Below are positions 1 to 64,000 of a stretch of DNA of 64,000 nucleotides, piece by piece (positions within the stretch are counted from its first letter, which is position 1; each line of letters starts with the position of its first letter). The stretch comes from an uncultured Candidatus Saccharibacteria bacterium (GTDB lineage Bacteria; Patescibacteriota; CALEFQ01; G965231055). Position numbers and translations under genes: made by a program. Where the stretch lies: positions 601,875-665,874 of the forward strand of contig OZ246411.1 of assembly GCA_965231055.1 (NCBI GenBank). Direction: 5' to 3'. Under the pieces are notes generated by a model, which was given only the letters and a program-made list of their open reading frames with translations, searched no databases and was not told the origin of the DNA.

Positions 1-541
1 ACTAGATTATGTAGAAGCATTTAAGGCAGAAACCGGAATTTATCTAGACAAAGTGAAAGATGCCAAAGAACTTCACGAATTAGTAAAAAAACTCAAACTC
101 AAAGATATCGATCCAAAATTAAACTATGGAAGATTGGTGGATGCAGTGTACAAAAGAACAGTACGTCCAAAGATAGTTGGTCCAGTGTTTTTAATCAATC
201 ATCCAGTTGAAATTTCTCCTTTGGCCAAAAAACACAGAAGTATGCCCGGAAGAGTGGAACGAATGCAAATGGTTTTGCTTGGTGCCGAAGTGGTAAATAG
301 CTGGTCCGAGCTCAATGATCCAGAAGAACAAAGGATGCGGTTTGAAGAACAAATGAAGATGCGTAAAGAGGGGGATGGTGAAGCGCAGATGATGGATGAA
401 GATTATGTAAGGGCTCTGGAATACGGCATGCCACCTACATCTGGATTTGGTTTGGGGCTTGATAGAATATTTACATTTTTATCAGGACAAGAATCAATAA
501 GAGATGTGGTATTTTTCCCAATGGTGAGAAAAGAAGAATAA
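1..541 (+). CDS. lysS: Lysyl-tRNA synthetase, class II, C-terminal part (5' end lies outside the window)
   Basis: The frame is open from base 2 with no stop. It contains class II aaRS motif 3 and LysRS-like segments (GRVERMQMVLLGAEVV...NDPEEQRMRFEEQ...EYGMPPTSGFGLGLDRIFTFL). Stop codon at 539-541. Confidence 0.88.
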   Translation, partial: LDYVEAFKAETGIYLDKVKDAKELHELVKKLKLKDIDPKLNYGRLVDAVYKRTVRPKIVGPVFLINHPVEISPLAKKHRSMPGRVERMQMVLLGAEVVNSWSELNDPEEQRMRFEEQMKMRKEGDGEAQMMDEDYVRALEYGMPPTSGFGLGLDRIFTFLSGQESIRDVVFFPMVRKEE

Positions 542-574
542 ATTATTTCAAAATAATCTAATCAATAAAAACAA

Positions 575-1669
575 ATGAAAAAATTATCAATCATAGCGTC
601 TATCGTCTCTTTGGCGGTACTATTCGTTCCGTCAGTTGTAGGTGCTGCCCATTTTGAGGGTAGCGAAGCTGTCCAGACCTCATCTGAAATTTCTGAGGAT
701 ACTTATCTTGGGGGAGGAACTGTAAAAGTCACCAAGAGCATAGACGGAGATCTATTTATTGGAGCTGGCACAGTTAATTTAGATAAAGATGTGGTGCTAA
801 AGGGCGATGTTTTCGTGGGAGGCGGTAATGTGAATATAAATTCAAATATAGAGGGAGATCTCAGGATCGCTGGAGGACAAGTATTTGTAGACTCAAATGT
901 TTCCGAAGATGTTTTTATAGCAGGTGGATCCGTACAATTCAATGGTGTTGTTGAAGGCAATGTATATGCTAGCGGGGGAGATGTGATAGTTAGTGGAGAA
1001 ATAAAAGGAGACTTGGTGTTAGGTGTAGAAAATGCTGTATTAAAAAACCTAGCTGTAAATGGAAATGTATCTGGAACTAGCTATACTGAAATCAAAAAAG
1101 AAGGTGACGTTTCTATTTTGGGTGAACAAAAAGTCACACTGGTGAACAAGGAAGAAATGAAAAATAAATTCGGTTATGCAAATGCATTCGGAGGATTTGT
1201 GCTTGCTGTATCTTCACTGATAGTCACAATGCTAGTGCTAACTGCGCTTATGCCTTTGAAATCTAGAGATGTAGTTACCAATCTTATGAAAAAACCATGG
1301 AGAAGTTTGGGATTTGGATTTGCATGGTTGATCTTGGTTCCTTTTGCCTGCCTTCTACTTCTATTCTCAATGGTTGGAACCCCACTTTCTCTAATAGTTG
1401 GCGCTATGTACCTTATTTCGCTTTATGTGAGTATGGGATTTTTCGGAATCTTTTTGGGAACACTTATTGTGAAACTTTTCAAAAAGAATATTGATCAGCG
1501 AAAACCGGGATTTCTTATTGCTTCAATAGTTGTCGGAATGATAGTTTTGGGACTTATTGGTATGATTCCTTACGCTGGTGCAATATTCTACTTTGTGGGA
1601 TTAGTATTTACTCTTGGAGCTATGTTTGAAGTATTCAAGATGACGAGTCTCAAGAAAAGATCGTACTAG
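575..1669 (+). CDS. Exported beta-helix repeat protein (bactofilin/CcmA- or DUF4097-like repeats) with a C-terminal 4-TM domain
   Basis: N-terminal signal-like segment MKKLSIIASIVSLAVLFVPSVVGA. About 7 tandem ~17-aa repeats with xGDLxIAGG / VxGGG periodicity. The C-terminal 150 aa form 4 hydrophobic helices. Confidence 0.5.
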   Translation: MKKLSIIASIVSLAVLFVPSVVGAAHFEGSEAVQTSSEISEDTYLGGGTVKVTKSIDGDLFIGAGTVNLDKDVVLKGDVFVGGGNVNINSNIEGDLRIAGGQVFVDSNVSEDVFIAGGSVQFNGVVEGNVYASGGDVIVSGEIKGDLVLGVENAVLKNLAVNGNVSGTSYTEIKKEGDVSILGEQKVTLVNKEEMKNKFGYANAFGGFVLAVSSLIVTMLVLTALMPLKSRDVVTNLMKKPWRSLGFGFAWLILVPFACLLLLFSMVGTPLSLIVGAMYLISLYVSMGFFGIFLGTLIVKLFKKNIDQRKPGFLIASIVVGMIVLGLIGMIPYAGAIFYFVGLVFTLGAMFEVFKMTSLKKRSY

Positions 1670-1690
1670 TATATTAAAACAAGATAGATT

Positions 1691-3064
1691 ATGTTTGACA
1701 TAAAATTTGTAGAAGAAAACAAGGACCAAATCATAAAAACTCTAAAGAATAGAAATATCTCTTCGGATAAGGTTGATCTTGATAAGCTTTTTGAGCTCGT
1801 AGCTCTTTATAAAAAATCTCTAGCCGAGTTTGAAGAGCTAAGGCATGTTCAAAAGGAAGCCAGCAAGAAACTTTCTTCAGCCGATAAGGATGAAAAAGCA
1901 AAAATGCTCGCAGAGCTTAAATCTGTTTCTGAGAAAGCCAAAAAGCTTGAAGCTGAATCCAAAGAATCCAAAGCCAAGATGGATAAAATTTTGGTTTGGA
2001 TACCAAATATCTTGTCAGAAGATGTGCATGCTGGAAAAGGAGAGGAAGATAATATGGAACTCAAGGTTTGGAATTCTGAAAAAGGATATTTCAAAAAAAA
2101 TGAAATTGGTGACTTCAATGCTTCTACAAAATTACAAAATAGAGTAGGCGTAGCTGAAAAGGATGATGGTTTCAAGCCAAAGCATCACATAGATATTGCC
2201 GAAAAACTTGACCTTATAGATGTAAATCAGAGCGCAAAAGTTTCAGGATCAAGATTTTCTTACATAAAAGGCGAGCTTGCTGTTTTGCAGATGGCCTTGT
2301 TTAATTTTCTATCAAAGGAGCTTATTAGGCGAGGATTTGTACAGTATATTCCTCCGCTACTTGTGAAAGAAAGAGCGCTTTTTGGTACTTCTCATTTTCC
2401 AGCAGATCAAGATCAGATTTACGAAATACAGACAAAGGGAAAAACGCAGGAAGAAGAGGCTTTGTATCTTGTGGGTTCTTCTGAGCCATCACTTTTTTCG
2501 TATTTTGCAGATAAAACAATTGATAGCGACGCATTGCCTCAAAAAATGTTTGCAATCACCACTTGTTTTAGAAGTGAGGCTGGATCATGGGGTAAAGACA
2601 CCAAAGGCATAAAAAGAGTTCACCAGTTTGATAAGCTTGAGATGGATGTGGTGTGTGAGAAAGATCAATCAATTAAAGTATGGGAAGAATTACTTGAGGT
2701 CAACGAATGGATGTTGCAAGAATTGAAATTGCCATATAGAGTACTTGCGAAATGCAGTGGAGATTCTGGATATTTTGCGACCCATAAAGGATATGATTGG
2801 GATTACTGGTTGCCGGCACAGGGTGTTTATATGGAAGGTGGAAGTCTAACCAATACCTCTGACTACCAGGCTAGAAGACTCAATATTAAAGTCAAAAACA
2901 GTAAAGGAAAAAATGAATTTGCATATACTCTAAATGATACGGGTGTTACTACGAGAGCTCTCATAGCTATCCTAGAAAATTATCAAACAAAAGACGGGTC
3001 CATAGAAGTTCCGGAAGTGCTTAGAGAATTTTGCGGATTTGATAAAATTGTAGCCAAAAAGTAA
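1691..3064 (+). CDS. serS: Seryl-tRNA synthetase
   Basis: N-terminal coiled-coil arm followed by class II core motifs (GSRFSYIKGELAVLQMAL, TTCFRSEAGSWGKDTKGIKRVHQFDKLEM, GGSLTNTSDYQARR). Confidence 0.9.
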   Translation: MFDIKFVEENKDQIIKTLKNRNISSDKVDLDKLFELVALYKKSLAEFEELRHVQKEASKKLSSADKDEKAKMLAELKSVSEKAKKLEAESKESKAKMDKILVWIPNILSEDVHAGKGEEDNMELKVWNSEKGYFKKNEIGDFNASTKLQNRVGVAEKDDGFKPKHHIDIAEKLDLIDVNQSAKVSGSRFSYIKGELAVLQMALFNFLSKELIRRGFVQYIPPLLVKERALFGTSHFPADQDQIYEIQTKGKTQEEEALYLVGSSEPSLFSYFADKTIDSDALPQKMFAITTCFRSEAGSWGKDTKGIKRVHQFDKLEMDVVCEKDQSIKVWEELLEVNEWMLQELKLPYRVLAKCSGDSGYFATHKGYDWDYWLPAQGVYMEGGSLTNTSDYQARRLNIKVKNSKGKNEFAYTLNDTGVTTRALIAILENYQTKDGSIEVPEVLREFCGFDKIVAKK

Positions 3065-3886
3065 ATGAAAAATTTCCAAGTTGGAAAAAATCCCAAAATC
3101 CTGCGTGGCTACGAAAAGATAGATCGTGAGCCACGTTTCAGTTTAAGAAAGATTCTCTTTTTGATAATACTGCTGATTGCTGTGGGAGTGATAATTTATT
3201 TTATGCTGTTCTCAGATTTTTTTGTCATACGAAGCGTTGTTTTGAAAAATGAAACAGATACTATATCTGCCGATGAAATAAATCAGACCGTGGATCCTAT
3301 TCTCAGAGAAAAAGTTTGGTATATTTTCCCGCGAAATAATTTTTTTATATTTTCATCAAACAAGACAGAGGATGAGATTAAAAACAAGATCCCTCAAATC
3401 AAAGATGTCTCTATCAAAAAACTTATTAGCGGAAATTTGGAACTCACCATAGAAGAAAGGGCTCCGATTGTGTTGCTTTGTGCTGACGGAGTTTTTTATG
3501 AGCTAGATGCGAGCGGGGCAGTAGCCAATATAAGTTTTGTTGAAAGAACCGGTATGCCAAAAATTTCATCAAAATCTTCGGAAAAGTTTACACTACATGC
3601 AAAGGCGATGGAAAGATATATGCTTGATTGCTTCATAGAGCTCAATGATAAATTTTCCCAAAAAACTTCCATAAAGACCAAGGCGTTTTACACTCCAGCT
3701 ACTGTGTCTCAGCAAATAAGGATAATTACGGAAGAGGGGTTTGAGGTTTATTTTGATGCTACTAAGGACGTGGATCAGCAGATTGAAAATCTTTTGGCTG
3801 TACTAAATCAAAAGATAGACAAAGACAAACGAAATAAAATAGAGTACATAGATCTTAGTACTTCCGGATGGGCGTATATTAAATAG
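3065..3886 (+). CDS. FtsQ/DivIB-like cell-division protein (single N-terminal TM plus POTRA-like region)
   Basis: One N-terminal TM (ILFLIILLIAVGVIIYFML) followed by an extracytoplasmic domain of alpha/beta character (VIRSVVLKNETDTISADEINQTV...LELTIEERAPIVLL), as in FtsQ. Family assignment from architecture only. Confidence 0.45.
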   Translation: MKNFQVGKNPKILRGYEKIDREPRFSLRKILFLIILLIAVGVIIYFMLFSDFFVIRSVVLKNETDTISADEINQTVDPILREKVWYIFPRNNFFIFSSNKTEDEIKNKIPQIKDVSIKKLISGNLELTIEERAPIVLLCADGVFYELDASGAVANISFVERTGMPKISSKSSEKFTLHAKAMERYMLDCFIELNDKFSQKTSIKTKAFYTPATVSQQIRIITEEGFEVYFDATKDVDQQIENLLAVLNQKIDKDKRNKIEYIDLSTSGWAYIK

Positions 3887-3952
3887 GGTTTTAGAAGTAT
3901 TAGAAGGACTAGGTATTAGAAGCTAAGAACTTAATAATATTATTTATACAAA
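3887..3952. repeat. Intergenic direct repeat of GTATTAGAAG (two copies about 21 nt apart)
   Basis: agtattagaagg ... ggtattagaagc. It shares the GGTATTAG / GGTTTTAG word with the 5821-5950 repeat. Confidence 0.4.
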
Positions 3953-4303
3953 ATGGAGAATGATAACAAGGCATTTTGGAAAGATAAATTAGTTACAGTT
4001 TTTTTTATTGTCTCGGTTTTAATTCTTATTGGTGAATGGGTCGTGCTTTTGTTCTATATTCCTCATGAAACTGAGATAGCACTTCATTACAGTGTGTATA
4101 TCGGAATAGATACTATTGGATACTGGTATGAAATTTTGATTATACCAATTATAGGGAGCACAGTTCTTGCTATAAATTTCATTTTGGCAAAAATGGTTAT
4201 TCAGATTAACCATTTTGCTTCATTTATTTTTACGCTCAGTACTATTTTTGTAGAAACATTTCTTTTTGTTAGTTTGATTATGCTTTATATTGTAAACAAA
4301 TGA
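3953..4303 (+). CDS. Small polytopic membrane protein (3-4 TM), translationally coupled (ATGA) to the downstream GT2
   Basis: Hydrophobic helices throughout. Its stop overlaps the start of the 4300 gene. Confidence 0.45.
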   Translation: MENDNKAFWKDKLVTVFFIVSVLILIGEWVVLLFYIPHETEIALHYSVYIGIDTIGYWYEILIIPIIGSTVLAINFILAKMVIQINHFASFIFTLSTIFVETFLFVSLIMLYIVNK

Positions 4304-5820
4304 AGACAATACCAACTCCGCGACCAAGAATATATAGATTTTTTGAAATCATGCCAGGGCTTGCTGCATGGTCTGCTTTGGTTTTATTAGTTTTTGCCGG
4401 TATATATTTGCCTGTTTGGGCAGCCGTTATTATTATCGTAGTTGATCTGTATTGGCTTTTTAAGATTACATATCAGTCGGCGTATCTTATTGCAGGATAC
4501 CGAAAAATGAAATCAAATCTTGGAGTTGATTGGTTGAAAAAAGCTAAAAGCATAAAAAATGCCAAGGCAATAAAAGATTTAAATTTTGATAACCTTTATC
4601 ACCTTATTATCTATACGATTTACAACGAGCACGAGGTTATTGAATCTACCCTTGAATCCTTGGCAAAATCCAATTATCCCAAGGATAAAATTATGGTAGT
4701 GGTAACTGCCGAAGAGAAGGGCTACGAGCAAACCAAGGAAGTTTTGGAAAGAATGGAACAAAAATACAAGGGTTTTTTCAAGAAATTTATGATCACGGTG
4801 CATCCATCAGGTATCCCTGGAGAATTGGTTGGCAAAGGATCAAATGAAACTTGGGGAGGTCAGAGAGCCAGGGAGTTTATAGATCAAATGAAAATTCCAT
4901 ATGAGAATATTTTGATTTCTGTTTTTGATATTGATACTCAAATTCACGAGAATTATCTCGCGAGAGTTGCGGAAGCATATTTGAGCCATCCAAATCCTTT
5001 GCGTGTAAGTTATCAACCTATTCCTATATTCATGAACAATGCATGGGATGCACCAGCTATTGCGCGAGTAGTGTCTTGTAGTACTACTTTTTGGCAGATG
5101 ATGGAGCAGGGAAGACCAGAGAGAATGGCTACTTTTTCTAGTCACTCCATGAGCTTTAAAACTATTGTGGATGTTGATTTTTGGAGTACTGATGCGGTAT
5201 CAGAAGACTCTCGAATTTATTGGCAATGTTTATTGCATTACAATGGGGACTATGAAGTGAGTCCATTGTTCTTTCCAGTTTCTATGGATATGGTTTTGGA
5301 CCATTCGTATATGAAAACGTTGGTAAATCAATACAAACAGCAACGCAGATGGGCTTGGGGTGTAGAAAATCTTCCGTATTTGTTCTATGGACTCATGAAA
5401 AATAAACTCATCCATCCATGGATAAAATTCAGATCAGCATATAAATTATGGGACGGTGCATTTTCTTGGGCGACTACAGCTATAATTATCGCAATACTCG
5501 GATGGCTTCCTTTGCTTTTCGGCGGAGATGCTTTTAATAATACTGTTTTTGCGCAAACATTGCCCGTAATCACAAGAACTCTTTCAACTCTTGCAATGAT
5601 CGGACTTTTTACTTCCACTATTATAAGTAATGTTTTGCTTCCCAAAAGACCTGCCCATGAACCATTCTGGAAAAGCATAGCCATGGTGTTTCAATGGTTT
5701 TTGCTTCCAATAACAACTATACTTTTTGGTTCTGTGGTTGCTCTTGATGCTCAGACTCGTCTTATGCTTGGAAAATATATGGGATTTTTTGTAACACCCA
5801 AAGCCCGCAAGCAGCACTAG
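4300..5820 (+). CDS. Processive family-2 glycosyltransferase (cellulose/chitin/PNAG-synthase-like) with N- and C-terminal TM segments
   Basis: GT2 motifs: DxD-like FDIDTQ, TED-like AVSEDSRIYWQ, and the Q-x-x-R-W motif (QQRRWAWG). TM helices flank the catalytic domain. Confidence 0.75.
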   Translation: MKTIPTPRPRIYRFFEIMPGLAAWSALVLLVFAGIYLPVWAAVIIIVVDLYWLFKITYQSAYLIAGYRKMKSNLGVDWLKKAKSIKNAKAIKDLNFDNLYHLIIYTIYNEHEVIESTLESLAKSNYPKDKIMVVVTAEEKGYEQTKEVLERMEQKYKGFFKKFMITVHPSGIPGELVGKGSNETWGGQRAREFIDQMKIPYENILISVFDIDTQIHENYLARVAEAYLSHPNPLRVSYQPIPIFMNNAWDAPAIARVVSCSTTFWQMMEQGRPERMATFSSHSMSFKTIVDVDFWSTDAVSEDSRIYWQCLLHYNGDYEVSPLFFPVSMDMVLDHSYMKTLVNQYKQQRRWAWGVENLPYLFYGLMKNKLIHPWIKFRSAYKLWDGAFSWATTAIIIAILGWLPLLFGGDAFNNTVFAQTLPVITRTLSTLAMIGLFTSTIISNVLLPKRPAHEPFWKSIAMVFQWFLLPITTILFGSVVALDAQTRLMLGKYMGFFVTPKARKQH

Positions 5821-5950
5821 CCTTTAGGTATTAGGTTTTAGGTTATAGTTTTTAGGTTACAGGAGCTAGATTCTGAGTTTCATTGAGCTAAGAATTAAAA
5901 GCCTAACACCCATAACCTAATCCCTAAAACCTATCCTCTAACACCTCGCT
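5821..5950. repeat. Imperfect palindrome built from TTAGG-like pentamer units (left arm TTAGG-rich, right arm CCTAA-rich) around a ~35-nt core
   Basis: Left arm 5823-5862: ttaggtattaggttttaggttatagtttttaggttacagg. Right arm 5899-5947: cctaacacccataacctaatccctaaaacctatcctctaacacc. The reverse complement of one arm aligns to the other in more than one register. Confidence 0.6.
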
Positions 5951-7066
5951 ATGGTAAATCCATTTACATTCTATTTTCTCCCATTTTTAATAGCAATAGC
6001 TATCTCTTTTTTTGCGACTCCACTTTTTGCCAAGATAGCAAAAAAATACAACATAGTAACTAAGCCCAAGCCATCGAGTGAGGGAGGGCGTAAGCAGTGG
6101 CGCAAGGTTCCTTATCTTGGAGGAGTCGTGATTATGATTTCTTTCTTTCTGCTTGTTGCTTATTATGCTTTCTTTTCTGATGATTTGATTGGAGGAATTT
6201 TGCGTTCCAAACATCTTTGGGGAATTTTTGTAGCAGGAATGATAATAATGATTGGAGGAATTTTGGATGATAAATACAATCTTTCACCTAAGGTTCAGTG
6301 GATACCTGGTTTTGTCGCCGCGCTTGTGATAGTTGCAAGTGGAATCGGGATAGAATACATAAACAATCCTTTTGATGGAGTTTGGAGTTTGAGAAATTTT
6401 AGTTTTACATTTTTCTCAATAGGGGATATTCCATATAATATTGTTTTATTTGCAGATATTTTTACTATACTTTGGTTATCTGGTATGGATTATTCTATGC
6501 AATGGATAGATGGCTTTGATGGTTTGGCTCCCGGAATTGCTATTATTGGTTTTATAACCTTATTTTTCTTAAGTGCCTCTAGGGAAGTTATGCAACCAGA
6601 AGTAGCTTTTCTTTCAATAACTCTTGCTGGAGCTATTGCTGGATTCTTACCTTATGCCTGGCCCCCTTCAAAAGTTTTTGGAGGTCAGTGTGGATCTCAG
6701 TTTTGGGGTTTCATGCTTGGCGTACTTGCCATAATAAGTGGGGGAAAGATAGCTACAGCTTTACTAGTACTGGGGATTCCGGTGCTTGATGCTTTTAGGG
6801 TGATAATGCTTAGAATTAAGCACAAAAAAAGCCCATTCAAGGGGGATGCTGAGCATATTCATCATTGGCTACAGCGAGCTGGGCTTTCGGAAAAGCAAAC
6901 TGTTATCTTCCTTTGGTCACTTACCGTGGCACTCGCGGTGACGGCTTTGGCTTTGCAAGGATTTCAAAAGTTCATAGCGCTTATTCTTTTGGTTTTGGCG
7001 GTTGCCTTTATGGTGCTGGTTTTGGCGCTAAAAATAAAGAAAAAGGAGAGAAAGGGTCGTGCTTGA
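5951..7066 (+). CDS. MraY/WecA-family polyprenyl-phosphate N-acetylhexosamine-1-phosphate transferase (GT4 superfamily, 10-11 TM)
   Basis: Polytopic membrane protein. DDxxN-like DDKYN motif, a VPYLGG segment similar to MraY PTMGG, and the signature QWIDGFDGLAPG (NxxDGxDGL). Confidence 0.7.
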   Translation: MVNPFTFYFLPFLIAIAISFFATPLFAKIAKKYNIVTKPKPSSEGGRKQWRKVPYLGGVVIMISFFLLVAYYAFFSDDLIGGILRSKHLWGIFVAGMIIMIGGILDDKYNLSPKVQWIPGFVAALVIVASGIGIEYINNPFDGVWSLRNFSFTFFSIGDIPYNIVLFADIFTILWLSGMDYSMQWIDGFDGLAPGIAIIGFITLFFLSASREVMQPEVAFLSITLAGAIAGFLPYAWPPSKVFGGQCGSQFWGFMLGVLAIISGGKIATALLVLGIPVLDAFRVIMLRIKHKKSPFKGDAEHIHHWLQRAGLSEKQTVIFLWSLTVALAVTALALQGFQKFIALILLVLAVAFMVLVLALKIKKKERKGRA

Positions 7067-7091
7067 CCTATTGCACTTATTTTGGTAGTAT
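7063..7091 (+). promoter_or_regulatory. Sigma70-like promoter upstream of rplU (TTGACC, 17 nt, TAGTAT)
   Basis: -35 TTGACC at 7063-7068, 17-nt spacer, -10 TAGTAT at 7086-7091, about 40 nt upstream of the rplU ATG. Confidence 0.45.
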
Positions 7092-7131
7092 TCGTTCGTT
7101 AATTTGTTTTATTATAACTAATTTTTATCAA

Positions 7132-7446
7132 ATGTTCGCAATTATTGAAGCAAGTGGTCATCAGTATAAAGTAAACAAAGGTGATATTTTTTGTGTAGAT
7201 TTTACAGATCAAAAAGAAGGATCTACCTTGAAATTTGATAATGTGTTGGCTTTGGGTGATGACAAGGGTACTATGAAACTTGGAAGCCCATACATAAAGG
7301 GATCCGTCGTGGAAGCTAAGGTTGTCAAAGAGAATGTTAGAGGTGATAAGCTAAAGATTATCAAGTATACAGCTAAGAAAAGACACAAGCTTACTAAAGG
7401 ATTTAGACACACTTACTCTGAAATCGAAATCGTAAATATAAAATAG
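7132..7446 (+). CDS. rplU: 50S ribosomal protein L21
   Basis: Begins MFAIIEASGHQYKV, a canonical L21 N-terminus, and is 104 aa. The ORF-track entry 6865-7446 is an upstream in-frame extension that overlaps the preceding gene. Confidence 0.9.
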   Translation: MFAIIEASGHQYKVNKGDIFCVDFTDQKEGSTLKFDNVLALGDDKGTMKLGSPYIKGSVVEAKVVKENVRGDKLKIIKYTAKKRHKLTKGFRHTYSEIEIVNIK

Positions 7447-7450
7447 TCCA

Positions 7451-7487
7451 AATAAAAATCACCCTCGTTATGGGGTGATTTTTTTAT
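7451..7487. terminator. Bidirectional intrinsic terminator between rplU (+) and the 5'-3' exonuclease (-)
   Basis: Stem ATCACCC / GGGTGAT with an 8-nt loop, flanked by an A-run upstream and TTTTTTTATT downstream. Confidence 0.7.
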
Positions 7488-8344
7488 TGTAGGTTTTTTA
7501 TCTCGTTCCAATTGTCTTTTAAAAAAGTGCCCATTTTACTTGGAAGCATTTCTTTTGAGAACGCGTAGTGTTCTGACTGAAAGGTTTTTAGTTGACTCTC
7601 TAATAATCTAATTTGTAAAAACTTTTTTTGCTTATTTAAGAAGGTTTTTTTGTTTTTAAGTTTGATTTTGATGTGGCTGGAAATGCTATTGATCGATTTG
7701 TAAATATTTTCTATGCTCCCGTGGTTTCTTATCAGTCTTGATGCGGTCGTATGACCTATTCCTTCAATTCCTTTTATGTTGTCAGAACTATCTCCTTTTA
7801 AAGCTAGATAATCTACATATTGGTGTGGATATATACCGTAACGTTTTTTTGTCTCGGCTCTATCTAAGACTTTATTGGATCCGTGGTGTTGTCGTATTAA
7901 AACAGTGTTGTTATCTACTAGCTGTGTGAAATCGTGATCCTCAGAGCATATGTATACTTTTTGATTGCAACGCGAAAATGCATTAGAGTATGTGCCGATC
8001 AAATCATCTGCCTCATTTTTAGGATCCTCTATCCATTTTATTTTGAGTAGATCTAGGCACCTCTTGATAATTGAAAGTTGATCGTAGATAGACTCGTCAA
8101 CCTTTGGTCGATTAGTTTTGTATTCTGGTTTTTGTGTTTTTTTATTTTTTGTTCCTGTTTCAGAGTCGAATAGTACTAGTGCGTGATCGGGATTCATAGT
8201 AGTGGCAACTGCTCTTGCTAATGCAAAAAAACCATAAACCGCATTTATTGGTGTATCGTCATGCATTTTTGCTTCACAGGGTACGCCATAAAATCCCTTA
8301 AACAAATAATTATGTCCATCAATGAGGATGACCTTTGATTTCAT
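7484..8344 (-). CDS. Stand-alone 5'-3' exonuclease / flap endonuclease (Pol I N-terminal-domain homologue)
   Basis: LIDGHNYLFKGFYG start, acidic metal-binding clusters, and a helix-hairpin-helix region LKGDSSDNIKGIEGIG. Confidence 0.85.
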   Translation of the reverse strand: MKSKVILIDGHNYLFKGFYGVPCEAKMHDDTPINAVYGFFALARAVATTMNPDHALVLFDSETGTKNKKTQKPEYKTNRPKVDESIYDQLSIIKRCLDLLKIKWIEDPKNEADDLIGTYSNAFSRCNQKVYICSEDHDFTQLVDNNTVLIRQHHGSNKVLDRAETKKRYGIYPHQYVDYLALKGDSSDNIKGIEGIGHTTASRLIRNHGSIENIYKSINSISSHIKIKLKNKKTFLNKQKKFLQIRLLESQLKTFQSEHYAFSKEMLPSKMGTFLKDNWNEIKNLQ

Positions 8345-8353
8345 ATTAATTTT

Positions 8354-8953
8354 TTATGCCTCTCTTCTTCCTTTGAGTGCGAGAGTTAGAGTTTGTTCGT
8401 CAGCATATTCTAGGTCTCCTCCAGTGGGAAGACCTCTGGCGATTCTTGTGACTTTGATATCTAAGGGTCTTATGAGTTTTTCTATGTGCATTGCCGTGGC
8501 CTCTCCTTCAAGCGTGGGATTTGTTGCAACAATTACTTCACTTATTTTTTTGGATGTGATTCTTGTTTTTAATTCTTTGAGTTTGATATTTTCTGGACCC
8601 ATGTTGTCGATGGGGGAGATGTTTCCGTGAAGTACATGGTATAGCCCATTGTAACTACCAGTTTTTTCTATAGCGATAAGCTCAAGTGGATGGCTCACTA
8701 CGCATATTGTAGAAGTATCTCTATTTTTGTTGGTACATATTTCACACACATCTTTGGTAGTGATATGAAAACACTCTTTGCATTGTTTTAGGCTTTTCTT
8801 TAATTCGGTGAGTGCTGATGCAAACTTATCTAGTTCCGCTTGATTTTCAGAGAGCATGGCAAAAGCAAGTCGTTCTGCTGACTTTTGGCCAATTCCAGGA
8901 AGCTTCTGAAATTCGTTTATTAGATTTTCTATTGGTTTTGGTAGTACTTGCAT
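8354..8953 (-). CDS. recR: Recombination protein RecR
   Basis: N-terminal HhH (LPGIGQKSAERLAF), C4 zinc finger (CKEC...CEIC) and a Toprim domain. 199 aa. Confidence 0.9.
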   Translation of the reverse strand: MQVLPKPIENLINEFQKLPGIGQKSAERLAFAMLSENQAELDKFASALTELKKSLKQCKECFHITTKDVCEICTNKNRDTSTICVVSHPLELIAIEKTGSYNGLYHVLHGNISPIDNMGPENIKLKELKTRITSKKISEVIVATNPTLEGEATAMHIEKLIRPLDIKVTRIARGLPTGGDLEYADEQTLTLALKGRREA

Positions 8954-8954
8954 T

Positions 8955-9239
8955 TTACATTGAAATTTCTCCGGAACTTATTTTGCGTATCATTAGTTGT
9001 TGGAGTTTGCCCTGGGCATCATTGAAGGCTTCTTTGATTCCGTTTTGGATTTGATCTTTGTTTTCTGGTGTTAGTATTTTTTCGTCAAGTTCGACTGACT
9101 GCATTTCTAGGTTTCCATTTAAAATTACTTTTATCATTCCATTTACAGCTACGCCCTCCAGTGTTTCCTGTTCTAGTGCTGATTTGAGTTTTGTGGCCTG
9201 CTCTTTGGCCTTCATCATGTCGCCAAATTTTCCAAACAT
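8955..9239 (-). CDS. ybaB: YbaB/EbfC-family nucleoid-associated protein
   Basis: 94 aa, MFGKFGDMMKAKEQ...LEGVAVNGMIKVILNGN. Sits immediately upstream of recR, the conserved ybaB-recR arrangement. Confidence 0.85.
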   Translation of the reverse strand: MFGKFGDMMKAKEQATKLKSALEQETLEGVAVNGMIKVILNGNLEMQSVELDEKILTPENKDQIQNGIKEAFNDAQGKLQQLMIRKISSGEISM

Positions 9240-9258
9240 ATTTTTGTATTATATTTAT

Positions 9259-10596
9259 CTAATTATGATTTGTATCTAGGTTTTTGAAGCTAGCTTGGTT
9301 TTCTTGGAAGAATACTTCTACTTCCCCCGTGGGTCCGTTTCTGTGCTTGGCAATAATTATATCTGCTATATTTTTTCTTTCCGTATCTGGTTTTACTTTG
9401 TCTTCTCTGTAAATAAATAAAACAATGTCTGCGTCCTGTTCTATGGTACCGCTTTCTCTTAGGTCTGATAGTTTGGGTCTTTGATCTGGTCTTGCTTCCA
9501 CGGCTCTAGATAGCTGGGACAGGGCTAGCACTGGAACATTTAGTTCTCTGGCTATTCCTTTGAGCTCCCTCGTGATTTCTGAAATTTCTTGAACTCTATT
9601 TTCTTTTGTTCTGCCTTCAAGTAGCTGTAAGTAGTCTATGACAATGAGTCCTAGTCCGTGTTCTGATGCTAGTCTTCTGGCCTTGGTTCGAATTTCCATA
9701 GCATTACTGCTTCCGCTATCATCAATCCAAATTGGAGCTTCGGAAAGTATTCCCATTGCTCTTCCTATTTTGGGAAAATCATCGTCTTCTTCTTTGTTTC
9801 CAAGTTTTCCAGTCCTCATTTTCCAAAGATCTACACCTGCTTCCGCGCAGAGTAGTCTATCTACCAATTGCTCCTTTGACATTTCAACGCTGAAAATTCC
9901 AACTGGTACTTTGGTTTTGACCGCGGCATTTCTCGCCATGTCTAGGGCTAAAGAAGTTTTTCCTATGCTAGGTCTTGCTGCCAATATAACAAGATCCGAT
10001 TTTTGTAATCCCGCAAGGAGATTATCTAGCTCGGTAAATCCAGTGGGTACTCCTCTTAGTCTTCCTCCAGCTTTGTGAAGTTCGTCTATACGATCAAATG
10101 TATCTACGAGTACGTCTTTTACTGGCACGAATTTTTGTTTCATGAACTGCTGAGACACAGAAAAAATTTGTTGCTCTGCGTGGTCCAGTAATTTCACTGT
10201 ATCTGCACCCTCATCATATCCTATTCTTTCTATTTCATTTGCTGCCTTGATGAGATTTCGTAGTGTGGATTTGTTTTTGACTATCTTTGCGTAGTGTTCA
10301 ACATTTGATGCAGTAGGCACCATATTTACAAGAGAAGTAAGAAACGTGGAACCTCCTATTTCTTCTAATATTTTTTTGTTTTTGAGTTTATTTGAAAGAC
10401 TTAGGATGTCTATTGGTTCTTTGCTTTCATATAATTCAATCATGCATTCATAAATCTTTTCATGCACGCCATGATAAAAATCAGAGGCATGTACCATGTC
10501 TGCGATTTTGACTATTGCATCCTTGTCCAACATAACAGAGCCCAAAAGGGATTTTTCTGCATCTAGATTTTGTGGGGGTATTTTTACGGAGGTCAC
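9259..10596 (-). CDS. dnaB: Replicative DNA helicase DnaB
   Basis: N-terminal DnaB domain (LDAEKSLLGSVMLD). C-terminal RecA-like domain with Walker A (ARPSIGKTSLALDMA) and Walker B (IVIDYLQLL). Confidence 0.9.
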   Translation of the reverse strand: MTSVKIPPQNLDAEKSLLGSVMLDKDAIVKIADMVHASDFYHGVHEKIYECMIELYESKEPIDILSLSNKLKNKKILEEIGGSTFLTSLVNMVPTASNVEHYAKIVKNKSTLRNLIKAANEIERIGYDEGADTVKLLDHAEQQIFSVSQQFMKQKFVPVKDVLVDTFDRIDELHKAGGRLRGVPTGFTELDNLLAGLQKSDLVILAARPSIGKTSLALDMARNAAVKTKVPVGIFSVEMSKEQLVDRLLCAEAGVDLWKMRTGKLGNKEEDDDFPKIGRAMGILSEAPIWIDDSGSSNAMEIRTKARRLASEHGLGLIVIDYLQLLEGRTKENRVQEISEITRELKGIARELNVPVLALSQLSRAVEARPDQRPKLSDLRESGTIEQDADIVLFIYREDKVKPDTERKNIADIIIAKHRNGPTGEVEVFFQENQASFKNLDTNHN

Positions 10597-10725
10597 GGAG
10601 GTTTTTATTTAATTAGATATGTCTTATTAGTATATACTTTTATTCAAACTGCCTCAACCCCCAATATTTCACAAAAATGGCTTAATCTAGTAATATGATG
10701 TTGATATCCTGTTAATCAAATTGAC

Positions 10726-11250
10726 TTGAGTCTATCTACCAAAATCCAAAGCGATATACTCTATTTTTTGGACAAAAGCAGTCGAGAGTTTGAAAAACAC
10801 TCCTGGGACTTGTTTTTGCGCCCAGAAGTGCAGAAATGCTCAGAAATCAATCATCACGGGTATTATAGTAGGCTAGAACACATGATACTGGTGGGAAAAC
10901 TAGCTGTACACATAGCTGACAAGCTTGGCGCTGATAAAAAGACATGTGCTAGGGCAGGTATTCTTCATGATATAGGTCAGTATGGCAATGGACTAAAAAT
11001 TGAAGGCAAACGCAGGTTTGATACCAGTTGGGCCAAAAAATATGCTGAGGAAATAGGCGAGAGTCAGGAAGTACAAAATGCTATCTTGTCTCACCATCCT
11101 TCTTTTCGCTGGCCCAAAACCAGAGAAGCATACATTATTGTTCTGGCTGATTGGTTTTCTAGTATCATAGAATGGTCGGCAATATTTGGAAATAAACTAA
11201 AAGACTGGGCCGGGAGATTTGGCGCCAATGTTCATCACAACGTAAGCTAG
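10726..11250 (+). CDS. Small HD-domain phosphohydrolase (TTG start in the ORF track)
   Basis: His..HD motif (HHGYYSRLEH ... GILHDIGQ) and a downstream LADW acidic motif. Confidence 0.55.
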   Translation: MSLSTKIQSDILYFLDKSSREFEKHSWDLFLRPEVQKCSEINHHGYYSRLEHMILVGKLAVHIADKLGADKKTCARAGILHDIGQYGNGLKIEGKRRFDTSWAKKYAEEIGESQEVQNAILSHHPSFRWPKTREAYIIVLADWFSSIIEWSAIFGNKLKDWAGRFGANVHHNVS

Positions 11251-11252
11251 TT

Positions 11253-12206
11253 TTAGTCCAATACTTTTTTTAGTTCGTCAATAGAATCGATTTTCACGAG
11301 CTGGCTTCTGAGTTTGGATGCGCCCTCATACCCCTTGAAATACCATGCTAAGTGCTTACGCATAGGGAGAAAATAAGAGTCTTGTTTTAAATATAATTGT
11401 GAATGGCGTATCGCCATTTTTTTGCGCTTGGAAAAATCTATCTCGCGATCTTTTCCTTTCTTAATATTTTCAAATACCCATGGATTACCAAAAGCACCTT
11501 GTCCTATCATCACTCCATCGCATCCAGTTTTTTCTATCATCTCACGATAAGTTTTGTGATCTTTAACTCCGCCATTTCCTATTACTATAGTTTTTGGCAT
11601 ATTGGTTTTGACAAAATCTACTACCTCCTTGATTGCGTCAAAATCTATGCTACCCCCAAATCCTTGTTCTAGGCTCCTTCCGTGAACGGCTATGGCAGAA
11701 AGGTTTAATCTAGATAACTCTTTTACAATATCAATAGCTTTTATTGTCTTGTTATCTGTTTTGGCGGAGGCTCTTAGCTTTATGGAAACGGGTAGTTTGG
11801 TGCTGTTAACTACATTTTCAACTACTTGCCTTGCGAGCTTTGGATTTTGCATGAGTACAGATCCAGATCCACTTTTGCGAATCTTTTTGGCAGGGCAGCC
11901 CATGTTGATATCTATTCCTTGAGGATTTATCTCTTTTTCTATGATTTTTACGGCCTTGCCGAAATACTCGGGACGTCCTCCAAATAGCTGAACTATATAG
12001 GGCTTTTCCTTTTTAGTGTATTTAGAAAGCTCTAGTGTTTTTTCTGAATTATGACAAAGTCCCATGACGCTTATCATTTCAGAGTACAAAACATCTGCAC
12101 CAAAATCCTTACAGATACCTCTAAAAATACTATCAGAAATCCCTGCAAGGGGAGCGAGACATAAAAATCCTTTATTTAGTTTTTGCCAAAAATTGGGTCT
12201 TTCCAT
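11253..12206 (-). CDS. dus: tRNA-dihydrouridine synthase (the ATG at 12206 is the likely start; the ORF track begins at TTG 12212)
   Basis: FLCLAPLAGISDSIFRGI...IDINMGCPAKKI matches the FMN-binding TIM-barrel motifs of the Dus family. Confidence 0.85.
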   Translation of the reverse strand: MERPNFWQKLNKGFLCLAPLAGISDSIFRGICKDFGADVLYSEMISVMGLCHNSEKTLELSKYTKKEKPYIVQLFGGRPEYFGKAVKIIEKEINPQGIDINMGCPAKKIRKSGSGSVLMQNPKLARQVVENVVNSTKLPVSIKLRASAKTDNKTIKAIDIVKELSRLNLSAIAVHGRSLEQGFGGSIDFDAIKEVVDFVKTNMPKTIVIGNGGVKDHKTYREMIEKTGCDGVMIGQGAFGNPWVFENIKKGKDREIDFSKRKKMAIRHSQLYLKQDSYFLPMRKHLAWYFKGYEGASKLRSQLVKIDSIDELKKVLD

Positions 12207-12234
12207 TGACAAAATATGAGATTAATGTTATAAG
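12206..12234 (+). promoter_or_regulatory. Near-consensus sigma70-type promoter for small ORF A (TTGACA, 17 nt, TATAAG)
   Basis: TTGACA at 12206-12211, 17-nt spacer, TATAAG at 12229-12234. This overlaps the divergent dus start. Confidence 0.55.
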
Positions 12235-12269
12235 TGACCTCAGTTCAACATCTAACGAGGAGGTGGGTA

Positions 12270-12590
12270 ATGGATCGAAGAACGGTGCAAAATTGTATCA
12301 AGGCTCTTGCAGCTCAGGGAATAACTGCAGACGATGCTTCTTTCCTCATCAAAACAACTTCTCAAGGAGACCGTATAAGTGAATATGGTGAAAAAACAGA
12401 GCTGACCAAAATCTGGATCGAGCGAAAAAACAGATTTATTATTCAGCTCATCGGTCGAGAACTCGGAATTGGGATGGGTGATTTTCCGAATGTTGGTTTG
12501 CAGATTAAAAGCGAAAATGAAGAAACAAGCGGGAAAATCATTAGTTTTGTTGAAGACTTATTAAGTGTTGCGACAATGGCGCTCAAATAG
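12270..12590 (+). CDS. Small hypothetical protein A (106 aa), corrected start with a strong SD
   Basis: SD GAGGAGG at 12257-12263 lies 6 nt before ATG 12270. The ORF-track start 12234 sits on the -10 element. About 40% GC, higher than the surroundings. Confidence 0.5.
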   Translation: MDRRTVQNCIKALAAQGITADDASFLIKTTSQGDRISEYGEKTELTKIWIERKNRFIIQLIGRELGIGMGDFPNVGLQIKSENEETSGKIISFVEDLLSVATMALK

Positions 12591-12616
12591 CGGCGACAGA
12601 TGCTCTTTTATGAGTC

Positions 12617-12656
12617 GCAGTCGGATGCACCTCATGCGTTCGACTGCTTTTTTATT
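12617..12656 (+). terminator. Intrinsic terminator after small ORF A
   Basis: GCAGTCG ... CGACTGC stem with an internal mini-hairpin, followed by TTTTTTATT. Confidence 0.65.
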
Positions 12657-12788
12657 GGTTGTTGTCTAAATGGACAATCCAATTTTTGCCAGAAACATTT
12701 CTGCATTGATTTTTTTCTACTACAATATGTAGATATACTAATTTGTTTTTGTGTTTTTATCAAATTTGCCAAAAATTAGGCCTTGCTA

Positions 12789-12818
12789 TTGACATTTTTA
12801 CTAAAACATGTTAATAAT
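12789..12818 (+). promoter_or_regulatory. Sigma70-type promoter for small ORF B (TTGACA, 17-18 nt, TAATAAT)
   Basis: TTGACA at 12789-12794 and AATAAT/TAATAA at 12812-12818. Confidence 0.5.
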
Positions 12819-12858
12819 ATAAAAAATGACCAAAACTGTCTTTTTACAAGGAGGAATT

Positions 12859-13191
12859 ATGACTTTGCATTATAAGGCTATAAAAAACGTGCTTGAAAGA
12901 TTGTCGGCCATGGGTGTGAATGAAAGAAATGCGGATCTCGCATTTACTGTCGTCGTGATTGAGAATGATTCGTCTATAAAATTCGCAAGTCTAGAAGTTG
13001 AGTATCTCTTAGAGTGCCTTGTGAGATTACTCGGGTTGAGATGTTTCGATGGTGATCTTATGAGCGTTAATAGCGCAATTGAAAACGGAGACCGTCGAGA
13101 GTTAGAAGTAAATCGAAAAATCATGGAAAAAAGTTGCGCTCATTTTCGAGCAGTGATTGCTGTCGCAAAAACAGTTATTGGTGTTGACTAA
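12859..13191 (+). CDS. Small hypothetical protein B (110 aa), weak paralogue of A, corrected start with a strong SD
   Basis: SD AAGGAGG at 12848-12854 precedes ATG 12859. The ORF-track start 12826 lies at or before the predicted TSS. N-terminal similarity to A (xNxIKALxAxGI vs xNVLERLSAMGV). Confidence 0.5.
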   Translation: MTLHYKAIKNVLERLSAMGVNERNADLAFTVVVIENDSSIKFASLEVEYLLECLVRLLGLRCFDGDLMSVNSAIENGDRRELEVNRKIMEKSCAHFRAVIAVAKTVIGVD

Positions 13192-13219
13192 CAGTCTCTA
13201 TTATTTCCGATCATTTGGT

Positions 13220-13250
13220 GGCTAGTGCTTCTTGCGCTAGCCTTTTTTAT
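13220..13250 (+). terminator. Intrinsic terminator after small ORF B
   Basis: GGCTAGTGC / GCGCTAGCC stem (one G-U pair), 5-nt loop, TTTTTTATTT tail. Confidence 0.7.
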
Positions 13251-13316
13251 TTCTCTTTTTGAGTGTGCGATACTGTGGTAAAGTGAATTATATATACTCT
13301 AACTTGTTTATCGTTT

Positions 13317-13976
13317 ATGGTAAAGTCTGTTGTTATAATTATTGTTATCACCGGTACTGTGTTTTTTTGCGTATTGGGAATTTGGATTTACTTTAGCTTG
13401 TTTGCATCAAAAAGGATCTACGTTTCAAATGACAGTTTGCCTGAAAAATACGTTGCCATAGTGCTGGGTGCTAAGGTTTATTCAAACGGCAATCCTTCCG
13501 ATATGCTCGAAGACAGATTGCTCACGGCATTTGATTTGTATAAAGCGGGTAAAGTTAAGAGATTTTTGCTTTCAGGAGATCATGGGACTACTTCTTATGA
13601 TGAAGTTGACGGGATGAAAAATTATCTCACGAAACTCGGAGTAAAAAAAGAAGATATTTTTTTGGATCACGCTGGGTTTGATACTTATGATTCTATGTAT
13701 AGAGCTAGAGAGATTTTTGAGGTTAGGGATGCGCTTATCGTAACTCAGGGGTATCATTTACCAAGAGCGGTTTTTCTCGCGAGGAAGCTTGGCATAGATG
13801 CCGAAGGTGTAATTGCAGATAGAAGACCGTATAGGAATTCAAATATCTTTAAAGCGAGAGAGCTTGGTGCTCAAGTTAAATCGTTTTTTGAGTTGGTATT
13901 TAGAATAAAGCCTAAGCACCTGGGTGAACAGATTCCGATCACGGGTGATAGTAGTGCTAGCTTTGATGATAAATAG
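13317..13976 (+). CDS. SanA/YdcF-like (DUF218) membrane-anchored protein
   Basis: N-terminal TM followed by LSGDHGTTSYDEV...LDHAGFDTYDSMYRAR...VTQGYHLPRAV, characteristic of the DUF218 fold. Confidence 0.6.
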   Translation: MVKSVVIIIVITGTVFFCVLGIWIYFSLFASKRIYVSNDSLPEKYVAIVLGAKVYSNGNPSDMLEDRLLTAFDLYKAGKVKRFLLSGDHGTTSYDEVDGMKNYLTKLGVKKEDIFLDHAGFDTYDSMYRAREIFEVRDALIVTQGYHLPRAVFLARKLGIDAEGVIADRRPYRNSNIFKARELGAQVKSFFELVFRIKPKHLGEQIPITGDSSASFDDK

Positions 13977-13985
13977 ATAGTATTA

Positions 13986-14018
13986 AAAAAATCGACTCGT
14001 TAGAGCCGATTTTTATTT
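13986..14018. terminator. Bidirectional terminator between the sanA-like gene (+) and cysS (-)
   Basis: AATCGACTC / GAGCCGATT stem flanked by an A-run and a T-run. Confidence 0.55.
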
Positions 14019-14021
14019 GTA

Positions 14022-15431
14022 TTATTTAGTTTTCCAAGTGGTTCCTTTGTCTGTGTCTTTTATTTCTACTCCCATTTTAGATAGCTCATCTCTTATTTGG
14101 TCAGAAGTTTCAAAATCCTTATTTTTTCTCGCATCGTCTCTTTTTTTAATGAGCTCTTCTATTTTTATTTCGTCTAGTTGATTTAGTGGTTTATACTCAA
14201 GAATGCCAAAAACTTTATCTATTTGAGCTAATGAGCTTAGAATCCTGGATGCTTCTTTTGGTTTGAGATTATTTTCGTCTATTTTCGCATTGGTTTCTCG
14301 CATAAAATCAAAAAGATTTGCAATGGCGAGTGGTGTATTTAGATCATCATTCATAGCCTTTATGAAGGGATCTACCAGTGATTTATCTAGTTCGTTATCC
14401 GATTTCTTGCCACTGACAGCTATTAGTTTCTCCTTGAATTCAATAATTCTTTCCAATTTGGTTTTGGCTTCATTCATCGATTCCCATGTGAAATTTAGAT
14501 TTGATCTGTAGTGGGAGGAGAGAACAAAAAATCTAAATACAATAGGGGAATATCCTTTTGCTACTATGTCTTCTACGAGCATGGCATTGCCTTCTGATTT
14601 ACCCATGCGCTTGCCATCAACCATCATATGTCGTTTGTGAATCCAGTAATTTACAAATTTTTTGCCTGTTGCGGATTCTGTTTGGGCGATTTCACATTCA
14701 TGGTGTGGAAAGATATTGTCCTCGCCACCCGTGTGTATGTCAATCTGCGAGCCCAGATATCGCATGCTCATGGCGGAGCATTCTATGTGCCATCCTGGAA
14801 AACCTCGTCCCCATGGAGAATCCCATCCGAGTGGATAGTTTTTGGGAACTTTCTGCCAAAGCATAAAATCGAGTGGATCTTTTTTGTCGGGATGTGGCTC
14901 TATGCGATTTCCAGTTTTCAAGTTTTCAAGAGTATTTCCGGAGAGCTTGCCGTATTCTTTATATTTTTTGGTCACAAAAAATACATTGCCGTTTGCTTCA
15001 TATGCAAAATCTTTTTCTATAAGAGTTTTGATGAGCTCTATCATGTCTGGTACGTGCATTGATGCTTCTACAAATTTTTGCGGAAACTTTATATTCAAGG
15101 CCGTCAGATCTTTCTTAAAAGCCTCTTCATAGAAATTTGCTATTTCTTGCGGTGTCTTTTGTTGTGTTTTTGATGCTTTTATCATCTTGTCCTCGCCAAA
15201 TTCTGAATCTTGGGTGAGGTGTCCGAAATCTGTAAAGTTCATTATGTGAAGCACCTCGTATCCAGAAAATTCCAAATACTTTTTGACCACGTCTACCATA
15301 AGATAAGAGGTCATATTTCCAAGTTGTGCATACGAGTAAACAGTCGGACCGCAACTGTAAATTTTGACTTTACCTTTTTCTATTGGCTTGAATTCTTCCT
15401 TTTGCTTTGTGAGCGTGTTATATAAAAGCAT
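14022..15431 (-). CDS. cysS: Cysteinyl-tRNA synthetase
   Basis: Class I core: CGPTVYSYAQLGN (HIGH-region analogue) and KMGKSEGN (KMSKS). C-terminal DALR-like helical domain. Confidence 0.9.
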   Translation of the reverse strand: MLLYNTLTKQKEEFKPIEKGKVKIYSCGPTVYSYAQLGNMTSYLMVDVVKKYLEFSGYEVLHIMNFTDFGHLTQDSEFGEDKMIKASKTQQKTPQEIANFYEEAFKKDLTALNIKFPQKFVEASMHVPDMIELIKTLIEKDFAYEANGNVFFVTKKYKEYGKLSGNTLENLKTGNRIEPHPDKKDPLDFMLWQKVPKNYPLGWDSPWGRGFPGWHIECSAMSMRYLGSQIDIHTGGEDNIFPHHECEIAQTESATGKKFVNYWIHKRHMMVDGKRMGKSEGNAMLVEDIVAKGYSPIVFRFFVLSSHYRSNLNFTWESMNEAKTKLERIIEFKEKLIAVSGKKSDNELDKSLVDPFIKAMNDDLNTPLAIANLFDFMRETNAKIDENNLKPKEASRILSSLAQIDKVFGILEYKPLNQLDEIKIEELIKKRDDARKNKDFETSDQIRDELSKMGVEIKDTDKGTTWKTK

Positions 15432-15529
15432 TCGAGTGTTTATTTGGATCTAATATGCTCAATTTTAATCCACTTTTGAGCTTTTGTACAGAAGATTTAT
15501 ATGTTATAATATTTAGGTTAAAAAATACT

Positions 15530-16438
15530 ATGCAAAATCAAAACCAAAACTCAAATATCTCCATTGAGGATTTACTAAAAGAACACAAAAACGATCTCAA
15601 AAAACCGTCTCCAGTTTCTGCTCCACAAAAAGACAAACCAAGTCAGGTGCTCTCAGATGATCCTTCAAAAGAGTCTATTTCAAAAACACCCCAAGCTCCA
15701 AAACCAGTGGTTAATCAACCAAAACCCGCCGCTTCTTCAAATTCACCAATTGCTCCCAAAAAAGAAGCAGCGGATAATGATTTACCGGATCCCTCAAAAG
15801 TAGCAGAGCAAGTAATCCAAAAAATAAGACCAAAGGAAGATGATGCTGTTGTGGATTCAAAAGATCAATCAATAAATAAAACAAAAGACAGCAGTGTGTT
15901 TTTTGATACCAAAATAGAGACAGAAAAAAATATGAATTTGGGAAGAGTGGATGCTGAACCTAAAAAAGAAACAAAGCCAAACGAAGCACTAGCTGAAAAT
16001 GCTATTGAAAATACCAAATTTGAATCTCTTAAAAAACTTGATGAAGCTGATATAAGGAAGAAGATAGAGCAGCTCGAGACGGAGCTAAACGAGAGAAACA
16101 ACATAGGAGAATCAAAAAGCGTAGAAGCAAAAACAGAATCACTTTCCAGTGATATTCCAGAAACAAAAAAACCATTAGAACTAGAGAAAAAAGAAGATGA
16201 GGATATACGAAAAATAGATTCTCAAGTAAAACTTCCTGATGAGCTCAATATAGATTTACTAGGTAAGCTTCCCAAAGAAGATCAAGTAAAAGTTTTGACC
16301 AACGTAGTTTATAAAGATGGTTTGTATAAGGCGATAAATACAGCTATCAAGCTTGGAGATCCGTACCTTATGGATTTACTTCACGACGCTTTAGTGGATG
16401 AGCTTTACGCAAAATTAAAAGCAGGTAAAAAGAGTTAA
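15530..16438 (+). CDS. K/E/P-rich low-complexity protein, predicted largely disordered, with a conserved C-terminal helical segment
   Basis: Likely start is MQNQNQ at 15530, preceded by an extended -10 element TGTTATAAT at about 15503-15511. The track start 15455 lies upstream of this promoter. No TM segments. Confidence 0.45.
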   Translation: MQNQNQNSNISIEDLLKEHKNDLKKPSPVSAPQKDKPSQVLSDDPSKESISKTPQAPKPVVNQPKPAASSNSPIAPKKEAADNDLPDPSKVAEQVIQKIRPKEDDAVVDSKDQSINKTKDSSVFFDTKIETEKNMNLGRVDAEPKKETKPNEALAENAIENTKFESLKKLDEADIRKKIEQLETELNERNNIGESKSVEAKTESLSSDIPETKKPLELEKKEDEDIRKIDSQVKLPDELNIDLLGKLPKEDQVKVLTNVVYKDGLYKAINTAIKLGDPYLMDLLHDALVDELYAKLKAGKKS

Positions 16439-16458
16439 TTATTAAATAATACTCAAAG

Positions 16459-18948
16459 TTGGATACATCATTGTTTTATCAGCCCGATTCAATAGCGATA
16501 ATGTTTGTAGGGGGAGTTATTGCAATAGCTTTGTCTATTGTGTTTTTTAAGATCTATAAAAAACAACAGAAAATTGATGTGGCGCTAGATACCGAATTAC
16601 TCCTCATAACAGTGCCCAAAGATGTTTCTGAAAAAGAAGAAGAGGGAAAAAAGGACATAAAAGAAGTTATTAGTTTTTCTGAGCAGATGTTTGCCAATCT
16701 TTACAGCATTTCCAAACCCAAGAAAAAACTTTTCAAACTGAAAAAATATGTGACATTTGAGATAGTTGCAAATGACAACAAAATTTCTTTTTATATTTCT
16801 ACTCCACGAAACAAAAAAGATTTGGTGGAGAAAATAATTACTGCGCAATACCCCAAAGCAATAGTTGAGCGCGTGGAAGACTACAATATATTCAATCCAG
16901 GAAGCAGTGTTTTCGCTGAAGAACTTAGGCTTGCAGAAGCTCACATCTTGCCTATAAAAACATATAAACACCTAGAAACCGATCCTTTGTCATCGGTCAC
17001 TAACTCTTTGTCAAAACTCGATTCAGACGAGGGCGCTGCCATACAGATTCTGATACAGCCCGCTGATCCTAGGTGGGGAAAAAATGCCTCTAAAATTGTT
17101 TCAAAGATGGTAAAAGAGGGAAAGACCCTGTCTAGTGCTATGGGTGGAGGAAGTATATTGAAAGACATGGGATCCGAGCTTGGGTCTGGACTAAAAGCTT
17201 TTTCTAAAACCAATAAGCCAGACTCAAATCAGCCACCTCAATTATCACAGTATCAGCAAGAAGTTTCTAAAATGGTTGAAGAAAAGGCGAATAAGCTTGC
17301 CTTTGAAACCAAAATACGAATCGTAGCATCATCTAGCTCAAAGGAAAAAGCAGAGATGCTGGTTACAAATATTATCTCTTCGTTCACTCAGTTTTCAAAC
17401 CCAGGACTCAATCGTTTTGATAAACCAAAATTTGTTTTGAATAGAAAACAGATAGTGCAGGACTATATTTTCCGTAGATTTGGAAGTGATAAGAAAATTA
17501 TGACGCTCAATACCGAAGAGCTTGCTAGTATTTTTCACCCACCCACGAGAGCGCTGGAAACCCCAAATCTAAATATATTGGAGTCACGAAAAACCCCAGC
17601 TCCAAACAATCTTTCAAAGGACGGAGTTACAATGGGAGAAAATAATTATCGAGGAGTAGCTACTACTGTCAAGATTTCTCGTAAAGATAGGGAGAGACAT
17701 TTGTATACAATAGGCACCACCGGAAGTGGTAAAACCACATTACTTGAAAATATGTGCAAGCAAGACATTCTAAATGGAGATGGTGTTTGCGTACTTGATC
17801 CTCATGGAAGTTTTGTCGAAGATATTTTAAGTATAATACCAAAAGAAAGGGCAGAAGATGTTGTGCTTTTTGATCCGGGAGATACTGAGCGTCCCATAGG
17901 CCTCAACATGCTTGAATGCAATTCAAGTGCCCCTGAACAAAGAGATCTGGTGGTAAATGAAATGATTGCAATATTTCACAAGCTTTTTCCGCCTGAAATG
18001 ACCGGACCTATTTTTGAGCACAACATGAGAAATGTGATGCTTACTCTTATGGAAGACATGAATGATCCGGGTACCATAGTAGAAATACCTCGCATGTTTA
18101 CAGATGAGGAATTTGCCAAAGAGAAGTTAAAGCATGTAAAAGATCCTATAGTGCGTCAGTTTTGGGAAAAAGAAATGGCGAAGACCTCTGATTTCCATAA
18201 ATCAGAAATGCTTGGATATTTGGTGAGCAAAGTGGGACAGTTCGTAGAAAACTCACTGATGAGAAACATACTCGGTCAGCAAAAATCAGGACTTGATTTT
18301 GCAAAGATTATGAATGAAGGCAAAATCTTGCTTTGCAATCTTTCAAAAGGAAAAGTGGGTGATATAAATAGTTCTCTACTTGGACTGATTATTCAGTCTA
18401 GACTCCAAATAGCTGCATTTGAACGCGTGAAAATTCCCGAAGAAGAGCGCAAGCCATTTTATGTTTACATGGACGAGTTTCAAAACTTTGTCACTCCTAC
18501 TATTGCCACTGTGCTTTCTGAGGCTAGGAAATATAAATTGATTCTAAATTTGGCTCATCAATACATCGCTCAGCTTGTAACTGAAAAAGGATCAGAGGTG
18601 AGAGATGCAGTTTTCGGAAACGTGGGAACTATATGTGTTTATAGAGTTGGTGCTCAGGACGCAGAGTATTTGGAAAAAGAATTTCATCCAGTTTTTACTC
18701 AGAGTGATTTGATTCACACGGAAAGATTCCATGCCAATTTGAAATTAATGGTAGATGGAACTACCAGCAGGCCATTCACGATGAAAGCATTTGCATTTGA
18801 AAAAGGAGATGATAAGAATAGAGAAATCATAAGAGAACTTTCAAGACTCAAATACGGTAAAGCCAAAGAGCAAGTAGATGCTGACATAGGAAGAAGAGCG
18901 AAACTTGGAGGCACTGCACCCGCAAAAGACAGGATTCCCGAGTTTTAG
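16459..18948 (+). CDS. VirD4/TraG/TrwB-like (DUF87/HerA-FtsK superfamily) P-loop ATPase with an N-terminal TM anchor
   Basis: One N-terminal TM. Walker A TIGTTGSGKTT, a coupling-protein-like VLDPHGS motif, and Walker B FYVYMDEFQNF. 829 aa. Confidence 0.55.
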   Translation: MDTSLFYQPDSIAIMFVGGVIAIALSIVFFKIYKKQQKIDVALDTELLLITVPKDVSEKEEEGKKDIKEVISFSEQMFANLYSISKPKKKLFKLKKYVTFEIVANDNKISFYISTPRNKKDLVEKIITAQYPKAIVERVEDYNIFNPGSSVFAEELRLAEAHILPIKTYKHLETDPLSSVTNSLSKLDSDEGAAIQILIQPADPRWGKNASKIVSKMVKEGKTLSSAMGGGSILKDMGSELGSGLKAFSKTNKPDSNQPPQLSQYQQEVSKMVEEKANKLAFETKIRIVASSSSKEKAEMLVTNIISSFTQFSNPGLNRFDKPKFVLNRKQIVQDYIFRRFGSDKKIMTLNTEELASIFHPPTRALETPNLNILESRKTPAPNNLSKDGVTMGENNYRGVATTVKISRKDRERHLYTIGTTGSGKTTLLENMCKQDILNGDGVCVLDPHGSFVEDILSIIPKERAEDVVLFDPGDTERPIGLNMLECNSSAPEQRDLVVNEMIAIFHKLFPPEMTGPIFEHNMRNVMLTLMEDMNDPGTIVEIPRMFTDEEFAKEKLKHVKDPIVRQFWEKEMAKTSDFHKSEMLGYLVSKVGQFVENSLMRNILGQQKSGLDFAKIMNEGKILLCNLSKGKVGDINSSLLGLIIQSRLQIAAFERVKIPEEERKPFYVYMDEFQNFVTPTIATVLSEARKYKLILNLAHQYIAQLVTEKGSEVRDAVFGNVGTICVYRVGAQDAEYLEKEFHPVFTQSDLIHTERFHANLKLMVDGTTSRPFTMKAFAFEKGDDKNREIIRELSRLKYGKAKEQVDADIGRRAKLGGTAPAKDRIPEF

Positions 18949-18969
18949 TTTTTTTGACACTATAATGAA

Positions 18970-19010
18970 ATAAAAAACCGGTGTGGAAAAACCCACGCCG
19001 GTTTGTAAAA
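18970..19010. terminator. Bidirectional intrinsic terminator
   Basis: AACCGGTGTGG / CCACGCCGGTT stem with an AAAAA loop. A-run on one side and T-run on the other. Confidence 0.7.
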
Positions 19011-19022
19011 GATCAGTTTGAA

Positions 19023-19964
19023 TTAGCTATTTTTTGTGTTAGCTTTTCTGTTTGAGTGTCTGGATACTGGTCTGGAGGGCATTCGTAATTCTGCATATTT
19101 TTGTCGTAGTCGGTGACCATCGGGGAGCTTATCTAGCATTTCCGAGACTAAGAAGCTCAAGATATCCCAACCTTCGATTTGTTTTTGGAACCTTGCGGTT
19201 CTACGAATCTGCTGGAATATCTCGTCGGTTATGCCGATGAACACATTGGGGTCCAAGGAGTCTTGTCGAGATACCATGATGGATCTCACGGCATTGCCAA
19301 TTCGGCAGTGACTGAATATCCATTCATCGTGTGCGAGAAAGCATAACATTGTTTCAATGGGTAGTTGTATTGCGCCGTCATTTGTATCGCTTAGTTTGGC
19401 AACAGTACCTCCTTTTGTAACTTCAAGTTTGTCCAAATATGACAATACGCATTTCTGTGTGCAAATTACGTTGGGGTCATCTTTGACTAAAACTGAGGTT
19501 TTTGCAAACCATCCTCCCCATGGTACTAAGATCCAAAAGAAAACTGTTTCACCAGGGTACTCATCTGATCTTAAATCCCTGATGATAAGTTCTTTTGTTT
19601 TCGAATCGAGTCCCCACCATCTATATCCCGCGCATTTTATGTTTGCATTATAGAAGTGGGAGAGCCATCGAAAGGGGTTGTATCCTGAGGGTTGACTGAT
19701 GTACTCGAAAATACAGTATGCTATAAAATACCAAAAAACGATGCATACAATAGCGATGATTCGTTTTGCTGATAAGACATCCACATCTGGGTCGTAGTGA
19801 TTGGCTTCTGGTAGCTCCGCGGTCTGCCATATGCCAATTGGTACACAAGCAAACAAAATGAAGATGAATATGAATGTTGGAATCAATTCACTAATGCTGA
19901 ATGGCAATAGTGATTTCTCTAGAGCCTTGCTTAGATCATTTACTCTGCAATAATAAGTTTTCAT
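19023..19964 (-). CDS. Orphan 2-TM membrane protein with a ~230-aa cytoplasmic domain of unknown function. The likely start is ATG 19964 with an AGGA RBS; the ORF track extends to TTG 20009.
   Basis: MKTYYCRVND... is preceded by ggaaaggatcgttct. Two hydrophobic helices in the first 90 aa. Local GC about 43-45%, higher than its neighbours. Has its own terminator. Confidence 0.5.
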   Translation of the reverse strand: MKTYYCRVNDLSKALEKSLLPFSISELIPTFIFIFILFACVPIGIWQTAELPEANHYDPDVDVLSAKRIIAIVCIVFWYFIAYCIFEYISQPSGYNPFRWLSHFYNANIKCAGYRWWGLDSKTKELIIRDLRSDEYPGETVFFWILVPWGGWFAKTSVLVKDDPNVICTQKCVLSYLDKLEVTKGGTVAKLSDTNDGAIQLPIETMLCFLAHDEWIFSHCRIGNAVRSIMVSRQDSLDPNVFIGITDEIFQQIRRTARFQKQIEGWDILSFLVSEMLDKLPDGHRLRQKYAELRMPSRPVSRHSNRKANTKNS

Positions 19965-20247
19965 AGAACGATCCTTTCCGACACCTCGAATATTGAGGTA
20001 TGGGGGCAAATGGAGCTTAACTGGAGTTTCCAGCTAACTCGAAGTGCCTAAGATAAATACTTTGGATAGTCCAAAGATTGTGGTAAATATAGCAATAAAG
20101 GTTAGTATTTGCAAGAATTTCGATCCTTTGTTAATTAGTGGAGTATTTAGATTGTTTCTATTTATTTGCACCTGTGTATTGTCAAAAATAGACTATGTGT
20201 TATTATAGAAAGGTAAATTGGCTTAAAAAAATCAAACAAAAACAAAA

Positions 20248-20883
20248 ATGGAAACAGAAAACAAAGATCTACCAGATCAATCAGCTCTGCTTTTAATTAA
20301 ACAAAGAATTGAAAGCGCAGAAAAAAGTATAGCTGCCGCAAAAAAACTTCTAAACAAAGCACTTGGAGGTGATTTAGGTAATGTAGATAGTATAGAAGAA
20401 AGAGTTCAGGATCTCACGATAAGCAATGGAGGCAAGATTGTTGAAGGTATTTTTGACGGACAAAATATGATAGGTCCCGACAAGAGGCAGTACCCAGTAC
20501 CTGCAAATTATGCAAGCAAGTCCAAATTAGTTGAAGGAGATATTCTAAAGCTTACAATATCCGATGATGGATCATTTATTTATAAACAAATAGGACCAGT
20601 TGAAAGATTGAGAGTCCAAGGTGAACTCAAGACAGGAGATGGTGGAGGATTTCTGGTTCAGGCTGAAAAGAGAGAGTATAGAGTGCTCCTGGCTAGCGTC
20701 ACTTATTTCAAAGCAAAAGAAGGAGACAATGTAACTCTTATAGTTCCTGCATCTGACAAGGCTACATGGGGTGCTATTGAAAATGTTTTGAAACCCGAGG
20801 TCGGAAAAAAAGCCGAAACGCGACCCGAAGATGATTTGTCAAAATTTGAAAATCCAGTAGACGATTTTGCTTTAGAGAATTAA
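20248..20883 (+). CDS. Hypothetical protein (N-terminal coiled-coil helix plus beta-rich domain)
   Basis: ORF with a coherent frame and typical codon usage. No recognisable motif. Confidence 0.45.
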   Translation: METENKDLPDQSALLLIKQRIESAEKSIAAAKKLLNKALGGDLGNVDSIEERVQDLTISNGGKIVEGIFDGQNMIGPDKRQYPVPANYASKSKLVEGDILKLTISDDGSFIYKQIGPVERLRVQGELKTGDGGGFLVQAEKREYRVLLASVTYFKAKEGDNVTLIVPASDKATWGAIENVLKPEVGKKAETRPEDDLSKFENPVDDFALEN

Positions 20884-20891
20884 TAATTATC

Positions 20892-21347
20892 ATGAGTATT
20901 ATTTCAAAAATAGAAGGAAAATTTCCAAAGCTAGTTCAGTTTGTAAAATTTGGATTGGTGGGAGTAATGAATACCGTAGTTGATTTTGCGGTGCTGAATC
21001 TAATGTCGTGGATGACGGGGATAAAAAGCGGTGGAGAAATTTTTGTGATAAATTCAGTCTCTACTTTCGTAGCTATTTTGAACAGTTACTTTTTTAATAA
21101 GTATTGGACATTTAAGGCCAAGGATACAAATACAAAAAAAGGTGTGGAATTTGTTCAATTTTTGGTAGTAAGTCTTGTTGGCGTCGTGATAAATGGTGGA
21201 ATAGTCTATTTGGTTACGACTTTCGTTGATCCTTGGTTTGGTTTATCCGAGACACTATGGCTAAATGCTGGCAAGATTGCAGCTACGATTATATCATTGG
21301 TTTGGAACTATATAGGTTATAAATTATGGGTTTTTAAAGGTAAATAA
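20892..21347 (+). CDS. GtrA-family membrane protein (associated with polyprenyl-phosphate sugar translocation)
   Basis: FVKFGLVGVMNTVVDFAVLNLM ... YFFNKYWTFK. Four TM helices, 151 aa. Confidence 0.7.
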   Translation: MSIISKIEGKFPKLVQFVKFGLVGVMNTVVDFAVLNLMSWMTGIKSGGEIFVINSVSTFVAILNSYFFNKYWTFKAKDTNTKKGVEFVQFLVVSLVGVVINGGIVYLVTTFVDPWFGLSETLWLNAGKIAATIISLVWNYIGYKLWVFKGK

Positions 21348-21352
21348 AAAAT

Positions 21353-21622
21353 ATGGAAACCACAACGCAAAACACAGCTACAAACACACCATCAAATTCT
21401 GAACCAGTTAAGACGGGGGATTGGGTACTTACCATGCTTATCATGGCTATTCCGATCGTGGGATTTGTGATGTTGTTTGTATGGGCTTTTGGTTCTGGTA
21501 CCAAGCCAAGCAAGGCAAATTGGGCTAAGGCGTCGCTTATTTGGATGTTGATAGCTGTAGGATTTTACGCTATTTTATTTGCGAGCTTCGGCGTAGCCTT
21601 TTTTACGGGGTTTTTTAGTTAA
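21353..21622 (+). CDS. Small 2-TM membrane protein
   Basis: 89 aa, two hydrophobic helices. Confidence 0.4.
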   Translation: METTTQNTATNTPSNSEPVKTGDWVLTMLIMAIPIVGFVMLFVWAFGSGTKPSKANWAKASLIWMLIAVGFYAILFASFGVAFFTGFFS

Positions 21623-21741
21623 TGAGCTTTATAAAGAAAGTTTTCCCCTTTTCGGAAGACTTTTTTTGTGGTAAAATTATCTAATTTACAAAAAACAAAA
21701 CTGTTCTTTGCTGGGGAAAATCCCAGCAATTAAATTTTATC

Positions 21742-23310
21742 ATGGCAGAAGTATTGTATAGAAAACATAGACCAAAAAAGTTTTCAGAGATAGTGGGGCA
21801 GGATTATATCATCACTACACTCAAAAACGCTCTTAAGGCAAAATCAGTTGCCCATGCTTATCTTTTTGCGGGACCCAGGGGGGTTGGTAAAACTACTATC
21901 GCTCGCATTTTGGCCAAAGCGGTTAATTGTAATTCTCTCAAAAATCAAGAGCCATGTGGCACTTGCGCTTCTTGCAAATCTTTTGATCAGGGTAAATCAA
22001 TGGACTTGGTGGAAATAGATGCCGCATCAAACCGAGGAATTGACGAAATTAGAGAGCTAAGAGCAAAAGTCAGATTTGCTCCATCAAATTCCAAATACAA
22101 AGTTTATATTATCGACGAGGTGCACATGCTCACCAAAGAAGCTTTCAATGCCTTGCTAAAGACTTTGGAAGAGCCACCAGCGCACGCAATTTTTATTTTG
22201 GCGACTACCGAAATACACAAACTTCCAGCTACGGTAATTTCTAGATGTCAAAGATTTGATTTCAAGAAAATGACAGTGGATGAATTGGTTTCGAACCTTA
22301 AAAGTATTATAAAAAAAGAGGGGATTGTGGCAGAAAAGGGTGTTCTGGAATTTATCGCAAGAGAAGCAGATGGTGGGGCCAGAGATTCTATAAGTCTACT
22401 TGGTCAGGCAACTGCTTTTTCTGACAAAGAAATTACACTCGAAGACATACTCAAGGTCATAGGTATCACAGATATAAATCTGATTTTTGAATTTGCCAAA
22501 GATCTCGCCAAAAAAGATGGCAGAGCTGCGCTTCAAAAAATCCAGGATATTACTGATAAAGGAGTAAACCTAGAGCAATTCATAAAAAGTCTGATTCAGT
22601 TTTTTAGACAAAGTCTAGTTTTTTCTATAAGACTTGAGGGTGAGGAAGAGGAGAAAATTAATTGGATAAAGAACAATTTTAGCAAAACCGAAATACGCAA
22701 GATTATAGAACGCCTCCAGGTTGCCTATAGGGAACAGAAAGATTCTGTTCATGTTCAGTTGCCCCTTGAGCTCGCTGTAGTAGATCTTTGCGTTGATCAA
22801 CCAGAGAGTATCGATAAAAAGATAGATCTTCCCAAAAAAGAAACTGACGACAAGCCAAAGCCAAGCAAGATTTTTAAAGTAGTTGACAAGCTTGCAGTTA
22901 AGAAAGAAAAAGTAGATGATTCAGAGAAGCTCAAGCTGGTCAAAGAAAACTGGTCAAAAATCATTGAAAATATAGAGACTTCCAATTTTACGCTAGGTTC
23001 TCTCGCTCGAATGGGTAAGCTTAGTTGCGGAGAAAATGGATGTGTTGTGCTTGGTTTTTCTTTTAAGTTTCATGGAGATCAAATAAATACACTCAAAAAT
23101 AGAAAACTCATAGAATCATCTATAGAAAAGGTTTGTAATGAGAAAATCAAAATTCAAGGTATTTGTGCGCCCGAAGATGCTTCTAATTCATCTATTTCCA
23201 GTGCCGTTATGGAAAAACAGCAGGCCCCTAAAAAAGAAGAAGAGCAAGAAAAGGTTCCAGAAATGGTCAATGACGCCATAAATATGTTTGGCGGTAAATT
23301 AATTGATTAA
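21742..23310 (+). CDS. dnaX: DNA polymerase III subunit tau/gamma
   Basis: RPKKFSEIVGQ start, Walker A GPRGVGKTT, Zn module CGTCASC, DEVHML, SRC sensor. Confidence 0.9.
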   Translation: MAEVLYRKHRPKKFSEIVGQDYIITTLKNALKAKSVAHAYLFAGPRGVGKTTIARILAKAVNCNSLKNQEPCGTCASCKSFDQGKSMDLVEIDAASNRGIDEIRELRAKVRFAPSNSKYKVYIIDEVHMLTKEAFNALLKTLEEPPAHAIFILATTEIHKLPATVISRCQRFDFKKMTVDELVSNLKSIIKKEGIVAEKGVLEFIAREADGGARDSISLLGQATAFSDKEITLEDILKVIGITDINLIFEFAKDLAKKDGRAALQKIQDITDKGVNLEQFIKSLIQFFRQSLVFSIRLEGEEEEKINWIKNNFSKTEIRKIIERLQVAYREQKDSVHVQLPLELAVVDLCVDQPESIDKKIDLPKKETDDKPKPSKIFKVVDKLAVKKEKVDDSEKLKLVKENWSKIIENIETSNFTLGSLARMGKLSCGENGCVVLGFSFKFHGDQINTLKNRKLIESSIEKVCNEKIKIQGICAPEDASNSSISSAVMEKQQAPKKEEEQEKVPEMVNDAINMFGGKLID

Positions 23311-23328
23311 TTAGAAATTATATTGTAT

Positions 23329-23355
23329 AGTAAGCCACGATGGCTTATTTTTTAT
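23329..23355 (+). terminator. Intrinsic terminator after dnaX
   Basis: TAAGCC / GGCTTA stem followed by TTTTTTAT. Confidence 0.55.
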
Positions 23356-23426
23356 TAAATAATTACTATACTCTAGATCATCTAATATCTTCTAATCCTT
23401 CTTGCGCAACTAATCCATCAGCATAT

Positions 23427-23500
23427 TCCGGGATCGTCTAACGGTAGGACAGCGGGTTTTGGTCCCGCCAATCTAGGTTCGAGTCCTAGTCCCGGAACCA
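23427..23500 (+). tRNA. tRNA-Gln (anticodon TTG), CCA encoded
   Basis: 7-bp acceptor stem TCCGGGA/TCCCGGA. Anticodon stem GCGGG/CCCGC with loop TTTTGGT. T-arm CTAGG-TTCGAGT-CCTAG. 3' terminal CCA. Confidence 0.85.
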
Positions 23501-23557
23501 GACATTTTCCCTCTATTTCATCACGGGATTCGGTCTGTAAATTTTAAGAGAAAATCA

Positions 23558-23584
23558 GCAAAGCCGAGTGGCTTTATTTTTTTA
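23558..23584. terminator. Terminator after tRNA-Gln, also serving the convergent NUDIX gene
   Basis: AAAGCC gagt GGCTTT followed by TTTTTTTT. Confidence 0.6.
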
Positions 23585-23591
23585 GAACGAA

Positions 23592-24008
23592 CTATGTAAG
23601 TAATTCGTGTTTAATACTCAGGAAATAGTCAAATAATTGTTTTGAGAAGAGCTTTTTGATTTCACACTCATCTGCCCAAATAATTCTATCGCTCAAATGT
23701 TCTGTTTTTAATTTGCCAGAGACGGTTTCGAGTAGATACATGTGTATAATGTTATTTTTCCCGGTGCGTTGGTTGAAATATCTGTTCGGCGTTAGCCTTT
23801 TTACTGGTTCTACTCTTAATCCGGTTTCTTCAAAAAACTCTCTTTTTGCGGCATCTTTTGCGAATTCATTATTATTAATATGACCCTTAGGAAAAGAATA
23901 GTCTCTTTGGCTTTCTCGAAATAGAATGAGGTATTGTCGTATTCCATTTGTGTCTTTGGGTAATATTCCTCCAGCTTTTTGAACTAAGTTTGTGTTTTTT
24001 GTTTTCAT
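23592..24008 (-). CDS. NUDIX hydrolase
   Basis: Nudix box GHINNNEFAKDAAKREFFEETGL. Confidence 0.8.
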   Translation of the reverse strand: MKTKNTNLVQKAGGILPKDTNGIRQYLILFRESQRDYSFPKGHINNNEFAKDAAKREFFEETGLRVEPVKRLTPNRYFNQRTGKNNIIHMYLLETVSGKLKTEHLSDRIIWADECEIKKLFSKQLFDYFLSIKHELLT

Positions 24009-24244
24009 TGTTATAGATTTTTTAAATACCTTGTGAATTCTATTATGATATCACAAATCTTACCAACATCTTGTGAAAAAGAATAGTCTTGTGGGGTTGT
24101 TTTTTTTGAGTTCATTATTGTATTCGTTATTGGAATTAATGTCTAAATAACTGTATTAGTAGCAGAATTATTTAATTTAAGTATAGTTTCATTGTGTTTT
24201 ACCAACAACCGGTATCGTGGTATTATATATAGGTAAAACTTCAA

Positions 24245-24352
24245 ATGAAAAGACACAAACAAATAAAAAGCTTATTATCGACTATTATGTGGGGTGCAGT
24301 AGTATTAGCTGCTGTGGCTGCTATTATAGTTTTTACTGTAAGCAATCTCTAA
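24245..24352 (+). CDS. Possible 35-aa single-TM peptide (not in the ORF track)
   Basis: Extended -10 element TGGTATTAT at about 24213-24221, then ATG at 24245. The product MKRHKQIKSLLSTIMWGAVVLAAVAAIIVFTVSNL contains one TM helix. Confidence 0.25.
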   Translation: MKRHKQIKSLLSTIMWGAVVLAAVAAIIVFTVSNL

Positions 24353-24359
24353 TTTAGCC

Positions 24360-25673
24360 ATGAAAACAAGAATAGTTCTCATACTATTATTGCTATTTTT
24401 AACACCAATTCTTTCTGGGTGTAGTAATATCGGAGCAAATGCGTCCGAAACTTTTAAAATAGTTAAAGATAATGATTATTTACTTTCAAAGTTTGGAATA
24501 TCTGTTGCCTTGCAAGATTCTGAAAATAAGAGCGAGCATCTTAAATGGCAAAAAGAGCAAATAGGTTATTTTGTTTGGGGAGATATAGAAAAAAGTAATG
24601 GTAGTTTTGACTGGAGCAAAGCAGATAAATGGATTTTGGATAGACAAAATAATAACATAAATACGATTATCACTATTTGGCCTTATGCTGATTTTGATGC
24701 CAAAAAATGTCGTGATGCAAATCAGTTTACCGATGATCTAGTTAGTCTTGGGCAATATAGATCCAAGCCATGCGATATAGATGATTATAAGAGTTTTGTC
24801 ACGAGTTTAGTTGAAAGATATGACGCAGATGGAGCTGATGATTTTGATCAAATTAAATTTCCCGTAAGATTCTTTGAGATAATGCAAAATCCAGCGAATA
24901 TTGTTGCGTCGTATGATAGTGCGGGTAAGACTTTTTTCAATGGAAGTGCAAAAGATTATTTCGAAATACAAAAAGCTTCTTATGAAGCCATAAAACAGGC
25001 GGATGAAAGTGCATATGTATTGCCTGGAGTACTTGTTTGTGAGGGAGTAGACGGTGATTTTTGGAAACAATTTATAGAACTAGGTGGAAATAGTTATTTG
25101 GATTTTTGGAACTTCGGTGCTGTTTATTCAGGTGATAATTCGTGTTTCGATACTGTTAAAAATTTTCTAGCTATAAATGGTGTATATAAAGGGTTTTTGA
25201 TTTCTCAGTTTAATATCGTAGTGTCTGATGAAAATATTTCTCAGATGCAGGATGAGGTAGTAGCCAAGGTTTCTGAAGAATTAATCAAGGGCTACTTGAA
25301 GGCGCTTTCTTCTGGCTCAGAAAAAATCTTTTTTGATAATGTATTTTTGAAAAGCAAAGCTGAAGGATCTGAAAGCGAGTTTGTTTATAATAGGATGGAT
25401 CTGGATTATAATGTTATTTTTGAAAAAATAGGTTCTAATATAGAGATTTTGGATGGGGCGAAAGAGATTTTGGCAGTGTCAACATCTCAGTACAGAATTA
25501 AGTCAAAAAATGGTAAAATTATTTATGCACTTTGGGGTGAAAATACTACTGTCGCTGAAGACATAAAAAACGCTAAAAATGTCAAAGTAAGTGAAACCAA
25601 TGGAGTATTTTCTACCATTTCCGGAGGTGATTTTCGTTCAACCAATTCACTATTATTTATTGAAGCTCTATGA
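24360..25673 (+). CDS. Lipoprotein (lipobox LSGC) with a large extracytoplasmic domain, possibly a glycoside-hydrolase-like TIM barrel
   Basis: Signal peptide plus Cys at ILSGCSN. No firm family motif. Confidence 0.45.
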   Translation: MKTRIVLILLLLFLTPILSGCSNIGANASETFKIVKDNDYLLSKFGISVALQDSENKSEHLKWQKEQIGYFVWGDIEKSNGSFDWSKADKWILDRQNNNINTIITIWPYADFDAKKCRDANQFTDDLVSLGQYRSKPCDIDDYKSFVTSLVERYDADGADDFDQIKFPVRFFEIMQNPANIVASYDSAGKTFFNGSAKDYFEIQKASYEAIKQADESAYVLPGVLVCEGVDGDFWKQFIELGGNSYLDFWNFGAVYSGDNSCFDTVKNFLAINGVYKGFLISQFNIVVSDENISQMQDEVVAKVSEELIKGYLKALSSGSEKIFFDNVFLKSKAEGSESEFVYNRMDLDYNVIFEKIGSNIEILDGAKEILAVSTSQYRIKSKNGKIIYALWGENTTVAEDIKNAKNVKVSETNGVFSTISGGDFRSTNSLLFIEAL

Positions 25674-26734
25674 ACTATAGAAACCCTAATTTTGGAGTTT
25701 TTGTAACTGTCGCAATAACTTTTGCTATAGTTGTTTTTATGGTGATTTATCTCATACGAGATTATATTAAAAACAATCCAGAGCCCAGTAGCGAGGTGGA
25801 AACTGAAATAAGTACCACTGAAAATGACACAGAAGGAGAGCAAATAATATCTACCGATCTATATGAGCTTTTACCTAAATATGAAGAAGTAGTTACTCCC
25901 AAAAAAACTGCAGAATTTAGTTATTTAGAAGCTGGAAAATATGAAAATCTAAAAATAATAGCCAAAAACGATCTAATTTTTGATGGTAATGTTGAGTTTG
26001 AAAATGTTTATCTGGAACTTGCCAACAATTCTTTAATTTTTGGAGAAAATAGTGAAGCTGTATTTAAAAAAAGTGTTATTGCGCATAGTCCAGCTTTTGA
26101 TAAAGATTCTGGTTTTATGGTAAAATCCAAAAAATTCAGTTTCTTGGAGTCAGCTGTTTTAGAATCTTTGGGATTCGGTGTTTATTTAGATGGAGCAGAT
26201 GAGGTAAATATTTCCAAATCTCAGTTTTTTGACAATAGACTCTCTGCAATTTTTGTGAAAAATGCGGGGAATATAAATATTACTGAAAATAAATTTATAA
26301 ACAACGGATGCACAGATCCTTTTTATGGAAGAAAGAGGCAGTACTGCATAAAGGACGATCAGAAATATCGCAATATTGAAATAGATTCTATTTCAGATAG
26401 CTTCACTTACAATACAAACGAAATGACCGGGTATTTATTTAGCGATGATGACGACATAGCTTTGAACATAAACAATAATAAATTTTTATATAATGGAGGA
26501 ATAGAGATAGCGGCAAGTAAGGCGACTGGTTTAATAGAGAGTAATATTATCAAAAGTGGCTCGGTGATACTTGATATAAAAAATGCACTAGGACTAAGGA
26601 TTGAGCAAAATGAAATAGGGGAAACTTTGACGTGCAAATCATCCGAATCTATTTCTCATAACTGGGCTGATGTTTTGGGACTCAATTATGTTGCCGGGAA
26701 AGAAGTTAGCGGTTACTGTTCAAAACTAGAATAA
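25670..26734 (+). CDS. Membrane-anchored right-handed parallel beta-helix (pectin-lyase-fold) repeat protein
   Basis: N-terminal TM. Repeats such as NISKSQFFDNRLSAIFVKNAGNINITENKFINNG. Confidence 0.5.
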   Translation: MNYRNPNFGVFVTVAITFAIVVFMVIYLIRDYIKNNPEPSSEVETEISTTENDTEGEQIISTDLYELLPKYEEVVTPKKTAEFSYLEAGKYENLKIIAKNDLIFDGNVEFENVYLELANNSLIFGENSEAVFKKSVIAHSPAFDKDSGFMVKSKKFSFLESAVLESLGFGVYLDGADEVNISKSQFFDNRLSAIFVKNAGNINITENKFINNGCTDPFYGRKRQYCIKDDQKYRNIEIDSISDSFTYNTNEMTGYLFSDDDDIALNINNNKFLYNGGIEIAASKATGLIESNIIKSGSVILDIKNALGLRIEQNEIGETLTCKSSESISHNWADVLGLNYVAGKEVSGYCSKLE

Positions 26735-26750
26735 TGATTAATTTTCAAAT

Positions 26751-27503
26751 ATGATTTTAAAAAATTATATAATTCCGATAGCTTTCTCTGCCATTTTGGT
26801 TTCTCTTTTTGAGTATCTAATATTCAATCCAAGATACTTATGGTGGATTATTTTTACTTGTTTTTGTGTCTTGGCTTTGCAGGTTATTATGATAGGTAAA
26901 ATTTTTGAGAAAGAAACCATAAAGCAAACTGCTCTATACTTGGTTTTGCCTGAGTTATTTATGCTTGGGATGCTACTTGCTTTCTCGTTTCTTTCGAGTG
27001 AACTTTTTCAGCACTTTTTTGTGGTGATGGCCTTTTTCCTTTTCTGGATGATGTTTTATTCCCTGGTCGAGAGGCACAAGTGGCACAAAGAAGTTTATCT
27101 ATTTCTTACCATTGTAACGTCTTTTGTTTTATTCTTCGCATTGCTTAGTTTCTTGGTGCTTACGGGGCCTAGAATGTTTTATTATATTGCATTTATGGCA
27201 TTGTGTTTGGTTTTATTCTTCCAGCTTTTTTGGTACTATAAAGTCATAGATAGAAAAAATTTGATACTGATATTTGTTGGCCCTCTTGTCCTTTTTGAGC
27301 TTTACTGGGCTGTGAGTTTTCTGCCACTAAGCTCAATGGTCGCTACTATTATTCTTTCTACTGCTTTTTATCTTTTTGCTGGACTTTCTCTTGATTTCGC
27401 CAGAAAGACCTTGGATAAAAAATCTACATTGGAATATATTTTGATTTCAGTTGGAGTGCTTTTGGCAACTCTACTTACCACTACTTGGCTTCCTATTTAT
27501 TAA
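26751..27503 (+). CDS. Polytopic membrane protein (about 7 TM)
   Basis: Hydrophobic throughout. Confidence 0.45.
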   Translation: MILKNYIIPIAFSAILVSLFEYLIFNPRYLWWIIFTCFCVLALQVIMIGKIFEKETIKQTALYLVLPELFMLGMLLAFSFLSSELFQHFFVVMAFFLFWMMFYSLVERHKWHKEVYLFLTIVTSFVLFFALLSFLVLTGPRMFYYIAFMALCLVLFFQLFWYYKVIDRKNLILIFVGPLVLFELYWAVSFLPLSSMVATIILSTAFYLFAGLSLDFARKTLDKKSTLEYILISVGVLLATLLTTTWLPIY

Positions 27504-27513
27504 AAATATTCAT

Positions 27514-28710
27514 ATGGAAAACACGACTACAACTGACGCAAACATAAAAGTAAAAACAGCAAAATACATCGCCACGACAATTATTTGTTCTGTAATTTTT
27601 GGTGGAATTGGTGGTATTGTAGCAGGTTCGCTAATCTTTCCTTGGATGGGTAAAACTTTTCCAGTACTTCAGCGATTTCAAGTTTTTCAAGGTGGGGCAG
27701 AAGTGCAGATGATAGAAAAAACCCAGAAACAAGTACTCAAAGAATCAGATGCGGTGATCGAATCTGTAAAATCGGTCCAGCCATCTGTCGTGAGTATTAT
27801 GAAAACAAAAGATGTAACAGATTTTTTTGGTAGAACTTACGAAAGTACAAGTGGTGGCACAGGATTTATTGTGACTAGTGATGGATTGATAATTACCAAT
27901 AGCCATGTGGTAGCTGAAAATGACGCAGAGTACACGGTAATAACGGATAGTGGAGACAACTACAAGGCTCAGATCAAGGCTATCGACTCTACCAATGACT
28001 TGGCGATAATAAAAATCGAAGCGGACAATCTTCCCGTGGCATCTCTTGGATATTCTGACACAGTAGATGTAGGACAACAGGTGATAGCCATAGGTAATGC
28101 TCTTGGTGAATACTCAAATACGGTTACTTCAGGAATAATAAGTGGAATCAATAGAACAATTACCGCTGGTACTTACGGTTCCTTGAATTACGAAACATTG
28201 GAAGGCGTTATTCAAACTGACGCAGCAATAAACTACGGAAATAGTGGTGGCCCATTGGTTGATCTCGCTGGAAATGTAATAGGTGTAAATACTGCGATTG
28301 ATAGCAATGGTGCGCTCATAGCTTTCGCTATACCAGTTGGAAAAGTAAGAATAGCCCTAGAGAGCTATGTGGATTCAGGACAAATAGTAAAACCAATGAT
28401 CGGAGTAAGATATATAAACATCACTCCAGATTTTGCAAAATTCAATAATCTACCAGTAGAATACGGAGCCCTTGTCTATTCAGCAGATAGCGCCACGCTA
28501 TTACCGGTTGTGCCAGGGGGACCTGCAGATAAGGCAGGAATAAAAACTGGAGATATTATCACCAAAATCAATGGCGATGCTGTGGCTAAGGGCAAATCAC
28601 TCGCATCCATGATAGATAAATTTAAACCAGGAGATAAAATAGAAGTTACATTCCTTCGCGATAAAAGCGAGGCGACGGTTACTGTTACATTGGATACATT
28701 AAAACAATAA
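27514..28710 (+). CDS. htrA: HtrA/DegP-family serine protease with a C-terminal PDZ domain (corrected start)
   Basis: The catalytic triad lies in ITNSHVV, DLAIIK and GNSGGPL. PDZ region GALVYSADSATLLPVVPGGPADKAGIKTGDIITKINGD. MENTTT at 27514 follows the stop of the preceding gene at 27503. Confidence 0.85.
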   Translation: MENTTTTDANIKVKTAKYIATTIICSVIFGGIGGIVAGSLIFPWMGKTFPVLQRFQVFQGGAEVQMIEKTQKQVLKESDAVIESVKSVQPSVVSIMKTKDVTDFFGRTYESTSGGTGFIVTSDGLIITNSHVVAENDAEYTVITDSGDNYKAQIKAIDSTNDLAIIKIEADNLPVASLGYSDTVDVGQQVIAIGNALGEYSNTVTSGIISGINRTITAGTYGSLNYETLEGVIQTDAAINYGNSGGPLVDLAGNVIGVNTAIDSNGALIAFAIPVGKVRIALESYVDSGQIVKPMIGVRYINITPDFAKFNNLPVEYGALVYSADSATLLPVVPGGPADKAGIKTGDIITKINGDAVAKGKSLASMIDKFKPGDKIEVTFLRDKSEATVTVTLDTLKQ

Positions 28711-28714
28711 AATA

Positions 28715-30031
28715 ATGATAAAAACAAACACAAAAATACTTCTGACACTTGCTGTAACTTGCATTGCATTTGCATTTCCAATGTTTTCCAAGGCAGTGGA
28801 TGTGAATTATATTTTATCTGATTATGATTTGGTCAAGCAATCAATGACACGCAGTGAAATTCAGAATTTTCTAAATGCTTACGATAGCTGTCTCGCTGAT
28901 TACTCTGCCAATGGACACTCGGCAGCTTGGATGATCTATAATTATTCCAAAATTCACAGTATCAATCCCCAAGTGGCCCTAGCGACTCTACAAAAAGAAC
29001 AAAGCTTGATCACAAGTACGAGCTGTAGTGCTAGCAGACTTGCATGGGCGATGGGATGGGGAGATAGGAGTAATTTTGCAAATCAAATAGAGATGGGTAT
29101 TAGACAATTTAGACGCTACCTGAGTTATCCTGAAAACTATACCTTTCAAGTGGGTAAGACCAGTACGGTTGACGGATCCGTGAAAGTGAAACCAGATAAC
29201 GCCGCAACTGCTGGACAATACAACTACACACCACATGTTCACGGAACTCAGCTATTTAAAACTATTTACAATGACTGGTTTGCAGCAAATCTTCCTGAAG
29301 GAATGATAGTAAAGAAAAAAGGTGCCGAGAGATACTATAGAATCCTTCCTGATGGTGAGAAACAGCCAATAAAGAATTATCAAGTAGCTTCCTCGTATGT
29401 TGATTCTAGAAATATAGTAGAGCTTACCTCTGTTCAACTTGCGAATTATGAGACCACTACAAATTATCTGCCTTTTCCTGATGGTGTCCCGATGCTTGCG
29501 AAATGGGGAACTTTTTATGTTACCCAAAACGGTATGAGACACGGGGTGCCAAGTCCGGAAATAAGAAGCATGATGGGGTATAGGACTGAAGATGCTTTGA
29601 AAGTTGATAATAGTGGTGTTATCGTACAACACCCAGAAGGCAATGCGTTTACCAGTAAAAAGCTTTATGTGAATGGTACCTTACTTCGAGCCGAGGGTGA
29701 ATCAGGTGTATGGTATATAAATGAAACTACGAAAAAAAGATACGCTTTTTGGTCGCCACAACTCAGGGATCATTATGGTATAAATCACACCGTAGTGGTA
29801 GTAAAAAGAAGCGTAATAGATAAATATAAATTCGTTGCTTCAAATCCGATGAAATACCGACCAGGAAATTTGGTAGGGCATGACGGACAAGTGTTTTTTA
29901 TTGATTACTATGGCAAGAGAAGGCCGATTACTAATAGGGAAACACTGGATAGCCTAGGGTTTGATATCAATGCCGTAAATTGGGAGAATGAAGATGTTTT
30001 GAAGCTCCATCCGCTAGGAGAAGCGATATAA
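28715..30031 (+). CDS. Secreted protein, possibly with an N-terminal glucosaminidase-like (GH73/FlgJ-like) peptidoglycan hydrolase domain
   Basis: Signal peptide. The segment QVALATLQKEQSLITS...LAWAMGWGD resembles the glucosaminidase motif. This is a weak call. Confidence 0.35.
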   Translation: MIKTNTKILLTLAVTCIAFAFPMFSKAVDVNYILSDYDLVKQSMTRSEIQNFLNAYDSCLADYSANGHSAAWMIYNYSKIHSINPQVALATLQKEQSLITSTSCSASRLAWAMGWGDRSNFANQIEMGIRQFRRYLSYPENYTFQVGKTSTVDGSVKVKPDNAATAGQYNYTPHVHGTQLFKTIYNDWFAANLPEGMIVKKKGAERYYRILPDGEKQPIKNYQVASSYVDSRNIVELTSVQLANYETTTNYLPFPDGVPMLAKWGTFYVTQNGMRHGVPSPEIRSMMGYRTEDALKVDNSGVIVQHPEGNAFTSKKLYVNGTLLRAEGESGVWYINETTKKRYAFWSPQLRDHYGINHTVVVVKRSVIDKYKFVASNPMKYRPGNLVGHDGQVFFIDYYGKRRPITNRETLDSLGFDINAVNWENEDVLKLHPLGEAI

Positions 30032-30044
30032 TATAGATGCATAA

Positions 30045-30112
30045 ACAAAAACTACTCGTATTTTGCTCATCTCATCACTAGGTGGTGGTAGAAGCAGGCG
30101 AGTAGTTTTTTT
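30045..30112. terminator. Bidirectional terminator (long hairpin)
   Basis: AAAAACTACTCG ... CGAGTAGTTTTT form 12-bp arms with a T-tail. Confidence 0.5.
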
Positions 30113-30117
30113 GTATT

Positions 30118-33105
30118 CTATTCTTCTATGATCTTTATTCCCTTTATATAAATCTGATCTTCTAAGGGACTATTTTGCTGTATCGTGAGGGTGTGTATTC
30201 CTGGATCAAGATTTGGAAGTGTGAATTCTACATCTTTTTGATTTTGGTCAATTTTTTCAAACGCAGAAAGTTCATTTAGATTAATTTGAATAGTAGATTC
30301 GTTTTGGCAATTCACCGAAAATAGTATTTTATATTTTTTGTTGGGATTTGTATTTGAGTAAATTAGTTTGATTTCTCCGACTCCTTCAATTGGAGCATAA
30401 GGATTATCTGACCCCGGAGATTCTAATCTGCCCCAGCCATCCGAGGTTATAGCCATAATACCACTATTTTGCTGGTTTAATTCAAGTATTTTATAGCTCT
30501 CATCGTCTCTTGTGATATTGCATCCGAGGTTTTTGCAGATATAATCTGAAAGAAGTTTGGTTTCCTCTGGGTAAGCTACATTTTTATCAAATACGAAATA
30601 TTTAATTCCAAGGCTTGTCAGGAGTGCCGTTTCGTTTGAATAGGCGAATTGCTTATTCAAGATGAAGTAGTCCCAATTAAGTCGCTTTTCCAGGCCTTCA
30701 TCTATAAAATACCAGTGTCTAATCATGGGATATCTCAGTGCCAGATCTTTTTTGTCATTGATAAATCCAGAAAGATCAAAAATAGAAGCATTTAGTTCTC
30801 TGAGAACTGCGTTTTCAGTGTTTGGCAGTAGTGCTTGTTTGTAGAATAATGCTTTATCATTTCGTTCTGAAAAAGTAAATTTATCACGATCAATAGATTT
30901 ATTGAAGAAGTACTTAATATCCTTTAGAACAATTGATCCATCACTTTGACCCTGTATTTCTGAATTTTTGGCAGCTAGGTCTAGTACTATTTCACTTTCT
31001 CCTTGATTAGTGAGAATTTGAGGAATTTGGACTACTATTTCTTTTTCTCCGATTTGATACTTTCCAATTTCTTGGTCGTTGTATTTGAGGGTAAATTCGC
31101 GGAAAAAATTAGTAGAATAAGGATCGTCTTTTTCTAGTCTAAATCTTAATTCAGCAGTTAGATATAAAGAAGCATTGGATGAATTTTTTATCACGATGCT
31201 TGCTTTTTCATCTGTGATTTTTTGTAAGTCTTCGTCTATTCTCTCAAATCCACCCCCTAGTCTTATATAGTTAGCGTTTTCATTGTTTGCGAATTCAGGT
31301 GTTTTATATACTGTAATATTCGGTTCTTCGTAGTAAATTTCACACCCAGTTTTTTCTAGGTAACGTTTTAATCTAGATAAATCTTTTGGTAGATTTCCAA
31401 AGTAGTCTTCGTGGACAATGATGTATCTAAGGTTCTGTTCGGCGAAAATAGCGGGGGCAATATTTGGTATATCGTGATTTACCATATCTTCAAGTCTTCC
31501 TTGTGGAATATCATAAAGTATATCTCCAAGTATCGGCATATTTTCAAGCCAAGTCCAATTGGTTTTACCCTCCCTCGCGAAGTCTCTATTGCTGATGGTT
31601 TTATGATCGTGAAAGGTGTTGTAGTAAAGAAATCTAGAGGCTGAGCTATATTTATAATTTCCTGGGATTTGGGCTATTGTAAAATCTTCATCGTCATTTG
31701 CCAAAACTTTAGAATAGAATTCGGGTACTTCCATTTTTGACATAGGAATTTGGAAGTAACCAAACTCCAAGCAAGCGACAAGTAAAACTGATACAAAGAT
31801 GGGATAATAAAATTTGGGTTTCAGTTTTTGTTTGGCAAGCGACAAGAGCAGTCCAGCGACCATTGAAAATCCCAAAATCCCCACGATAGCAAATCTCGAA
31901 ACTGTTCGGACTATATCCGCGTAAGGAATATACTGATATACGAGGAGATAGGGTAGTGGAATGAATCTAAGTTCTTGATCAATAAACTTGGCGACGGGGC
32001 CAAAAGAAAGCACGAGAAAAACGATCCCCATATAGATCCACACTCTTTGTTTGTTTTCGGTTATATGTTTTGAGAAAACAAAAAACAAAACAATGGATGC
32101 AATCATTACTATGCCCAAATAGCCCCTATAATCATCAAAAAGTTCCGGCAATGATTCAGACGCTTTTAGTGCAGTTGTAAGAGTTTTACCTAGTATTAGG
32201 CTGTATTCCGGAGCTAAAACAGGGGAAATAAGGTCGCTAGAGTATTTGATTACTTGGCTAATGCCTGGATCCAAATAGTTTTCTTCCGAGTTGGCTACCT
32301 TCAAAGAACCGACATGAAAGAGTGCGACTATTGATGCAGCTGATAGTGCTATAACAATAAACTGAGTCCACGTGCGTTTTGAAAAAAGTATTTTTTTGTT
32401 TGCGATATAATAAAGGAGAAAGAAACCGGCAATTACGAAAGCGAAATACGTAAGATGGTGTTCGGTCTTGGCAGTTACCGCAAAAACCATGATAAGCGGA
32501 ATCATTTTTTTCCACTCCATTTTTTCTAAATATCTCATCAGAAATAGAACAAAAAAAGCCAGTATTCCATAAAACATGGTGCCCCTGTGTCCGTTGTGCA
32601 GAAAATGAAAAGGAACCATTGCAAACAAAAAGGCTGTGAGGAATGCTGAAATGTGATTTTTGGTTATATAGTGCTGGAGTAAGTATCCACCAACAAAGGC
32701 GAGCAAGAAGCTTAGAAAAAACCAAATATTATACGAAAGTGCCTCGTTACCTGTCCATATCTCAAGTATCGCAAGTGAAGTTGTAGGTAAATCTTGATTC
32801 CATGCGAACTGCAAAAAGTTTTGTTCTCCGGTCAATATGGTTTTATATCTACCCAAAAATTGATAAACATCAGGATTCAAAAGTGGAAACTCACTCGTCA
32901 TTTTGCTGACAAGGGGAGTTGTAAGTAAAACAAAGAGTACTATAAAAATAGCGCATGAAATTAAAAAACCCATCCAAAATTTGATCGGTTTTTTCCCGGT
33001 TATTTTGTGAGAATCCATTTTTGTAGGACTAGTCTTTGGCTGTAACTCAGTTCGCTTGATTTGGTTTTTGAGAGAAATATCAAGTATTTTTGTGTGTGTT
33101 TTCAT
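30118..33105 (-). CDS. Large (995 aa) polytopic membrane protein with a ~550-aa C-terminal extracytoplasmic domain. Possibly a YfhO/GT-C-like glycan-modifying enzyme.
   Basis: More than 12 TM helices in the first 440 aa followed by a soluble domain. The family call rests on architecture only. Confidence 0.35.
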   Translation of the reverse strand: MKTHTKILDISLKNQIKRTELQPKTSPTKMDSHKITGKKPIKFWMGFLISCAIFIVLFVLLTTPLVSKMTSEFPLLNPDVYQFLGRYKTILTGEQNFLQFAWNQDLPTTSLAILEIWTGNEALSYNIWFFLSFLLAFVGGYLLQHYITKNHISAFLTAFLFAMVPFHFLHNGHRGTMFYGILAFFVLFLMRYLEKMEWKKMIPLIMVFAVTAKTEHHLTYFAFVIAGFFLLYYIANKKILFSKRTWTQFIVIALSAASIVALFHVGSLKVANSEENYLDPGISQVIKYSSDLISPVLAPEYSLILGKTLTTALKASESLPELFDDYRGYLGIVMIASIVLFFVFSKHITENKQRVWIYMGIVFLVLSFGPVAKFIDQELRFIPLPYLLVYQYIPYADIVRTVSRFAIVGILGFSMVAGLLLSLAKQKLKPKFYYPIFVSVLLVACLEFGYFQIPMSKMEVPEFYSKVLANDDEDFTIAQIPGNYKYSSASRFLYYNTFHDHKTISNRDFAREGKTNWTWLENMPILGDILYDIPQGRLEDMVNHDIPNIAPAIFAEQNLRYIIVHEDYFGNLPKDLSRLKRYLEKTGCEIYYEEPNITVYKTPEFANNENANYIRLGGGFERIDEDLQKITDEKASIVIKNSSNASLYLTAELRFRLEKDDPYSTNFFREFTLKYNDQEIGKYQIGEKEIVVQIPQILTNQGESEIVLDLAAKNSEIQGQSDGSIVLKDIKYFFNKSIDRDKFTFSERNDKALFYKQALLPNTENAVLRELNASIFDLSGFINDKKDLALRYPMIRHWYFIDEGLEKRLNWDYFILNKQFAYSNETALLTSLGIKYFVFDKNVAYPEETKLLSDYICKNLGCNITRDDESYKILELNQQNSGIMAITSDGWGRLESPGSDNPYAPIEGVGEIKLIYSNTNPNKKYKILFSVNCQNESTIQINLNELSAFEKIDQNQKDVEFTLPNLDPGIHTLTIQQNSPLEDQIYIKGIKIIEE

Positions 33106-33197
33106 TTTTGACAGATAGTGGTTTTTGAAGTAAAATCATAGCATAACTTTCCGCAATAATACCACAAAAACAAAGCGTTATCAAATAAACCAAGGCA

Positions 33198-34337
33198 TTG
33201 AAAATCCTTTTTTTAAATTATGAATTTCCACCTCTTGGAGGGGGAGCGGCGAACGCCACTTTGAATATTCTCAAGGAGCTAGGAAAAAGAGAGGATTTGG
33301 AAATTGATCTCGTTACTTCCTCAACTGACAAATATAAGGAAGAGCAGTTTACTCCAAATATAAAAATCTATTATTTAGACATAGGCAAAGCTGGAAATAT
33401 TCATTTTCAATCTCAGAAAGAACTTGTGAAGTACGCTTTCAAGGCTTTTAGATTTGCAAAAAAACTCAAAAAAACCAAAAACTACGATTTGGCACATGCT
33501 TTTTTTGGAGTTCCATGTGGTTTCGTTGCAATGCTTTTGAAAATCCCATATATTGCATCTCTACGAGGTACTGACGTACCTTTTTACAATGAAAGATTTA
33601 AAGTTTTGGATAAGCTGATTTTCAGGTGGCTTAATAAGAATTTTGTTTGGAAACGCGCTCAAACGGTAGTTACTAATTCAGAAGGATTAAAAAATCTAGC
33701 GCTCAGGTCTAGTCCTGGTCAGAAAATCGGTGTAATATATAACGGCGTAGACACGGGTAAATTCCATCCAGATGAAGCGATGAAAAACAAAGATTTTACC
33801 ATTCTATATAATTCTAGATTCATAGAACGCAAGGGAATCCGATATTTGATTGATGCTTTTATAAAATTCAACGGAAAGTATTCTGAATCTAGGCTTCTTA
33901 CTATTTCATCTGGAAATTTGGAAGAAGAAATGAAACAAAGGGTTAAAGAGGCGGGAATTAGTGATGCAGTGGAATTTCATGGAGCGTTAAGCCCCAAAAC
34001 CAATGAAATAGCTGAAATATACCGAAAATGTCATGTTTTTGTATTGCCTTCCTCAAATGAGGGCATGAGTAATTCACTTTTGGAGGCGCTAGCTACAGGT
34101 ATGCCCATTATCGCGACAGATACAGGCGGAACCCAGGAACTAGTGGGTAGTGATAACGGCATAATCATACCGATGCATAGCTCAAAGGCGATTTTTGAGG
34201 CGTTAGAACGACTTTATAAGGATCAAGGACGGATGAGTGATATGGGCAAAAAAAGCAGGGAAAGGGCCGAGAAAATGAGCTGGGCCACTACTGCTGAACA
34301 GTATTATCAAATTTATAAAAAGCATGAAAACTGTTAA
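33198..34337 (+). CDS. GT4-family glycosyltransferase (TTG start)
   Basis: MKILFLNYEFPPLGGGA N-terminus. The segment EGMSNSLLEALATGMPIIATDTGG contains the EX7E motif. Confidence 0.8.
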   Translation: MKILFLNYEFPPLGGGAANATLNILKELGKREDLEIDLVTSSTDKYKEEQFTPNIKIYYLDIGKAGNIHFQSQKELVKYAFKAFRFAKKLKKTKNYDLAHAFFGVPCGFVAMLLKIPYIASLRGTDVPFYNERFKVLDKLIFRWLNKNFVWKRAQTVVTNSEGLKNLALRSSPGQKIGVIYNGVDTGKFHPDEAMKNKDFTILYNSRFIERKGIRYLIDAFIKFNGKYSESRLLTISSGNLEEEMKQRVKEAGISDAVEFHGALSPKTNEIAEIYRKCHVFVLPSSNEGMSNSLLEALATGMPIIATDTGGTQELVGSDNGIIIPMHSSKAIFEALERLYKDQGRMSDMGKKSRERAEKMSWATTAEQYYQIYKKHENC

Positions 34338-35628
34338 TGAACTCATACTAAGAGTGCTTGCCAAGATTCAGAGCAGAAAGGTTTTTGAAAATCTCGATCT
34401 TATCGAGAATGTTTTTGAATCTGGCAAAGATAATATGAAAAAGTTTCAGGACGATGCCTTGAGAGAATTACTTATTCACGCATATAAAAGTGTCCCGTAT
34501 TATTCAAAAGTATTAAAAGAGTGTGGAGTGATCTCGGGGGATCTGAGCGTGAATTTGTCTAAATTTGAAAAAATTCCAGTATTAACCAAGGAGGTTATTC
34601 GTCGAGAAGGTAAAAACTTACAATCCAAAGATATTGAAAAAAGAGGTGCCTATAAAAATACTTCTGGTGGATCTACTGGTGAGCCAGTAGAGTTTTGGCA
34701 GGACAAAAATTATGATGATTGGAATAATGCAACCAAGCTATTTTATTTCAATAGGCTTTTGGGAAAAAAGATAGGGGAAAGAGAGATTAAGCTTTGGGGT
34801 TCCGATAGAGATATTATTCAGGGTAATTTAGCTTTTAAGGATAGAGTGTTAAACAAACTTTACAATCGCAAATTTTTTAATTGCTACAATTTTGGTGAAA
34901 AAGATATTAAGGAACTAATAAAACTGAATAACACATTTAAACCGGCGGCATACTGGTCTTACATGGAAGCTGCTGATGAGTTTTCGAAATATTTAATAAA
35001 AAATAACATCCAAACTCATCACCCAAGATTCATTGTTTCATCCATAGGGCCATTATATGAAAAAACGAGACAGAATATCGAACAAGCTCTTGGATGTAAA
35101 GTTTATGATCAATATGGATCTAGGGAAGTAGGTATTATTGCTGGTGAAAATCCAAAATCAGATGGAATGATGTATTTTTCGTGGTACAACAAAGTTGAAG
35201 TATCCCCTTATCCAGAGGGCAACGCTATAATTACAAATCTTAGAAATTACTCTATGCCACTAATAAGATACGATCTAGGTGATGTGGTTTTGGCAAAAGA
35301 TGAGTCGAGTCTAAAAAAAGTTATGGGAAGGACATTGGGGTACTTTAAAAAGGCTGACGGTTCTCTTGTTAGCACGCATTTTACCGTTCAGGCTCTGTTT
35401 TTTAAGGATTGGATAAAACAGTTTCAGTTGATTCAAGAAAAACTCAACGAAGTAATATTAAAAATAGAAATAAAAGAGGGGTTTGGTAAAAATGATGACG
35501 ATATGAAGGAAATTAGCGATAAAAATAAAATACTTTTTGGAAATGAGTGTGAGACAAAATTTGTTTTTGTAGATAAAATTCTTCCTTCAAAAAGCGGGAA
35601 GTACATATACACAGTATGCAAAATTTGA
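34324..35628 (+). CDS. CapK/PaaK-like adenylate-forming enzyme (phenylacetate-CoA ligase / F390 synthetase family)
   Basis: Adenylation motif YKNTSGGSTGEP. The later segment YDQYGSREVG fits the family. Confidence 0.7.
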   Translation: MKTVNELILRVLAKIQSRKVFENLDLIENVFESGKDNMKKFQDDALRELLIHAYKSVPYYSKVLKECGVISGDLSVNLSKFEKIPVLTKEVIRREGKNLQSKDIEKRGAYKNTSGGSTGEPVEFWQDKNYDDWNNATKLFYFNRLLGKKIGEREIKLWGSDRDIIQGNLAFKDRVLNKLYNRKFFNCYNFGEKDIKELIKLNNTFKPAAYWSYMEAADEFSKYLIKNNIQTHHPRFIVSSIGPLYEKTRQNIEQALGCKVYDQYGSREVGIIAGENPKSDGMMYFSWYNKVEVSPYPEGNAIITNLRNYSMPLIRYDLGDVVLAKDESSLKKVMGRTLGYFKKADGSLVSTHFTVQALFFKDWIKQFQLIQEKLNEVILKIEIKEGFGKNDDDMKEISDKNKILFGNECETKFVFVDKILPSKSGKYIYTVCKI

Positions 35629-36743
35629 AAAATATCAAAAAAAAACATATTTGTTTTATTTGTCCAAAGGCATATCCACTTTTTAATTCTAAAATTTCTT
35701 CAACTTTCGGCGGAGCAGAGGTCCAGATGAGTATGCTTGCGCGTGAACTAGCTAGGGATTCTAGTTATAAGGTCTCTATTCTGGTCGGTGATTATGGACA
35801 AAATAAACATGAAACTATCGATAATGTAATGTTGATAAAATCATTTTATTTTAAAAAAAATATATTAGCCTTTATTGCACGTGCTTTTTCTGAAATGCTT
35901 AAGGTCGGGGCCGATTGCTATATACAACGCTCAATGACAAATTATACATTCTTGCTGGCGTTGATTTGTAAGATATATAGACGTGGTTTTGTTTACATGG
36001 TAGCTCATAACAACGAAGTTGATGGTGGTAAAACAGTGAGGCGTAGTAAAATATCAACGATTTTGTCGTGGCTGGTTTTTAAAACGTCCTCGGCTGTTAT
36101 TACTCAGAATCATTATCAGCACGACAAGGTTAGTCGTGTAACGAAACGTGCATATGCTATTAAGTCAGGATACAGAATAAAAGACAATGTATTAAATCAT
36201 GATCGCAAGCATTTTTTGTGGGTTGGTAGGAGTGAAAAATGGAAACGACCAGAGGTTTTTATTACTCTTGCGAGAAAGTTTAATAAAAATAAATTTGTTA
36301 TGATATGTCCTCGTGCAACCAGAGCATCACATATCTCCGATGATGTTAAGAAACTAGCAAGCAACGTGCCCAATGTTGAGTTTCTAGATTTTGTACCTTT
36401 TGACAAAATCGGAAAATATTTCGAAGATGCGATCGCATACATAAACACCTCTACGCAAGAGGGGTTCCCAAATACGTTTATTCAGTCCATGATCGCTGGT
36501 ACTCCCATAGTTAGTTTAGCTGTAAATCCGGACAATTTTTTTGCTAAAAGCGGAGCGGGTATTTTTTGTTCTAACGAGATTTCAAAAATGATTCAAGGCG
36601 TTAAACAAGTCAGTGAATCTAAGATAATCTTTAGTAATTTCAGCGGTAATGCTAGTAAATACGCAAAAGAAAATCATGATATGTCTAAGATAATAGAGCA
36701 ATTTAAAAAAGTAATTTTAAAACATGCGATACCTTCTTCTTAA
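35616..36743 (+). CDS. GT4-like glycosyltransferase
   Basis: The segment EGFPNTFIQSMIAGTPIVS resembles the GT-B C-terminal domain. The N-terminal half resembles the acceptor domain. Confidence 0.6.
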   Translation: MQNLKNIKKKHICFICPKAYPLFNSKISSTFGGAEVQMSMLARELARDSSYKVSILVGDYGQNKHETIDNVMLIKSFYFKKNILAFIARAFSEMLKVGADCYIQRSMTNYTFLLALICKIYRRGFVYMVAHNNEVDGGKTVRRSKISTILSWLVFKTSSAVITQNHYQHDKVSRVTKRAYAIKSGYRIKDNVLNHDRKHFLWVGRSEKWKRPEVFITLARKFNKNKFVMICPRATRASHISDDVKKLASNVPNVEFLDFVPFDKIGKYFEDAIAYINTSTQEGFPNTFIQSMIAGTPIVSLAVNPDNFFAKSGAGIFCSNEISKMIQGVKQVSESKIIFSNFSGNASKYAKENHDMSKIIEQFKKVILKHAIPSS

Positions 36744-38106
36744 GCTCAGCTTGATGCTTTCAAAAAAGAACATTTTTAGAGAGTATTTGCTATTGAAAAA
36801 AATAGAACGCAATACCATAGCGGAAAACAAAAAAATTCAACAGGGCAAACTTGTTGCCTTATTGGAACATGCTTATAAATATGTTCCTTATTATCGAGAG
36901 GTTTTACCTAAGTCCGGAGTTATTGAAAAGACTAGCGATGGATCAGTGCAAGTTAATCTTGATAAATTTTCAAATATTCCAATTTTAACAAAAGCTATTA
37001 TACGAAAAAGATGGAATGATCTTTTATCCGAAGATCCAGGATTTAAAGCTCGCATGCCCTATAAAAATACATCTGGGGGATCAACCGGGGAACCAGCTGA
37101 ATTCATGAGAGATAAAACCACGTGGACTGAGGGGATGGCTGGCAAGTGGCTGTTTTTTACTTTCGGTGTAGAAAAATTTCCATGTAGGCTTTTGAAACTT
37201 TGGGGTGCGGAGCGAGATGTTTTGCTTGGGGGCATTGGTTTCTCTGCAAAATTTAAAAACTGGCTTTATAATAGAAAGATTCTTAATACTTTTAAAATGT
37301 CTGAGTCCGACATGGAAAAATATACTGAGACTATTAATAAGTATAAACCAAAAATCATAGAAGCTTACGCACAATCAATTTATGAATTTTCACTATATAT
37401 CATTAAGCATCAGTATCATTTAAGTAAACCCACAGCTATTTTTACTTCAGTGGGGACGCTCACTGATCAGATGCGAAATGTTATTGAAAAAGCATTTGGA
37501 TGTAGGGTTTATAATCGATATGGTTCCAGAGAAGTGGGCGACATGGCATGTAGCTGCAAAACTAGCACTGAATTACATGCAAATATTATTCACTATTTCA
37601 TAGAGGTTCTGGATGAGAATAAGTTAAAAGTGAAGCCAGGTAATACTGGTGATATCTATGTAACTTCATTGAATAATTATTCAATGCCATTAATAAGATA
37701 TGAAATAGGGGATATGGCAATGATTGCCAAGCAAGAATCGTGTAGTTGCGGGTCGGGTTTTCCACTGCTAGGCAGTGTGATTGGAAGAGTGGGGTCGATG
37801 ATCACAACAAAAAACGGTACACTTGATGGTATTGCTGTTAGTACTTTGTTGTATTATTATAAAGATCATGTGCCCTTTAGTTCATTTATGCGCTATCAAT
37901 TAATTCAAGAAAGAAAAGATCTAGTTATACTTAAGATCGCAGTTGATAATCAGAAAAAATGGTTATACGAAAAGCCACGCGTAATAGAAAAATTTTCAAA
38001 GGCACTTGGAGATGGCGTGCGATTTGAAATAGAAGAGGTAGAAAAAATAGAGCCGCTCAAAAATGGAAAATTTATCTATATTATAAATAAAACATTAAAA
38101 AAATAA
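36724..38106 (+). CDS. Second CapK/PaaK-like adenylate-forming enzyme (paralogue of 34324-35628)
   Basis: YKNTSGGSTGEPAEF, YNRYGSREVG, YSMPLIRYEIGD. All three are shared with the upstream paralogue. Confidence 0.7.
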   Translation: MRYLLLKLSLMLSKKNIFREYLLLKKIERNTIAENKKIQQGKLVALLEHAYKYVPYYREVLPKSGVIEKTSDGSVQVNLDKFSNIPILTKAIIRKRWNDLLSEDPGFKARMPYKNTSGGSTGEPAEFMRDKTTWTEGMAGKWLFFTFGVEKFPCRLLKLWGAERDVLLGGIGFSAKFKNWLYNRKILNTFKMSESDMEKYTETINKYKPKIIEAYAQSIYEFSLYIIKHQYHLSKPTAIFTSVGTLTDQMRNVIEKAFGCRVYNRYGSREVGDMACSCKTSTELHANIIHYFIEVLDENKLKVKPGNTGDIYVTSLNNYSMPLIRYEIGDMAMIAKQESCSCGSGFPLLGSVIGRVGSMITTKNGTLDGIAVSTLLYYYKDHVPFSSFMRYQLIQERKDLVILKIAVDNQKKWLYEKPRVIEKFSKALGDGVRFEIEEVEKIEPLKNGKFIYIINKTLKK

Positions 38107-38107
38107 A

Positions 38108-38773
38108 ATGGAAAATACAGATTTACAACGCAATATAGAAAAAATGGGCAAGGAGAGATTTGAAAAAATCGGTCACGAATATTATGGTGACAAATGCGCT
38201 AGGGTTTTGGCATCAATTACTAAGCATTTTATTAAAAACGACATACTTGATTGCGGCGCCGGTACTGGTGCATTGATGTTGGAACTTAAACGACGGGGTT
38301 ATACAAATATTAATGGCATAGATCTTTATCCAAAAGTAGATTTTGTGCAGCAAGGTGATATTACTAATTTAAAATTCGCAAACGCTAGTTTGAACACGGT
38401 GTTTTTTATGGAGGTCATGGAGCATCTTACTGATGAACAGATATTAAAAACGCTTAGTGAGTCATCAAGGGTACTTAGAAAGGGAGGCCACCTAATTATT
38501 ACTACGCCTTTTAGTGAGCAGCTACTAGAGAATACAATAAAATGCCCGTTTTGCGAGCAGTCATTTCATCGTTATGGACATCTTAGAACTTTTGACAAAA
38601 AAGTAGCGATTGCTACTTTTGAAAAATATGGCTTTAAAACTAAATTTTTTGGAGTTTATGCTCTTGGCGCAATGTCAAAGCTACCTATGGGAAGATACCT
38701 TAATTGGTTTTTTAAGAAATTAAAGTACAAATCTATTTCACAAAGCCTAGTTTTGGTTTTAAGTAAGACCTAA
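38108..38773 (+). CDS. Class I SAM-dependent methyltransferase with a C-terminal CxxC...H Zn-ribbon-like element
   Basis: Motif I ILDCGAGTG, acidic motif II GIDLYP. C-terminal CPFCEQSFHRYGH. Confidence 0.7.
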   Translation: MENTDLQRNIEKMGKERFEKIGHEYYGDKCARVLASITKHFIKNDILDCGAGTGALMLELKRRGYTNINGIDLYPKVDFVQQGDITNLKFANASLNTVFFMEVMEHLTDEQILKTLSESSRVLRKGGHLIITTPFSEQLLENTIKCPFCEQSFHRYGHLRTFDKKVAIATFEKYGFKTKFFGVYALGAMSKLPMGRYLNWFFKKLKYKSISQSLVLVLSKT

Positions 38774-39995
38774 AATACCAAAGATAACAGAAAAACCCTA
38801 CCCAATATGCTATTGATGTAGCTATGGCTGGTCCTATAACCCCCAGCCTTTTTATTAAAATCAAATCAAGAATTAGATTTATTATTACGACTATTGTATT
38901 AATTACCTGAGGTGCTTTTTTTCGTCTCAGTGAATTAATAATCGGTATGTAAAAAATAAAAAGGAAATGGGCAATCAATCCAATCATCAATATCTGTAAT
39001 ACTGGGATAGATGAATCATATTTATGGTTATAAAAAATCTGAATTAGCTTTGGAATAATATAGGTGGCTATGATTATCAATGTAATACCTAATGCCCATA
39101 ATCTCATTCTGGTGTGATTTAGGTATCGTTTAATCTTTTCATTGTTATTTATATCCCGAGATATAACTGGCAAAAAGAAATTATTTACTATTAATGAAAC
39201 ACCAATGAATCCCTTGAAAATCTGATAAGCTATGTTGTATATACCGACATCCTCAAGCGAGGTGTAGAATTTTAGAATTATACTATCTCCCCAGTTTATT
39301 AAATATATTGATATCAGGCCCAAAACATTCCATAAAGACCAGTTTAAAGTATCTCTAAATAATGTTTTATCGAATACAAGCGGAAATAGCTTTTTCATAT
39401 CTATGAAAAAGATAAAGAGTACAGATCCAGCCAATGTTGAGATTAGATAGCTGGCGAAAACCTTATCTAGATCAATCGATCCCGCATTGACAAAAAACAA
39501 AAATACCAAAATATTTAATACACCCACGACAAGGGAATAGGATGCCCCCGTTTTCTTTTTGTTAAGTCCGGAAAAAAGATTTTCAAAAAATCTTTTTAAA
39601 AGGATAGCTATGTAAAACAAAAGAATAAACAGGACTAGATTTGTGGACACGCCAGTTATCTTGGAAACAAAATTTTTGAAAAATAGCATTATAACTATGC
39701 CAGCAATAAAAGAAAGACAAAAAAACAAAAGCTGTACTGTAAAACTTCGATTTATTTTTTTTGATTCGTTTTCTTCCCGCGCGGCATTTACTATGAAGGG
39801 TGTCTGAGATGATGTCATTAAAACAGTAATTATGATTAAGGAAATCATTTGACTCAAAGAAAATGCTCCATAATCAGACACGGATATAAATTTTACAATA
39901 ATTAGTGGGAAAATATAATACAAACCCTCGCCCAAAATTCTTAGTGAAGAAAAAATTATAAGATTTTTAGATTTTTTAAATATTCTTAGTATCAC
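38733..39995 (-). CDS. MOP-superfamily flippase (Wzx-like), about 12 TM
   Basis: 420 aa, evenly spaced TM helices and short loops. Sits in the glycan locus. Confidence 0.5.
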   Translation of the reverse strand: MILRIFKKSKNLIIFSSLRILGEGLYYIFPLIIVKFISVSDYGAFSLSQMISLIIITVLMTSSQTPFIVNAAREENESKKINRSFTVQLLFFCLSFIAGIVIMLFFKNFVSKITGVSTNLVLFILLFYIAILLKRFFENLFSGLNKKKTGASYSLVVGVLNILVFLFFVNAGSIDLDKVFASYLISTLAGSVLFIFFIDMKKLFPLVFDKTLFRDTLNWSLWNVLGLISIYLINWGDSIILKFYTSLEDVGIYNIAYQIFKGFIGVSLIVNNFFLPVISRDINNNEKIKRYLNHTRMRLWALGITLIIIATYIIPKLIQIFYNHKYDSSIPVLQILMIGLIAHFLFIFYIPIINSLRRKKAPQVINTIVVIINLILDLILIKRLGVIGPAIATSIAYWVGFFCYLWYFRSYLKPKLGFVK

Positions 39996-40074
39996 ATTTT
40001 TCGTTAAAAATTGAATGATTGTTAATGATTTTATGAAACAGGATTAATCTCAATAGTAAACAATCATTCGTGGG

Positions 40075-42594
40075 TTAAAATTGTTTATCAGTTTCATCTA
40101 ATTTTATTGCTCTTACGCAATTATACCCTTTATTTAAGCAAAATTCTATATCAGGATTTTTGTCGTAATATAAAAGCAATGCTTTAATATATTCTGTTGT
40201 TTGATCATCAATAGAGTCTTTTTTTAAGTAATTATTGTATATCTTCTTACCTCCAGGGGTCAAAACTATATAATTAGTTTGACTTTCTTTGGATAGAGGA
40301 TTTATATTATTCCTCCATTGGGTGTTTCCGACAAAAAACTGAGAAAATCCTTCGCGGTCAACCCATGCATTTAACAACGTTGCGTCCGGTAACTTATTTA
40401 ATTCCTTTGCGATTTCATATCCTCCATAACCCCATGCTTCAGTTATGGTTGTTGGTTTGTAATTTAGCTCATTGCTGTATTGGATATAAAAAGGAGATGC
40501 AGATATAGTTGTGTATGCCATAAAAACCATAATAGATATAATAAACGTTAGTCTGTATTTTCTCAACGCTAAAAATGCCATAGCAGCACAAAAAGTATAA
40601 AAAGGTATTACTAAAACTTGATATCGCGCTGTTGCAAGAAAACCTTTTAAGGATGATCCACCTAAGAATATTAGGATAGTTATAATTGCAGTAACTAGGG
40701 ATATTTTAAGAATTTTATTGTCTATATACATCTTCTTTCGGCATTGGAATAGGAAAATCATCAATCCAATCAGAATGGGCAATGGTAAAAAAAGAATTGT
40801 CATAGTGCCACCAGCTAAGAGCATGTTGTAGGCATTACCAGCGCGAGCAACAAAATTAGCAAACACATTTTCAAAGTCAAAAAGACGATAATTAAGAAAA
40901 ATATTAGCTATTAAAAAAATTATTCCAGAAAAAAATATCGTGACAGTAACTTTCTTAAACCAGTTGCTCGCGATGTAGGATCTGAAAACAATCTTTCTAA
41001 AAGCCTCACTGTTCAAAAAAAGAATATCAAAAAACAAGACAAAAAAAGCTATCAAAATCAATCCGCGGGCGGGCGCAATTAATGGCGCACCCACGGTGCC
41101 GTTAATAACCAATTTAAATTTACCCCACGTCGCAGGAAATAATAACGCATACACCGCCATTGAAATAAGCGATATCTTGCCAAAATCCCAAAGACGGCGA
41201 AATGTTTTTTGTGTATCGAGTCTACACATGAAGTATTCCAAAGTTATAGCTAGGAAAAACGTTATATACAGAACCGATGCAAAAAATTTGGATGTTAAGG
41301 CTAAACCTAAAAATATACCGCTAAAATAAAGAAATGATGTTTTATTAGTTTTAAGATAGGCGAAGAAAGCAAAAAAAGAAACTATGGCAGTACTCCATAG
41401 CGTAGAATCAGGATTTATGATTTGAGAAATCCCAATAATTATAGGGTTCAGGGCTAGTAATGCAATAAACACAAGAGATGCCTTGATTCCCAAGAACTTT
41501 TTGCTCATAAAAAATAGTAAAAATAGCATCGCCGTATTAAATATAAGTATCGGTAGCCTTGCAAAAAACAAATAGCTCTCGAAATTAGATGCATTAAAAT
41601 TTTCTTTATCCAAGAAAAAATTAGTTATCCCAGAAAGAAGAGAAGGTAAAATTCCTGGTTTATCATTTATATAAGTTTTTTCCCACTCACCGTTGCTTAG
41701 AGAGTCATAAAGCTGTGGCACCCTAGTGTAAACCCACTTTGGTTCATCTACGCTCATGAATTTCCCCAAATGAATTGTGCCTAAAACAAAAAAGCTTACA
41801 CATATAAGCACTAATACGATCAAAATTAGACCTTTTCCATATTTTTTATTTACGTATTTTTGTTCAAGCTTTTCAGTAGTTTGGATAGGTGAAGATTTCT
41901 CTTTGAAAATAAATATCGTAACTCCACAAACAAAAAAAGTAACAAAATATAGTGGAGCAGTGGCTGTGCTTATTTTTTCAATATAATCACTGCTGATTCC
42001 AGGTAAATAATTAATAATTTCTAAAGCACAAAGCAATAAAATAAGAAAAATAGAATATAGCGATATGTTTTTCTTAAAACTAACGGTAAAACCACCGCCA
42101 CGACCAATATAGGTCACGATAAAAATATTGATTACAACAGCATAGAGTACAACAAAAGTTGAGTCTGAATTGAGTCCCAAGGTGTATTCTGACGCAGTCA
42201 TGAGTAGTAGGCTTAGGGCACTCGCAATGATGGTAAACCCAAATACTTTTGTAGCATTGGCCATACATTTATCTAAAAACGCCTTTATTGCCAGGATTGT
42301 TATTATAGAGACAAAAATTAGTATAGCTCTCTCTAGTGGACTTACGGATAGATTGCATAGCGGTGTATAATCGCAAACTAGGCTAAAAAAGATAATCACC
42401 GTGGTAATAACCAGTATCGTTTTAAGAAGGAGATCTAGATGTGCTCTTTTTTGTATATAGACAAGAGCTAATGTAAAAACAAACCCCAACAAAAATAGCC
42501 ACTGAATAATATTAAATTGACCAATAAAAACAGAATGCACCAAGTCAAAGGCCACTATAAACATGATGATACTGAAAAGAGTTTTATTTTGCAT
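40075..42594 (-). CDS. GT-C membrane glycosyltransferase (PMT_2/ArnT-like) fused to an extra N-terminal ~270-aa multi-TM domain
   Basis: The acidic loop motif MSVDEPKW lies after the ninth or so TM helix, and NDKPG follows it. 839 aa. Confidence 0.45.
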   Translation of the reverse strand: MQNKTLFSIIMFIVAFDLVHSVFIGQFNIIQWLFLLGFVFTLALVYIQKRAHLDLLLKTILVITTVIIFFSLVCDYTPLCNLSVSPLERAILIFVSIITILAIKAFLDKCMANATKVFGFTIIASALSLLLMTASEYTLGLNSDSTFVVLYAVVINIFIVTYIGRGGGFTVSFKKNISLYSIFLILLLCALEIINYLPGISSDYIEKISTATAPLYFVTFFVCGVTIFIFKEKSSPIQTTEKLEQKYVNKKYGKGLILIVLVLICVSFFVLGTIHLGKFMSVDEPKWVYTRVPQLYDSLSNGEWEKTYINDKPGILPSLLSGITNFFLDKENFNASNFESYLFFARLPILIFNTAMLFLLFFMSKKFLGIKASLVFIALLALNPIIIGISQIINPDSTLWSTAIVSFFAFFAYLKTNKTSFLYFSGIFLGLALTSKFFASVLYITFFLAITLEYFMCRLDTQKTFRRLWDFGKISLISMAVYALLFPATWGKFKLVINGTVGAPLIAPARGLILIAFFVLFFDILFLNSEAFRKIVFRSYIASNWFKKVTVTIFFSGIIFLIANIFLNYRLFDFENVFANFVARAGNAYNMLLAGGTMTILFLPLPILIGLMIFLFQCRKKMYIDNKILKISLVTAIITILIFLGGSSLKGFLATARYQVLVIPFYTFCAAMAFLALRKYRLTFIISIMVFMAYTTISASPFYIQYSNELNYKPTTITEAWGYGGYEIAKELNKLPDATLLNAWVDREGFSQFFVGNTQWRNNINPLSKESQTNYIVLTPGGKKIYNNYLKKDSIDDQTTEYIKALLLYYDKNPDIEFCLNKGYNCVRAIKLDETDKQF

Positions 42595-42823
42595 CCAAGG
42601 TTTTTTTATCAGATAACCTGTGGTAATTTCTTATAATCAATAATACTAAAAGCGCCAGCAGAGAAACAAAAAAGATCGATTCCGTGCCCCAAAACATCAC
42701 AATAGAATAGGGGAATGCGATATCTATAATCTTTAGCAATAAGAAAAAAACCAAAAACCACAAAAACACCTCTTTACTTATAATCTGAATGGTTTTGATA
42801 AATTTTAGGTTGGTATTATTCAT
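42584..42823 (-). CDS. Small 2-TM membrane protein
   Basis: 79 aa. Overlaps its neighbouring genes at both ends, suggesting translational coupling. Confidence 0.35.
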   Translation of the reverse strand: MNNTNLKFIKTIQIISKEVFLWFLVFFLLLKIIDIAFPYSIVMFWGTESIFFVSLLALLVLLIIRNYHRLSDKKTLDAK

Positions 42824-43416
42824 TAAAATATTTTTTTGATCATTTTTGATACGTAGTCTTTAAACTCGGTAGATGTAATTGGTTCGCGCTCTAGCGTAAC
42901 TTTTACTGATTTTATGTAAACCATCTCTATCTCTTCCGTGGGAATTCCCGGATTGTGACTAATTTTGAAGCTGTACTGAGGGCCATATGGTTTTACTTTT
43001 TTGAGATCTATAACATCTCCACTCTTTACAGCAAAATCCTCTCCGTCATCCGAAGTATCCACCCAAATATCCTCGTTTATGGGTTTTGTTTTTATAAATT
43101 CCACTTCTACTTTTGCAGTGTCAAATGGACGAACCATGTTACGGGCGTTGATCGGAAGTCTTAGCGCGTTTCTTCTTATATTGTAAATAGGAGTTCCGTC
43201 ATCCATTTTTTCGACCGAAACTTGCTTTGCTATTTGATGAGCAAAGGATTTTCCGGGAGAATAATCGTACACAATCTTACTTGCGAATGGTTTGGAGTAG
43301 TAGATTATCCAATAGCAAATAAAAATAATTATCGCTATTATAATTATTCTTGTGACTATTAGTATTCTTTTTTCGTCGTCTTCGTTTTGCATTAGCTGAT
43401 TATACAACAAAATCAA
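42823..43416 (-). CDS. Membrane-anchored hypothetical protein
   Basis: One N-terminal TM plus a soluble domain. 197 aa. Confidence 0.4.
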   Translation of the reverse strand: MILLYNQLMQNEDDEKRILIVTRIIIIAIIIFICYWIIYYSKPFASKIVYDYSPGKSFAHQIAKQVSVEKMDDGTPIYNIRRNALRLPINARNMVRPFDTAKVEVEFIKTKPINEDIWVDTSDDGEDFAVKSGDVIDLKKVKPYGPQYSFKISHNPGIPTEEIEMVYIKSVKVTLEREPITSTEFKDYVSKMIKKIF

Positions 43417-43522
43417 ATTATATATAAGATATTAAACCACATTTTCTGTGGATTAGCTAGTTGCATTGCCATTTTCAAGCAAGTATAATTGAAATTCGTA
43501 TAATACCTACTAAAACACACCC

Positions 43523-44824
43523 ATGGCGCTGACATTACTTCAGAAGATAAAAAACAAGAAAGCTAGAATAGGAATCATTGGAATGGGATATGTGGGACTA
43601 CCTCTCGCCATAGCTTTTGCAAACAAAGGTTTTAAAGTGACCGGTTTTGAAAAACATACTGAAAAAATAAACAAACTCAAAAAAGGAGAGTCTTATATTG
43701 ATGATATCAAAAATGAAACACTAGAGCCCCTAACTAAAAAAGGTAAGATCATACCCACCAAAGATTTTAAACTGATCGCAAATCAGGACGCTATGCTTAT
43801 CTGCGTACCAACCCCCCTTGATAAACATAAAGTTCCTGACATTACATATATTGTTGATGCGTGTAAGTCAATTTCCAAATACTTGAAGAAAAATACCCTA
43901 GTTATTTTGGAAAGCACCACGTATCCAGGTACTACCGAAGAAGTGGTTATACCAGAAATAGAAAAAAACGGAAAAATTGCAGGCAAAGATTTTTTTGTAG
44001 CATTTTCTCCGGAAAGAGTTGATCCCGGAAACAAAAAATTTAATACCGAGAATACTCCTAAGATTGTAGGGGGCATAAACCCACAATCATCAAGGCTCGC
44101 ACAAACGCTGTATCATAGCTTCCTGAAAGATGTGAAATGTGTTTCATCTCCAAGGGTTGCTGAAATGGAAAAAATACTTGAAAACACATTTAGACTTATA
44201 AATATCTCTATGATCAATGAGTTGGCAATTTTGGCGAATAGGATGAATATAGATATTTTTGAGGTTATAGGGGCGGCGAGCACCAAACCATACGGTTTTA
44301 TGCCGTTTTATCCAGGCCCTGGAATAGGCGGACACTGTATCCCACTTGATCCATTTTATCTCTCATGGAAGGCCAAGGAATATAATTTTAATATGCAATT
44401 TATAGAAACTGCGGGCCAAATAAACGATTTTATGCCCGAATTCACGGTACTTCATGCTTCGGAAATACTTAATACTGCCAAAAAAAGCATAAAAGATGCT
44501 AAAATACTTATACTCGGAGTGGCTTATAAGAGAGATATTAGCGACCCAAGGGAATCACCAGTAATTGATGTAATCAATAAACTAGAAAAAATTGGTGCAG
44601 AAATATCTGTAAGTGATAGTTATATTTCCAAATTTAGTGTGCACGGCAAAGAATATATTTCAAAAGAACTAGATAAAAAACTTATAAAAGAGCAAGATCT
44701 AGTTATAATAGGAACAGATCATTCCAATGTTGACTACGATTTGGTTACTAAAAATGCAAAACTAATTTTAGACACTAGAAACGCCATAAAAACAAAATCA
44801 AAAAACTTATTTAAGCTTTTTTAA
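43523..44824 (+). CDS. UDP-sugar 6-dehydrogenase (UDP-N-acetyl-hexosamine / UDP-glucose dehydrogenase family)
   Basis: Rossmann motif GIIGMGYVGLPLA. ESTTYPGTTEE segment. Catalytic Cys in GPGIGGHCIPLDP. Confidence 0.85.
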   Translation: MALTLLQKIKNKKARIGIIGMGYVGLPLAIAFANKGFKVTGFEKHTEKINKLKKGESYIDDIKNETLEPLTKKGKIIPTKDFKLIANQDAMLICVPTPLDKHKVPDITYIVDACKSISKYLKKNTLVILESTTYPGTTEEVVIPEIEKNGKIAGKDFFVAFSPERVDPGNKKFNTENTPKIVGGINPQSSRLAQTLYHSFLKDVKCVSSPRVAEMEKILENTFRLINISMINELAILANRMNIDIFEVIGAASTKPYGFMPFYPGPGIGGHCIPLDPFYLSWKAKEYNFNMQFIETAGQINDFMPEFTVLHASEILNTAKKSIKDAKILILGVAYKRDISDPRESPVIDVINKLEKIGAEISVSDSYISKFSVHGKEYISKELDKKLIKEQDLVIIGTDHSNVDYDLVTKNAKLILDTRNAIKTKSKNLFKLF

Positions 44825-44827
44825 TCA

Positions 44828-46306
44828 ATGCTTAAAAAAACAGGTTCACGAATCACTAAGGATTTGCTAATAACATATAGCGGAATTGCAGTTACCTCTG
44901 TAGTGTATTTTGTTTATACATTGGTGCTCTCGAGACTAGTAGGTCCGTATCAGTGGGGACTTTATAATCTCAGTAAGAGTGCTGTTTCTATCTTAATGAC
45001 CATTGCGCTCATAGGAATAAATACCGCGCTAGTAAAATATATTCCAGAGCTAATTTCCAAAAAAGCTGAAAAAGGTGCCATAGATAAAATAATAAGCTCG
45101 GCTACTTATATCGTGCTCATCTCAACTCCTATAGTTGCAATCATTTGGTACTTTATATCTCCTTTTGTGGCTGACTTGATGCATGATTCTAGTTTGGTTT
45201 TTTATTTTAGATTATCAATTTTGTGGTTTGTTACCGGAGTGATGTATAATTTTGTTTCTGATATTCTGAGGTCGCATAAGTTTTTCAAACCCTATAATTT
45301 CATTAAAATTATAAATGTATCTGTGCTAGGAATTGGCGCAGTGATTTTCGCCATCGTTATTTCAAAAGATGCTAAGTGGTTAATCACCGCCGAGATGCTT
45401 TCATTTGTTGCGGCCGTACTTTTTGGATTGTTTTATGTGATCAAACAAGTGCGACCAAAACTAACTGCGTGGGGAAGAGATGAGAGAAGAAAGCTTTTTG
45501 AGTTTGGAATCCCTATGGCACCAAGCGCATTGCTATTACTCCTTGTTAATGCTTTGGATAGATTTTTCATCGGACACTTTCTCAATGTAGAAAACGTAGG
45601 ATATTATGCCGTAGCTGGAACATTCATACTTTCAACCGCGATTATTTTTGATCCTATTAGTATAGTTTTCTTTCCAAATTTCGCTTCGCTTATAACAGAT
45701 AGCGCCAATCACGAAAAGATTAAAAAATATTTATCATCACTAATGAACATAGTGCTATTTATAGGCATAGCTATGGTCTTGGTATTTTTCGTGATGAGCC
45801 CCTCGCTCATAAAGATTCTATTTGGAGAAGCTTATTTACCCGCAGTTATTCCTCTTAAAATCATTTCACTAAACATACTTTTTTATGGATTTCATATAGT
45901 ATTTAGGTCACTTATCTCTGTGGCCCATAAGACCACCGTATTTCTCAGATTAATGGGTTCGGCAATGATCGTAAGTATAGCCACAAACCTACTTCTAGTG
46001 CCCAAATTTGGGCTTATAGGAGCTTCTTGGGCTAGTGCGCTCGCATATATCACGCTTGCCATAATGACGCTTTTTTACTGTAATAAAAAGTTTAAATTCG
46101 AATTCAAAAACATTGAATTTTTGAAGCTCGTCGGTGCACTGCTGATTTTAACCCCACTACTATATCTATCAAATAAATTTTCTGTTAATATATACATCCT
46201 CATAGCCACACTTGCTGGATCGAGTGTTATATATATCGCTGTCCTAAGATTTTTTAGAGTGTCTTGGTTGATGGAGGGATTAGCAAATATATCCAAAAAA
46301 CAATGA
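44828..46306 (+). CDS. MOP-superfamily oligosaccharide flippase (Wzx-like), 14 TM
   Basis: 492 aa polytopic protein with Wzx-like N-terminal topology. Confidence 0.55.
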   Translation: MLKKTGSRITKDLLITYSGIAVTSVVYFVYTLVLSRLVGPYQWGLYNLSKSAVSILMTIALIGINTALVKYIPELISKKAEKGAIDKIISSATYIVLISTPIVAIIWYFISPFVADLMHDSSLVFYFRLSILWFVTGVMYNFVSDILRSHKFFKPYNFIKIINVSVLGIGAVIFAIVISKDAKWLITAEMLSFVAAVLFGLFYVIKQVRPKLTAWGRDERRKLFEFGIPMAPSALLLLLVNALDRFFIGHFLNVENVGYYAVAGTFILSTAIIFDPISIVFFPNFASLITDSANHEKIKKYLSSLMNIVLFIGIAMVLVFFVMSPSLIKILFGEAYLPAVIPLKIISLNILFYGFHIVFRSLISVAHKTTVFLRLMGSAMIVSIATNLLLVPKFGLIGASWASALAYITLAIMTLFYCNKKFKFEFKNIEFLKLVGALLILTPLLYLSNKFSVNIYILIATLAGSSVIYIAVLRFFRVSWLMEGLANISKKQ

Positions 46307-47634
46307 AAAAAGTATTGATTATAGCTTTGAACTTTCCACCAGGCGCAGCGGGCGTTTCTATTATGCGTGCTGTAAAATTTACCAAATATCTTCCTGAGTT
46401 TGGCTATCAGCCTTATGTTCTTACGGTAGATCGTAAATCCACGGAGAGTGAAAGCGAGATTATGAACGAAATCAAGCATGCCAAAATTTACACTACGAAA
46501 AGCATGAAAATGTTTGATATGGAAAAAAATATTCGTCTTTCGCTTGGAGAAACCAAGACCAAGGCCAAAAACACAGCACAAAAAGCCAAGCTCTCTAAAA
46601 CCATAGAAGCAGTTGCTAAATATATTGAAAGCTTTTTATTTGTTCCTGATAGAAAAATCTTGTGGAACAAAAGAGCATTCAAAAAAGCGTGTGAAATCAT
46701 AGAAAGCGAAAAGATTGAAAATGTTTTTATTACTTCGCCACCAAATAGCACGCTCATGGTCGGAGTTAAACTAAAAAAGAAATATCCTCATTTGAATCTA
46801 ATCTCTGACTTGAGAGATGGATGGACTTCATGGATAAATTGTAAATCCGCAACCCCAGTACATAGACTCATCAACTTAGCTATGGAAAAAAAGATGGCTA
46901 AATATTCAAATAGCATTGTTACTGTGACACCACCAGTCACCGGATACCTCAAAGATTTATATGGCAATCCAAATACATTTACTATATACAATGGTTTTGA
47001 CACGGAAGATGTTGTGAAAAACCAAACTCAAACCAAAAACTCAAAATTTAGTATAGTATACCTTGGGTCGCTTCGTGATTTTCAAACTGGAAAAATGTTT
47101 TATCAAGCGCTAGGAGAACTACTCAAAGAAAAACCAGATCTTAGAAATAAAATTTCCGTAGATTTTTACGGAAGACTGTCTCCCAGTGAAATAGGATATT
47201 TTGAAACTTATGGGATAGGGGAAGTAGCGAAATACAGAGGATTTGTTCCGCACAATGTCGGCATGCAAAAGCTTACAGAGGCAGATGCGCTTTTGCTAAT
47301 ACTTATAAAAGAGGGAAATTCAAATACAATAATTCCAGCCAAGCTTTTTGAGTATCTTTCGGTGCAAAAACAAATTCTATCAATTATTCCCGACGGACCA
47401 GCAAAAGATATAATTGAAGAGCTTGAAGCGGGACAAATAGCTGATCCAAAAAATATTAGTGGTATAAAAAAAGCTATACTTAGCATGTATAGCAAATGGG
47501 AAAATGGGAAACTTTCAGCCAATATTCCTTATGAGAAAATTGCAAAATATGACCGCAAGAACCTGACAAAAAAACTATCTTTACTACTTGATAAGGATTA
47601 TAGCGCTTTCAAGAAGTACAATTCAGAGGAATAA
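46303..47634 (+). CDS. GT4-family glycosyltransferase (start corrected to an ATGA overlap)
   Basis: The N-terminus MKKVLIIALNFPPGAAGVS matches a GT-B fold. The EX7E motif is degenerate. Confidence 0.65.
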   Translation: MKKVLIIALNFPPGAAGVSIMRAVKFTKYLPEFGYQPYVLTVDRKSTESESEIMNEIKHAKIYTTKSMKMFDMEKNIRLSLGETKTKAKNTAQKAKLSKTIEAVAKYIESFLFVPDRKILWNKRAFKKACEIIESEKIENVFITSPPNSTLMVGVKLKKKYPHLNLISDLRDGWTSWINCKSATPVHRLINLAMEKKMAKYSNSIVTVTPPVTGYLKDLYGNPNTFTIYNGFDTEDVVKNQTQTKNSKFSIVYLGSLRDFQTGKMFYQALGELLKEKPDLRNKISVDFYGRLSPSEIGYFETYGIGEVAKYRGFVPHNVGMQKLTEADALLLILIKEGNSNTIIPAKLFEYLSVQKQILSIIPDGPAKDIIEELEAGQIADPKNISGIKKAILSMYSKWENGKLSANIPYEKIAKYDRKNLTKKLSLLLDKDYSAFKKYNSEE

Positions 47635-49343
47635 CCAAAATCAAAACTGAAATCAGCTATCTTTTCGGCAGCGATGCCGTTTTTTGTTATCGGATTTTCT
47701 GGCTGAATCAAAAGCTCGGGGATTAGAACATTATCAATCCAGATGTAAATATTTTCTTTGTTTGAGGCTTCAACTATCTTTTTCATATCTTCGATGCTGT
47801 AGGTATCCGGGATTTCCCTGAAAGGTATTTCTGTATACGCCTCAATGGTGGCACCAAATTCTTTGTAGCTACTATATGGCGCTAGGTGAAGTATTATAGA
47901 ATTGTCTTTATCTATTTTATTGGGTAGATTCATGATTTTATCAAAATCATTTTCTGAAATAGCTCTATATGTGAGTGTATTGAGATCTCTTTTGGCAAAT
48001 ATCATGCCTGCAGGATACGTTCCTGAAATCAAAAGTAATATCGCTAAAACTCCTATTACAATAGCTCCTTTCTTGGTACCTAGGAATTTATGTACGGAGA
48101 ATATGAGATAAACAAGGCCTGTCGCAAATATTATAGAATATGCTGGGAGTGCGGGAATGAGATACCTGTCATATGGATTGATCCAGAATGAGTAGAACAT
48201 AAAGCACGTGAAAAACCACAAGCCGTTAATGAGTAGCGCTTTTTTATCCTTAAAAAATAAAAACAAAAGACCTATGATGAATACAAAAAAAGCATAAGGG
48301 AAATTGATAAATCTCTCGCCAATGTCGTGATAATAAACAAAGAATGATCCTTCACCAGTCCTGTATTTACCTTGGTTATTTAAAAAGTTTTTTAGCTTCA
48401 GGCCCCTAGCATCAAGCATGTTTGATGAAGAGATTATTCCAGATTCTGCTTTTGCAGTATACTCACTATTTGAAAACCCAAGCACTCTTTGATCTTGTAT
48501 TCTTTTATTGTTTATTAGTGTAGGAGTGATAGCAATACTAAGCCCAATTACAAAAACTAAAATAGAAACAATCAGCGCGCGATTTCTATGTGTTTCCAGA
48601 ACCTTTTTTCTATAAAGTAGGTCCAAAAAATAGACAAGAAAAAGTGCGACAACAGATATAAAAATAAAATTGGCACTTCTGATATTTATATTGAACCCAA
48701 ATGATAGGGCAGATACAAATAAAAATACGAGGGCACTGATAATTTTTTGCTTTTTTATATGATCTAAAAACAGTATTAGAAAAATGAAAGAAAGAATCAG
48801 GAAAAACACAGTAGGAGTTTCGGTCATCGGCTCTCCTACGGAATATTTAAAAGTAAGGTTGCTAAACCCATAAACAATCGAGGCGACTAAACCCACGAAA
48901 ACTTTTAGCTTTAGCCTTGGTAAAACAAGGAGAGATATCAAGTACACACCAACAACATTGAACGCTGAGAGTAGGGGAATAGCGAGTGTCATGCCACTAA
49001 TGCTACCCCAGATCCTTGCTGGTATTCCGAGTATTATCGCCATGCCTACAGAATAGCGGTTCATTAAAAACCCCTCACTACTCAACATCGTATAGCGCTT
49101 GGGTGTAAGTATTTCATCTATTTTGTCTGTTGGAAATACTGTGGCTAGGTTTTTTGCGAACTCATCTTGAAAAACTAGGGGTTCTCCTTTGTAAAACTTC
49201 ATTGCCGAAGCTACATATCCTATTGAATCACCTCCCCATGGTCCATATCCATGAAAACTAAAAAAGAAAAATGCAGATATTGTAAATATCGCAATTGGTA
49301 TAAAAAGATAAATTATCAGATTTTTGGTTTTAGTTTTGAGCAT
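47598..49343 (-). CDS. GT-C-like polytopic membrane glycosyltransferase with a C-terminal soluble domain
   Basis: About 11 TM helices, then a ~230-aa domain. First-loop acidic residues (GGDSIGY). Confidence 0.4.
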   Translation of the reverse strand: MLKTKTKNLIIYLFIPIAIFTISAFFFFSFHGYGPWGGDSIGYVASAMKFYKGEPLVFQDEFAKNLATVFPTDKIDEILTPKRYTMLSSEGFLMNRYSVGMAIILGIPARIWGSISGMTLAIPLLSAFNVVGVYLISLLVLPRLKLKVFVGLVASIVYGFSNLTFKYSVGEPMTETPTVFFLILSFIFLILFLDHIKKQKIISALVFLFVSALSFGFNINIRSANFIFISVVALFLVYFLDLLYRKKVLETHRNRALIVSILVFVIGLSIAITPTLINNKRIQDQRVLGFSNSEYTAKAESGIISSSNMLDARGLKLKNFLNNQGKYRTGEGSFFVYYHDIGERFINFPYAFFVFIIGLLFLFFKDKKALLINGLWFFTCFMFYSFWINPYDRYLIPALPAYSIIFATGLVYLIFSVHKFLGTKKGAIVIGVLAILLLISGTYPAGMIFAKRDLNTLTYRAISENDFDKIMNLPNKIDKDNSIILHLAPYSSYKEFGATIEAYTEIPFREIPDTYSIEDMKKIVEASNKENIYIWIDNVLIPELLIQPENPITKNGIAAEKIADFSFDFGYSSELYFLKAL

Positions 49344-50412
49344 GTTTTTTGAAAACTTCTATATATCTACTCGCTATTTTTTTCCAATCATAAAGATTTG
49401 CTACTTTATCTGATGCATTTCTTCCAAATATTCTTGTCTTTTCTGGATCAGATGAAAGTGAATTGATTTTATTGATATACTTATCGGCGTTTTCTGATTC
49501 AATGAGAAATCCCGTTTCATTGTCTAGCACAGCATCCTTTAGTCCCTCGATATCCGACGCAACTACTGTGAGTCCGGCGAGCGCAGCTTCTATTGCGGTA
49601 ATACCAAATCCCTCCTGATCTCCTTCAACTTTTATGTTTGGCATCAAAAAAATATCAGCTACTCTATAAGCTTCGTTTCTAGTTTCATCGTCCACTCTTC
49701 CACACAAAACTACTTTATCTTCTAGTTTGTGTTTTGATATAGCATCTTGAATATTTTCTCGATCCGTACCATCTCCAATCACAAGATAAATAAAATTATC
49801 ACCCAGTTTTGGTAAAACATTATCAATAAACCACGCTACACCCTTGCGCTTAACCAATCTTCCCACTGTAAGCAAAATAGTTTTGCTTTTAAGATCTCTA
49901 TTTAGTTTTTTGCTTAGTGATTCTAATGCCAATCTTTTTTCATCGTCAGAAAAATCAAATGCAAAAAAATCTTTTTCTATTCCATTTGGGATTATGGAGA
50001 TTTTTTGTTCGTCGATTCCTGCAGTTATACAATTGGTTTTTGTTTCTTTGCTTACTGTAGTCACAAAATCTAGCTTTTTCATCGCAGGCCTATTCACTAA
50101 CTTAAATATAGGGTTTTTATAGGTCACCTCTAGTCCATGGATAGTCGCACCTATTGGTTTTCTGGTAAATACTTTAAGGGCCCATGCTATTGGCGCAAGT
50201 ACACCATCTGAAACATAGATCAGATCAAACTTGTGAGCGATAAAAAGTGATTTAAAGAATGCGTAAGGCACAAACCAAATAAGGTGTATCTGCGATTTTT
50301 TGAGAGCAATCAAATACTTTTCGCAATCTAGGTTATTATAAAGACCGAAGGCATGTCTTTCCATGCCTCCGACTTGGGGAGGAAATTTGCGGGTTATAAA
50401 TAGGGCCTTCAT
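49330..50412 (-). CDS. GT4-family glycosyltransferase
   Basis: The segment EGFGITAIEAALAGLTVVASDIEG contains the EX7E motif. Confidence 0.8.
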   Translation of the reverse strand: MKALFITRKFPPQVGGMERHAFGLYNNLDCEKYLIALKKSQIHLIWFVPYAFFKSLFIAHKFDLIYVSDGVLAPIAWALKVFTRKPIGATIHGLEVTYKNPIFKLVNRPAMKKLDFVTTVSKETKTNCITAGIDEQKISIIPNGIEKDFFAFDFSDDEKRLALESLSKKLNRDLKSKTILLTVGRLVKRKGVAWFIDNVLPKLGDNFIYLVIGDGTDRENIQDAISKHKLEDKVVLCGRVDDETRNEAYRVADIFLMPNIKVEGDQEGFGITAIEAALAGLTVVASDIEGLKDAVLDNETGFLIESENADKYINKINSLSSDPEKTRIFGRNASDKVANLYDWKKIASRYIEVFKKHAQN

Positions 50413-51365
50413 TATTTATTCTCTTTGTTTGAGTATTGAGTCTTTTTGATTCTATAGTTTACTTCCTCTATGAGCTTTCTGTTCCAACCCACGGCGCTAG
50501 CAACTAGTCCCAAAAGCCCCACCTGAAAACCGATTGTCATGAGCGCAGATCCAAGTACTAGTGACTGGATGTGCCCAGTACCACCACCTGCAAAATAAAA
50601 ATACAAAAATCTTATAGCTGGGATTAGACCGATGATAAATATTATTACGCCAGCGATTCCAAAAACCTTTAGAGGTTTATACAAAATCATGGTTCTAGCA
50701 ATAACGATAAGTGATTTCTTTATGTGATTCCTGATGCTTTTTATGAGTCGAGATGGCCTTTTCACGGCTCTTGCCAAAATAGGCACTTCCAAAATTCTAA
50801 GATTTTGATCAGCCGACTGAAAAAAAGTTTCGTGAGTATAGGTGTGATTTGAAAGCACATTGAGTTTTAGTGCTGATTCCCTGGTATAAGCTCTAAATCC
50901 AGTTGAAACATCAAGTGGGGGTAATCCGGCAAGCCAGCAAACCAAACGACTTCCCATCATGTTTCCGTATTTATTGGCTTTTTTCATGTGCTCAAGCTTT
51001 TCTATCATTCTTCCTCCAACCACAACATCAGCGAGTCCCTTTACTATTGGCTCAATCAGTTCTGGGATTTTTGACTGGTCGTAATGATTGTCTCCGTCAG
51101 TATTTACAATAATATCAGCGCCCGCTTCAAGCGCCTTTTCTAGTCCCTGCTTAAACGTAGTTGCAAGTCCTTTGTTTATTTTTCTATCAACAACGTGATC
51201 TGCTCCAGAGTTTTTGGCAATTTCGACAGTCTTATCTGTAGAACCATCGCTTATCACAACTACTTCCACGCTATCAATTCCGCTGATTTGTCGAGGAATT
51301 TCTTTGATAACCGCCGCTAGGTTTTCTTCCTCATTAAAACAAGGTATAGTTACTATTAGTTTCAT
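50412..51365 (-). CDS. GT2 polyprenyl-phosphate hexose synthase (DPM1/ArnC/GtrB-like) with two C-terminal TM helices
   Basis: Core IVTIPCFNEEENL and DGSTD, plus the DxD motif in NTDGDNHYD. Two C-terminal TM helices. Confidence 0.8.
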   Translation of the reverse strand: MKLIVTIPCFNEEENLAAVIKEIPRQISGIDSVEVVVISDGSTDKTVEIAKNSGADHVVDRKINKGLATTFKQGLEKALEAGADIIVNTDGDNHYDQSKIPELIEPIVKGLADVVVGGRMIEKLEHMKKANKYGNMMGSRLVCWLAGLPPLDVSTGFRAYTRESALKLNVLSNHTYTHETFFQSADQNLRILEVPILARAVKRPSRLIKSIRNHIKKSLIVIARTMILYKPLKVFGIAGVIIFIIGLIPAIRFLYFYFAGGGTGHIQSLVLGSALMTIGFQVGLLGLVASAVGWNRKLIEEVNYRIKKTQYSNKENK

Positions 51366-51434
51366 AGTGAGTTTTAATTAATACTAAAATAGTATACAAT
51401 TTTATACCCTTAATTTCAAGTAAAATCTATTATT

Positions 51435-52388
51435 ATGAAAACTTATTTATTGACAGGGGGAGCGGGCTTTATCGGATCAAATCTAGCAAAAAAACTATTA
51501 ACCCAAAAAAACGCAGTTCATGTTTTGGACAACATGAATGATTATTATGATCCAAAGCTTAAAAAAGCAAATCTTGAAGAGTTAAGTAAATTTAAAAGTT
51601 TCAGATTCACCAAGCTAGATATTAGAGATGCTAAGGCACTCACCAAAGCTACAAAAGGAAAAAAATATGACGCCATAATCCATTTGGCCGCGAGGGCAGG
51701 AGTCCGACCATCTATCGTAGATCCTTTGCTTTATTCGACTACGAATGTTGATGGCACGGTGAATATGCTAGAGATCGCAAAGACACTTGGAGCTAAGAAA
51801 TTCATCTTCGCTTCGTCTTCGTCAATTTACGGAAACAACAAAAAAGTACCATTTTCAGAAAAAGATAATGTGGATTTTGCTATTTCTCCATACGCTGCCA
51901 CCAAGAAAGCGGGAGAAGTGATATGTCATGTTTATCATAGTTTGTATCAAATCAATATCACTTGCCTGAGGTTTTTTACAGTTTATGGTAGGGCAGGAAG
52001 ACCCGATCTCGCGATTGCCAAATTTACAAAGCTCATAGATGAAGGAAAACCGATTGAAGTTTTTGGAAAAGGAGACATGAGAAGAGATTTTACATATATT
52101 GATGACATAGTTCAGGGTATTATTAAGTCCATAAATCAATGCAAGGGTTACAATATTTATAATCTAGGAGAATCACAAACCACCTCAGTTATTGAATTAA
52201 TTGATCATATCTCAAAAGCTTTGGGTAAAAAATCCAAAATAAATCACAAGCCATTACAACCAGGTGATGTCAAAATTACTTACGCAGATATTTCCAAGGC
52301 AAAACGAGAAATTGGATACAATCCCAAAACCAAGATCAAAGATGGAATTAAAAAATATGTTGATTGGTATTTGTCCAATAAAAAATAA
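51435..52388 (+). CDS. NAD-dependent nucleotide-sugar epimerase (extended SDR; a UDP-glucuronate/UDP-glucose 4-epimerase-like enzyme)
   Basis: Rossmann motif GGAGFIGSN. YAATK catalytic motif. Confidence 0.8.
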   Translation: MKTYLLTGGAGFIGSNLAKKLLTQKNAVHVLDNMNDYYDPKLKKANLEELSKFKSFRFTKLDIRDAKALTKATKGKKYDAIIHLAARAGVRPSIVDPLLYSTTNVDGTVNMLEIAKTLGAKKFIFASSSSIYGNNKKVPFSEKDNVDFAISPYAATKKAGEVICHVYHSLYQINITCLRFFTVYGRAGRPDLAIAKFTKLIDEGKPIEVFGKGDMRRDFTYIDDIVQGIIKSINQCKGYNIYNLGESQTTSVIELIDHISKALGKKSKINHKPLQPGDVKITYADISKAKREIGYNPKTKIKDGIKKYVDWYLSNKK

Positions 52389-52397
52389 TACACCAAT

Positions 52398-52433
52398 AAA
52401 ATAGCCTGTCAGCGTTGACGGGCTATTTTTTGA
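52398..52433. terminator. Bidirectional intrinsic terminator
   Basis: ATAGCCTGTC / GACGGGCTAT stem followed by TTTTTT. Confidence 0.7.
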
Positions 52434-52438
52434 AGACA

Positions 52439-53896
52439 TTATTGAGCCTTTTTCGTGCTTAAACTAGCCAGAAGCGATGTAGTATCTTTTCTTGAAACCA
52501 CTTTTGAAACAAAAAGCATAACTATGAAGCCAATAATCATACCCACATCCCAGATTATGTTTTGGTAAGCTAGATTGAACTCAACATAAATACCCAAAAA
52601 CAAAACAACCAAAGTTATTAGTACTAAAATTAGAAGTTTGGTTTTTTCATACATCACAGCATAATACTTTCTCGTGAAAAATTGGGTAAGTACAACCATT
52701 AGCACAAACGAGATTAATGTAGTTGCTCCTGCGCCCATCATTCCATATCTAGGAATAGCCCAGAGATTCATGAGAATATTTGCAATCGCAGGAACGATCA
52801 CGAGTAGAGGATAGAGTTTGGTTTTTTCTTTTATGTGTAAGCCGGGAACTAATATAAAGTGCACTCCGTACAAAACATAGGCAAAAGCAACGAGTGGTAC
52901 AATCCTATATGCTCCAGAAAATGCACTTCCCGCAAACCAAGAAAGAAAATCCTGCGCCAAAAGCGAAACTACAAGTGCTATAAAAATCCCTATCACTGAA
53001 TAATATGTCAGCACCTTGGCATAAATCTTTTTAGCATCCGCCTGATGTGATATGGAAAAATAGACTGTGGGCCATGCGAGTTGCATCGGAGCTACCAAAA
53101 GAATACTGATCAAAAACCCAACCTTGTATCCTAGTGAATATATACCCACTTCCTCTGGAGTTCTAAAAAATTCAAGCATGTATCTATCCGAAATATCTAC
53201 GAACCACATAGCTATAGAGGCGGGGATGATAGGTAGTCCAAATAACCATAGTTTCTTAAATAGCGCTTTGGAAAAACTGAAATTTGAGGATTTTATGATA
53301 TCTGGCAATAATGACAAACAAACGAGGGCATAAGAAATAAGATTTGCCCATAGTACTCCTTCTATATCAAATCCTCGATACACAACAAAATAAATATTGA
53401 ACCCCATTGCACCCAAAAATCGTATCACTGTTGTAATAGTATATTTTTTTGATTTTTCCTGAACTCTAAGGAGTGACAGGCCAAGATTCATAAACACCAC
53501 GAAGAAAGTTGAAAGCATATTTATTTTCACAAGTACCCCTAGACTAGGATTTTGAAGTATGAACTCGCCAATCTTATTCGAAAACAAAAACATCATAGCT
53601 GAAACCAGAAATGCCACAGGAATCGAAAACATAAACGCAGTGCCAACTAATTTTCGTCTCTCGTCGTCATTGGAAACATCTCTGAAATAGGTTTTCATAA
53701 GAGCAGAAGCGAAACCAAGGCCAAGCACGATAGAAACGATAGATACAAAAGTATTTAAAATCTCCAAATAACCATAATTCGCGGGGGACAAATACCTCGT
53801 ATATATCGGTATCAATATAAAAGCAACCGCACTTTGGATTGCATTACCTACGGCGTATATCATTCCGTGTTTAAATAGACGTTTTATGTCTGACAT
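52439..53896 (-). CDS. Wzx/RfbX-type oligosaccharide flippase
   Basis: N-terminus MIYAVGNAIQSAVAFILIPIYTRYLSPANYGYL is typical of polysaccharide-biosynthesis (Polysacc_synt) flippases. 14 TM. Confidence 0.7.
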   Translation of the reverse strand: MSDIKRLFKHGMIYAVGNAIQSAVAFILIPIYTRYLSPANYGYLEILNTFVSIVSIVLGLGFASALMKTYFRDVSNDDERRKLVGTAFMFSIPVAFLVSAMMFLFSNKIGEFILQNPSLGVLVKINMLSTFFVVFMNLGLSLLRVQEKSKKYTITTVIRFLGAMGFNIYFVVYRGFDIEGVLWANLISYALVCLSLLPDIIKSSNFSFSKALFKKLWLFGLPIIPASIAMWFVDISDRYMLEFFRTPEEVGIYSLGYKVGFLISILLVAPMQLAWPTVYFSISHQADAKKIYAKVLTYYSVIGIFIALVVSLLAQDFLSWFAGSAFSGAYRIVPLVAFAYVLYGVHFILVPGLHIKEKTKLYPLLVIVPAIANILMNLWAIPRYGMMGAGATTLISFVLMVVLTQFFTRKYYAVMYEKTKLLILVLITLVVLFLGIYVEFNLAYQNIIWDVGMIIGFIVMLFVSKVVSRKDTTSLLASLSTKKAQ

Positions 53897-53993
53897 ATTC
53901 GGTTTTTAGCTAAAATCAAAGCTTTGCCATTTGACAATTTCGGTTTGATTATATCCTAAAATCAGATATAATTACAACTGAATTTCATATTAC

Positions 53994-55136
53994 ATGGTTT
54001 TATTCATCACCAATTATTTTCCGCCCCAAAAAGGGGGTATGGAATATACATACGGAAAGCTAGCAGAACTTTGCGACAATAAAAAGTTTATTTTTTTAGT
54101 TTCTTCAAATACTGAAAAAACTGGTGAATTAAAATTATCAGAAAATATAATCCGAACAAAACTTATCACAAAATTTAGGCCGTGCCTTGCTCCTATGGAA
54201 AAAACTACTGAAAAGCTAATCCGCGAAAAAAGTATTAATCATATCGTAGCAGGGGAAGTGATGCTGGGAGGTCAAGTAGCTCTAAAACAGAAAATAAAAA
54301 ATAAAATTGAGTATTCAATTTTTGTTCATGGAATGGACCTAAGCCTTCCCCAAACCAAATTCACCAAGCTTTTTCCCATTATTAAAATGGTTCAGAAAAA
54401 AAAGCTAACTAAAATATTATCAAATGCAAAATACATCATCGCAAATAGCTCTGCCACAGCCAAGATAGCACTAGAAAAAGGCGCCAATCAAAACTCCATA
54501 AAAATTCTCAATCCATCCGTAGATGAACCAGCAATACCAGATTCATCTCATATAAGCGAAGTGAAAGCAAAATATAGTTTGGAAAATAAAAAAGTTTTGC
54601 TCACGGTGGGAAGATTGGTTTCCCGAAAGGGTCAGGATTTTATAATCAAAACACTTCCAATTCTCATAAAAGAATTTCCTGATTTAGTATATGTAATAGT
54701 CGGTGAGGGTGGATACAGAAATCAGCTTGAAACACTCGCTAGATCACTAAACATTCAAAACAAGGTAATCTTCACTGGCAAAATCTCTAATGAAGATAAA
54801 AATGCACTTTTGGCAATATCCGACATATTTACAATGATTAGTAGAGATGAAAAGGGCGACATAGAGGGCTTTGGGATGGTTTACCTTGAGGCTGGCTGGC
54901 TAGAAAAGCCAGTTATTGCAGGAAATAGCGGAGGAGTGCCTGACGCAGTAAAAGACGGATACAATGGCTACCTAATTGATCCTGATAATCCAAGTGAATT
55001 CATCGAAAAAGCACGTCTGCTACTAAAAAATACTGAACTCGCAAAAACCATAGGCAAAAACGGTAGAGAATGGGCGAAACGATTTACTTGCCAGGTGCAT
55101 GCACAAAAATTCCAAGAAATTTTTAAAAAATGCTAA
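53994..55136 (+). CDS. GT4-family glycosyltransferase
   Basis: The segment GFGMVYLEAGWLEKPVIAGNSGG contains the EX7E motif. Confidence 0.8.
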   Translation: MVLFITNYFPPQKGGMEYTYGKLAELCDNKKFIFLVSSNTEKTGELKLSENIIRTKLITKFRPCLAPMEKTTEKLIREKSINHIVAGEVMLGGQVALKQKIKNKIEYSIFVHGMDLSLPQTKFTKLFPIIKMVQKKKLTKILSNAKYIIANSSATAKIALEKGANQNSIKILNPSVDEPAIPDSSHISEVKAKYSLENKKVLLTVGRLVSRKGQDFIIKTLPILIKEFPDLVYVIVGEGGYRNQLETLARSLNIQNKVIFTGKISNEDKNALLAISDIFTMISRDEKGDIEGFGMVYLEAGWLEKPVIAGNSGGVPDAVKDGYNGYLIDPDNPSEFIEKARLLLKNTELAKTIGKNGREWAKRFTCQVHAQKFQEIFKKC

Positions 55137-56356
55137 ATACCACACAAAATCACAACGAGAAGAAGCGAGATCTGGTGATTTTTAGTATGGGTAATTTTAT
55201 TGACTGGCCACCTAATGGGTTTTTCGTTACAAGAAATTATCACATACTTCAACAACTCAAAAAAAGCGAAAAATTTGGAAAAATTCTTGTAATTGATTTT
55301 TTACCATTTGATCTAAGAAAACAGCTTCGTACTTTTATCAAAGTCATACCCGCGATGCATAAATACAAAAATGTAAAAAACTTTTCACTATCGTCATTGA
55401 AAGAAGTAGAGGATGGTAAAGTCTTTGTTTACACTACATGCAGAAACATCCTAAATCCATATGACACTGAAATAATAAAAGAGCAGATAAAGAATTCCGA
55501 AAAGCTTTTGGGACTAAAAAACACGGTACTATGGTCATATCATCCTTTTTCAGCTGAGTTTTTCGAATCAAATGAATATAGCTACAAAATCTTTGATGCG
55601 GTTGATGATTGGACCAAGCACGACATACACACCAAAAATAAATCAAGGATAATGTATGCGTACAATAAAATCTCAAAAAACGCAGATACTATTTTTGGAG
55701 TTTCAGAAGAAGTGATAAAACTATTTAATAAGAACGCAAATACAAATTGGATACCAAACGGCGTGAATCTCGATCATTTTATGGGCAAAAAGAATCCTCC
55801 AAATACAGAACACAATGAACCCGAGTTTGTGTCAGAGGTCAAATCATTCAAAGGATCAAGAGTGGGGTATCTTGGTATTATTGAAAACAGACTGGATAGT
55901 AAGCTCATACAAACCCTTGCAAAATCAATGCCAGATATACATTTTGTATTTGCTGGAAAAGTTTTCAAAAACTTCGAAGGCAAATTTTTGGAAGAGATAA
56001 GAAACATACATTTCATAGATCAAATTGCATACAAGGATACTCCCAAATTCTTACGCTTGATGGATGTAGGAATTGTGCCACATAAAATCACAGAATTCAC
56101 CAAATCCATGAATCCTCTAAAGATCTATGAGTATCTAGCGTCAGGGATTCCTGTCGTAACCACACCCGTCGCAGGATCAGAATTATTTATTGGCAATATA
56201 TCAATAGCCAAAAATACTAAAGAATTTGAATCGCTTTTGAAAAATGCACTATCAAACAAGTCAGATCAAAACGAAATACAAAAAAGAATTAATTTTGTAA
56301 GTAAGTTTTCTTGGGATGCGCGATTTTCTGAAATGCTAACTCATATAAAACTATGA
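55130..56356 (+). CDS. GT-B (GT4-like) glycosyltransferase
   Basis: The C-terminal segment YEYLASGIPVVTTPVAG resembles the GT-B C-terminal domain. Confidence 0.6.
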   Translation: MLNTTQNHNEKKRDLVIFSMGNFIDWPPNGFFVTRNYHILQQLKKSEKFGKILVIDFLPFDLRKQLRTFIKVIPAMHKYKNVKNFSLSSLKEVEDGKVFVYTTCRNILNPYDTEIIKEQIKNSEKLLGLKNTVLWSYHPFSAEFFESNEYSYKIFDAVDDWTKHDIHTKNKSRIMYAYNKISKNADTIFGVSEEVIKLFNKNANTNWIPNGVNLDHFMGKKNPPNTEHNEPEFVSEVKSFKGSRVGYLGIIENRLDSKLIQTLAKSMPDIHFVFAGKVFKNFEGKFLEEIRNIHFIDQIAYKDTPKFLRLMDVGIVPHKITEFTKSMNPLKIYEYLASGIPVVTTPVAGSELFIGNISIAKNTKEFESLLKNALSNKSDQNEIQKRINFVSKFSWDARFSEMLTHIKL

Positions 56357-57231
56357 TCAAGTTATCAATAATCATCGTCACGTGGAATTCAGAAGAATAC
56401 ATCAAAAACTGCCTTGATGCTGTTTCTTCATCCAAGACCGATTTTGAATACGAAATAATAGTCATAGACAATAATTCATCAGATAGCACTTCAAAGATTG
56501 TCGCGTCTTCGGAATATCAAGATAAATTACATTTCATACAAAATAGTTCAAATTTAGGATTTGCTACCGCAAATAATCAAGGCATAAAAATAGCTAAAGG
56601 AGAATTTATTCTACTTCTGAATCCCGATACTCGCGTAACTGAAAACGCCATAAGTGAATTGGTTAATTGTTTTAGTACCAATAAGGAAATAGGAATAGTG
56701 GGAGGCAAGCTTCTAAACGAAGATGGTTCCTTTCAAAAAGGTACAGCTCGCAGATTTCCGAAGCTATTTGATTTTTGGATTATATTGTCAGGACTAGCTC
56801 GATTTGCAGAAAAAAAATCAAAGCGTTTTAGAGATTATATGATGTTAGCCGATGATTTTTCCAATGAAATGGAAGTAGATCAGATAATGGGCGCTAATTT
56901 GGTGTTTAAAAAATCTATCTTGAGAAAAGTTGAAGTTTTGGATGAAAAATTTCTACTCTGGTTTGAAGAGGTTGATTTTTGCAAAAGAGCAAAAGATGCC
57001 GGATACAAAATAGTTTATACTCCAAAATCAGTTATAACACATATCCAAGGACCAAGTTTCGCAAAAACTCCAAAACTAAAAAAGTTTTTTATTCTTTCAC
57101 ATAGTATTTTTAGATATTCGTGGAAACATTTGCCAAAAAGCACATTGCTCTTACTTTCACTTGCTTGGATATTGGGATTATTAGTTTCAACTTTTGTTGC
57201 TATTTTTAAAATACCAAATGAAAAATCTTGA
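56353..57231 (+). CDS. GT2-family glycosyltransferase
   Basis: IIIVTWNSEEYI...IIVIDNNSSDST and the DxD motif in NPDTR. Confidence 0.8.
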   Translation: MIKLSIIIVTWNSEEYIKNCLDAVSSSKTDFEYEIIVIDNNSSDSTSKIVASSEYQDKLHFIQNSSNLGFATANNQGIKIAKGEFILLLNPDTRVTENAISELVNCFSTNKEIGIVGGKLLNEDGSFQKGTARRFPKLFDFWIILSGLARFAEKKSKRFRDYMMLADDFSNEMEVDQIMGANLVFKKSILRKVEVLDEKFLLWFEEVDFCKRAKDAGYKIVYTPKSVITHIQGPSFAKTPKLKKFFILSHSIFRYSWKHLPKSTLLLLSLAWILGLLVSTFVAIFKIPNEKS

Positions 57232-58441
57232 AAAAGTATTTTTTTCAATAATTCTTGTTGCATTCGTTTTTATAGCGACCGCTTTTGCATATTTCAATAA
57301 AGATTTTAGAGCCCCAGATGAACGGTTTCACCTTGCTTATATAGACCTAATTATTCGAGATAGTCAGCTTCCAAAACTAATAGACATAAAAGATATCTCA
57401 GAAGCACATCAGCCACCGGCATACTATCTGGCACTTACACCAATTCGAATTTTTAATCATTTTGATAACAGTCATCTCGCAGTTTTTACCATAAGGATGT
57501 GCTCCATAATATTCGGAACACTAACGCTCCTTGTCGCCTGGAAAGCAGTTAGGCTTTTCATAGAAAGTAGGGTGCTGCAGGTTTTGGCAATAGGAAGTAT
57601 TGCTTTTTTGCCCATGTTCATTCACATAAGCTCAAGCATAAACAACGACGCCCTAGCAAATTTAGTAGGAGCAATCATGGCGCTTCTCACCATCAGGCTT
57701 ATAAAAAAACCTTTTTCGTTTAACACCTATTTATCTACGGCCCTAATAATCTCACTCGCACTCATAACAAAAACCACGCTTTATCCATTTGCACTAGCTT
57801 TGTTTTTTATCGCTATTATAAAATGGGTCAAAGAAATACAAAAATACAAAGGCGAAAAAACCAAAAGCTACATGATAACTACGCTGATAATCTTTCTACT
57901 CATAGTCATGCTGATAGCGGGGTGGTGGTTTGCGAGAAACTTTTCTATTTATGGCGAACCCTTCGGCCATAAATACACCAAAGATTTATGGTATGACATA
58001 CAAAACCGAGATTTGTTCACAAAACCAAATCTACTCATGTGGGGTCAAAAAACTTATGACAGTTTTTTTGGAGTATTCGGATACATGAACATATCCATGA
58101 ATCCTATAATTTACAAAATACTAAGATATATAGGTGTTTTTGTGTTTGCAATATATGTAATTTCATTATTTAAGAAGAGCAAGGACAAGGAAAATGCCAA
58201 AATCAATATAGTTTTTCTTATTACCACACTTATCACCCTTGGATTGATCTTTCAAAACAGTATCAATTTCTATCAGCCACAAGGACGATATCTATTTATT
58301 TGCCTAGTCCCAATAGTTTTAATTGTTGCGATGAGCATGCAGAAAATTTTACCCAAAAAATTCAATCTAGCTTTCACGATATTTTATCTTGTATTTATGT
58401 TTATGGTATCAATTCATTCTCTAATGCTAATTTCCTCATGA
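57194..58441 (+). CDS. GT-C membrane glycosyltransferase (PMT_2/ArnT-like); an alternative start at ATG 57218 is possible
   Basis: First-loop acidic motif APDERFH and the HQPPAYYL motif (similar to HPPLxY), as in the GT39/GT83 families. Confidence 0.55.
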   Translation: MLLFLKYQMKNLEKVFFSIILVAFVFIATAFAYFNKDFRAPDERFHLAYIDLIIRDSQLPKLIDIKDISEAHQPPAYYLALTPIRIFNHFDNSHLAVFTIRMCSIIFGTLTLLVAWKAVRLFIESRVLQVLAIGSIAFLPMFIHISSSINNDALANLVGAIMALLTIRLIKKPFSFNTYLSTALIISLALITKTTLYPFALALFFIAIIKWVKEIQKYKGEKTKSYMITTLIIFLLIVMLIAGWWFARNFSIYGEPFGHKYTKDLWYDIQNRDLFTKPNLLMWGQKTYDSFFGVFGYMNISMNPIIYKILRYIGVFVFAIYVISLFKKSKDKENAKINIVFLITTLITLGLIFQNSINFYQPQGRYLFICLVPIVLIVAMSMQKILPKKFNLAFTIFYLVFMFMVSIHSLMLISS

Positions 58442-60054
58442 AGCATCAAGATACTCTAATTTATACATGCATTTTTGCTTTTACATTTTTATCTAGGCTT
58501 ATATCAAAAAGCCAATTTCTTTTTAATTGGGATGCGGTGCAATTTGCACTGGCTACTGAAAAATTTCAAATAAGCGCACATCAACCTCATCCACCAGGAT
58601 ATATTTTCTATGTTTTTATACCAAAACTAATAGATTTTATAGTAGGCGATGTAAATCTAAGTTTCATAATATTGAATGCGATAGCGTCAGCGCTAACCGC
58701 ATGTATTGTTTTTTTATTTCTCAAAAAAATAACGAAAAATTATTCGGTAAGTATTGTGGGATCCATCGCACTAGCTACGATTCCGCTTTTTTGGTTTTAT
58801 GGAGAGATCGCAAATGCGTATGTTTTTGATGCTCTTTTTGCGTGTCTTTTGGGATTTCTCGCGTATATAATTATAAAAGGAGATTATACAAAAATACTGT
58901 GGCTATTGCTTTTTTGGGGAATAGCCGGAGGATTTAGACCCACATTAATAGTTGTTTTTGCTCCTATAGTTGTTTTTGCGCTAATAATCGTCCTACTAAA
59001 TAAGAAGTATAAACTAGCACTCCTCTCTGTTGTAATTGCGATAATTGCTACCACAGCATGGTTTTTGCCTACTATAATGCTTAGTGGGGGAATAAAAAGC
59101 TATATCGCTGACACTGCGGCACTTATGAAGCTTTCATCGTCTTCAACCTCAATTCTCGATGGCGCTCCCACATCTGAACTAATAAATAACATAAAAACAA
59201 TCGTCTCAGTACTTTTTACTTATTTGTTCTGGCTTTTTATCCCCGTACTATTTGTAGCTATCTTGGGACGAGGCAAATTTTTGCAACGAAACACAGAAAC
59301 CTCAATCTTTATTTTGTTATGGATTTTACCATCTTTTGCAATCTATACTTTGGGACATCTGGGCCAGATAGGATACTTATTGACACTACTACATCCATTG
59401 GCTATTTGCTTTATTTGGTTCATGGCAAATGTAAAAGCGAAAAAATTATTAGTGATACTGCTTTTAATTATGACTTTTTCGAACGCATATGTTTTTTATA
59501 AAAGCGATTTTATTATCGAGGGCTTGTCAAAAATATTTCCAAAGATAGCAAGTAGCGAGGCCGTTTATTCTATAAAATACTGGAACAATAGATTTGGTCA
59601 CAAAGAGATACTTTCAAAAGATAAATTTATTGAAGCTAATATAAACTTTGTATTAGCGAACTACAATCCAGAAGACACGGTTATCATCACGAGATGGGGT
59701 AGGACAGACGATGAAGAAGCAAAACAAAGAAATGAACAAGACTTTGATCCGCTAGATTTTCGTATCGCATCATATTATTTTCCTGAATACGAAGTTTATC
59801 AAATAAGAAGTGATAATAAACCCGCTTATTTGCATTCTCGAAATCACGATCCTATATCAAAAGCCACCAACTCATTTAAAATCAACTTAAACTCAAAAAT
59901 CAAGAATTTAATCTTTTTTGACAATGGAATTGATTCAAACACGAAAAAAGACTACAATTTTATGGTTAAAGAGTTAATAGGCAGGCAATCAATATTTATA
60001 ACCCAAAATATACCTGCAAAATATCTCGGTTATAGCATTGGTGTAAAACATTAA
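58438..60054 (+). CDS. GT-C membrane glycosyltransferase (PMT_2/ArnT-like), paralogue of the preceding gene (corrected start, ATGA overlap)
   Basis: NWDAVQF acidic loop and the HQPHPPGYIFY motif. 538 aa polytopic protein. Confidence 0.5.
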   Translation: MKHQDTLIYTCIFAFTFLSRLISKSQFLFNWDAVQFALATEKFQISAHQPHPPGYIFYVFIPKLIDFIVGDVNLSFIILNAIASALTACIVFLFLKKITKNYSVSIVGSIALATIPLFWFYGEIANAYVFDALFACLLGFLAYIIIKGDYTKILWLLLFWGIAGGFRPTLIVVFAPIVVFALIIVLLNKKYKLALLSVVIAIIATTAWFLPTIMLSGGIKSYIADTAALMKLSSSSTSILDGAPTSELINNIKTIVSVLFTYLFWLFIPVLFVAILGRGKFLQRNTETSIFILLWILPSFAIYTLGHLGQIGYLLTLLHPLAICFIWFMANVKAKKLLVILLLIMTFSNAYVFYKSDFIIEGLSKIFPKIASSEAVYSIKYWNNRFGHKEILSKDKFIEANINFVLANYNPEDTVIITRWGRTDDEEAKQRNEQDFDPLDFRIASYYFPEYEVYQIRSDNKPAYLHSRNHDPISKATNSFKINLNSKIKNLIFFDNGIDSNTKKDYNFMVKELIGRQSIFITQNIPAKYLGYSIGVKH

Positions 60055-60058
60055 AAAA

Positions 60059-61597
60059 TTGGAAAAAACAATACTCACAACCACAATTCTGACACTGATT
60101 TTGTTGCTGATATCATTTTTCAGTTATTTTTCATTTACTCTTAATATTATTTTGTTTGTAGGATTACTCGTGGGATTTATTCTCATTACAAACAAATCAT
60201 TACCCACGGGACTAGCTATTATCTTTGCCGAATTGGCTTTTGGAGGAGATGGATATATTTTTCTGTTGCCAGTTAAAAGCATTGCTATCTCGCTTCGCAT
60301 AGCAATATTTATAGCTTTTATCGTTATTTGGCTTATTAAGAAGCCAAAATTAGAATTTTTCAAATCCAAAATCAAATATCCTGCAATAGTATTCGCATTA
60401 TTCTTTTTTGCATCTATTATTATCAGCATGCAAAAAGGGATTTCAAATAGCGTGATCTATGCAGATGCAAACGGTTATTTATATTGGCTATTGTTAATAC
60501 CTATAATAGATACCATTAAAGCCAAAAGTTTTGATTTTAAAAAAATGCTCAGGCCAATACTTGGCACAACACTCGCTATATCCATACTAACCTCTGCACT
60601 TGGTATCAGTTTTTATTTTTTTCAAAAAGAGCATCCCGATTTTAATTCAATTATTGCATCTAGCATAAGCTCATCAACAGAATCACCTGAATTTTCTCAA
60701 ACCACTCTCGCTTACAAAAATAAATATTTTCAAAGAGAAGAGCTAAGTTTTAGTAAAAAAATATATAGGTGGGGCAAGGACAGGGGAGTATTTGATATTT
60801 CATATGTCGGTGGAAACTTTTTTAGAGTTTATGGCAAATCTCAAGTATTTAATCTACTGGCGATATTGATTTGCATATTGCTAGTAGCCAATGATTATAA
60901 AACAAAAACACTTAAGAATCATTTATTTTATTTTACGTTAATAGCATTAAATGCACTTTGTCTATTTTGCGGATTTTCTAGGAGTCTAATGATTGGACTG
61001 TTTGTGGCTCTCTTGGCACTGGCTTTTATCAAGATTCCTAAAATAAAAATGAAGATTGTTTTTGCGACTATCATGGTCATTGCCTGCGCACTGGTTTTAT
61101 TTCTAGCAAGCTACACGACCAATGATTCGGTTATATTAAGTAGGGTTAGATCAATCATTAACCCATCCGAAGAATACGCATCATCAACCAGGCTAAACAT
61201 GCTAACCCCAATAATTAGTGGAATAAAAAATAACCCACTCATAGGTAATGGATTTGGCTCAACTTTTGTATTTTTTAGTAACGCACCCGAAAACTATGGG
61301 ATGGTTGAAAAATATATGACGGAATGGGGATATTTAGATATCATGTATGATATTGGTGTCTTGGGAATTGCGTCCTATATTGCACTAGTTTTCGTACTGC
61401 TCAAAGACGCAAAAATAGTATTTATGCGAAATAAAGAGATTTTCATATTCTCTACATGTTCTATACTAGCTTTATTAGTGGTTAATATAACCACTCCGTA
61501 TTTAAATCATCCACTGGGTATATCTATGATATTTATTTCAGCAATTCCGTTTATGCAAGAGTCGTTAAATCAAAACAATGCAAGAAAATACGCCTAA
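60059..61597 (+). CDS. O-antigen ligase/polymerase-family (Wzy_C-like) membrane protein
   Basis: About 12 TM helices with a large loop and the conserved segment NPLIGNGFGS near the C-terminus. Confidence 0.5.
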   Translation: MEKTILTTTILTLILLLISFFSYFSFTLNIILFVGLLVGFILITNKSLPTGLAIIFAELAFGGDGYIFLLPVKSIAISLRIAIFIAFIVIWLIKKPKLEFFKSKIKYPAIVFALFFFASIIISMQKGISNSVIYADANGYLYWLLLIPIIDTIKAKSFDFKKMLRPILGTTLAISILTSALGISFYFFQKEHPDFNSIIASSISSSTESPEFSQTTLAYKNKYFQREELSFSKKIYRWGKDRGVFDISYVGGNFFRVYGKSQVFNLLAILICILLVANDYKTKTLKNHLFYFTLIALNALCLFCGFSRSLMIGLFVALLALAFIKIPKIKMKIVFATIMVIACALVLFLASYTTNDSVILSRVRSIINPSEEYASSTRLNMLTPIISGIKNNPLIGNGFGSTFVFFSNAPENYGMVEKYMTEWGYLDIMYDIGVLGIASYIALVFVLLKDAKIVFMRNKEIFIFSTCSILALLVVNITTPYLNHPLGISMIFISAIPFMQESLNQNNARKYA

Positions 61598-62588
61598 AGT
61601 AACAATCAGTTTATTGCTCCATAATTCCGAAAAGCATATCGGCAAAACTTTGGATTATCTAAAAAATCAGACTTATAAAAATTACGAGTTGATAGTCCTT
61701 GATAATGCCTCAACAGATAATTCTGTAAAAGTTTTGAAAAAATATTTTCCGAACTGCACTATTATATCCAAGTCTATAAATGTAGGTTTTGCCCAAGGAA
61801 ATAACGAAATAATAAAAGATTCAAATTCACCCTATATCTTACTACTCAATGACGATGTTTTTTTGAGAAGCAATTATCTAGAAAAATTAGTGGAGCTAAT
61901 GGAAAATAATCTTCAAATTGGTTCTGCTTCTGGTTTTCTATATCGAGCAGAGGGCTCAAGGGAGACTAGCGTAGCTGATGGCGTAGAATTATTGCCACAT
62001 AAAAATCTCAGATTCACCACAAAAAATGAGGGCGAAAACGCGATAAAAATAGAAAAATCACCGTTTGAGGTTTGGGGCGTGAGTGCACCCGCTGCTATTT
62101 ACAGAACCAGCGCACTTCAAGACGTCGCGCTAGGTGAACAAGATTTTTTTGATAGCGATTTCTTTATCTACAAAGAAGATGTGGATTTAGCATGGCGACT
62201 AAGAAACATGGGATGGGAATCTTTTGTTGATCCTACGGCTGTGGGATATCACGATAGAGGACTACGCGGTAGCGCAAACGCAAATGACTTGATTAACGCT
62301 AAAATGCACTACAAAAGAGGATATAATCAAAATTATTTTTCACTACGAAATCACATATTGCTTCGATATAAAAACCTATCGTTAACTCTTAGAAAAAGAT
62401 ATTTCTTCCATATTTATTGGTTTGAAATCAGAAAACTCTTTTTTTACATGATATTTAAGCCAAGCGTGCTGAAGGCGTTTTTTGATGCGAGAAAGATGAA
62501 ACCAAAGATGCTTGAAAAACACAAGAAAATGAGGCAAAATACTACTAGCACATCAGTTGAATCATTAGACAAATGGATCAAGGACTAG
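61578..62588 (+). CDS. GT2-family glycosyltransferase
   Basis: VTISLLLHNSEKHI...ELIVLDNASTDNS and the DxD motif in LNDDVF. Confidence 0.8.
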   Translation: MQENTPKVTISLLLHNSEKHIGKTLDYLKNQTYKNYELIVLDNASTDNSVKVLKKYFPNCTIISKSINVGFAQGNNEIIKDSNSPYILLLNDDVFLRSNYLEKLVELMENNLQIGSASGFLYRAEGSRETSVADGVELLPHKNLRFTTKNEGENAIKIEKSPFEVWGVSAPAAIYRTSALQDVALGEQDFFDSDFFIYKEDVDLAWRLRNMGWESFVDPTAVGYHDRGLRGSANANDLINAKMHYKRGYNQNYFSLRNHILLRYKNLSLTLRKRYFFHIYWFEIRKLFFYMIFKPSVLKAFFDARKMKPKMLEKHKKMRQNTTSTSVESLDKWIKD

Positions 62589-63478
62589 ACAATAAAAATC
62601 TTCCAGTAAACCTCATACTAGTAAACTATGGGGATCAAACTTCAATGGCAATCCAATGCCTTGATTCAGTTTTCAAATTTCACCCAGAACTAAAATCAAA
62701 AACAATAATCATAGACAACAATTCCAGGAACAATGGCGCCAAGCAGCTAAAGCAAAGATACCCCGAAGCTAGAGTTATCCCTTCAAAGAAAAATCTAGGA
62801 CTCGGAATAGCGATCAATTGGGGAGTTTATAATGCAAGCGAAAAATATTTACTGTATTTAAATAATGATATTCTGATAAAAAATAATACCACCATCCCTG
62901 AAATGGCTAGATACTTGGAAGAAAATAATGAGGTTGCACTTCTTGGACCAAAACTAATAAACAAAGATGGCTCAATCCAATACTCATGTAGAAAATTTCC
63001 TACCATAAGATTTATAATATATAGACGAACAGTATTTGGTGAATCATATTTTGCCAAAAAATATATGAACAACCTAATGATGACAGATTTTGATCACGAA
63101 TCTGTGAAGGAAGTGGACTGGATTTTTGGAGCTGCAATGATGATTAGAACCAAAGCTATACACGACATAGGCATGATGGATGAAAGATTCTTTCTTTATT
63201 TCGAAGATGTTGACCTATGCCGAAGATTTTGGGAGGGGGGATACAAAGTCGTATATTATCCCAAAGTAAGCATGATACACTATCACCAGCGAGAAAGCGC
63301 TGTGGCTACCGGATTATTCAATTCTCTTTCAAACAAATTAACCAGAATACATATCCGTAGTGGACTAAAATACTTTTTCAAATACAGTAGGTCAGATAGA
63401 GATATTAGAACATCGACATTGCAGGCAATAAGAGCGAGAAAACATGAGCTGGAACAACTTAAACACCAAAAACTATAA
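62573..63478 (+). CDS. GT2-family glycosyltransferase
   Basis: NLILVNYGDQ...TIIIDNNSRNNG and the DxD motif in NNDIL. Confidence 0.75.
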   Translation: MDQGLDNKNLPVNLILVNYGDQTSMAIQCLDSVFKFHPELKSKTIIIDNNSRNNGAKQLKQRYPEARVIPSKKNLGLGIAINWGVYNASEKYLLYLNNDILIKNNTTIPEMARYLEENNEVALLGPKLINKDGSIQYSCRKFPTIRFIIYRRTVFGESYFAKKYMNNLMMTDFDHESVKEVDWIFGAAMMIRTKAIHDIGMMDERFFLYFEDVDLCRRFWEGGYKVVYYPKVSMIHYHQRESAVATGLFNSLSNKLTRIHIRSGLKYFFKYSRSDRDIRTSTLQAIRARKHELEQLKHQKL

Positions 63479-63548
63479 TGCTGTTTAACACAAAAAAAAT
63501 AAAGAGAAATGGCCTTTTTTTGTCTAAAAAGCAAGGTGCTATTTTTAG

Positions 63549-64000
63549 TATGCGAAATAAGAAACTGACCAAGAAAAAAATTGTTATCTGGTTGGTTTTG
63601 ATTTTGGGCGTACTCATATTTATTAGCTTGATTTGTGTAAAAATCTCTTACGACAAAGTCACGAAGCTAACTCAGTCGATGCCAGCAGTTCAAGAAGCAT
63701 TAGATAAAAAGGATATTAAATTATTATCAGAAAATTTGGATCAAATCGCCAATGATTTACAAATAGCAAGAATTGCCATCAATACCCCCGTGTGGTTTCA
63801 CGCGATTCCGATTATCGAAAAAGATTATTCCATCACCAAAAATTCCATCAATTCAGCGTCAATCCTGATAAATTCTCTAAACGATTTTACCAAAGAGGCC
63901 CTGGTATTAGCTTCTGAAAACGAGATAAATGATTTTGGATCTCTTGAGCTTGGCACAATGAGCAAGCAAACCAAGTCCAAAGTTTTGAAAATACTGAGCG
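63549..64000 (+). CDS. Hypothetical membrane-anchored protein, 3' end outside the window (partial)
   Basis: ATG at 63549, then K-rich and a TM helix (MRNKKLTKKKIVIWLVLILGVLIFISLI). The frame stays open to the window end. Confidence 0.35.

Follow-up and report, generated by a model that had tools for sequence, protein, structure and literature searches.

Two tandem small-protein genes beside dus in a Candidatus Saccharibacteria genome: a putative taxonomically restricted family with fast turnover

Two small plus-strand open reading frames, ORF A and ORF B, stand in tandem beside dus in the window (the whole 64-kb stretch of DNA that was analysed), and the question raised by this locus is what kind of genes they are and how they came to occupy this position. 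The initial annotation described them as two self-contained cassettes of signals unusually complete for this genome, and proposed a horizontally acquired two-gene module that might be toxin/antitoxin-like, accessory to phage defence or regulatory. Judged from the sequence of the locus and of its closest relative, we consider it reasonably probable that A and B instead represent a fast-turnover, taxonomically restricted tandem family of monocistronic small-protein genes.

Coding status and expression signals of ORF A and ORF B

ORF A (12270..12590, plus strand; ATG at 12270, TAG at 12590) encodes 106 aa with a pI of 5.5 and showed neither a signal peptide nor a membrane segment by eye, while ORF B (12859..13191, plus strand; ATG at 12859, TAA at 13191) encodes 110 aa with a pI of 5.7. 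The codon log-likelihood of each was the highest of the six frames (A 0.184; B 0.139), compared with an off-frame 95th percentile of 0.103 and a gene mean of 0.249 (sd 0.074), and the codon usage of both resembles that of the host. Both therefore appear to be genuine protein-coding genes. The raised GC content that had been noted for the two ORFs is present (A 40.3%, B 40.0%; mean 35.9%, sd 2.4 in 41 long window ORFs), but it exceeds the mean of local genes by only approximately 1.7 sd and is a high-normal value inside the gene range of 30.6–41.5%, so that neither ORF is an outlier and a compositional island at A–B was rejected.

The database gene call P0001 is identical to ORF A, and the database call for ORF B begins at ATG 12826 to give 121 aa, a position that approximates the predicted transcription start. 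The initial annotation preferred the internal ATGs linked to Shine-Dalgarno (SD) sequences over upstream starts at 12234 and 12826, and this preference is supported by the sequence, although the alternative start of ORF A at 12234 is a GTG and not the ATG that had been reported. ORF C, the counterpart of these genes in the relative L025, has an in-frame stop seven codons 5' of its ATG (by eye), and an N-terminal extension is therefore not conserved. The ORF B start in the public annotation was likely mis-called and is corrected here.

Each gene is preceded by a promoter of the form TTGACA-N14-TGt extended -10. For ORF A, the -35 box (TTGACA, 12206-12211, plus strand) is separated by a 17-nt spacer from TATAAG (12229-12234), which with TG at 12226-12227 makes up the extended -10 element TGtTATAAG (12226..12234, plus strand). 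For ORF B, the -35 box (TTGACA, 12789-12794, plus strand) is followed by an extended -10 element (12809..12818, plus strand) in which TGt precedes either TAATAA (12812-12817, 17-nt spacing) or AATAAT (12813-12818, 18-nt spacing). Across both strands of the 64-kb window, just six sites match the promoter consensus at 11/12 or better (3.2 expected, sd 1.6), and those of A and B are two of them. The SD sequences are GAGGAGG for A (12257..12263, plus strand), 6 nt 5' of the ATG, and AAGGAGG for B (12848..12854, plus strand), 4 nt 5' of the ATG.

Both genes also end in an intrinsic terminator on the plus strand. That of ORF A (12617..12653) consists of a hairpin at 12617-12647 with a 13-bp stem and a 5-nt loop followed by T6 (MFE -25.2 kcal/mol, z -3.45, for a folded stretch of 70 nt), and that of ORF B (13220..13248) of a hairpin at 13220-13242 with a 9-bp stem and a 5-nt loop, again followed by T6 (MFE -19.4, z -5.67, for 69 nt). 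These two terminators rank first and second within positions 1-20000 of the window and have few equals elsewhere. The 268-nt gap between A and B thus contains a strong terminator as well as a second promoter. The earlier description of two complete, self-contained cassettes was borne out by these signals, and both genes are monocistronic as predicted from them. Each would form its own transcription unit of promoter, 5' UTR of approximately 30–35 nt with a canonical SD, ORF and Rho-independent terminator, with an abundant mRNA of approximately 410–430 nt as the predicted product, starting near 12241 for A and near 12825 for B, and A and B are probably highly expressed.

Distribution and kinship of the family

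A word-indexed search for relatives of A and B among 5.8 billion clustered proteins returned self matches only, each protein being a single sequence (one cluster member) with 3 contigs counted. Protein-level relatives of B were sought by this search, while an exhaustive phmmer search was run for A and found A itself and one spurious match, P0123, a 1631-aa STAND/WD40 protein rejected as a homologue since its repeats match 'KIW...' by chance. A, B and C had nothing significant in Pfam, NCBIfam, PHROGs or PADLOC, in agreement with the earlier statement that neither A nor B has a recognisable domain, and the Pfam listing at E up to 10 held HTH_43, MarR_2 and Extensin-like_C only. When A, B, C and their alignment were compared with PDB sequences, the sole match was the designed helical repeat 7udk, through a generic helix / G-V-N loop / helix pattern, and an Rfam scan of the locus gave sub-threshold noise. 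Mobile-element or phage cargo was likewise rejected as an identity for the pair: tblastn found no match to B in phages or plasmids, the A/B/C alignment had none in viral contigs, and there is no integrase or tRNA near A–B. Recent horizontal acquisition is not supported either, since these phage, plasmid and viral searches were empty, the codons are host-like and GC lies inside the gene range. As far as these sequence comparisons reach, the A/B family is restricted to this bacterium and its one close relative.

That sole close relative is L025 (ERR4067841), whose Dus is 85% identical. Its ORF C is an intact frame of 106 aa in the A–B slot beside dus, with a promoter (TTGACA-17-TGtTAGAAA), a GGAGG sequence and a hairpin of its own. 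At the DNA level, L025 matches the window at 85% across the HD-domain gene and dus, and this homology ends abruptly at 12193. For dus, the comparison gave a pS of 0.49 and a dS of 0.80; for A and C, pS was 0.72–0.80, the level of unrelated genes (0.72, sd 0.06) in an uncertain alignment with few sites, and pN was 0.54–0.59. The ORF beside dus in L025 would thus be a different, deeply diverged member of the family. The A–B block predates the split from this 85% relative. The genes around it are dnaB, recR, ybaB, the HD-domain gene, dus, a DUF218 gene and cysS, and the A–B–DUF218 block breaks the cysS–dus adjacency of relatives with 48–49% Dus identity. The relatives P0006, P0017 and P0026 have cysS–dus adjacency or ribosomal genes and no small divergent ORF, JGI metagenome matches with Dus 48–60% identical have an unrelated upstream context, and the closest Dus in the species-representative genome set is only 39% identical, in a scan that did not return the source genome itself. 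The genome is gene-dense and 843,892 bp (approximately 0.84 Mb) in size, and its Dus is closest to Patescibacteria proteins.

The initial annotation also suggested that A and B are weakly similar over their N-termini and form a duplicated family, which our analysis upheld in part. BLASTP detected no similarity between A and B, neither BLASTP nor phmmer detected that of A–B or A–C, and the profile-profile comparison by hhalign was marginal, its best A–B match (residues 4-24 against 6-26; P = 0.038, probability 1.4%) covering the N-terminal segment quoted in that annotation, the significance of which was seen only in shuffle tests. In those tests, global alignments gave z values of 3.6 for A–B and 4.3 for A–C, full-length B–C alignment was not significant (1.7–1.9), and alignments of the first 35–37 aa gave 4.2–5.8. 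The first ~28 codons of A, B and C match in register: in-frame ungapped nucleotide identity over codons 2–29 was 38–46% among the three (A–C, p = 0.003; A–B, p = 0.03; C–B, p = 0.0005), compared with 27.9% (sd 5%) among unrelated window genes. The three proteins are also alike in length, pI and a C-terminal amphipathic helix. An A/B/C HMM and phmmer, run against every six-frame ORF of the window and of 28 loci, recovered no further paralogue, and blastn of the locus against the window showed no DGR-type pairing of a template with a variable repeat. Because BLASTP, phmmer and hhalign were negative or marginal, homology is argued from the shared position, the repeated promoter and shuffle statistics of modest strength. 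A and B probably arose by duplication within one family and then diverged, since they share a repeated 30-nt module, 28 N-terminal codons in register and the A–B shuffle score, and a third member occupies the slot in L025.

The repeated promoter module and its dus origin

The 30-nt module (TTTGCCAAAAATTRGGYCTTKCYATTGACA) occurs in two copies that are 583 nt apart and 26/30 identical, and no further copy with up to three mismatches was found in the 64 kb (0 expected). Copy 1 (12182..12211, plus strand) joins 24 nt that double as codons of dus (the N-F-W-Q-K stretch) to the -35 box of ORF A; this stretch contains a 13-nt perfect palindrome, TTTTTGCCAAAAA, at 12180-12192, just 5' of that box. Copy 2 (12765..12794, plus strand), which includes the -35 box of ORF B, is non-coding, and its minus strand reads ARPNFWQ (by eye), comparable with ERPNFWQ at the Dus N-terminus of the same genome; it agrees with this N-terminus and not with that of the L025 Dus. 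A decayed third copy of the dus 5' end and promoter module lies between A and B at 12662..12735, with TTTTTGCCAGAAA at 12683-12695 followed by ATTGAT ... TAGATA. It has no ORF downstream and is similar to the L025 promoter, and its orientation is ambiguous because of the palindromic core. Three of the window's five TTTGCCARAAA sites fall in the A–B locus (0.56 expected).

These observations are consistent with A and B having arisen when a unit bounded on its left within the first dus codons was duplicated in tandem, which would explain the upstream module and -35 box that the two copies have in common. The family may then have turned over by birth and death, probably via recombination between the repeated promoter modules, and with very little constraint on sequence; nothing would remain recognisable except the first ~28 codons and, more faintly, the C-terminal amphipathic helix. 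The locus can be read as a clean, well-delimited example of orphan-gene birth and turnover, in which a module with the neighbour's first codons was duplicated and the copies then lost sequence similarity about as fast as unrelated sequence would.

Alternatively, the slot may be anchored by its promoter, such that homology is confined to the promoter, SD and first ~28 codons and unrelated bodies have been swapped in by recombination at the module, which would imply a polymorphic or contingency-type locus. Similarity declines along the unit in a manner that favours this interpretation, from 87% in the module to ~60% in the spacer and UTR, 38–46% in the early codons and background beyond, and so do the abrupt end of L025 homology, the saturation of synonymous sites beside a dus with a dS of 0.8, and the module remnant that lacks an ORF. 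However, the full-length A–B and A–C alignments exceeded their shuffles, the three proteins share length, pI and a similar C-terminal helix, no recombinase, integrase or donor cassette was seen in the window, and A and B are each one invariant sequence on the contigs counted. We therefore regard such swapping as unlikely. A rather unlikely extension is that these genes form a rapidly diversifying array in a CPR episymbiont, the promoter and N-terminal module from the dus 5' end being the recombination substrate for variable C-terminal bodies; through this module the bodies would multiply, disappear or be exchanged as the array kept up with a changing partner (a host, competitor or phage factor), which would make it a type of contingency or arms-race locus undescribed for these bacteria.

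The divergence of these genes can also be interpreted as that of weakly constrained, decaying, young or non-functional ORFs, or of transcripts acting as RNA, with the expression signals as leftovers. Protein divergence near neutral (the A–C pN given above), codon scores towards the low end of the gene distribution and the lack of homologues would fit this interpretation. Set against it are three frames of 106–110 codons, each behind a strong SD, that were kept despite saturated divergence, where the chance of an open 106-codon frame is estimated at ~5e-4 with ~7% stop codons at this base composition; in addition no Rfam family reached threshold, and a genome of this size would hardly be expected to retain 1.1 kb of useless DNA with its best promoters and terminators. 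We consider decay improbable, and retain a duplicated family of protein-coding genes as the preferred reading.

Candidate functions and comparison with known systems

AlphaFold2 models of A (four-helix; pLDDT 59.6) and B (helical; pLDDT 50.7) are of low confidence, for which reason the term helical is tentative, and the residue pattern permits a beta-hairpin after the first helix. Foldseek comparison of both low-confidence models with the PDB gave best E values of 1.6–1.7. The products would be mildly acidic, cytoplasmic proteins of ~12 kDa that are probably mostly helical. As the proteins are small and apparently strongly expressed, lose similarity fast while the ORF stays intact, and show no enzymatic or DNA-binding signature, we infer a putative partner-binding role (as an adaptor, antagonist or immunity-like protein) rather than catalysis. 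Orphan bacteriocin and colicin immunity genes encode acidic, helical, cytoplasmic proteins of ~85–115 aa and are individually promoted, tandemly duplicated and poorly conserved. By analogy, A and B may be likened to such arrays in size, acidity, predicted helicity, own promoters, tandem arrangement and low conservation; unlike them, they have no adjoining toxin, bacteriocin or secretion gene, match no Pfam immunity family and are known from low-confidence models. Should A and B prove to bind partners and to diversify, they would indicate a hitherto unknown interaction in an episymbiont.

A regulatory role was considered in the form of a degenerate winged-helix-derived A that binds the palindromic module and autoregulates the locus. 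A matches HTH_43 below threshold (E 0.012, 15.9 bits), its 118-aa GTG form reaches 20.5 bits and also touches MarR_2, and the palindrome lies just 5' of the -35 box. Both scores are nevertheless under the gathering cut-off of 27 and B and C have no match; the proteins start where helix 3 would lie and so lack helices 1–2, the extension is impossible in C, and no complete H1-H2-H3-wing unit is present. The proteins are also acidic (pI 5.5–5.7), and the dus codons AAT-TTT-TGG-CAA-AAA account for the palindrome. The winged helix-turn-helix assignment was rejected, and autoregulation by A is quite improbable.

Two further families were rejected. C residues 6-47 match only T. thermophilus AroH and its derivatives (E 0.08–0.16), and A and B match AroH only via their first 13 residues; as an AroH-class chorismate mutase this lead has a single species match, no family-level support (Pfam gives C no family) and no similarity to B. 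subtilis AroH, and the ORFs begin ~20 residues too late for the first beta-strand with the catalytic Arg. WXG100/Esx pairs resemble A and B as paired, acidic, probably helical proteins of ~100 aa in a host of the Patescibacteria group, but by eye A, B and C contain no W-x-G (tryptophan is absent from B and C, and A has W-I-E) and there is no WXG100 Pfam match.

A horizontally acquired toxin-antitoxin or anti-phage accessory module is very improbable: the proteins are small orphans of slightly raised GC in a block that interrupts cysS–dus, and like type II toxin-antitoxin pairs they are adjacent and on one strand, but unlike such pairs they have separate promoters with a terminator and 268 nt between them and so form no single operon, their products resemble each other as paralogues rather than as toxin and antidote, no toxin-antitoxin family was matched significantly in Pfam, NCBIfam or PADLOC, PADLOC-DB v2 gave no match to a known defence system at E up to 10, PHROGs and the phage, plasmid (B) and viral-contig (A/B/C) searches were empty, and the neighbours, among them dnaB, recR, ybaB, dus and cysS, are housekeeping and not defence genes. 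A–B is an ordinary orphan-gene pair, and nothing ties it to toxin-antitoxin function or phage defence.

Lineage-specific unknown gene clusters in Patescibacteria number 54,343, of which 45,788 are species-specific (Vanni et al. 2022, PMC9132574), and A/B would add one more orphan family to the tens of thousands already present in this phylum. A and B are like other Patescibacteria/CPR orphan genes in being small and lacking homologues beyond the immediate lineage, and unlike them in their unusually complete, strong expression signals and in an origin traceable to duplication of a module that includes the first dus codons. The two genes probably mark two of the strongest constitutive promoter/SD/terminator sets of the genome, which are possible expression parts for CPR work.

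Expression signals and start codons of A and B

The two orphan small-protein ORFs, A (12270–12590, 106 aa) and B (12859–13191, 110 aa), both lie on the plus strand in the interval between dus (11253–12212, minus strand) and a DUF218/SanA-type gene (13317–13976). A is preceded on the plus strand by a TTGACA −35 box (12206–12211), a TATAAG −10 hexamer 17 nt after it (12229–12234) with a TG two bases 5′ of the hexamer, and a GAGGAGG SD (12257–12263) with its ATG 6 nt downstream, and is followed by a 13-bp terminator hairpin (12617–12647) and then T6. B has a plus-strand TTGACA (12789–12794), a −10 element read as TGt-TAATAA at 17 nt or AATAAT at 18 nt from it, a plus-strand AAGGAGG SD (12848–12854) and a 9-bp hairpin (13220–13242) followed by T6. 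The initial annotation of two ORFs that each possess their own promoter, SD and terminator was borne out by promoter counts, terminator ranks and folding energies. Only six promoter sites reached at least 11 of 12 positions in the whole window (expected 3.2, sd 1.6), two of them being those of A and B, and the two hairpins were the top two terminator-like sites in window 1–20000, the remainder of the window having few to match them. Minimum free energies were −25.2 kcal/mol for the 70-nt folded stretch of A (z = −3.45 against shuffles) and −19.4 kcal/mol for the 69-nt stretch of B (z = −5.67). The expression signals of A and B thus exceed chance, and both genes are predicted to be expressed independently and, probably, strongly. 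Other strong hairpins of terminator type are few in the window and occur where convergent or housekeeping genes end (7454–7483 and 21708–21729); the source genome does have intrinsic terminators, but sparsely.

Of the six reading frames, the annotated one scored best by codon log-likelihood in both ORFs (A 0.184; B 0.139), above the off-frame 95th percentile (0.103) and in the low part of the range spanned by real genes (mean 0.249, sd 0.074). The raised GC content of A and B (40%), previously singled out, is not an outlier, being about 1.7 sd above the mean for long ORFs in the window (35.9%, sd 2.4, range 30.6–41.5). The sole close relative found, a 1587-bp Logan contig (L025) with a Dus 85% identical, carries a third intact ORF, C, of 106 codons in the same slot and orientation, with its own TTGACA-17-TGtTAGAAA promoter, GGAGG and hairpin. 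Since a stop codon closes the C frame seven codons 5′ of its ATG (read by eye), the SD-linked ATGs are the conserved starts, as had been proposed for A and B. The alternative start at 12234, given initially as ATG, is in fact GTG. The public gene call for B (P0002, 121 aa) begins at ATG 12826, about where predicted transcription begins, and is probably too long; a start at the SD-linked ATG 12859 agrees better with the N-termini of A and C. An Rfam scan gave no family at threshold.

Probable common descent and the promoter module

Promoter module, alignment statistics, 5′ nucleotide identity and physical properties agree in suggesting, with moderate confidence, that A, B and C form one family of common descent. 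The N-terminal likeness of A and B noted initially stood up in shuffle and nucleotide tests but not in database-style comparison: BLASTP and phmmer found no similarity in any pair, and hhalign of A+C against B recovered only the N-terminal 21 residues already quoted (P = 0.038, probability 1.4%). Global alignment against 2000 shuffles gave z values of 3.6 (A–B) and 4.3 (A–C), and the first 35–37 residues exceeded shuffles in all pairs (z 3.9–5.8). Codons 2–29, aligned in start-codon register, were 38–46% identical at the nucleotide level in comparison to 27.9% (sd 5%) for in-frame segments of unrelated window genes (p = 0.003, 0.03 and 0.0005 for the three pairs); past about codon 30, identity was at background. 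The proteins are also alike in length, pI (5.5–5.7) and a C-terminal amphipathic stretch, and their promoters have in common a TTGACA-N14-TGt-TAnnAn layout.

The −35 box and the preceding 24 nt form a 30-nt module repeated 583 nt apart (12182–12211 and 12765–12794; 26/30 identical). A third, decayed copy with no ORF behind it lies between the A terminator and the B module (TTTTTGCCAGAAA at 12683–12695, then ATTGAT ... TAGATA), and no further copy occurs elsewhere in the window. All three share as their core a perfect 13-nt palindrome, TTTTTGCCAAAAA (12180–12192), which arises as the reverse complement of dus codons AAT-TTT-TGG-CAA-AAA (N-F-W-Q-K) and could act as a recombination hot spot; three of the window's five TTTGCCARAAA sites fall within this 600-bp stretch (expected 0.56). 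Copy 1 overlaps the first dus codons. Copy 2 is non-coding, and its minus strand reads ARPNFWQ by eye, resembling the Dus of its own genome (ERPNFWQ) and not the L025 N-terminus (KEYDFWQ), which argues that the duplicated unit started inside dus.

The dus start codon (TTG 12212 or ATG 12206) lies against, or partly within, the −35 box of the A promoter (window 12204–12215), and in L025 (425–440) the dus ATG is inside the spacer of the C promoter. No dus SD or good sigma-70 match was detected on the minus strand at 12213–12400, so dus mRNA would start either opposite the A 5′ region or from a distant upstream site, in which case it would run antisense to A and B.

Divergence and proposed turnover of the locus

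The window and L025 are 85% identical in DNA across an HD-domain gene and dus, stopping at 12193. For dus, pS was 0.49, dS 0.80 and dN/dS 0.10. Between A and C, pS (0.72–0.80; few sites and an uncertain alignment) was indistinguishable from the value for unrelated genes (0.72, sd 0.06), and the same held for the 28 codons at the 5′ end, which align without gaps. At face value, and with the sister lineage represented by one short contig, these values suggest that the A–C split predates the divergence of the two genomes. The pattern fits an array in which the repeated modules mediate both duplication and loss of members, so that differing members would come to adjoin dus. Cassette replacement, or very rapid local evolution, is also possible.

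Homologue searches, putative role and genomic setting

Against 5.8 billion clustered proteins, A and B each matched only themselves, and exhaustive phmmer of A against 1.84 billion representatives added one spurious WD40-repeat match. The initial statement that neither has a known domain holds, as Pfam, NCBIfam, PHROGs and PADLOC gave nothing significant. PDB sequence searches gave no meaningful match. Phage and plasmid collections yielded no tblastn match to B, and viral contigs none to the A/B/C alignment. AlphaFold2 without an alignment produced helical models of low confidence (pLDDT 59.6 and 50.7) that are unreliable, and Foldseek with these models found nothing.

Two candidate identities were rejected. 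The HTH_43 match of A was sub-threshold, neither B nor C had one, and the ORFs start at the helix 3 position. Residues 6–47 of C match Thermus thermophilus AroH chorismate mutase (E about 0.1), without Pfam support and with A and B matching through their first 13 residues only; similarity to B. subtilis AroH was not found, and a designed helical repeat matches the same generic helix/G-[IV]-[NT] motif.

A, B and C are best interpreted as a family of small cytoplasmic proteins, taxonomically restricted in distribution, that arose by tandem duplication and whose sequences are very weakly constrained. Because enzymatic and DNA-binding signatures are absent and the frame is kept open despite saturated divergence, a putative partner-binding role (adaptor, antagonist or immunity-like) is suggested. 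The toxin/antitoxin-like reading fails, as A and B are separate units split by a terminator and their products resemble each other. Phage-defence and mobile-element readings are without support, given the blank PADLOC, phage, plasmid and viral searches and the housekeeping neighbours (dnaB, recR, ybaB, cysS). Orphan genes of this kind abound in Patescibacteria, where 54,343 lineage-specific unknown clusters, mostly species-level, have been reported (PMC9132574), and the pair is unsurprising to a specialist; its mild interest lies in its pattern of turnover and in a promoter module whose origin can be traced.

In two distant relatives with Dus 48–49% identical (L026, 2487–4969; L027, 1867–4966), cysS lies immediately 5′ of dus and in the same orientation. 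The window has about 1.8 kb between them (12213–14021), occupied by A, B and the DUF218 gene, each encoded on the other strand. This block, which splits the cysS–dus pair of the relatives, therefore reflects an old insertion or rearrangement and predates the split from L025. Metagenome relatives with Dus 48–60% identical (L017, 25–799; L015, 7–1301) have other ORFs upstream of dus, including fragments resembling by eye parts of type I restriction enzymes, so the region is variable across the wider clade. Separately, a DUF8128 + TraG/TrwB-like ATPase gene (829 aa) in window 15455–18948 is preceded by an unannotated low-complexity ORF (327 aa), the corresponding ORF being 172–176 aa in L026 (6818–8969) and L027 (6616–8966). 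In distant relatives too, this pair stays only a few kb from dus, and it may be a conserved CPR module.

Follow-up and report, generated by a model that had tools for sequence, protein, structure and literature searches.

Extent and content of the locus

The dense run of glycosyltransferase, flippase and Wzy-like genes at positions 30118-63478 of the window (the whole 64,000-nucleotide stretch of DNA that was analysed) raises the question of whether it builds one surface glycan or several, and on which acceptor. HMM searches revealed 25 adjacent genes without a break between these positions, about 22 of them with a glycan-related family assignment, which is far beyond chance. The unbroken run agrees with the bounds given in the initial annotation, but a DUF4012 gene (63478..64000, +) continues the locus past 63478. 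Only the 5' part of this gene (651 aa in all) precedes the end of the window; the gene and its Pfam family were called on the longer contig, and it is the true right end of the locus. Glycan-assembly genes occupy 35 kb, or about 4% of this very small genome; they fall into four modules, each conserved on its own, and the flanking genes are housekeeping ones (HtrA upstream; S41 peptidase, L9, L27 and IscS downstream). Synteny was followed in the GTDB representative set, outside which the organism's own genome lies; sibling contigs were 100% identical. Judged by synteny, contig size and the names of homologues, the source is very probably an uncultivated member of the Patescibacteria/CPR.

Five genes were firmly assigned as GT4/GT-B glycosyltransferases (33198, 35616, 49330, 53994 and 55130) and a sixth, 46264, is a probable one with sub-threshold matches. 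At least eight had been claimed initially, a count that probably took in two ligases (34324 and 36724). The GT2 enzymes are four in all (50412, 56353, 61578 and 62573), including the DPM1/ArnC-like synthase 50412, which had been counted on top of four others. The three MOP flippases (38733, 44828 and 52439) were recovered by HMM searches, and the four GT-C proteins proved to be real GT-C enzymes, not unrelated transporters: 40075, 57194 and 58438 exceeded the Pfam PMT_2 gathering score of 26.1 bits (with 37, 31 and 28 bits), and 47598 was placed by family HMM matches, hhalign and AlphaFold. A SAM-dependent methyltransferase (38108), a probable fifth GT-C (30118) and the DUF4012 extension were absent from the initial annotation. 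Nearly all specific NCBIfam models scored below their cut-offs in the locus, so that sugar identities are guesses.

The locus is a genuine, well-stocked yet recognisable type of cell-surface glycan factory. We consider it probable that this chromosomal region is devoted to making cell-surface glycan, is built of four separately conserved cassettes and works by the mechanism proposed below.

The left end and module A

The leftmost gene of the run (30118..33105, -) encodes a 995-aa membrane protein with, by hydropathy, about 11 TM segments followed by an extracytoplasmic C-terminal domain of about 545 aa. Its precomputed PF19830 (DUF6311) assignment was not reproduced by hmmscan here. In hhalign, it matched the 47598 family described below with a probability of 93.4% over about 100 columns and gave no match to the GT39-like profile, and a homologue search found only two sequences. 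From hydropathy, PF19830 and hhalign, it is a probable fifth GT-C. The neighbouring gene (28715..30031, +) encodes a 438-aa secreted or membrane-anchored protein with one N-terminal hydrophobic segment and no matching Pfam family. Its homologue in locus L019, 56% identical, again adjoins a 30118 homologue, and the product is a possible accessory of 30118.

Module A (33198-42594) has a GT4, a PaaK/CapK-like ligase, a second GT4, a second ligase and a methyltransferase on one strand; genes for a MOP flippase and a GT39-like GT-C converge on them from the other. The first GT4 (GT-B) gene (33198..34337, +; Glycos_transf_1 E 3e-33, Glyco_transf_4) has orthologues, 49-59% identical, that adjoin 40075-like or 30118-like genes in L019, L021 and L022; the second (35616..36743, +) matched Glyco_trans_1_4 (E 5e-12) and Glycos_transf_1 (E 2.6e-11). 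The two adenylate-forming ligases (34324..35628 and 36724..38106, both +) are 38% identical to each other. For 34324, which has a 46% identical orthologue in L022, CapK_C (PF27533) was precomputed, and the NCBIfam matches (PaaK, F390-synthetase and DVU_1553-family) were all below cut-offs; 36724 was assigned by CapK_C and NCBIfam and also matched phenylacetate-CoA ligase structures (9s3l, E 4.8e-22). These assignments rule out both as glycosyltransferases. The methyltransferase (38108..38773, +) matched Methyltransf_23/11/25 (E ~1e-13), and methyltransferases were seen again in the module A counterparts of L023 and L024.

The GT-C of this module (40075..42594, -; 839 aa) is GT39/PMT_2-like (PMT_2 E 4.9e-9, 37 bits). 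Its N-terminal extension of about 260 aa, with about 9 TM segments, carries no assigned function, and most of its 210 homologues (E <= 0.001) span only about residues 260-839; those with names come from Patescibacteria, Dehalococcoidia and Nanoarchaeia. D283-E284, which comes after the first TM helix of the GT-C core, is invariant in the family. The AlphaFold model was confident at 255-839, and its top Foldseek matches in the PDB were all GT-C. The flippase paired with it (38733..39995, -; Polysacc_synt E 1.6e-20) has orthologues (30-36% identity) in L020 and L021, in each case as the next gene downstream of the 40075 homologue, and the module A partners (GT4, CapK ligase, methyltransferases and flippase) were found beside 40075 homologues across L020-L024. 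Next to the module, a 197-aa protein (42823..43416, -) with a single, N-terminal TM segment matched no family among the Pfam and NCBIfam profiles.

Modules B and C and the nucleotide-sugar enzymes

Module B (43523-47634) holds a UDP-HexNAc-type 6-dehydrogenase, a MOP flippase and a divergent GT-B. The dehydrogenase (43523..44824, +) has three UDPG_MGDP_dh domains and matched TIGR03026 with 421 bits; its best specific models, UDP-ManNAc dehydrogenase (297 bits) and TviB (224 bits), were both below cut-offs, and by these matches it appears closest to UDP-ManNAc/UDP-GlcNAc dehydrogenases. The flippase (44828..46306, +; Polysacc_synt_3 E 1.5e-27) gave weak NCBIfam matches to MOP, HfsF and O-glycosylation Wzx models. 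The last gene (46264..47634, +; start at 46303 by the gene caller) is a probable divergent GT-B: Glyco_transf_4 fell on its N-terminal half and Glycos_transf_1 on its C-terminal half, in the correct order at sub-threshold E values of ~3e-4.

In module C (47598-52388), an SDR epimerase gene accompanies those for a GT2-type polyprenyl-phosphate sugar synthase, a GT4 and a GT-C whose family is unclassified. The gene order was found again in 9 Patescibacteria loci, with GT2 proteins 51-61% identical. The synthase (50412..51365, -; Glycos_transf_2 E 6.5e-21) is of the DPM1/GtrB/ArnC/AglJ type; AglJ and Dol-P-hexose transferase were its best NCBIfam models, below cut-offs. With two C-terminal TM helices, a match to DPMS 5mlz (E 5e-12) and a full-length alignment to ArnC 9hwj, it has the DPMS/ArnC architecture, as claimed initially. 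The GT4 (GT-B) gene (49330..50412, -; Glycos_transf_1 E 1.9e-34) has orthologues (34-45%) directly after the GT2 in L007, L010, L011, L012, L013 and L018.

The 581-aa GT-C (47598..49343, -) had no direct Pfam or NCBIfam match. Its family is rare, with just 54 clusters in a set of 1.84 billion representatives; PMT_2 was matched by 13 of 33 members, and hhalign against the GT39-like family gave a probability of 94.9% (E 4e-8). Asp39 (D39), after TM1, is invariant in the family, as is a WINPYxRY motif. The AlphaFold model (pLDDT 84, pTM 0.89) had GT-C enzymes as all of its best 30 Foldseek matches in the PDB, including STT3/AglB/PglB, ArnT and ALG12. On sequence profiles and the predicted fold, 47598 is a GT-C glycosyltransferase of a previously unclassified family.

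The SDR NDP-sugar 4-epimerase/dehydratase (51435..52388, +; Epimerase E 1.6e-58) scored below cut-offs with GalE (191 bits), RmlB (188 bits) and TviC (156 bits). This partial likeness to TviC, along with the dehydrogenase 43523, points to a HexNAc-uronic acid in the glycan; the two bear out the presence of nucleotide-sugar enzymes stated initially.

A GtrA-family small membrane protein (20892..21347, +; GtrA_DPMS_TM E 1.6e-24), reported earlier and found again here, is encoded 27-30 kb from module C. In L007, L011 and L012, GtrA-like genes lie less than 10 kb from the GT2-GT4-GT-C cassette on its upstream side, and 20892 is a candidate polyprenyl-phosphate-sugar flippase acting in trans. The parts for the polyprenyl-phosphate-dependent extracytoplasmic transfer implied initially are accordingly present at the family level: the synthase 50412, GtrA in trans and the four or five GT-C enzymes.

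A single synthase for four or five GT-Cs weighs against the mechanism proposed below and recalls the mycobacterial pattern, in which one synthase supplies many GT-Cs. The locus could make a membrane-anchored lipoglycan resembling actinobacterial PIM/LM/LAM, with GT4s glycosylating a membrane lipid inside, a MOP protein flipping the glycolipid and GT-Cs extending it outside with polyprenyl-phosphate sugars from 50412. The GT2-GT4-GT-C trios do recur without a phosphoglycosyltransferase, a CDP-alcohol phosphatidyltransferase comes after the GT-C in L007, and LPG_synthase_TM (MprF-flippase-like) adjoins the GT-C in L022 and L024, in the place that a MOP flippase takes in L020, L021 and the window. 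However, no lipid-head-group enzyme was found in the window, the GT4 proteins matched only generic models, and a module with Wzy_C, Wzx and DUF4012 would sooner be expected for a repeat-unit polysaccharide, which leaves a lipoglycan rather improbable.

Module C is also conserved in many Kerfeldbacteria-like genomes, as would be the genes of a known housekeeping pathway, be it for peptidoglycan, wall teichoic acid or Arn-type modification of lipids, and weak NCBIfam likenesses to TuaB/TuaD/TuaG and ArnC fit such a role. Yet HMM searches found none of the teichoic-acid hallmark families TagF, TagGH and LCP, and the locus holds no TagD, ArnA/ArnB/ArnD or Mur genes; every specific model was below its cut-off, and the 47598 family has no curated model at all. 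A housekeeping pathway is thus very improbable.

Module D and the Wzy_C protein

Module D (52439 to beyond 63478) runs in the order Wzx, GT4, GT4, GT2, two PMT_2 GT-Cs, Wzy_C, GT2, GT2 and DUF4012, and this order, DUF4012 included but the two GT-Cs excepted, was found again in L013, the one syntenic relative. The MOP/Wzx-type flippase (52439..53896, -; Polysacc_synt E 1.8e-24) has a 32% identical orthologue there (E 6.5e-85). It is followed by a GT4 (GT-B) gene (53994..55136, +; Glycos_transf_1 E 3.7e-45), a GT4-like GT-B (55130..56356, +; Glyco_trans_1_4 E 1.1e-9, Glyco_trans_1_2; 37% orthologue in L013) and a GT2 (56353..57231, +; Glycos_transf_2 E 1.7e-26; 43%). The PMT_2 GT-C at 57194..58441 (+; 407-415 aa; 31.2 bits) has D42-E43 after TM1 and a weak LA_3751/3752-family match; the next ORF (58300..60054, +; PMT_2 28.4 bits, TMEM260-like 27.8 bits) likely starts at 58438, as placed by the gene caller, giving 538 aa. 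Counterparts of both are absent between the 56353 and 60059 homologues of L013, and, read from gene order, the two PMT_2 genes are an insertion into a Wzx/Wzy module. Two GT2 genes (61578..62588, +; Glycos_transf_2 E 3.1e-25; 36% orthologue in L013, and 62573..63478, +; E 4.8e-15; 44%) precede DUF4012, whose orthologue (29%) closes the corresponding module in L013. DUF4012 is CPR-enriched and present in a Bifidobacterium CPS/EPS cluster (PMC6744442).

The Wzy/ligase-like protein reported initially (60059..61597, +) matched Wzy_C (E 5e-13), has about 11 TM segments and a 30% identical orthologue in L013, and gave no NCBIfam or PDB match refining that assignment; it may be a polymerase, a ligase or an O-oligosaccharyltransferase, an ambiguity that weighs against the mechanism proposed below. 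The Wzx/Wzy-type pathway proposed earlier holds at the family level (flippase 52439, GT4/GT2 enzymes and 60059). Against the proposed mechanism, HMM searches of the locus turned up neither an ABC exporter, an LCP ligase nor a Wzz/PCP, and no phosphoglycosyltransferase that could start a glycan. The window encodes a single candidate for that first step, 24 kb from the locus: the MraY/WecA-like protein noted before, a WecA/MraY-family polyprenyl-phosphate HexNAc-1-P transferase (5951..7066, +; Glycos_transf_4 E 2.5e-26) that scored 95 bits with the WecA and 60 bits with the MraY model, both below cut-offs.

O-oligosaccharyltransferases belong to the Wzy_C family, so 60059 could act as a PglL/PilO-type enzyme that moves a flipped lipid-linked oligosaccharide onto surface proteins, such as pilins or the S-layer, in a general O-glycosylation system. 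In that case the PMT_2/TMEM260-like GT-Cs would, in the manner of PMTs from actinobacteria and eukaryotes, attach individual sugars to Ser/Thr. The PMT_2 and TMEM260-like matches, the DE motif in 40075 and 57194, the weak O-glycosylation Wzx match of 44828 and the oligosaccharyltransferases among the best structural matches of 47598 are consistent with this. However, PMT_2 also takes in enzymes that act on lipids or glycans, for example ArnT, 47598 scored equally or better against ArnT and ALG12 (target-length normalised TM-scores 0.55-0.61) than against oligosaccharyltransferases, and DUF4012 and the uronic-acid enzymes suit polysaccharide loci. Protein glycosylation, as initially suggested, gained no positive evidence: neither MIR domains nor a WWDYG motif were found, and no protein encoded in the window stands out as an acceptor, by a Ser/Thr-rich sequence or otherwise. 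We regard it as unlikely.

Proposed mechanism and comparison with known systems

The results above show to which families and folds the proteins belong and that the cassettes are conserved; from there, we infer donors, step order, acceptor and product of the surface glycan region as follows. On the cytoplasmic side of the membrane, soluble GT4/GT2 enzymes would assemble short glycans linked to polyprenyl phosphate, primed by the distant WecA-like enzyme 5951 or by the GT2 50412. Uronic acid would be among the sugars of these glycans, which may also bear methyl groups and either amide or acyl groups. MOP or GtrA proteins would flip the lipid-linked intermediates, the module D unit being polymerised or ligated by the Wzy_C protein, and the four or five GT-C enzymes would use polyprenyl-phosphate donors to add sugars or short glycans onto an extracytoplasmic acceptor.

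The comparison with other Patescibacteria, in which the cassettes are separately conserved, supports several lipid-linked intermediates. The initial proposal of more than one glycan product is likewise supported, 38733 travelling with the GT-C 40075 in other genomes and 52439 with the Wzy module in L013; it may also be that the MOP flippases work for the GT-C enzymes and are no sign of separate Wzy-type polymers. For the wall polysaccharide of streptococci, a scheme of GT-A synthase, flippase and GT-C is established (PMC11754754). The acceptor would most likely be a wall-associated anionic polysaccharide, comparable to teichuronic acid or to a decorated streptococcal rhamnan.

Gene content of the glycan locus

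When the 25 ORFs of the locus, named here by their start coordinates in the window, were scanned against Pfam and NCBIfam, most of the families proposed in the initial annotation were borne out. The three MOP flippases (38733, 44828 and 52439) were recovered, as were the Wzy/ligase-like protein (60059), which matched Wzy_C with an E-value of 5e-13 and no finer model or structure, and the nucleotide-sugar enzymes, namely 43523, an NDP-sugar 6-dehydrogenase most similar to UDP-ManNAc/UDP-GlcNAc dehydrogenases, and 51435, an SDR 4-epimerase/dehydratase. The GtrA homologue at 20892 was likewise found by family scan. The proposed DPM1/ArnC-like synthase, 50412, carries a GT2 domain and two C-terminal TM helices, and aligned with DPMS (5mlz, E 5e-12) and, over its full length, with ArnC (9hwj). 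About four GT-C enzymes had been predicted; 40075, 57194 and 58438 (also called from 58300, 58438 being the likely start) exceeded the PMT_2 gathering score, and 47598 was assigned by family profile and fold.

Other counts had to be revised. At least eight GT-B transferases had been claimed, of which only five passed the thresholds (33198, 35616, 49330, 53994 and 55130), with 46264 as a probable sixth, and the GT2 genes, given as four besides the synthase, number four when it is included. The locus extends past 63478 into a gene for a 651-aa DUF4012 protein. The initiating transferase at 5951, described as MraY/WecA-like, does belong to the polyprenyl-phosphate transferase family and is WecA-like, not MraY-like. 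Further members are two paralogous PaaK/CapK-like adenylate-forming ligases (34324 and 36724) and a SAM methyltransferase (38108). The region of these ligases and the adjoining methyltransferase (34324-38773) gave weak matches to NCBIfam NF045666 and NF045667, models named for neighbouring genes of Desulfovibrio vulgaris (DVU_1553 ligase family and DVU_1556 methyltransferase family), and the ligase-methyltransferase pairing may thus recur elsewhere.

In the scheme that we favour, with moderate confidence, the locus would assemble lipid-linked glycans and pass them through several distinct steps of translocation and transfer, yielding a wall-associated, probably anionic polysaccharide; the acceptor is the weakest part of this reading. 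On the cytoplasmic side, short glycans would be built up on polyprenyl phosphate by GT4 and GT2 enzymes, with a HexNAc-uronic acid probably supplied by the dehydrogenase and the epimerase; amidation or acylation could fall to the two adenylate-forming ligases, and methylation to the methyltransferase. Intermediates would then be flipped by the MOP and GtrA proteins, with polymerisation or ligation of the unit made by the 3' part of the locus (module D) assigned to the Wzy_C protein, and the GT-C enzymes would work on the outer side of the membrane with polyprenyl-phosphate donors supplied by 50412. This GT-A synthase, flippase and GT-C logic is established for the decoration of streptococcal wall polysaccharides (PMC11754754), and the scheme likewise follows Wzx/Wzy pathways such as that for teichuronic acid.

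That the region encodes instead a known housekeeping pathway, for example for teichoic acid or Arn, is very improbable, as the defining families are missing from the scans. Wall teichoic acid synthesis was rejected since no TagF-type polymerase, TagGH ABC exporter or LCP ligase was found among the scanned window ORFs, all 100 aa or longer, and the Arn (L-Ara4N) pathway since the locus had no formyltransferase, aminotransferase or deformylase families.

Chromosomal setting

The window lies on a metagenome-assembled Logan contig (SRR10912417_664, 73.5 kb); a 110-kb contig from a sibling sample carries the same sequence, and the sibling contigs are 100% identical. An 843,892-bp NCBI contig encodes the same proteins. 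GC content varies between 32 and 40%, without a sharp compositional break at the locus. The first 30 kb hold housekeeping genes, among them aminoacyl-tRNA synthetases, an FtsQ-like protein, RecR, DnaB, Dus, CysS and DnaX, together with tRNA-Gln, HtrA, ribosomal protein L21 and a VirD4/TraG-like ATPase, and the locus is followed on its 3' side by an S41 peptidase, L9, L27, IscS and NifU. As housekeeping genes are present on both flanks, the region is chromosomal. Two families of the window are CPR-enriched, DUF5656 and DUF4012, the latter having been tied to a CPS/EPS cluster (PMC6744442). With the distribution of the 47598 and 40075 families among other genomes, they point to Patescibacteria/CPR near Kerfeldbacteria-like lineages as the probable source.

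When the window was scanned for promoters and terminators, matches were not above those of shuffled sequence. A few good matches fell in the divergent gaps (33108-33184, 51361-51419 and 53945-53977), at positions that agree with the proposed transcription units.

Two features of the 5' flank are recorded here in their own right. An 829-aa VirD4/TraG/TrwB-like coupling ATPase (16459-18948, + strand) lies amid the housekeeping genes, flanked by ORFs without a family match (15455-16438 and 19023-20009), and may belong to a type IV secretion or DNA-uptake-like apparatus. Just 5' of HtrA, the segment 24360-27503 (+ strand) encodes a 437-aa signal-anchored protein, a 354-aa right-handed beta-helix protein and a polytopic DUF5656 membrane protein, which are possibly surface or glycan-binding proteins.

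A divergent GT-C family represented by 47598

The protein encoded by 47598 (47598-49343) had no match in Pfam, NCBIfam or PDB sequences, and a profile of its family retrieved only noise from PDB sequences. A word-indexed homologue search returned two proteins only; by exhaustive HMMER search, 54 clusters (50% identity) were found among 1.84 billion representatives. GT-C enzymes are recognised by an N-terminal polytopic membrane domain of 8-13 TM helices, an extracytoplasmic domain after it and one or more conserved acidic residues in the first extracytoplasmic loop. For 47598, both hydropathy and the AlphaFold model (pLDDT 84, pTM 0.89) indicated an architecture of about 10-12 helices followed by a C-terminal alpha/beta domain of about 120 aa. 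In an alignment of 33 family members, Asp39 was invariant within a G-D-D-S-x-G-Y consensus directly after TM1, and a WINPYxRY motif was also conserved. PMT_2 was matched by 13 of these 33 members (best E 1.5e-10), and in an hhalign comparison with the GT39-like profile of 40075 the family scored a probability of 94.9% (E 4e-8, 378 columns). The best 30 PDB matches of the model were all GT-C (STT3/AglB/PglB, ArnT, ALG12, DPY19, Pmt4, AftA and Emb), with a TM-score normalised by target of 0.55-0.57 against ArnT (5f15/5ezm). It is the invariant Asp39, the PMT_2 matches, the hhalign result and the fold matches that argue for a GT-C enzyme, as had been guessed initially, and the 47598 family is a divergent, as yet unclassified GT-C branch for which there is no curated model. 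An oligosaccharyltransferase in the strict sense was rejected on account of the missing WWDYG motif and the small C-terminal domain.

In the GTDB representatives, 11 of the 13 loci with a 47598-family gene are from Patescibacteria, mostly Candidatus Kerfeldbacteria; the other two are on short contigs binned as Gammaproteobacteria. The GT-C gene is 810 aa long in one related locus (L011:9932-12364), and it is followed on its 3' side by a 251-aa CDP-alcohol phosphatidyltransferase in a second (L007:11648-12403) and by an ORF of about 255 aa in a third (L012:11715-12482). From these arrangements, a fusion or operon link of the 47598-type GT-C with a phospho-alcohol transferase is possible.

The other GT-C candidates

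The PMT_2 scores of 40075, 57194 and 58438 were 37.0, 31.2 and 28.4 bits, respectively, for a cut-off of 26.1. Homologues of 40075, annotated as GT39, form a large GT39-like family; those named are mostly from Patescibacteria, with single ones in Dehalococcoidia and Nanoarchaeia. Of the Asp-Glu motif that the GT39/PMT family carries in loop 1, the pair D283-E284 was invariant in 50 homologues of 40075, and acidic residues of the corresponding loop were also located in 57194 (D42-E43) and 58438 (a single Asp, D78). The AlphaFold model of 40075 is confident for residues 255-839, and its structural matches are GT-C only. Its N-terminal extension (residues 1-260 of 839 aa; 41815-42594, - strand), with about nine TM segments fused to the GT39-like core, had no Pfam match and a low-confidence model; among the proteins listed, this extension of about 260 residues was common to just one other (P0004).

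A further candidate, 30118 (30118-33105, - strand), has about 11 TM segments and an outside domain of 545 aa. Precomputed tables assign it to PF19830 (DUF6311), and hmmscan against Pfam gave no match at all even at E <= 1, either for the whole protein or for its halves. The word-indexed search again found two proteins only; their two-sequence profile matched that of the 47598 family (93.4% over about 100 columns) and not the GT39-like profile. These comparisons make 30118 a probable fifth GT-C enzyme. It forms a conserved pair with its neighbour 28715 (39% and 56% identity).

Direct searches of PDB sequences with 40075, 47598, 30118, 58300 and 60059 yielded nothing useful. Eukaryotic PMTs typically have lumenal MIR domains, and no MIR family match was obtained in 40075, 57194 or 58438, which argues that the three are PMT_2-type GT-C enzymes and not canonical PMTs. 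A WWDYG motif in the C-terminal extracytoplasmic domain is the hallmark of STT3/AglB/PglB oligosaccharyltransferases; neither WWD[YWF]G nor a similar motif was found in the five GT-C candidates or in 60059. Both results bear on protein O-glycosylation as the function of the locus, for which the PMT_2/TMEM260-like enzymes and the Wzy_C protein could serve. We regard it as unlikely, given that MIR domains and the WWDYG motif are missing and that no Ser/Thr-rich or other obvious acceptor candidate was found among the window proteins. A wall-associated polysaccharide is preferred.

Conserved modules in related loci

Comparative genomics had been proposed as a way to delimit sub-operons. When ORFs of 19 related loci (numbered with the prefix L) were compared with the window proteins by local BLASTP, with the help of precomputed Pfam contexts, three cassettes were found: modules A (33198-42594), C (47598-52388) and D (from 52439 to past 63478) are, as judged by these alignments, conserved independently of one another. 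With module B (43523-47634) between A and C, the single locus originally described proved a real finding and its interpretation broadly right, now sharpened to four modules.

In module A, homologues of 40075 (38-41% identity) from five other genomes adjoin at least one partner of the module, which may be a 33198-type GT4 (49-59%; L021, L022 and the 30118-type locus L019), a CapK-like ligase (46%) or methyltransferases. L021 and L022 also encode a GT2 of 313-315 aa whose best window match is 50412. A MOP flippase with 30-36% identity to 38733 is directly 3' of the GT-C gene in L020 and L021, as in the window (38733-39995). In L022 (8177-8905) and L024 (8391-9353), the neighbour of the 40075-type GT-C is instead an LPG_synthase_TM (MprF-flippase-like) protein, encoded on the opposite strand, which looks like non-orthologous displacement at the flippase position; the pattern ties flippase 38733 to GT-C 40075.

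The related-loci scan, which was run with a 7-sequence alignment of the 47598 family, placed a 50412-type GT2 (51-61% identity) upstream of a 47598-type GT-C in nine Patescibacteria loci, and in six of these a 49330-type GT4 (34-45%) comes directly after the GT2. The GT2-GT4-GT-C order of L012 is the same as that of the window. In the relatives, genes for a sugar dehydrogenase and an SDR epimerase are often found ahead of the GT2, and sometimes a GtrA-like gene; GtrA-like genes lie within 10 kb of the cassette in L007, L011 and L012, and the GtrA gene of the window (20892) lies 27-30 kb from the synthase/GT-C pair. The conserved adjacency to a synthase-type GT2 suggests, indirectly, a polyprenyl-phosphate-linked sugar as the donor of 47598. 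Together with lipid-related genes in the related loci, the GT2-GT4-GT-C trios would also suit a lipoglycan route like that of PIM/LM, which we consider improbable.

Several related Patescibacteria have ORFs of about 383, about 335 and sometimes about 465 aa between the GT4 and the 47598-type GT-C (L007:7165-9328, L008:3743-7481, L010:7077-9263, L011:7175-9330 and L018:5771-9306). Those scanned, in L007 and L008, encode an ATP sulfurylase, a DHH/DHHA1 phosphoesterase and an alkaline-phosphatase-superfamily (Phosphodiest) protein, and in L020 (5641-6555) a sulfotransferase gene follows the GT-C/flippase pair. These families are a hint that CPR relatives may sulfate their surface glycans. The window has no counterparts of the relatives' ATP sulfurylase, DHH phosphoesterase, alkaline-phosphatase-superfamily, sulfotransferase or CDP-alcohol phosphatidyltransferase genes.

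For module D, the order 55130-56353-60059-61578-62573-DUF4012 is kept in L013, with a 52439-type flippase (32%) nearby. The window flippase 52439 is a Wzx of the MOP superfamily (Polysacc_synt, E 1.8e-24). Homologues of the two PMT_2 genes 57194 and 58438 are missing between those of 56353 and 60059 in L013; both genes may be an insertion in the lineage of the window. The candidate Wzy polymerase of the module is 60059, whose Wzy_C family also holds ligases and O-oligosaccharyltransferases. No gene for an initiating phosphoglycosyltransferase (Bac_transf or Glycos_transf_4) was found in 30118-63478, and the sole candidate is the WecA-like 5951, 24 kb upstream of the locus; nor was there a Wzz family match for a chain-length regulator in the locus, the module ending in the DUF4012 protein. 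In L013, the 52439-type flippase adjoins an 838-aa protein (12473-14989, - strand) in which an FrhB/FdhB-like 4Fe-4S domain is fused to a polysaccharide pyruvyl transferase, which suggests that this relative makes a pyruvylated glycan.

A possible polyprenyl-monophosphate route, and implications of the locus

Three features depart from textbook pathways: there is one synthase to four or five GT-C enzymes, two paralogous cassettes keep a GT4 between the synthase and the GT-C, and MOP flippases are paired with a GT-C. Together with the missing phosphoglycosyltransferase and Wzz, they leave room for an oligosaccharide pathway on polyprenyl monophosphate, like that of the AglJ-primed glycans of Haloferax. 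The recurring GT2-GT4-(modifiers)-flippase-GT-C cassettes could represent a CPR-wide pathway that builds short modified oligosaccharides on that carrier, with priming by an AglJ/DPM1-like GT2, extension by GT4 and en bloc transfer by the novel GT-C to surface proteins or wall. We hold this to be improbable; if true, it would be a bacterial counterpart of haloarchaeal Dol-P glycosylation, operating through the 47598-type family.

Patescibacteria/CPR make up a large, mostly uncultivated share of bacterial diversity and live attached to host cells; to our knowledge, their surface chemistry is essentially unknown, and no paper on GT-C-rich glycan loci in this group was found in the literature. The allocation of about 4% of a genome of roughly 0.85 Mb to one glycan region suggests that what it makes matters to the integrity of the envelope or to contact with the host. 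The GT2-GT4-GT-C trio, the GT4/CapK-ligase/flippase/GT39-like cassette and the Wzx/Wzy/DUF4012 module are testable units, and their heterologous expression could show what CPR cells display at their surface.

Comparison with known systems

The three-component systems that glycosylate Gram-positive wall polymers outside the membrane, namely SccN/SccM and SccP/SccQ of S. mutans, GacI/GacL of S. pyogenes and the Gtr type (PMC11754754), resemble the window in having a GT2 synthase with C-terminal TM helices (as 50412), a flippase, whether small and of the GtrA type or another, and outward-facing GT-C enzymes within a polysaccharide locus. In contrast, the window has a single synthase for its four or five GT-C enzymes, keeps a GT4 between synthase and GT-C with GtrA 27-30 kb away, pairs MOP flippases with GT-C, contains GT-C families only remotely related to characterised ones, and is devoid of a rhamnan or ABC-transporter backbone pathway.

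The tua operon of Bacillus subtilis and Wzx/Wzy CPS/EPS loci share with the window a Wzx-type flippase, a Wzy_C protein, glycosyltransferases of the GT4 and GT2 families and a uronic-acid-forming sugar 6-dehydrogenase; weak NCBIfam matches to TuaB, TuaD and TuaG were all far below equivalog cut-offs. However, the window locus has a DUF4012 protein instead of a TuaA-type initiating transferase or a Wzz-like protein, and two GT-C genes in the middle of the module.

In the Agl N-glycosylation pathway of Haloferax volcanii, AglJ primes dolichyl monophosphate, and soluble glycosyltransferases, a flippase and the GT-C enzymes AglS and AglB complete the process. Similarly, 50412 has AglJ as its best specific model (118 bits, far below the cut-off), its gene is immediately followed by one for a soluble glycosyltransferase and then by GT-C genes, 40075 is weakly similar to the Agl23 model, and the window locus has no diphosphate-forming initiating enzyme. 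The host, however, is bacterial, all scores are far below cut-offs, and the WWDYG motif of the AglB/STT3 type is missing.

The ArnC/ArnT pathway of lipid A modification differs in that ArnA formyltransferase, ArnB aminotransferase, ArnD and ArnE/F are missing from the window locus, the gene context gives no sign of lipid A and the dehydrogenase is more like those of the HexNAc type than Ugd, whereas the full-length alignment of 50412 with ArnC, the match of the 47598 model to ArnT and the nearby sugar dehydrogenase and SDR enzyme are points in common. Overall, the parts and the logic are those of known lipid-linked glycan pathways; what is new is the CPR setting, the 47598 GT-C family in a strongly conserved trio and the GT39-like enzyme with a 9-TM extension.

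Follow-up and report, generated by a model that had tools for sequence, protein, structure and literature searches.

Enzymes of the CapK family take their name from the type 1 capsule (CP1) locus of Staphylococcus aureus, and proteins with the CapK_C domain (PF27533) are annotated either as 'capsule biosynthesis protein CapK' or as 'phenylacetate--CoA ligase family protein'. We found no biochemical data on any member of the family in the full-text literature searched. In CP1, taurine is amide-linked to GalNAcA (PMC12043029). This is the chemistry that we propose below for two CapK proteins, CapK1 and CapK2, encoded in the window (the whole 64,000-nt stretch of DNA analysed here), although the comparison runs through the family and not directly with the S. 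aureus CapK. Like the family at large, the window proteins match CapK_C, lie in a Wzx-type glycan locus and share 41 invariant alignment columns with 22 homologues; the window differs in having two copies, each paired with a glycosyltransferase (GT), and in a CapK1 without the Cys/His cluster of the family. PaaK1 and PaaK2 of Burkholderia cenocepacia (2y27, 2y4n, 2y4o) and BT_0428 (4r1l) have the same two-domain fold (E = 3e-27, TM 0.64-0.68) and the same P-loop, YG.xE, R-Y..D and GR motifs, but are only 17-20% identical to the window CapKs and serve aromatic catabolism rather than glycan assembly. ClxA, NatL2, AjiA1 and BagE/FevW are PaaK-family ligases that couple the acyl-adenylate directly to an oxygen or nitrogen nucleophile without CoA, and we take them as the model for such direct capture. 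Among solved structures, the closest in sequence to both CapK2 (5e-22) and CapK1 (6e-11) is ClxA (9s3l, 9s45), solved in complex with 3-amino-4-hydroxybenzoic acid and its adenylate, and NatL2 (6siw, 6tm4) and AjiA1 (6wuq) also match a window CapK; these ligases differ in that their substrates are aminohydroxybenzoic acids, in natural-product pathways with no glycan context, at about 18-23% identity. In Campylobacter jejuni, capsule glucuronate is amidated by Cj1438, in which an ATP-grasp amidoligase is joined to a glycosyltransferase. Its physical coupling of a GT to an ATP-dependent enzyme amidating a uronic acid recalls the GT4-CapK fusions described below, whereas its ATP-grasp fold and acyl-phosphate mechanism set it apart, and the window operon has no ATP-grasp domain. 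An archaeal example of a 2-acetamido-hexuronic acid amidated with an amino acid is found in the N-glycans of Methanococcus voltae and M. maripaludis, where threonine is amide-linked to ManNAcA (PMC11407970, PMC2952790), and the enzyme attaching it was still unidentified as of a 2010 review (PMC2952790). The window resembles these systems in its dehydrogenase of UDP-ManNAc/GlcNAc type and in a module that is shared with archaea. A later paper is said to have named the threonine-attaching enzyme AglU.

The CapK genes of the window belong to a run of five genes on the + strand in the order GT4-CapK1-GT-CapK2-methyltransferase. The relevant features are as follows.

33108..33136, + strand: promoter-like site TTGACA-17-TAAAAT, 11 of 12 consensus positions, a consensus match only
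33198..34337, + strand: GT4-family (GT-B fold) glycosyltransferase, 379 aa, opening the operon, by Pfam
34324..35628, + strand: CapK1, CapK-family adenylate-forming ligase, 434 aa, precomputed Pfam match to CapK_C (PF27533)
35616..36743, + strand: divergent GT-B fold glycosyltransferase ('GT-B type'), 375 aa, by Pfam in the C-terminal domain only
36724..38106, + strand: CapK2, canonical CapK-family adenylate-forming ligase, 460 aa, precomputed Pfam match to CapK_C (PF27533)
38108..38773, + strand: class I SAM-dependent methyltransferase, 221 aa, closing the operon, by Pfam
38733..39995, - strand: Wzx-type flippase, convergent with the operon, Pfam Polysacc_synt 74 bits
43523..44824, + strand: nucleotide-sugar 6-dehydrogenase of the UDP-ManNAc/UDP-GlcNAc dehydrogenase type, TIGR03026 421 bits, above cut-off
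51435..52388, + strand: SDR epimerase of the UDP-hexuronate 4-epimerase type, best PDB match 5u4q, 297 bits

All five open reading frames of the operon lie exactly at these positions. The first four genes overlap successively by 14, 13 and 20 nt and a 1-nt spacer separates CapK2 from the methyltransferase gene, so that the initial annotation was right about the reading frames, their overlaps of 13-20 nt and the gene identities (GT4, PaaK/F390-type adenylate-forming CapK and class I SAM methyltransferase with a Cys/His knuckle). The five genes make up one tightly packed, translationally coupled operon, set in a Patescibacteria (CPR) locus for a Wzx-dependent surface glycan. The promoter-like site lies within the 92-nt divergent intergenic region 5' of the operon and ties with one other site for the best score in a scan of 32900-40200. 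Gene callers place the CapK2 start differently, giving 437, 450 or 460 aa; we take the start at 36724 to be correct because the resulting N-terminus, MRYLLLKLSLMLSKKNIF, agrees with those of homologues such as MRNLLLKLSLQLSKKNIF. Nothing was found to support reading the tandem as a product of misassembly or as a very recent duplication without functional meaning; this reading was rejected and retains a negligible probability. CapK1 and CapK2 are 36-38% identical as proteins and thus old paralogues rather than an artefact, and their DNA is similar only in stretches of 27-46 nt, at about 80% identity, over conserved motifs. The window proteins recur in Logan assemblies and on an independent NCBI contig (843,892 bp), and two Saccharibacteria genomes keep the four-gene order GT4-CapK1-GT-CapK2, without interruption in locus L010 and interrupted by a single gene in L032.

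CapK1 and CapK2 keep the adenylation core and the fold of PaaK. Both contain YKNTSGGSTGEP, the PaaK/F390-synthetase adenylation motif that had been noted at the outset, together with the core motifs YGSRE, PLIRYxxGD, GR and S/NGK(Y/F); in CapK1 the set reads TSGGSTGEP, LWGSDRD, YGSRE, PLIRYDLGD, GR and SGKY. The invariant columns include SGGSTG, the W, G and D of LWGSERD, YG.RE, R-Y..GD, GR and GK.Y. CapK1 thus has an intact core, but lacks both the Cys/His cluster, which in CapK2 comprises C276, C278, H285, C340 and C342 (460-aa numbering), and the CxCG loop. The AlphaFold model of CapK2 (pLDDT 88.4) has PaaK1 (2y27) as its best Foldseek match (E = 2.9e-27, TM 0.64-0.67), and 4r1l is matched in sequence by CapK2 (3e-15) and CapK1 (3e-10). 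We rejected an identity as PaaK or as F390 synthetase, since the two proteins score far under the equivalog cut-offs (58.8 and 39.6 bits against 646 for the NCBIfam PaaK model; 45 and 26 bits against 458.7 for the F390 synthetase model TIGR03335). In a neighbour-joining tree CapK1 clusters with the first CapK of L010 and L032 (49-53% identity), each encoded just upstream of a GT-B gene and, in L010, also directly downstream of a GT4 gene. CapK2 shares 45-49% identity with the CapKs encoded after GT-B-type GTs in L002, L004, L006, L007, L010 and L032.

The two glycosyltransferases tell a different story from the CapKs. The first exceeds the Pfam cut-offs for Glycos_transf_1 (115 bits) and Glyco_transf_4 (61 bits), carries an E288-x7-E296 motif and has orthologues of 46-53% identity in the Patescibacteria/Saccharibacteria loci L045, L032 and L010; GTs of its type (profile score at least 258 bits) stand immediately upstream of CapK in 14 sampled loci. 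The second passes the cut-offs with its C-terminal domain (Glyco_trans_1_4 46.7 bits, Glycos_transf_1 43.8 bits), stays below them with its N-terminal domain (17.9 against 28.5) and has E282-x7-Q in place of E-x7-E. Its identity to the GTs encoded right before CapK in bacterial and archaeal loci is mostly 38-47%, with 29% for the second GT of L004, and GG.E, LWVGR, TS..EGF and VNP motifs are common to 23 members of its group. The two GTs fall in different orthologous groups and are only about 19% identical over 167 C-terminal residues (E = 2e-5). The view of the operon as a duplicated GT4-CapK cassette therefore holds for the CapK genes and fails for the GTs: two different types of GT-CapK pair, each with its own orthologues and separately conserved, are set side by side in the window.

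Nor is the arrangement uncommon, as had been supposed. The CapK family comprises 9,716 clusters (50% identity, E<=1e-30), and 427 species-level genomes encode a relative. In a context sample of 94 CapK genes from 82 loci, a GT-B glycosyltransferase adjoins CapK on either side in 47 cases and lies immediately upstream in 33, and nine loci hold at least two CapK genes. CapK clades track the type of partner GT in the neighbour-joining tree, the general context is that of Wzx/Wzy glycan loci, and the second GT-CapK pair with its flippase has counterparts in DPANN and methanogen archaea. CapK also occurs fused to GT4 (P0256, P0289), to Wzx (P0329), to the MprF-type membrane domain LPG_synthase_TM (P0324), to a PgaB/IcaB/HfsH-like CE4 deacetylase (P0263), to a second CapK and to DUF362, the last being a frequent downstream neighbour as well. 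The GT-CapK layout is thus widespread in bacteria and archaea, with the window as a new example, and its chemistry appears to be biochemically uncharacterised.

A supply of uronic acids had been suggested from the dehydrogenase and epimerase genes, and both are indeed present. The dehydrogenase scores higher with UDP-ManNAc dehydrogenase models (297 and 240 bits) and TviB (224) than with UDP-glucose dehydrogenase models (155 and 135) and is a candidate supplier of 2-acetamido-hexuronic acid. The epimerase, which may supply a galacto-configured uronic acid, next matches 6zl6/6zla (194 bits), which we take to be the Bacillus cereus UDP-glucuronate 4-epimerase, ahead of E. coli GalE (about 115 bits). 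The two genes lie 5 and 13 kb from the CapK operon, in separate operons that have Wzx flippases of their own, and since the dehydrogenase heads such an operon, its link to the CapKs is one that we infer. Comparison with five bacterial loci lends the uronic-acid proposal some support: orthologues of the epimerase (45-50% identity) adjoin the GT/CapK module in four (L006, L007, L010, L045); a dehydrogenase stands beside the module in three (L007, L010, L045), but at only 25-28% identity to that of the window. Neither was seen in the close archaeal loci L002, L004 and L011, with flanks read up to 8 kb. Across the 82 CapK loci, 31 contain an epimerase that clusters with the window enzyme (24 of them at 250 bits or more), 16 a nucleotide-sugar dehydrogenase and 11 an AsnB-type amidotransferase; at least one of the three occurs in 35 of the 52 loci with full flanks, a count made on CapK loci only, with no control set. 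The convergent Wzx gene, which overlaps the methyltransferase gene by 41 nt, is co-conserved with the module, its product being 31-41% identical to the adjoining flippases in L004, L007, L010 and L045.

The glycan-tailoring role first suggested for this locus remains plausible, and the CapKs most likely use ATP to tailor a lipid-linked sugar at the membrane, with amidation of a hexuronic acid carboxylate as our leading guess for the reaction. Each CapK would be a PaaK-fold adenylate-forming ligase serving the GT encoded directly 5' of it. At the cytoplasmic face of the membrane it would adenylate, at the expense of ATP, a carboxylate of the sugar that this GT handles, the likeliest target being C-6 of an (N-acetyl)hexuronic acid supplied by the dehydrogenase and 4-epimerase of the locus, and an amine (an amino acid or similar small amine) would capture the acyl-adenylate to give an amide without CoA. 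The operon methyltransferase would add a methyl group and the convergent Wzx would flip the finished lipid-linked unit; with two ligase-GT units, a repeat unit would therefore bear two tailored residues. The identities of the acid and the nucleophile, the independence from CoA and the order of steps are what we infer, and the model as a whole, from dedicated ligase to flipping, is tentative, falling a little short of probable. The conserved GT-CapK pairing and the GT4 fusions count in favour of the model, the Wzx and LPG_synthase_TM fusions fit a membrane-bound, lipid-linked substrate, and no route to an amine sugar is apparent near CapK, neither an aminotransferase family nor a carrier protein being found among the 28 families (27 annotated) common to at least five loci. 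Against the model, the dehydrogenase and epimerase genes are distant from the operon and lacking in the archaeal flanks named above, uronic-acid genes are common in glycan loci generally, the CE4 N-deacetylase fusion P0263 points to a sugar amine as the nucleophile, the frequent partnership with DUF362 is left unexplained, and the five-gene operon encodes no amine-donor pathway.

The CE4 fusion agrees better with CapKs that adenylate a free small carboxylic or amino acid and pass it on to an amine or hydroxyl group of a sugar in the lipid-linked glycan (N- or O-acylation), a logic akin to that by which GT4, deacetylase and ligase make mycothiol and bacillithiol. The nearest solved relatives, ClxA, NatL2 and AjiA1, join an activated free acid to an oxygen or nitrogen nucleophile by the mechanism outlined above, and BshA is the second-best NCBIfam match of the first GT (101 bits, under the BshA cut-off). 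We nevertheless regard transfer of a free acid as rather unlikely: tblastn found no CE4, PGA_cap, DUF362 or AsnB homologue in the window, no deacetylase or aminotransferase stands among the families common to at least five of the 82 loci, and the CE4 fusion is one protein among the 150 listed.

The PaaK fold, the adenylation core and the public annotation as 'phenylacetate--CoA ligase family protein' would also suit ordinary CoA ligases that feed acyl-CoA to a separate glycan-decorating acyltransferase. The PaaK equivalog scores given above argue against this, as does the lack of an acyltransferase in the operon or among the annotated co-occurring families, while the GT4, Wzx and membrane-domain fusions suggest the glycan itself as the target. 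Moreover, LWGSERD, polar and invariant across the CapK family, is aligned to a segment of 4r1l (nssGYGMFTGGLGF) that lines the aryl-binding pocket in PaaK, and we consider CoA ligases improbable. Weak similarity to TIGR03335 would be in keeping with a transfer of AMP or GMP from a nucleotide to a hydroxyl of the glycan or another acceptor, as in coenzyme F390 synthetase, with no carboxylate involved. The scores are roughly ten-fold under the cut-off, however, the A10 lysine and the overall core are equally compatible with acyl-adenylate chemistry, and the context gives no expectation of a nucleotide-bearing glycan, which makes nucleotidyl transfer very improbable. We retain amidation of a sugar carboxylate as the preferred reading.

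The methyltransferase has a generic class I fold, exceeds the Pfam cut-offs for Methyltransf_23, _11 and _25, and carries its SAM motif, DCGAGTG, from residue 48. The CPFC...H element that had been described as Zn-ribbon-like is present as C146-P-F-C149-x3-F-H154-x3-H158, between core strands and in a loop modelled by AlphaFold at pLDDT <50. By its sequence it is a short CxxC-x4-H-x3-H knuckle and a putative metal site, the four Cys/His residues of which are invariant in a small subfamily; C146, P147, C149, F153, H154 and H158 are all kept in seven orthologues. Methyltransferases encoded beside CapK, or a little downstream of it, in L006, L007, L064, L070, L076 and L084 have the knuckle motif as well.

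The five open reading frames between 33198 and 38773 lie on the same strand in an essentially gap-free arrangement, preceded by a promoter-like site:

33108-33136, + strand: near-consensus promoter-like site TTGACA-17-TAAAAT, found by consensus match in the 92-nt divergent gap 5' of the operon
33198-34337, + strand: ORF, GT4 glycosyltransferase, first gene of the operon
34324-35628, + strand: ORF, CapK1, CapK-like
35616-36743, + strand: ORF, second glycosyltransferase
36724-38106, + strand: ORF, CapK2, CapK-like
38108-38773, + strand: ORF, methyltransferase, last gene of the operon

Our analysis showed that this stretch is a translationally coupled operon, in which the gene junctions overlap by 14, 13 and 20 nt and a 1-nt spacer lies ahead of the methyltransferase gene. 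The initial annotation had placed the five genes at these positions, with overlaps of 13-20 nt, and both readings were confirmed, including the CapK2 start. Depending on the gene caller, CapK2 comprises 437, 450 or 460 aa; because the N-terminus read from 36724, MRYLLLKLSLMLSKKNIF, agrees with the N-termini of homologues, we regard this start as the right one. At the other end, the methyltransferase gene overlaps the convergent gene for a Wzx flippase by 41 nt, and a terminator scan at the operon end returned nothing convincing. The GC content of the operon (~35%) is the same as that of its flanks.

Precomputed Pfam matches assign CapK1, CapK2 and nearly all listed homologues to CapK_C (PF27533); our local Pfam search gave no match for either protein, the PF27533 model being absent from that set. 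The adenylation motif previously noted in both proteins is present and every core motif was found in each of them. The phosphate-binding loop TSGGSTGEP starts at residue 113 in CapK1 and 116 in CapK2 and fits (T/S)SG(G/T)(S/T)TG.P, and both proteins carry the A5 motif YGSRE, the A7 motif PLIRY(D/E)(L/I)GD, the hinge V(M/I)GR and the C-terminal-lysine motif SGKY/NGKF. S-G-G-S-T-G is invariant in all 24 aligned sequences, 41 alignment columns are invariant across CapK1, CapK2 and 22 homologues, and the core motif positions align with those of the PaaK-type phenylacetate-CoA ligase 4r1l and of ClxA (9s3l). ClxA, a member of the PaaK family, is also the closest solved structure by sequence (5e-22 for CapK2, 6e-11 for CapK1), and a Foldseek search with the AlphaFold model of CapK2 (pLDDT 88.4, pTM 0.86) matched PaaK1 (2y27; E = 2.9e-27, TM 0.64-0.67), indicating the two-domain PaaK fold. 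Neither protein passed the equivalog models for PaaK (TIGR02155; 39.6 bits for CapK1 and 58.8 for CapK2 against a cut-off of 646.3) or F390 synthetase (TIGR03335; 26.2 and 45.2 bits against 458.7). The top NCBIfam match of CapK2, 'DVU_1553 family CoA ligase', was rejected at 122 bits against a cut-off of 300. The invariant polar LWGSERD of the CapK family aligns with the 4r1l segment nssGYGMFTGGLGF, which we take to line the aryl-binding pocket of PaaK; the substitution hints, with little weight, that the CapK substrate may be polar. The operon contains no ATP-grasp or asparagine-synthase Pfam match, and tblastn found no AsnB homologue in the whole window.

The two glycosyltransferases (GTs) are of different kinds. 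The first scored above cut-off for both Glyco_transf_4 (60.9 bits) and Glycos_transf_1 (115.2 bits) and carries E288-x7-E296, which makes it a GT4 enzyme (GT-B fold, retaining). The C-terminal domain of the second was also detected above cut-off (46.7 and 43.8 bits); its N-terminal domain reached 17.9 bits, under the cut-off of 28.5, its motif reads E282-x7-Q, and the protein is a member of a distinct conserved subfamily. The alignment of the two GTs covers only 167 residues at ~19% identity; neither is a copy of the other. CapK1 and CapK2 share 36-38% protein identity and their genes, checked for the identical nucleotide sequence expected of an artefact, resemble each other only in stretches of 27-46 nt with ~80% identity over conserved motifs, which rules out both a recent duplication and an artefact of assembly. 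Thus, of the duplicated GT-CapK cassette originally described, the paralogy of the CapKs stands and the duplication of the GTs does not.

A scan with the CapK alignment, taking one genome per species, detected relatives in 427 genomes; 80 loci were fetched and annotated with profiles built on the window plus two archaeal loci. The second GT and CapK2 recur as neighbours in L002, L006, L007, L010, L032 and the first pair of L004, with identities of 42-47% and 45-49%, respectively. L045 and the second pair of L004 show lower identities, and L011 was assigned to this type of pair solely from its profile score and its place in the tree. The loci with the second pair come from one Pacearchaeota, two Methanosarcinales, two Gammaproteobacteria-labelled, two Saccharibacteria and one Patescibacteria MAGs, and a 33198-type GT4 and a 38733-type Wzx usually accompany the pair. 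L004 (Methanosarcinaceae) reads GT4-GT-CapK-GT-CapK, alternating like the window. Neighbour-joining analysis of 94 CapKs placed CapK1 together with the CapK that comes first in each of two Saccharibacteria loci, L010 and L032. L010 runs GT4-CapK-GT-CapK; in L032 one extra gene separates the GT4 from the other three, and the proteins of both four-gene sets share 42-53% identity with the corresponding window proteins. In 14 loci, L010 included, the gene directly 5' of a CapK encodes a 33198-type GT4 (profile at least 258 bits). Because each GT-CapK pair has its own orthologues in other loci, the window is, as judged from sequence comparison, best described as two distinct, separately conserved GT-CapK units placed side by side.

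The GT4-GT-CapK-Wzx module is 40-50% identical between CPR bacteria, DPANN archaea and methanogens, being carried by L002 and L008 (Pacearchaeota), L004 and L011 (Methanosarcinales), L006 and L007 (Gammaproteobacteria-labelled) and L010, L032 and L045 (Patescibacteria). This identity across such distant hosts implies that the module probably moved between domains; the 'Gammaproteobacteria' labels of L006 and L007 may be binning errors. The flanking 995-aa DUF6311 and 839-aa PMT_2 proteins are not conserved in related loci, bar one weak match.

The two CapKs also differ in a Cys/His cluster, C268, H275, C330 and C332 (450-aa numbering), which is kept in 84 of 94 CapK members, CapK2 among them. 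Eight of the 94 members have none of the four residues, including CapK1 and its orthologues in L010 and L032. The joint loss suggests that the cluster is one structural unit, perhaps a candidate metal site. CapK1 (34324-35628) and its counterparts in L010 (5549-6892) and L032 (5553-6869) have jointly lost the cluster and the CxCG loop, and both are also gone in a few unrelated CapKs (L024, L047, L078, L063 and L053).

CapK proteins are abundant: when 1.84 billion representatives were searched with a profile, 9,716 clusters (50% identity) passed E<=1e-30 and 21,670 passed E<=1e-10. Their context in the sampled loci, and the fusions found among the best 150 CapK representatives, were as follows:

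Neighbours and fusion partners of CapK
GT-B fold GT directly 5' of CapK: 33/94 sampled genes
GT-B fold GT directly 3' of CapK: 19/94 sampled genes
GT-B fold GT at either side of CapK: 47/94 sampled genes
Loci with at least two CapK genes: 9/82
GT4 + CapK fusion: P0256, P0289
Wzx + CapK fusion: P0329
LPG_synthase_TM (MprF-type membrane domain) + CapK fusion: P0324
CE4 N-deacetylase + CapK fusion: P0263
DUF362 + CapK fusion: P0279
CapK + CapK fusion: P0252, P0264, P0297, P0347, P0373

In P0252, one CapK half is Cys-less and the other canonical, which mirrors the pairing of CapK1 with CapK2. GT adjacency, multi-CapK loci and fusions together make the paired arrangement recurrent rather than rare, and its description as uncommon is not borne out. 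The initial interpretation is reasonable overall, overstating cassette duplication and rarity; the locus is one more case of a module with an existing name in public databases, and its family is very large. The fusions to Wzx, LPG_synthase_TM, CE4, GT4 and a further CapK suggest that CapK works on glycan intermediates at the membrane.

Unbiased clustering of all ORFs in 82 CapK loci revealed the families that co-occur with CapK:

Families co-occurring in CapK loci
GT4: 73/82 loci
SDR epimerase cluster, including the window's enzyme: 31/82 loci
GT2, two clusters: 26/82 and 20/82 loci
Wzx, largest of several clusters: 23/82 loci
35616-type GT: 20/82 loci
Nucleotide-sugar 6-dehydrogenase: 16/82 loci
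DUF362: 16/82 loci
AsnB-type amidotransferase: 11/82 loci

Genes for Wzy, priming transferases and tyrosine-kinase/CpsB likewise recur, so that the CapK loci show a consistent Wzx/Wzy glycan setting, and neither an aminotransferase family nor a carrier protein was among the 28 families common to at least five loci (27 annotated). The dehydrogenase and epimerase previously noted in the window are both there: the former is of the UDP-ManNAc/GlcNAc type, and the latter scored 297 bits against 5u4q, 194 against 6zl6/6zla, which we take to be the B. cereus UDP-glucuronate 4-epimerase, and ~115 against GalE. They lie 5 kb and 13 kb from the operon, respectively, each in another operon. Among the bacterial loci whose modules are most closely related, the epimerase adjoins the module in L006, L007, L010 and L045, and a dehydrogenase is near it in L007, L010 and L045. 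An epimerase, dehydrogenase or AsnB marker occurs in 35 of 52 full-flank loci, all of them CapK loci, and within this set the gene company fits uronic-acid-containing glycans. The window holds no homologue of DUF362, CE4, PGA_cap or LPG_synthase_TM. In other loci, a DUF362 protein (~340-520 aa), for which no solved relative was found, is encoded directly 3' of CapK in at least 11 cases (L015, L016, L018, L021, L026, L029, L041, L045, L048, L061 and L085), and a PGA_cap (CapA-like) gene follows CapK in L004 (6668-7690), L087 (8010-9011), L013 and L050 and lies just 5' of it in L060.

A full-text literature search found no biochemical study or experimentally defined reaction of the CapK family. 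The relatives ClxA and NatL2 use a CoA-independent mechanism. AglU, which we take to be the threonine-attaching enzyme of M. maripaludis, might belong to the CapK family and is not counted as evidence here. [quoted passage not shown] Such amides are known from the S. aureus CP1 glycan, with taurine on GalNAcA (PMC12043029), and from Methanococcus glycans, with threonine on ManNAcA (PMC11407970, PMC2952790).

The main alternative is that CapK activates a free acid, which is then joined to an amine or hydroxyl of the sugar. The CE4-CapK fusion speaks for this reading; it is weakened in that the window encodes neither a deacetylase nor an aminotransferase, and we consider it unlikely. A broader proposal is advanced here tentatively and with considerable doubt: the CapK family could be a large overlooked class of membrane-associated, CoA-free amine/acid ligases, each matched to a GT and acting on lipid-linked sugars, with GT-CapK-Wzx mobile among episymbiotic CPR, DPANN and methanogens, and the window could hold two such units, one without the Cys/His cluster, that yield a doubly tailored repeat unit. 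The comparison exposes a gap, namely at least 9,716 clusters in surface-glycan loci of Bacteria and Archaea whose reaction we did not find defined, and the conserved one-to-one GT pairing together with the GT4, Wzx and lipid-flippase-type fusions yields a testable hypothesis of ATP-driven membrane tailoring of lipid-linked sugars. If true, it would account for the origin of amide-substituted uronic acids in numerous capsules, O-antigens and N-glycans of archaea, and would shed light on CPR cell surfaces, about which little is known. In the present CPR genome of 0.84 Mb or more, ~34 kb are given over to glycan genes. The interest, which is moderate, rests less on the window itself than on this general hypothesis.

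The last gene of the operon encodes a class I methyltransferase with a Cys/His element, as initially described: Methyltransf_23, _11 and _25 scored above cut-off, the SAM motif DCGAGTG starts at residue 48, and the Foldseek matches are class I methyltransferases. The element reads C146-P-F-C149-x3-F-H154-x3-H158, and its spacing, CxxC-x4-H-x3-H, is not that of the classical zinc ribbon it had been likened to. Its residues are invariant in seven detectable orthologues, and six further loci have them in a methyltransferase encoded beside or just 3' of CapK; the motif is missing from a second subfamily of methyltransferases in related loci. The knuckle was not seen in any solved relative, and its loop has a pLDDT below 50 in the model. 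For three methyltransferase orthologues the longest contig is as long as that given for CapK2 orthologues, which suggests that they share contigs, and one locus reads GT-CapK-PGA_cap-methyltransferase-Wzx. In the fold search, the sugar O-methyltransferases RebM and AtmM ranked no better than many others; as only generic class I enzymes were retrieved, we assign no substrate. The name 'DVU_1556 family methyltransferase' was rejected (NCBIfam, 38 bits against a cut-off of 155).

Housekeeping genes in the window encode SerRS, DnaB, CysRS, DnaX and tRNA-Gln, and all named DnaX homologues are from Patescibacteria/CPR. An NCBI contig (843,892 bp) carries sequences identical to DnaX, CapK1, the second GT and the methyltransferase. 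The largest contig of the genome measures 0.84 Mb, and within the window a nearly unbroken glycan island of ~34 kb extends over 30118-64000 and includes several GT2 and GT4 genes as well as the following:

30118-33105: large GT-C-like membrane protein, DUF6311
38733-39995, - strand: Wzx flippase
40075-42594, 57194-58441 and 58300-60054: large GT-C-like membrane proteins, PMT_2
44828-46306, + strand: Wzx flippase
52439-53896, - strand: Wzx flippase
60059-61597: Wzy-like gene

Amid the housekeeping genes, 16459-18948 encodes an 829-aa protein with TrwB/TraG-like type IV secretion coupling-protein domains. The region 24360-30031, 5' of the glycan island, holds a run of genes for a 437-aa protein without a family match, a beta-helix protein, a DUF5656 protein, an HtrA-like trypsin/PDZ protease and, again without a family match, a 438-aa protein.
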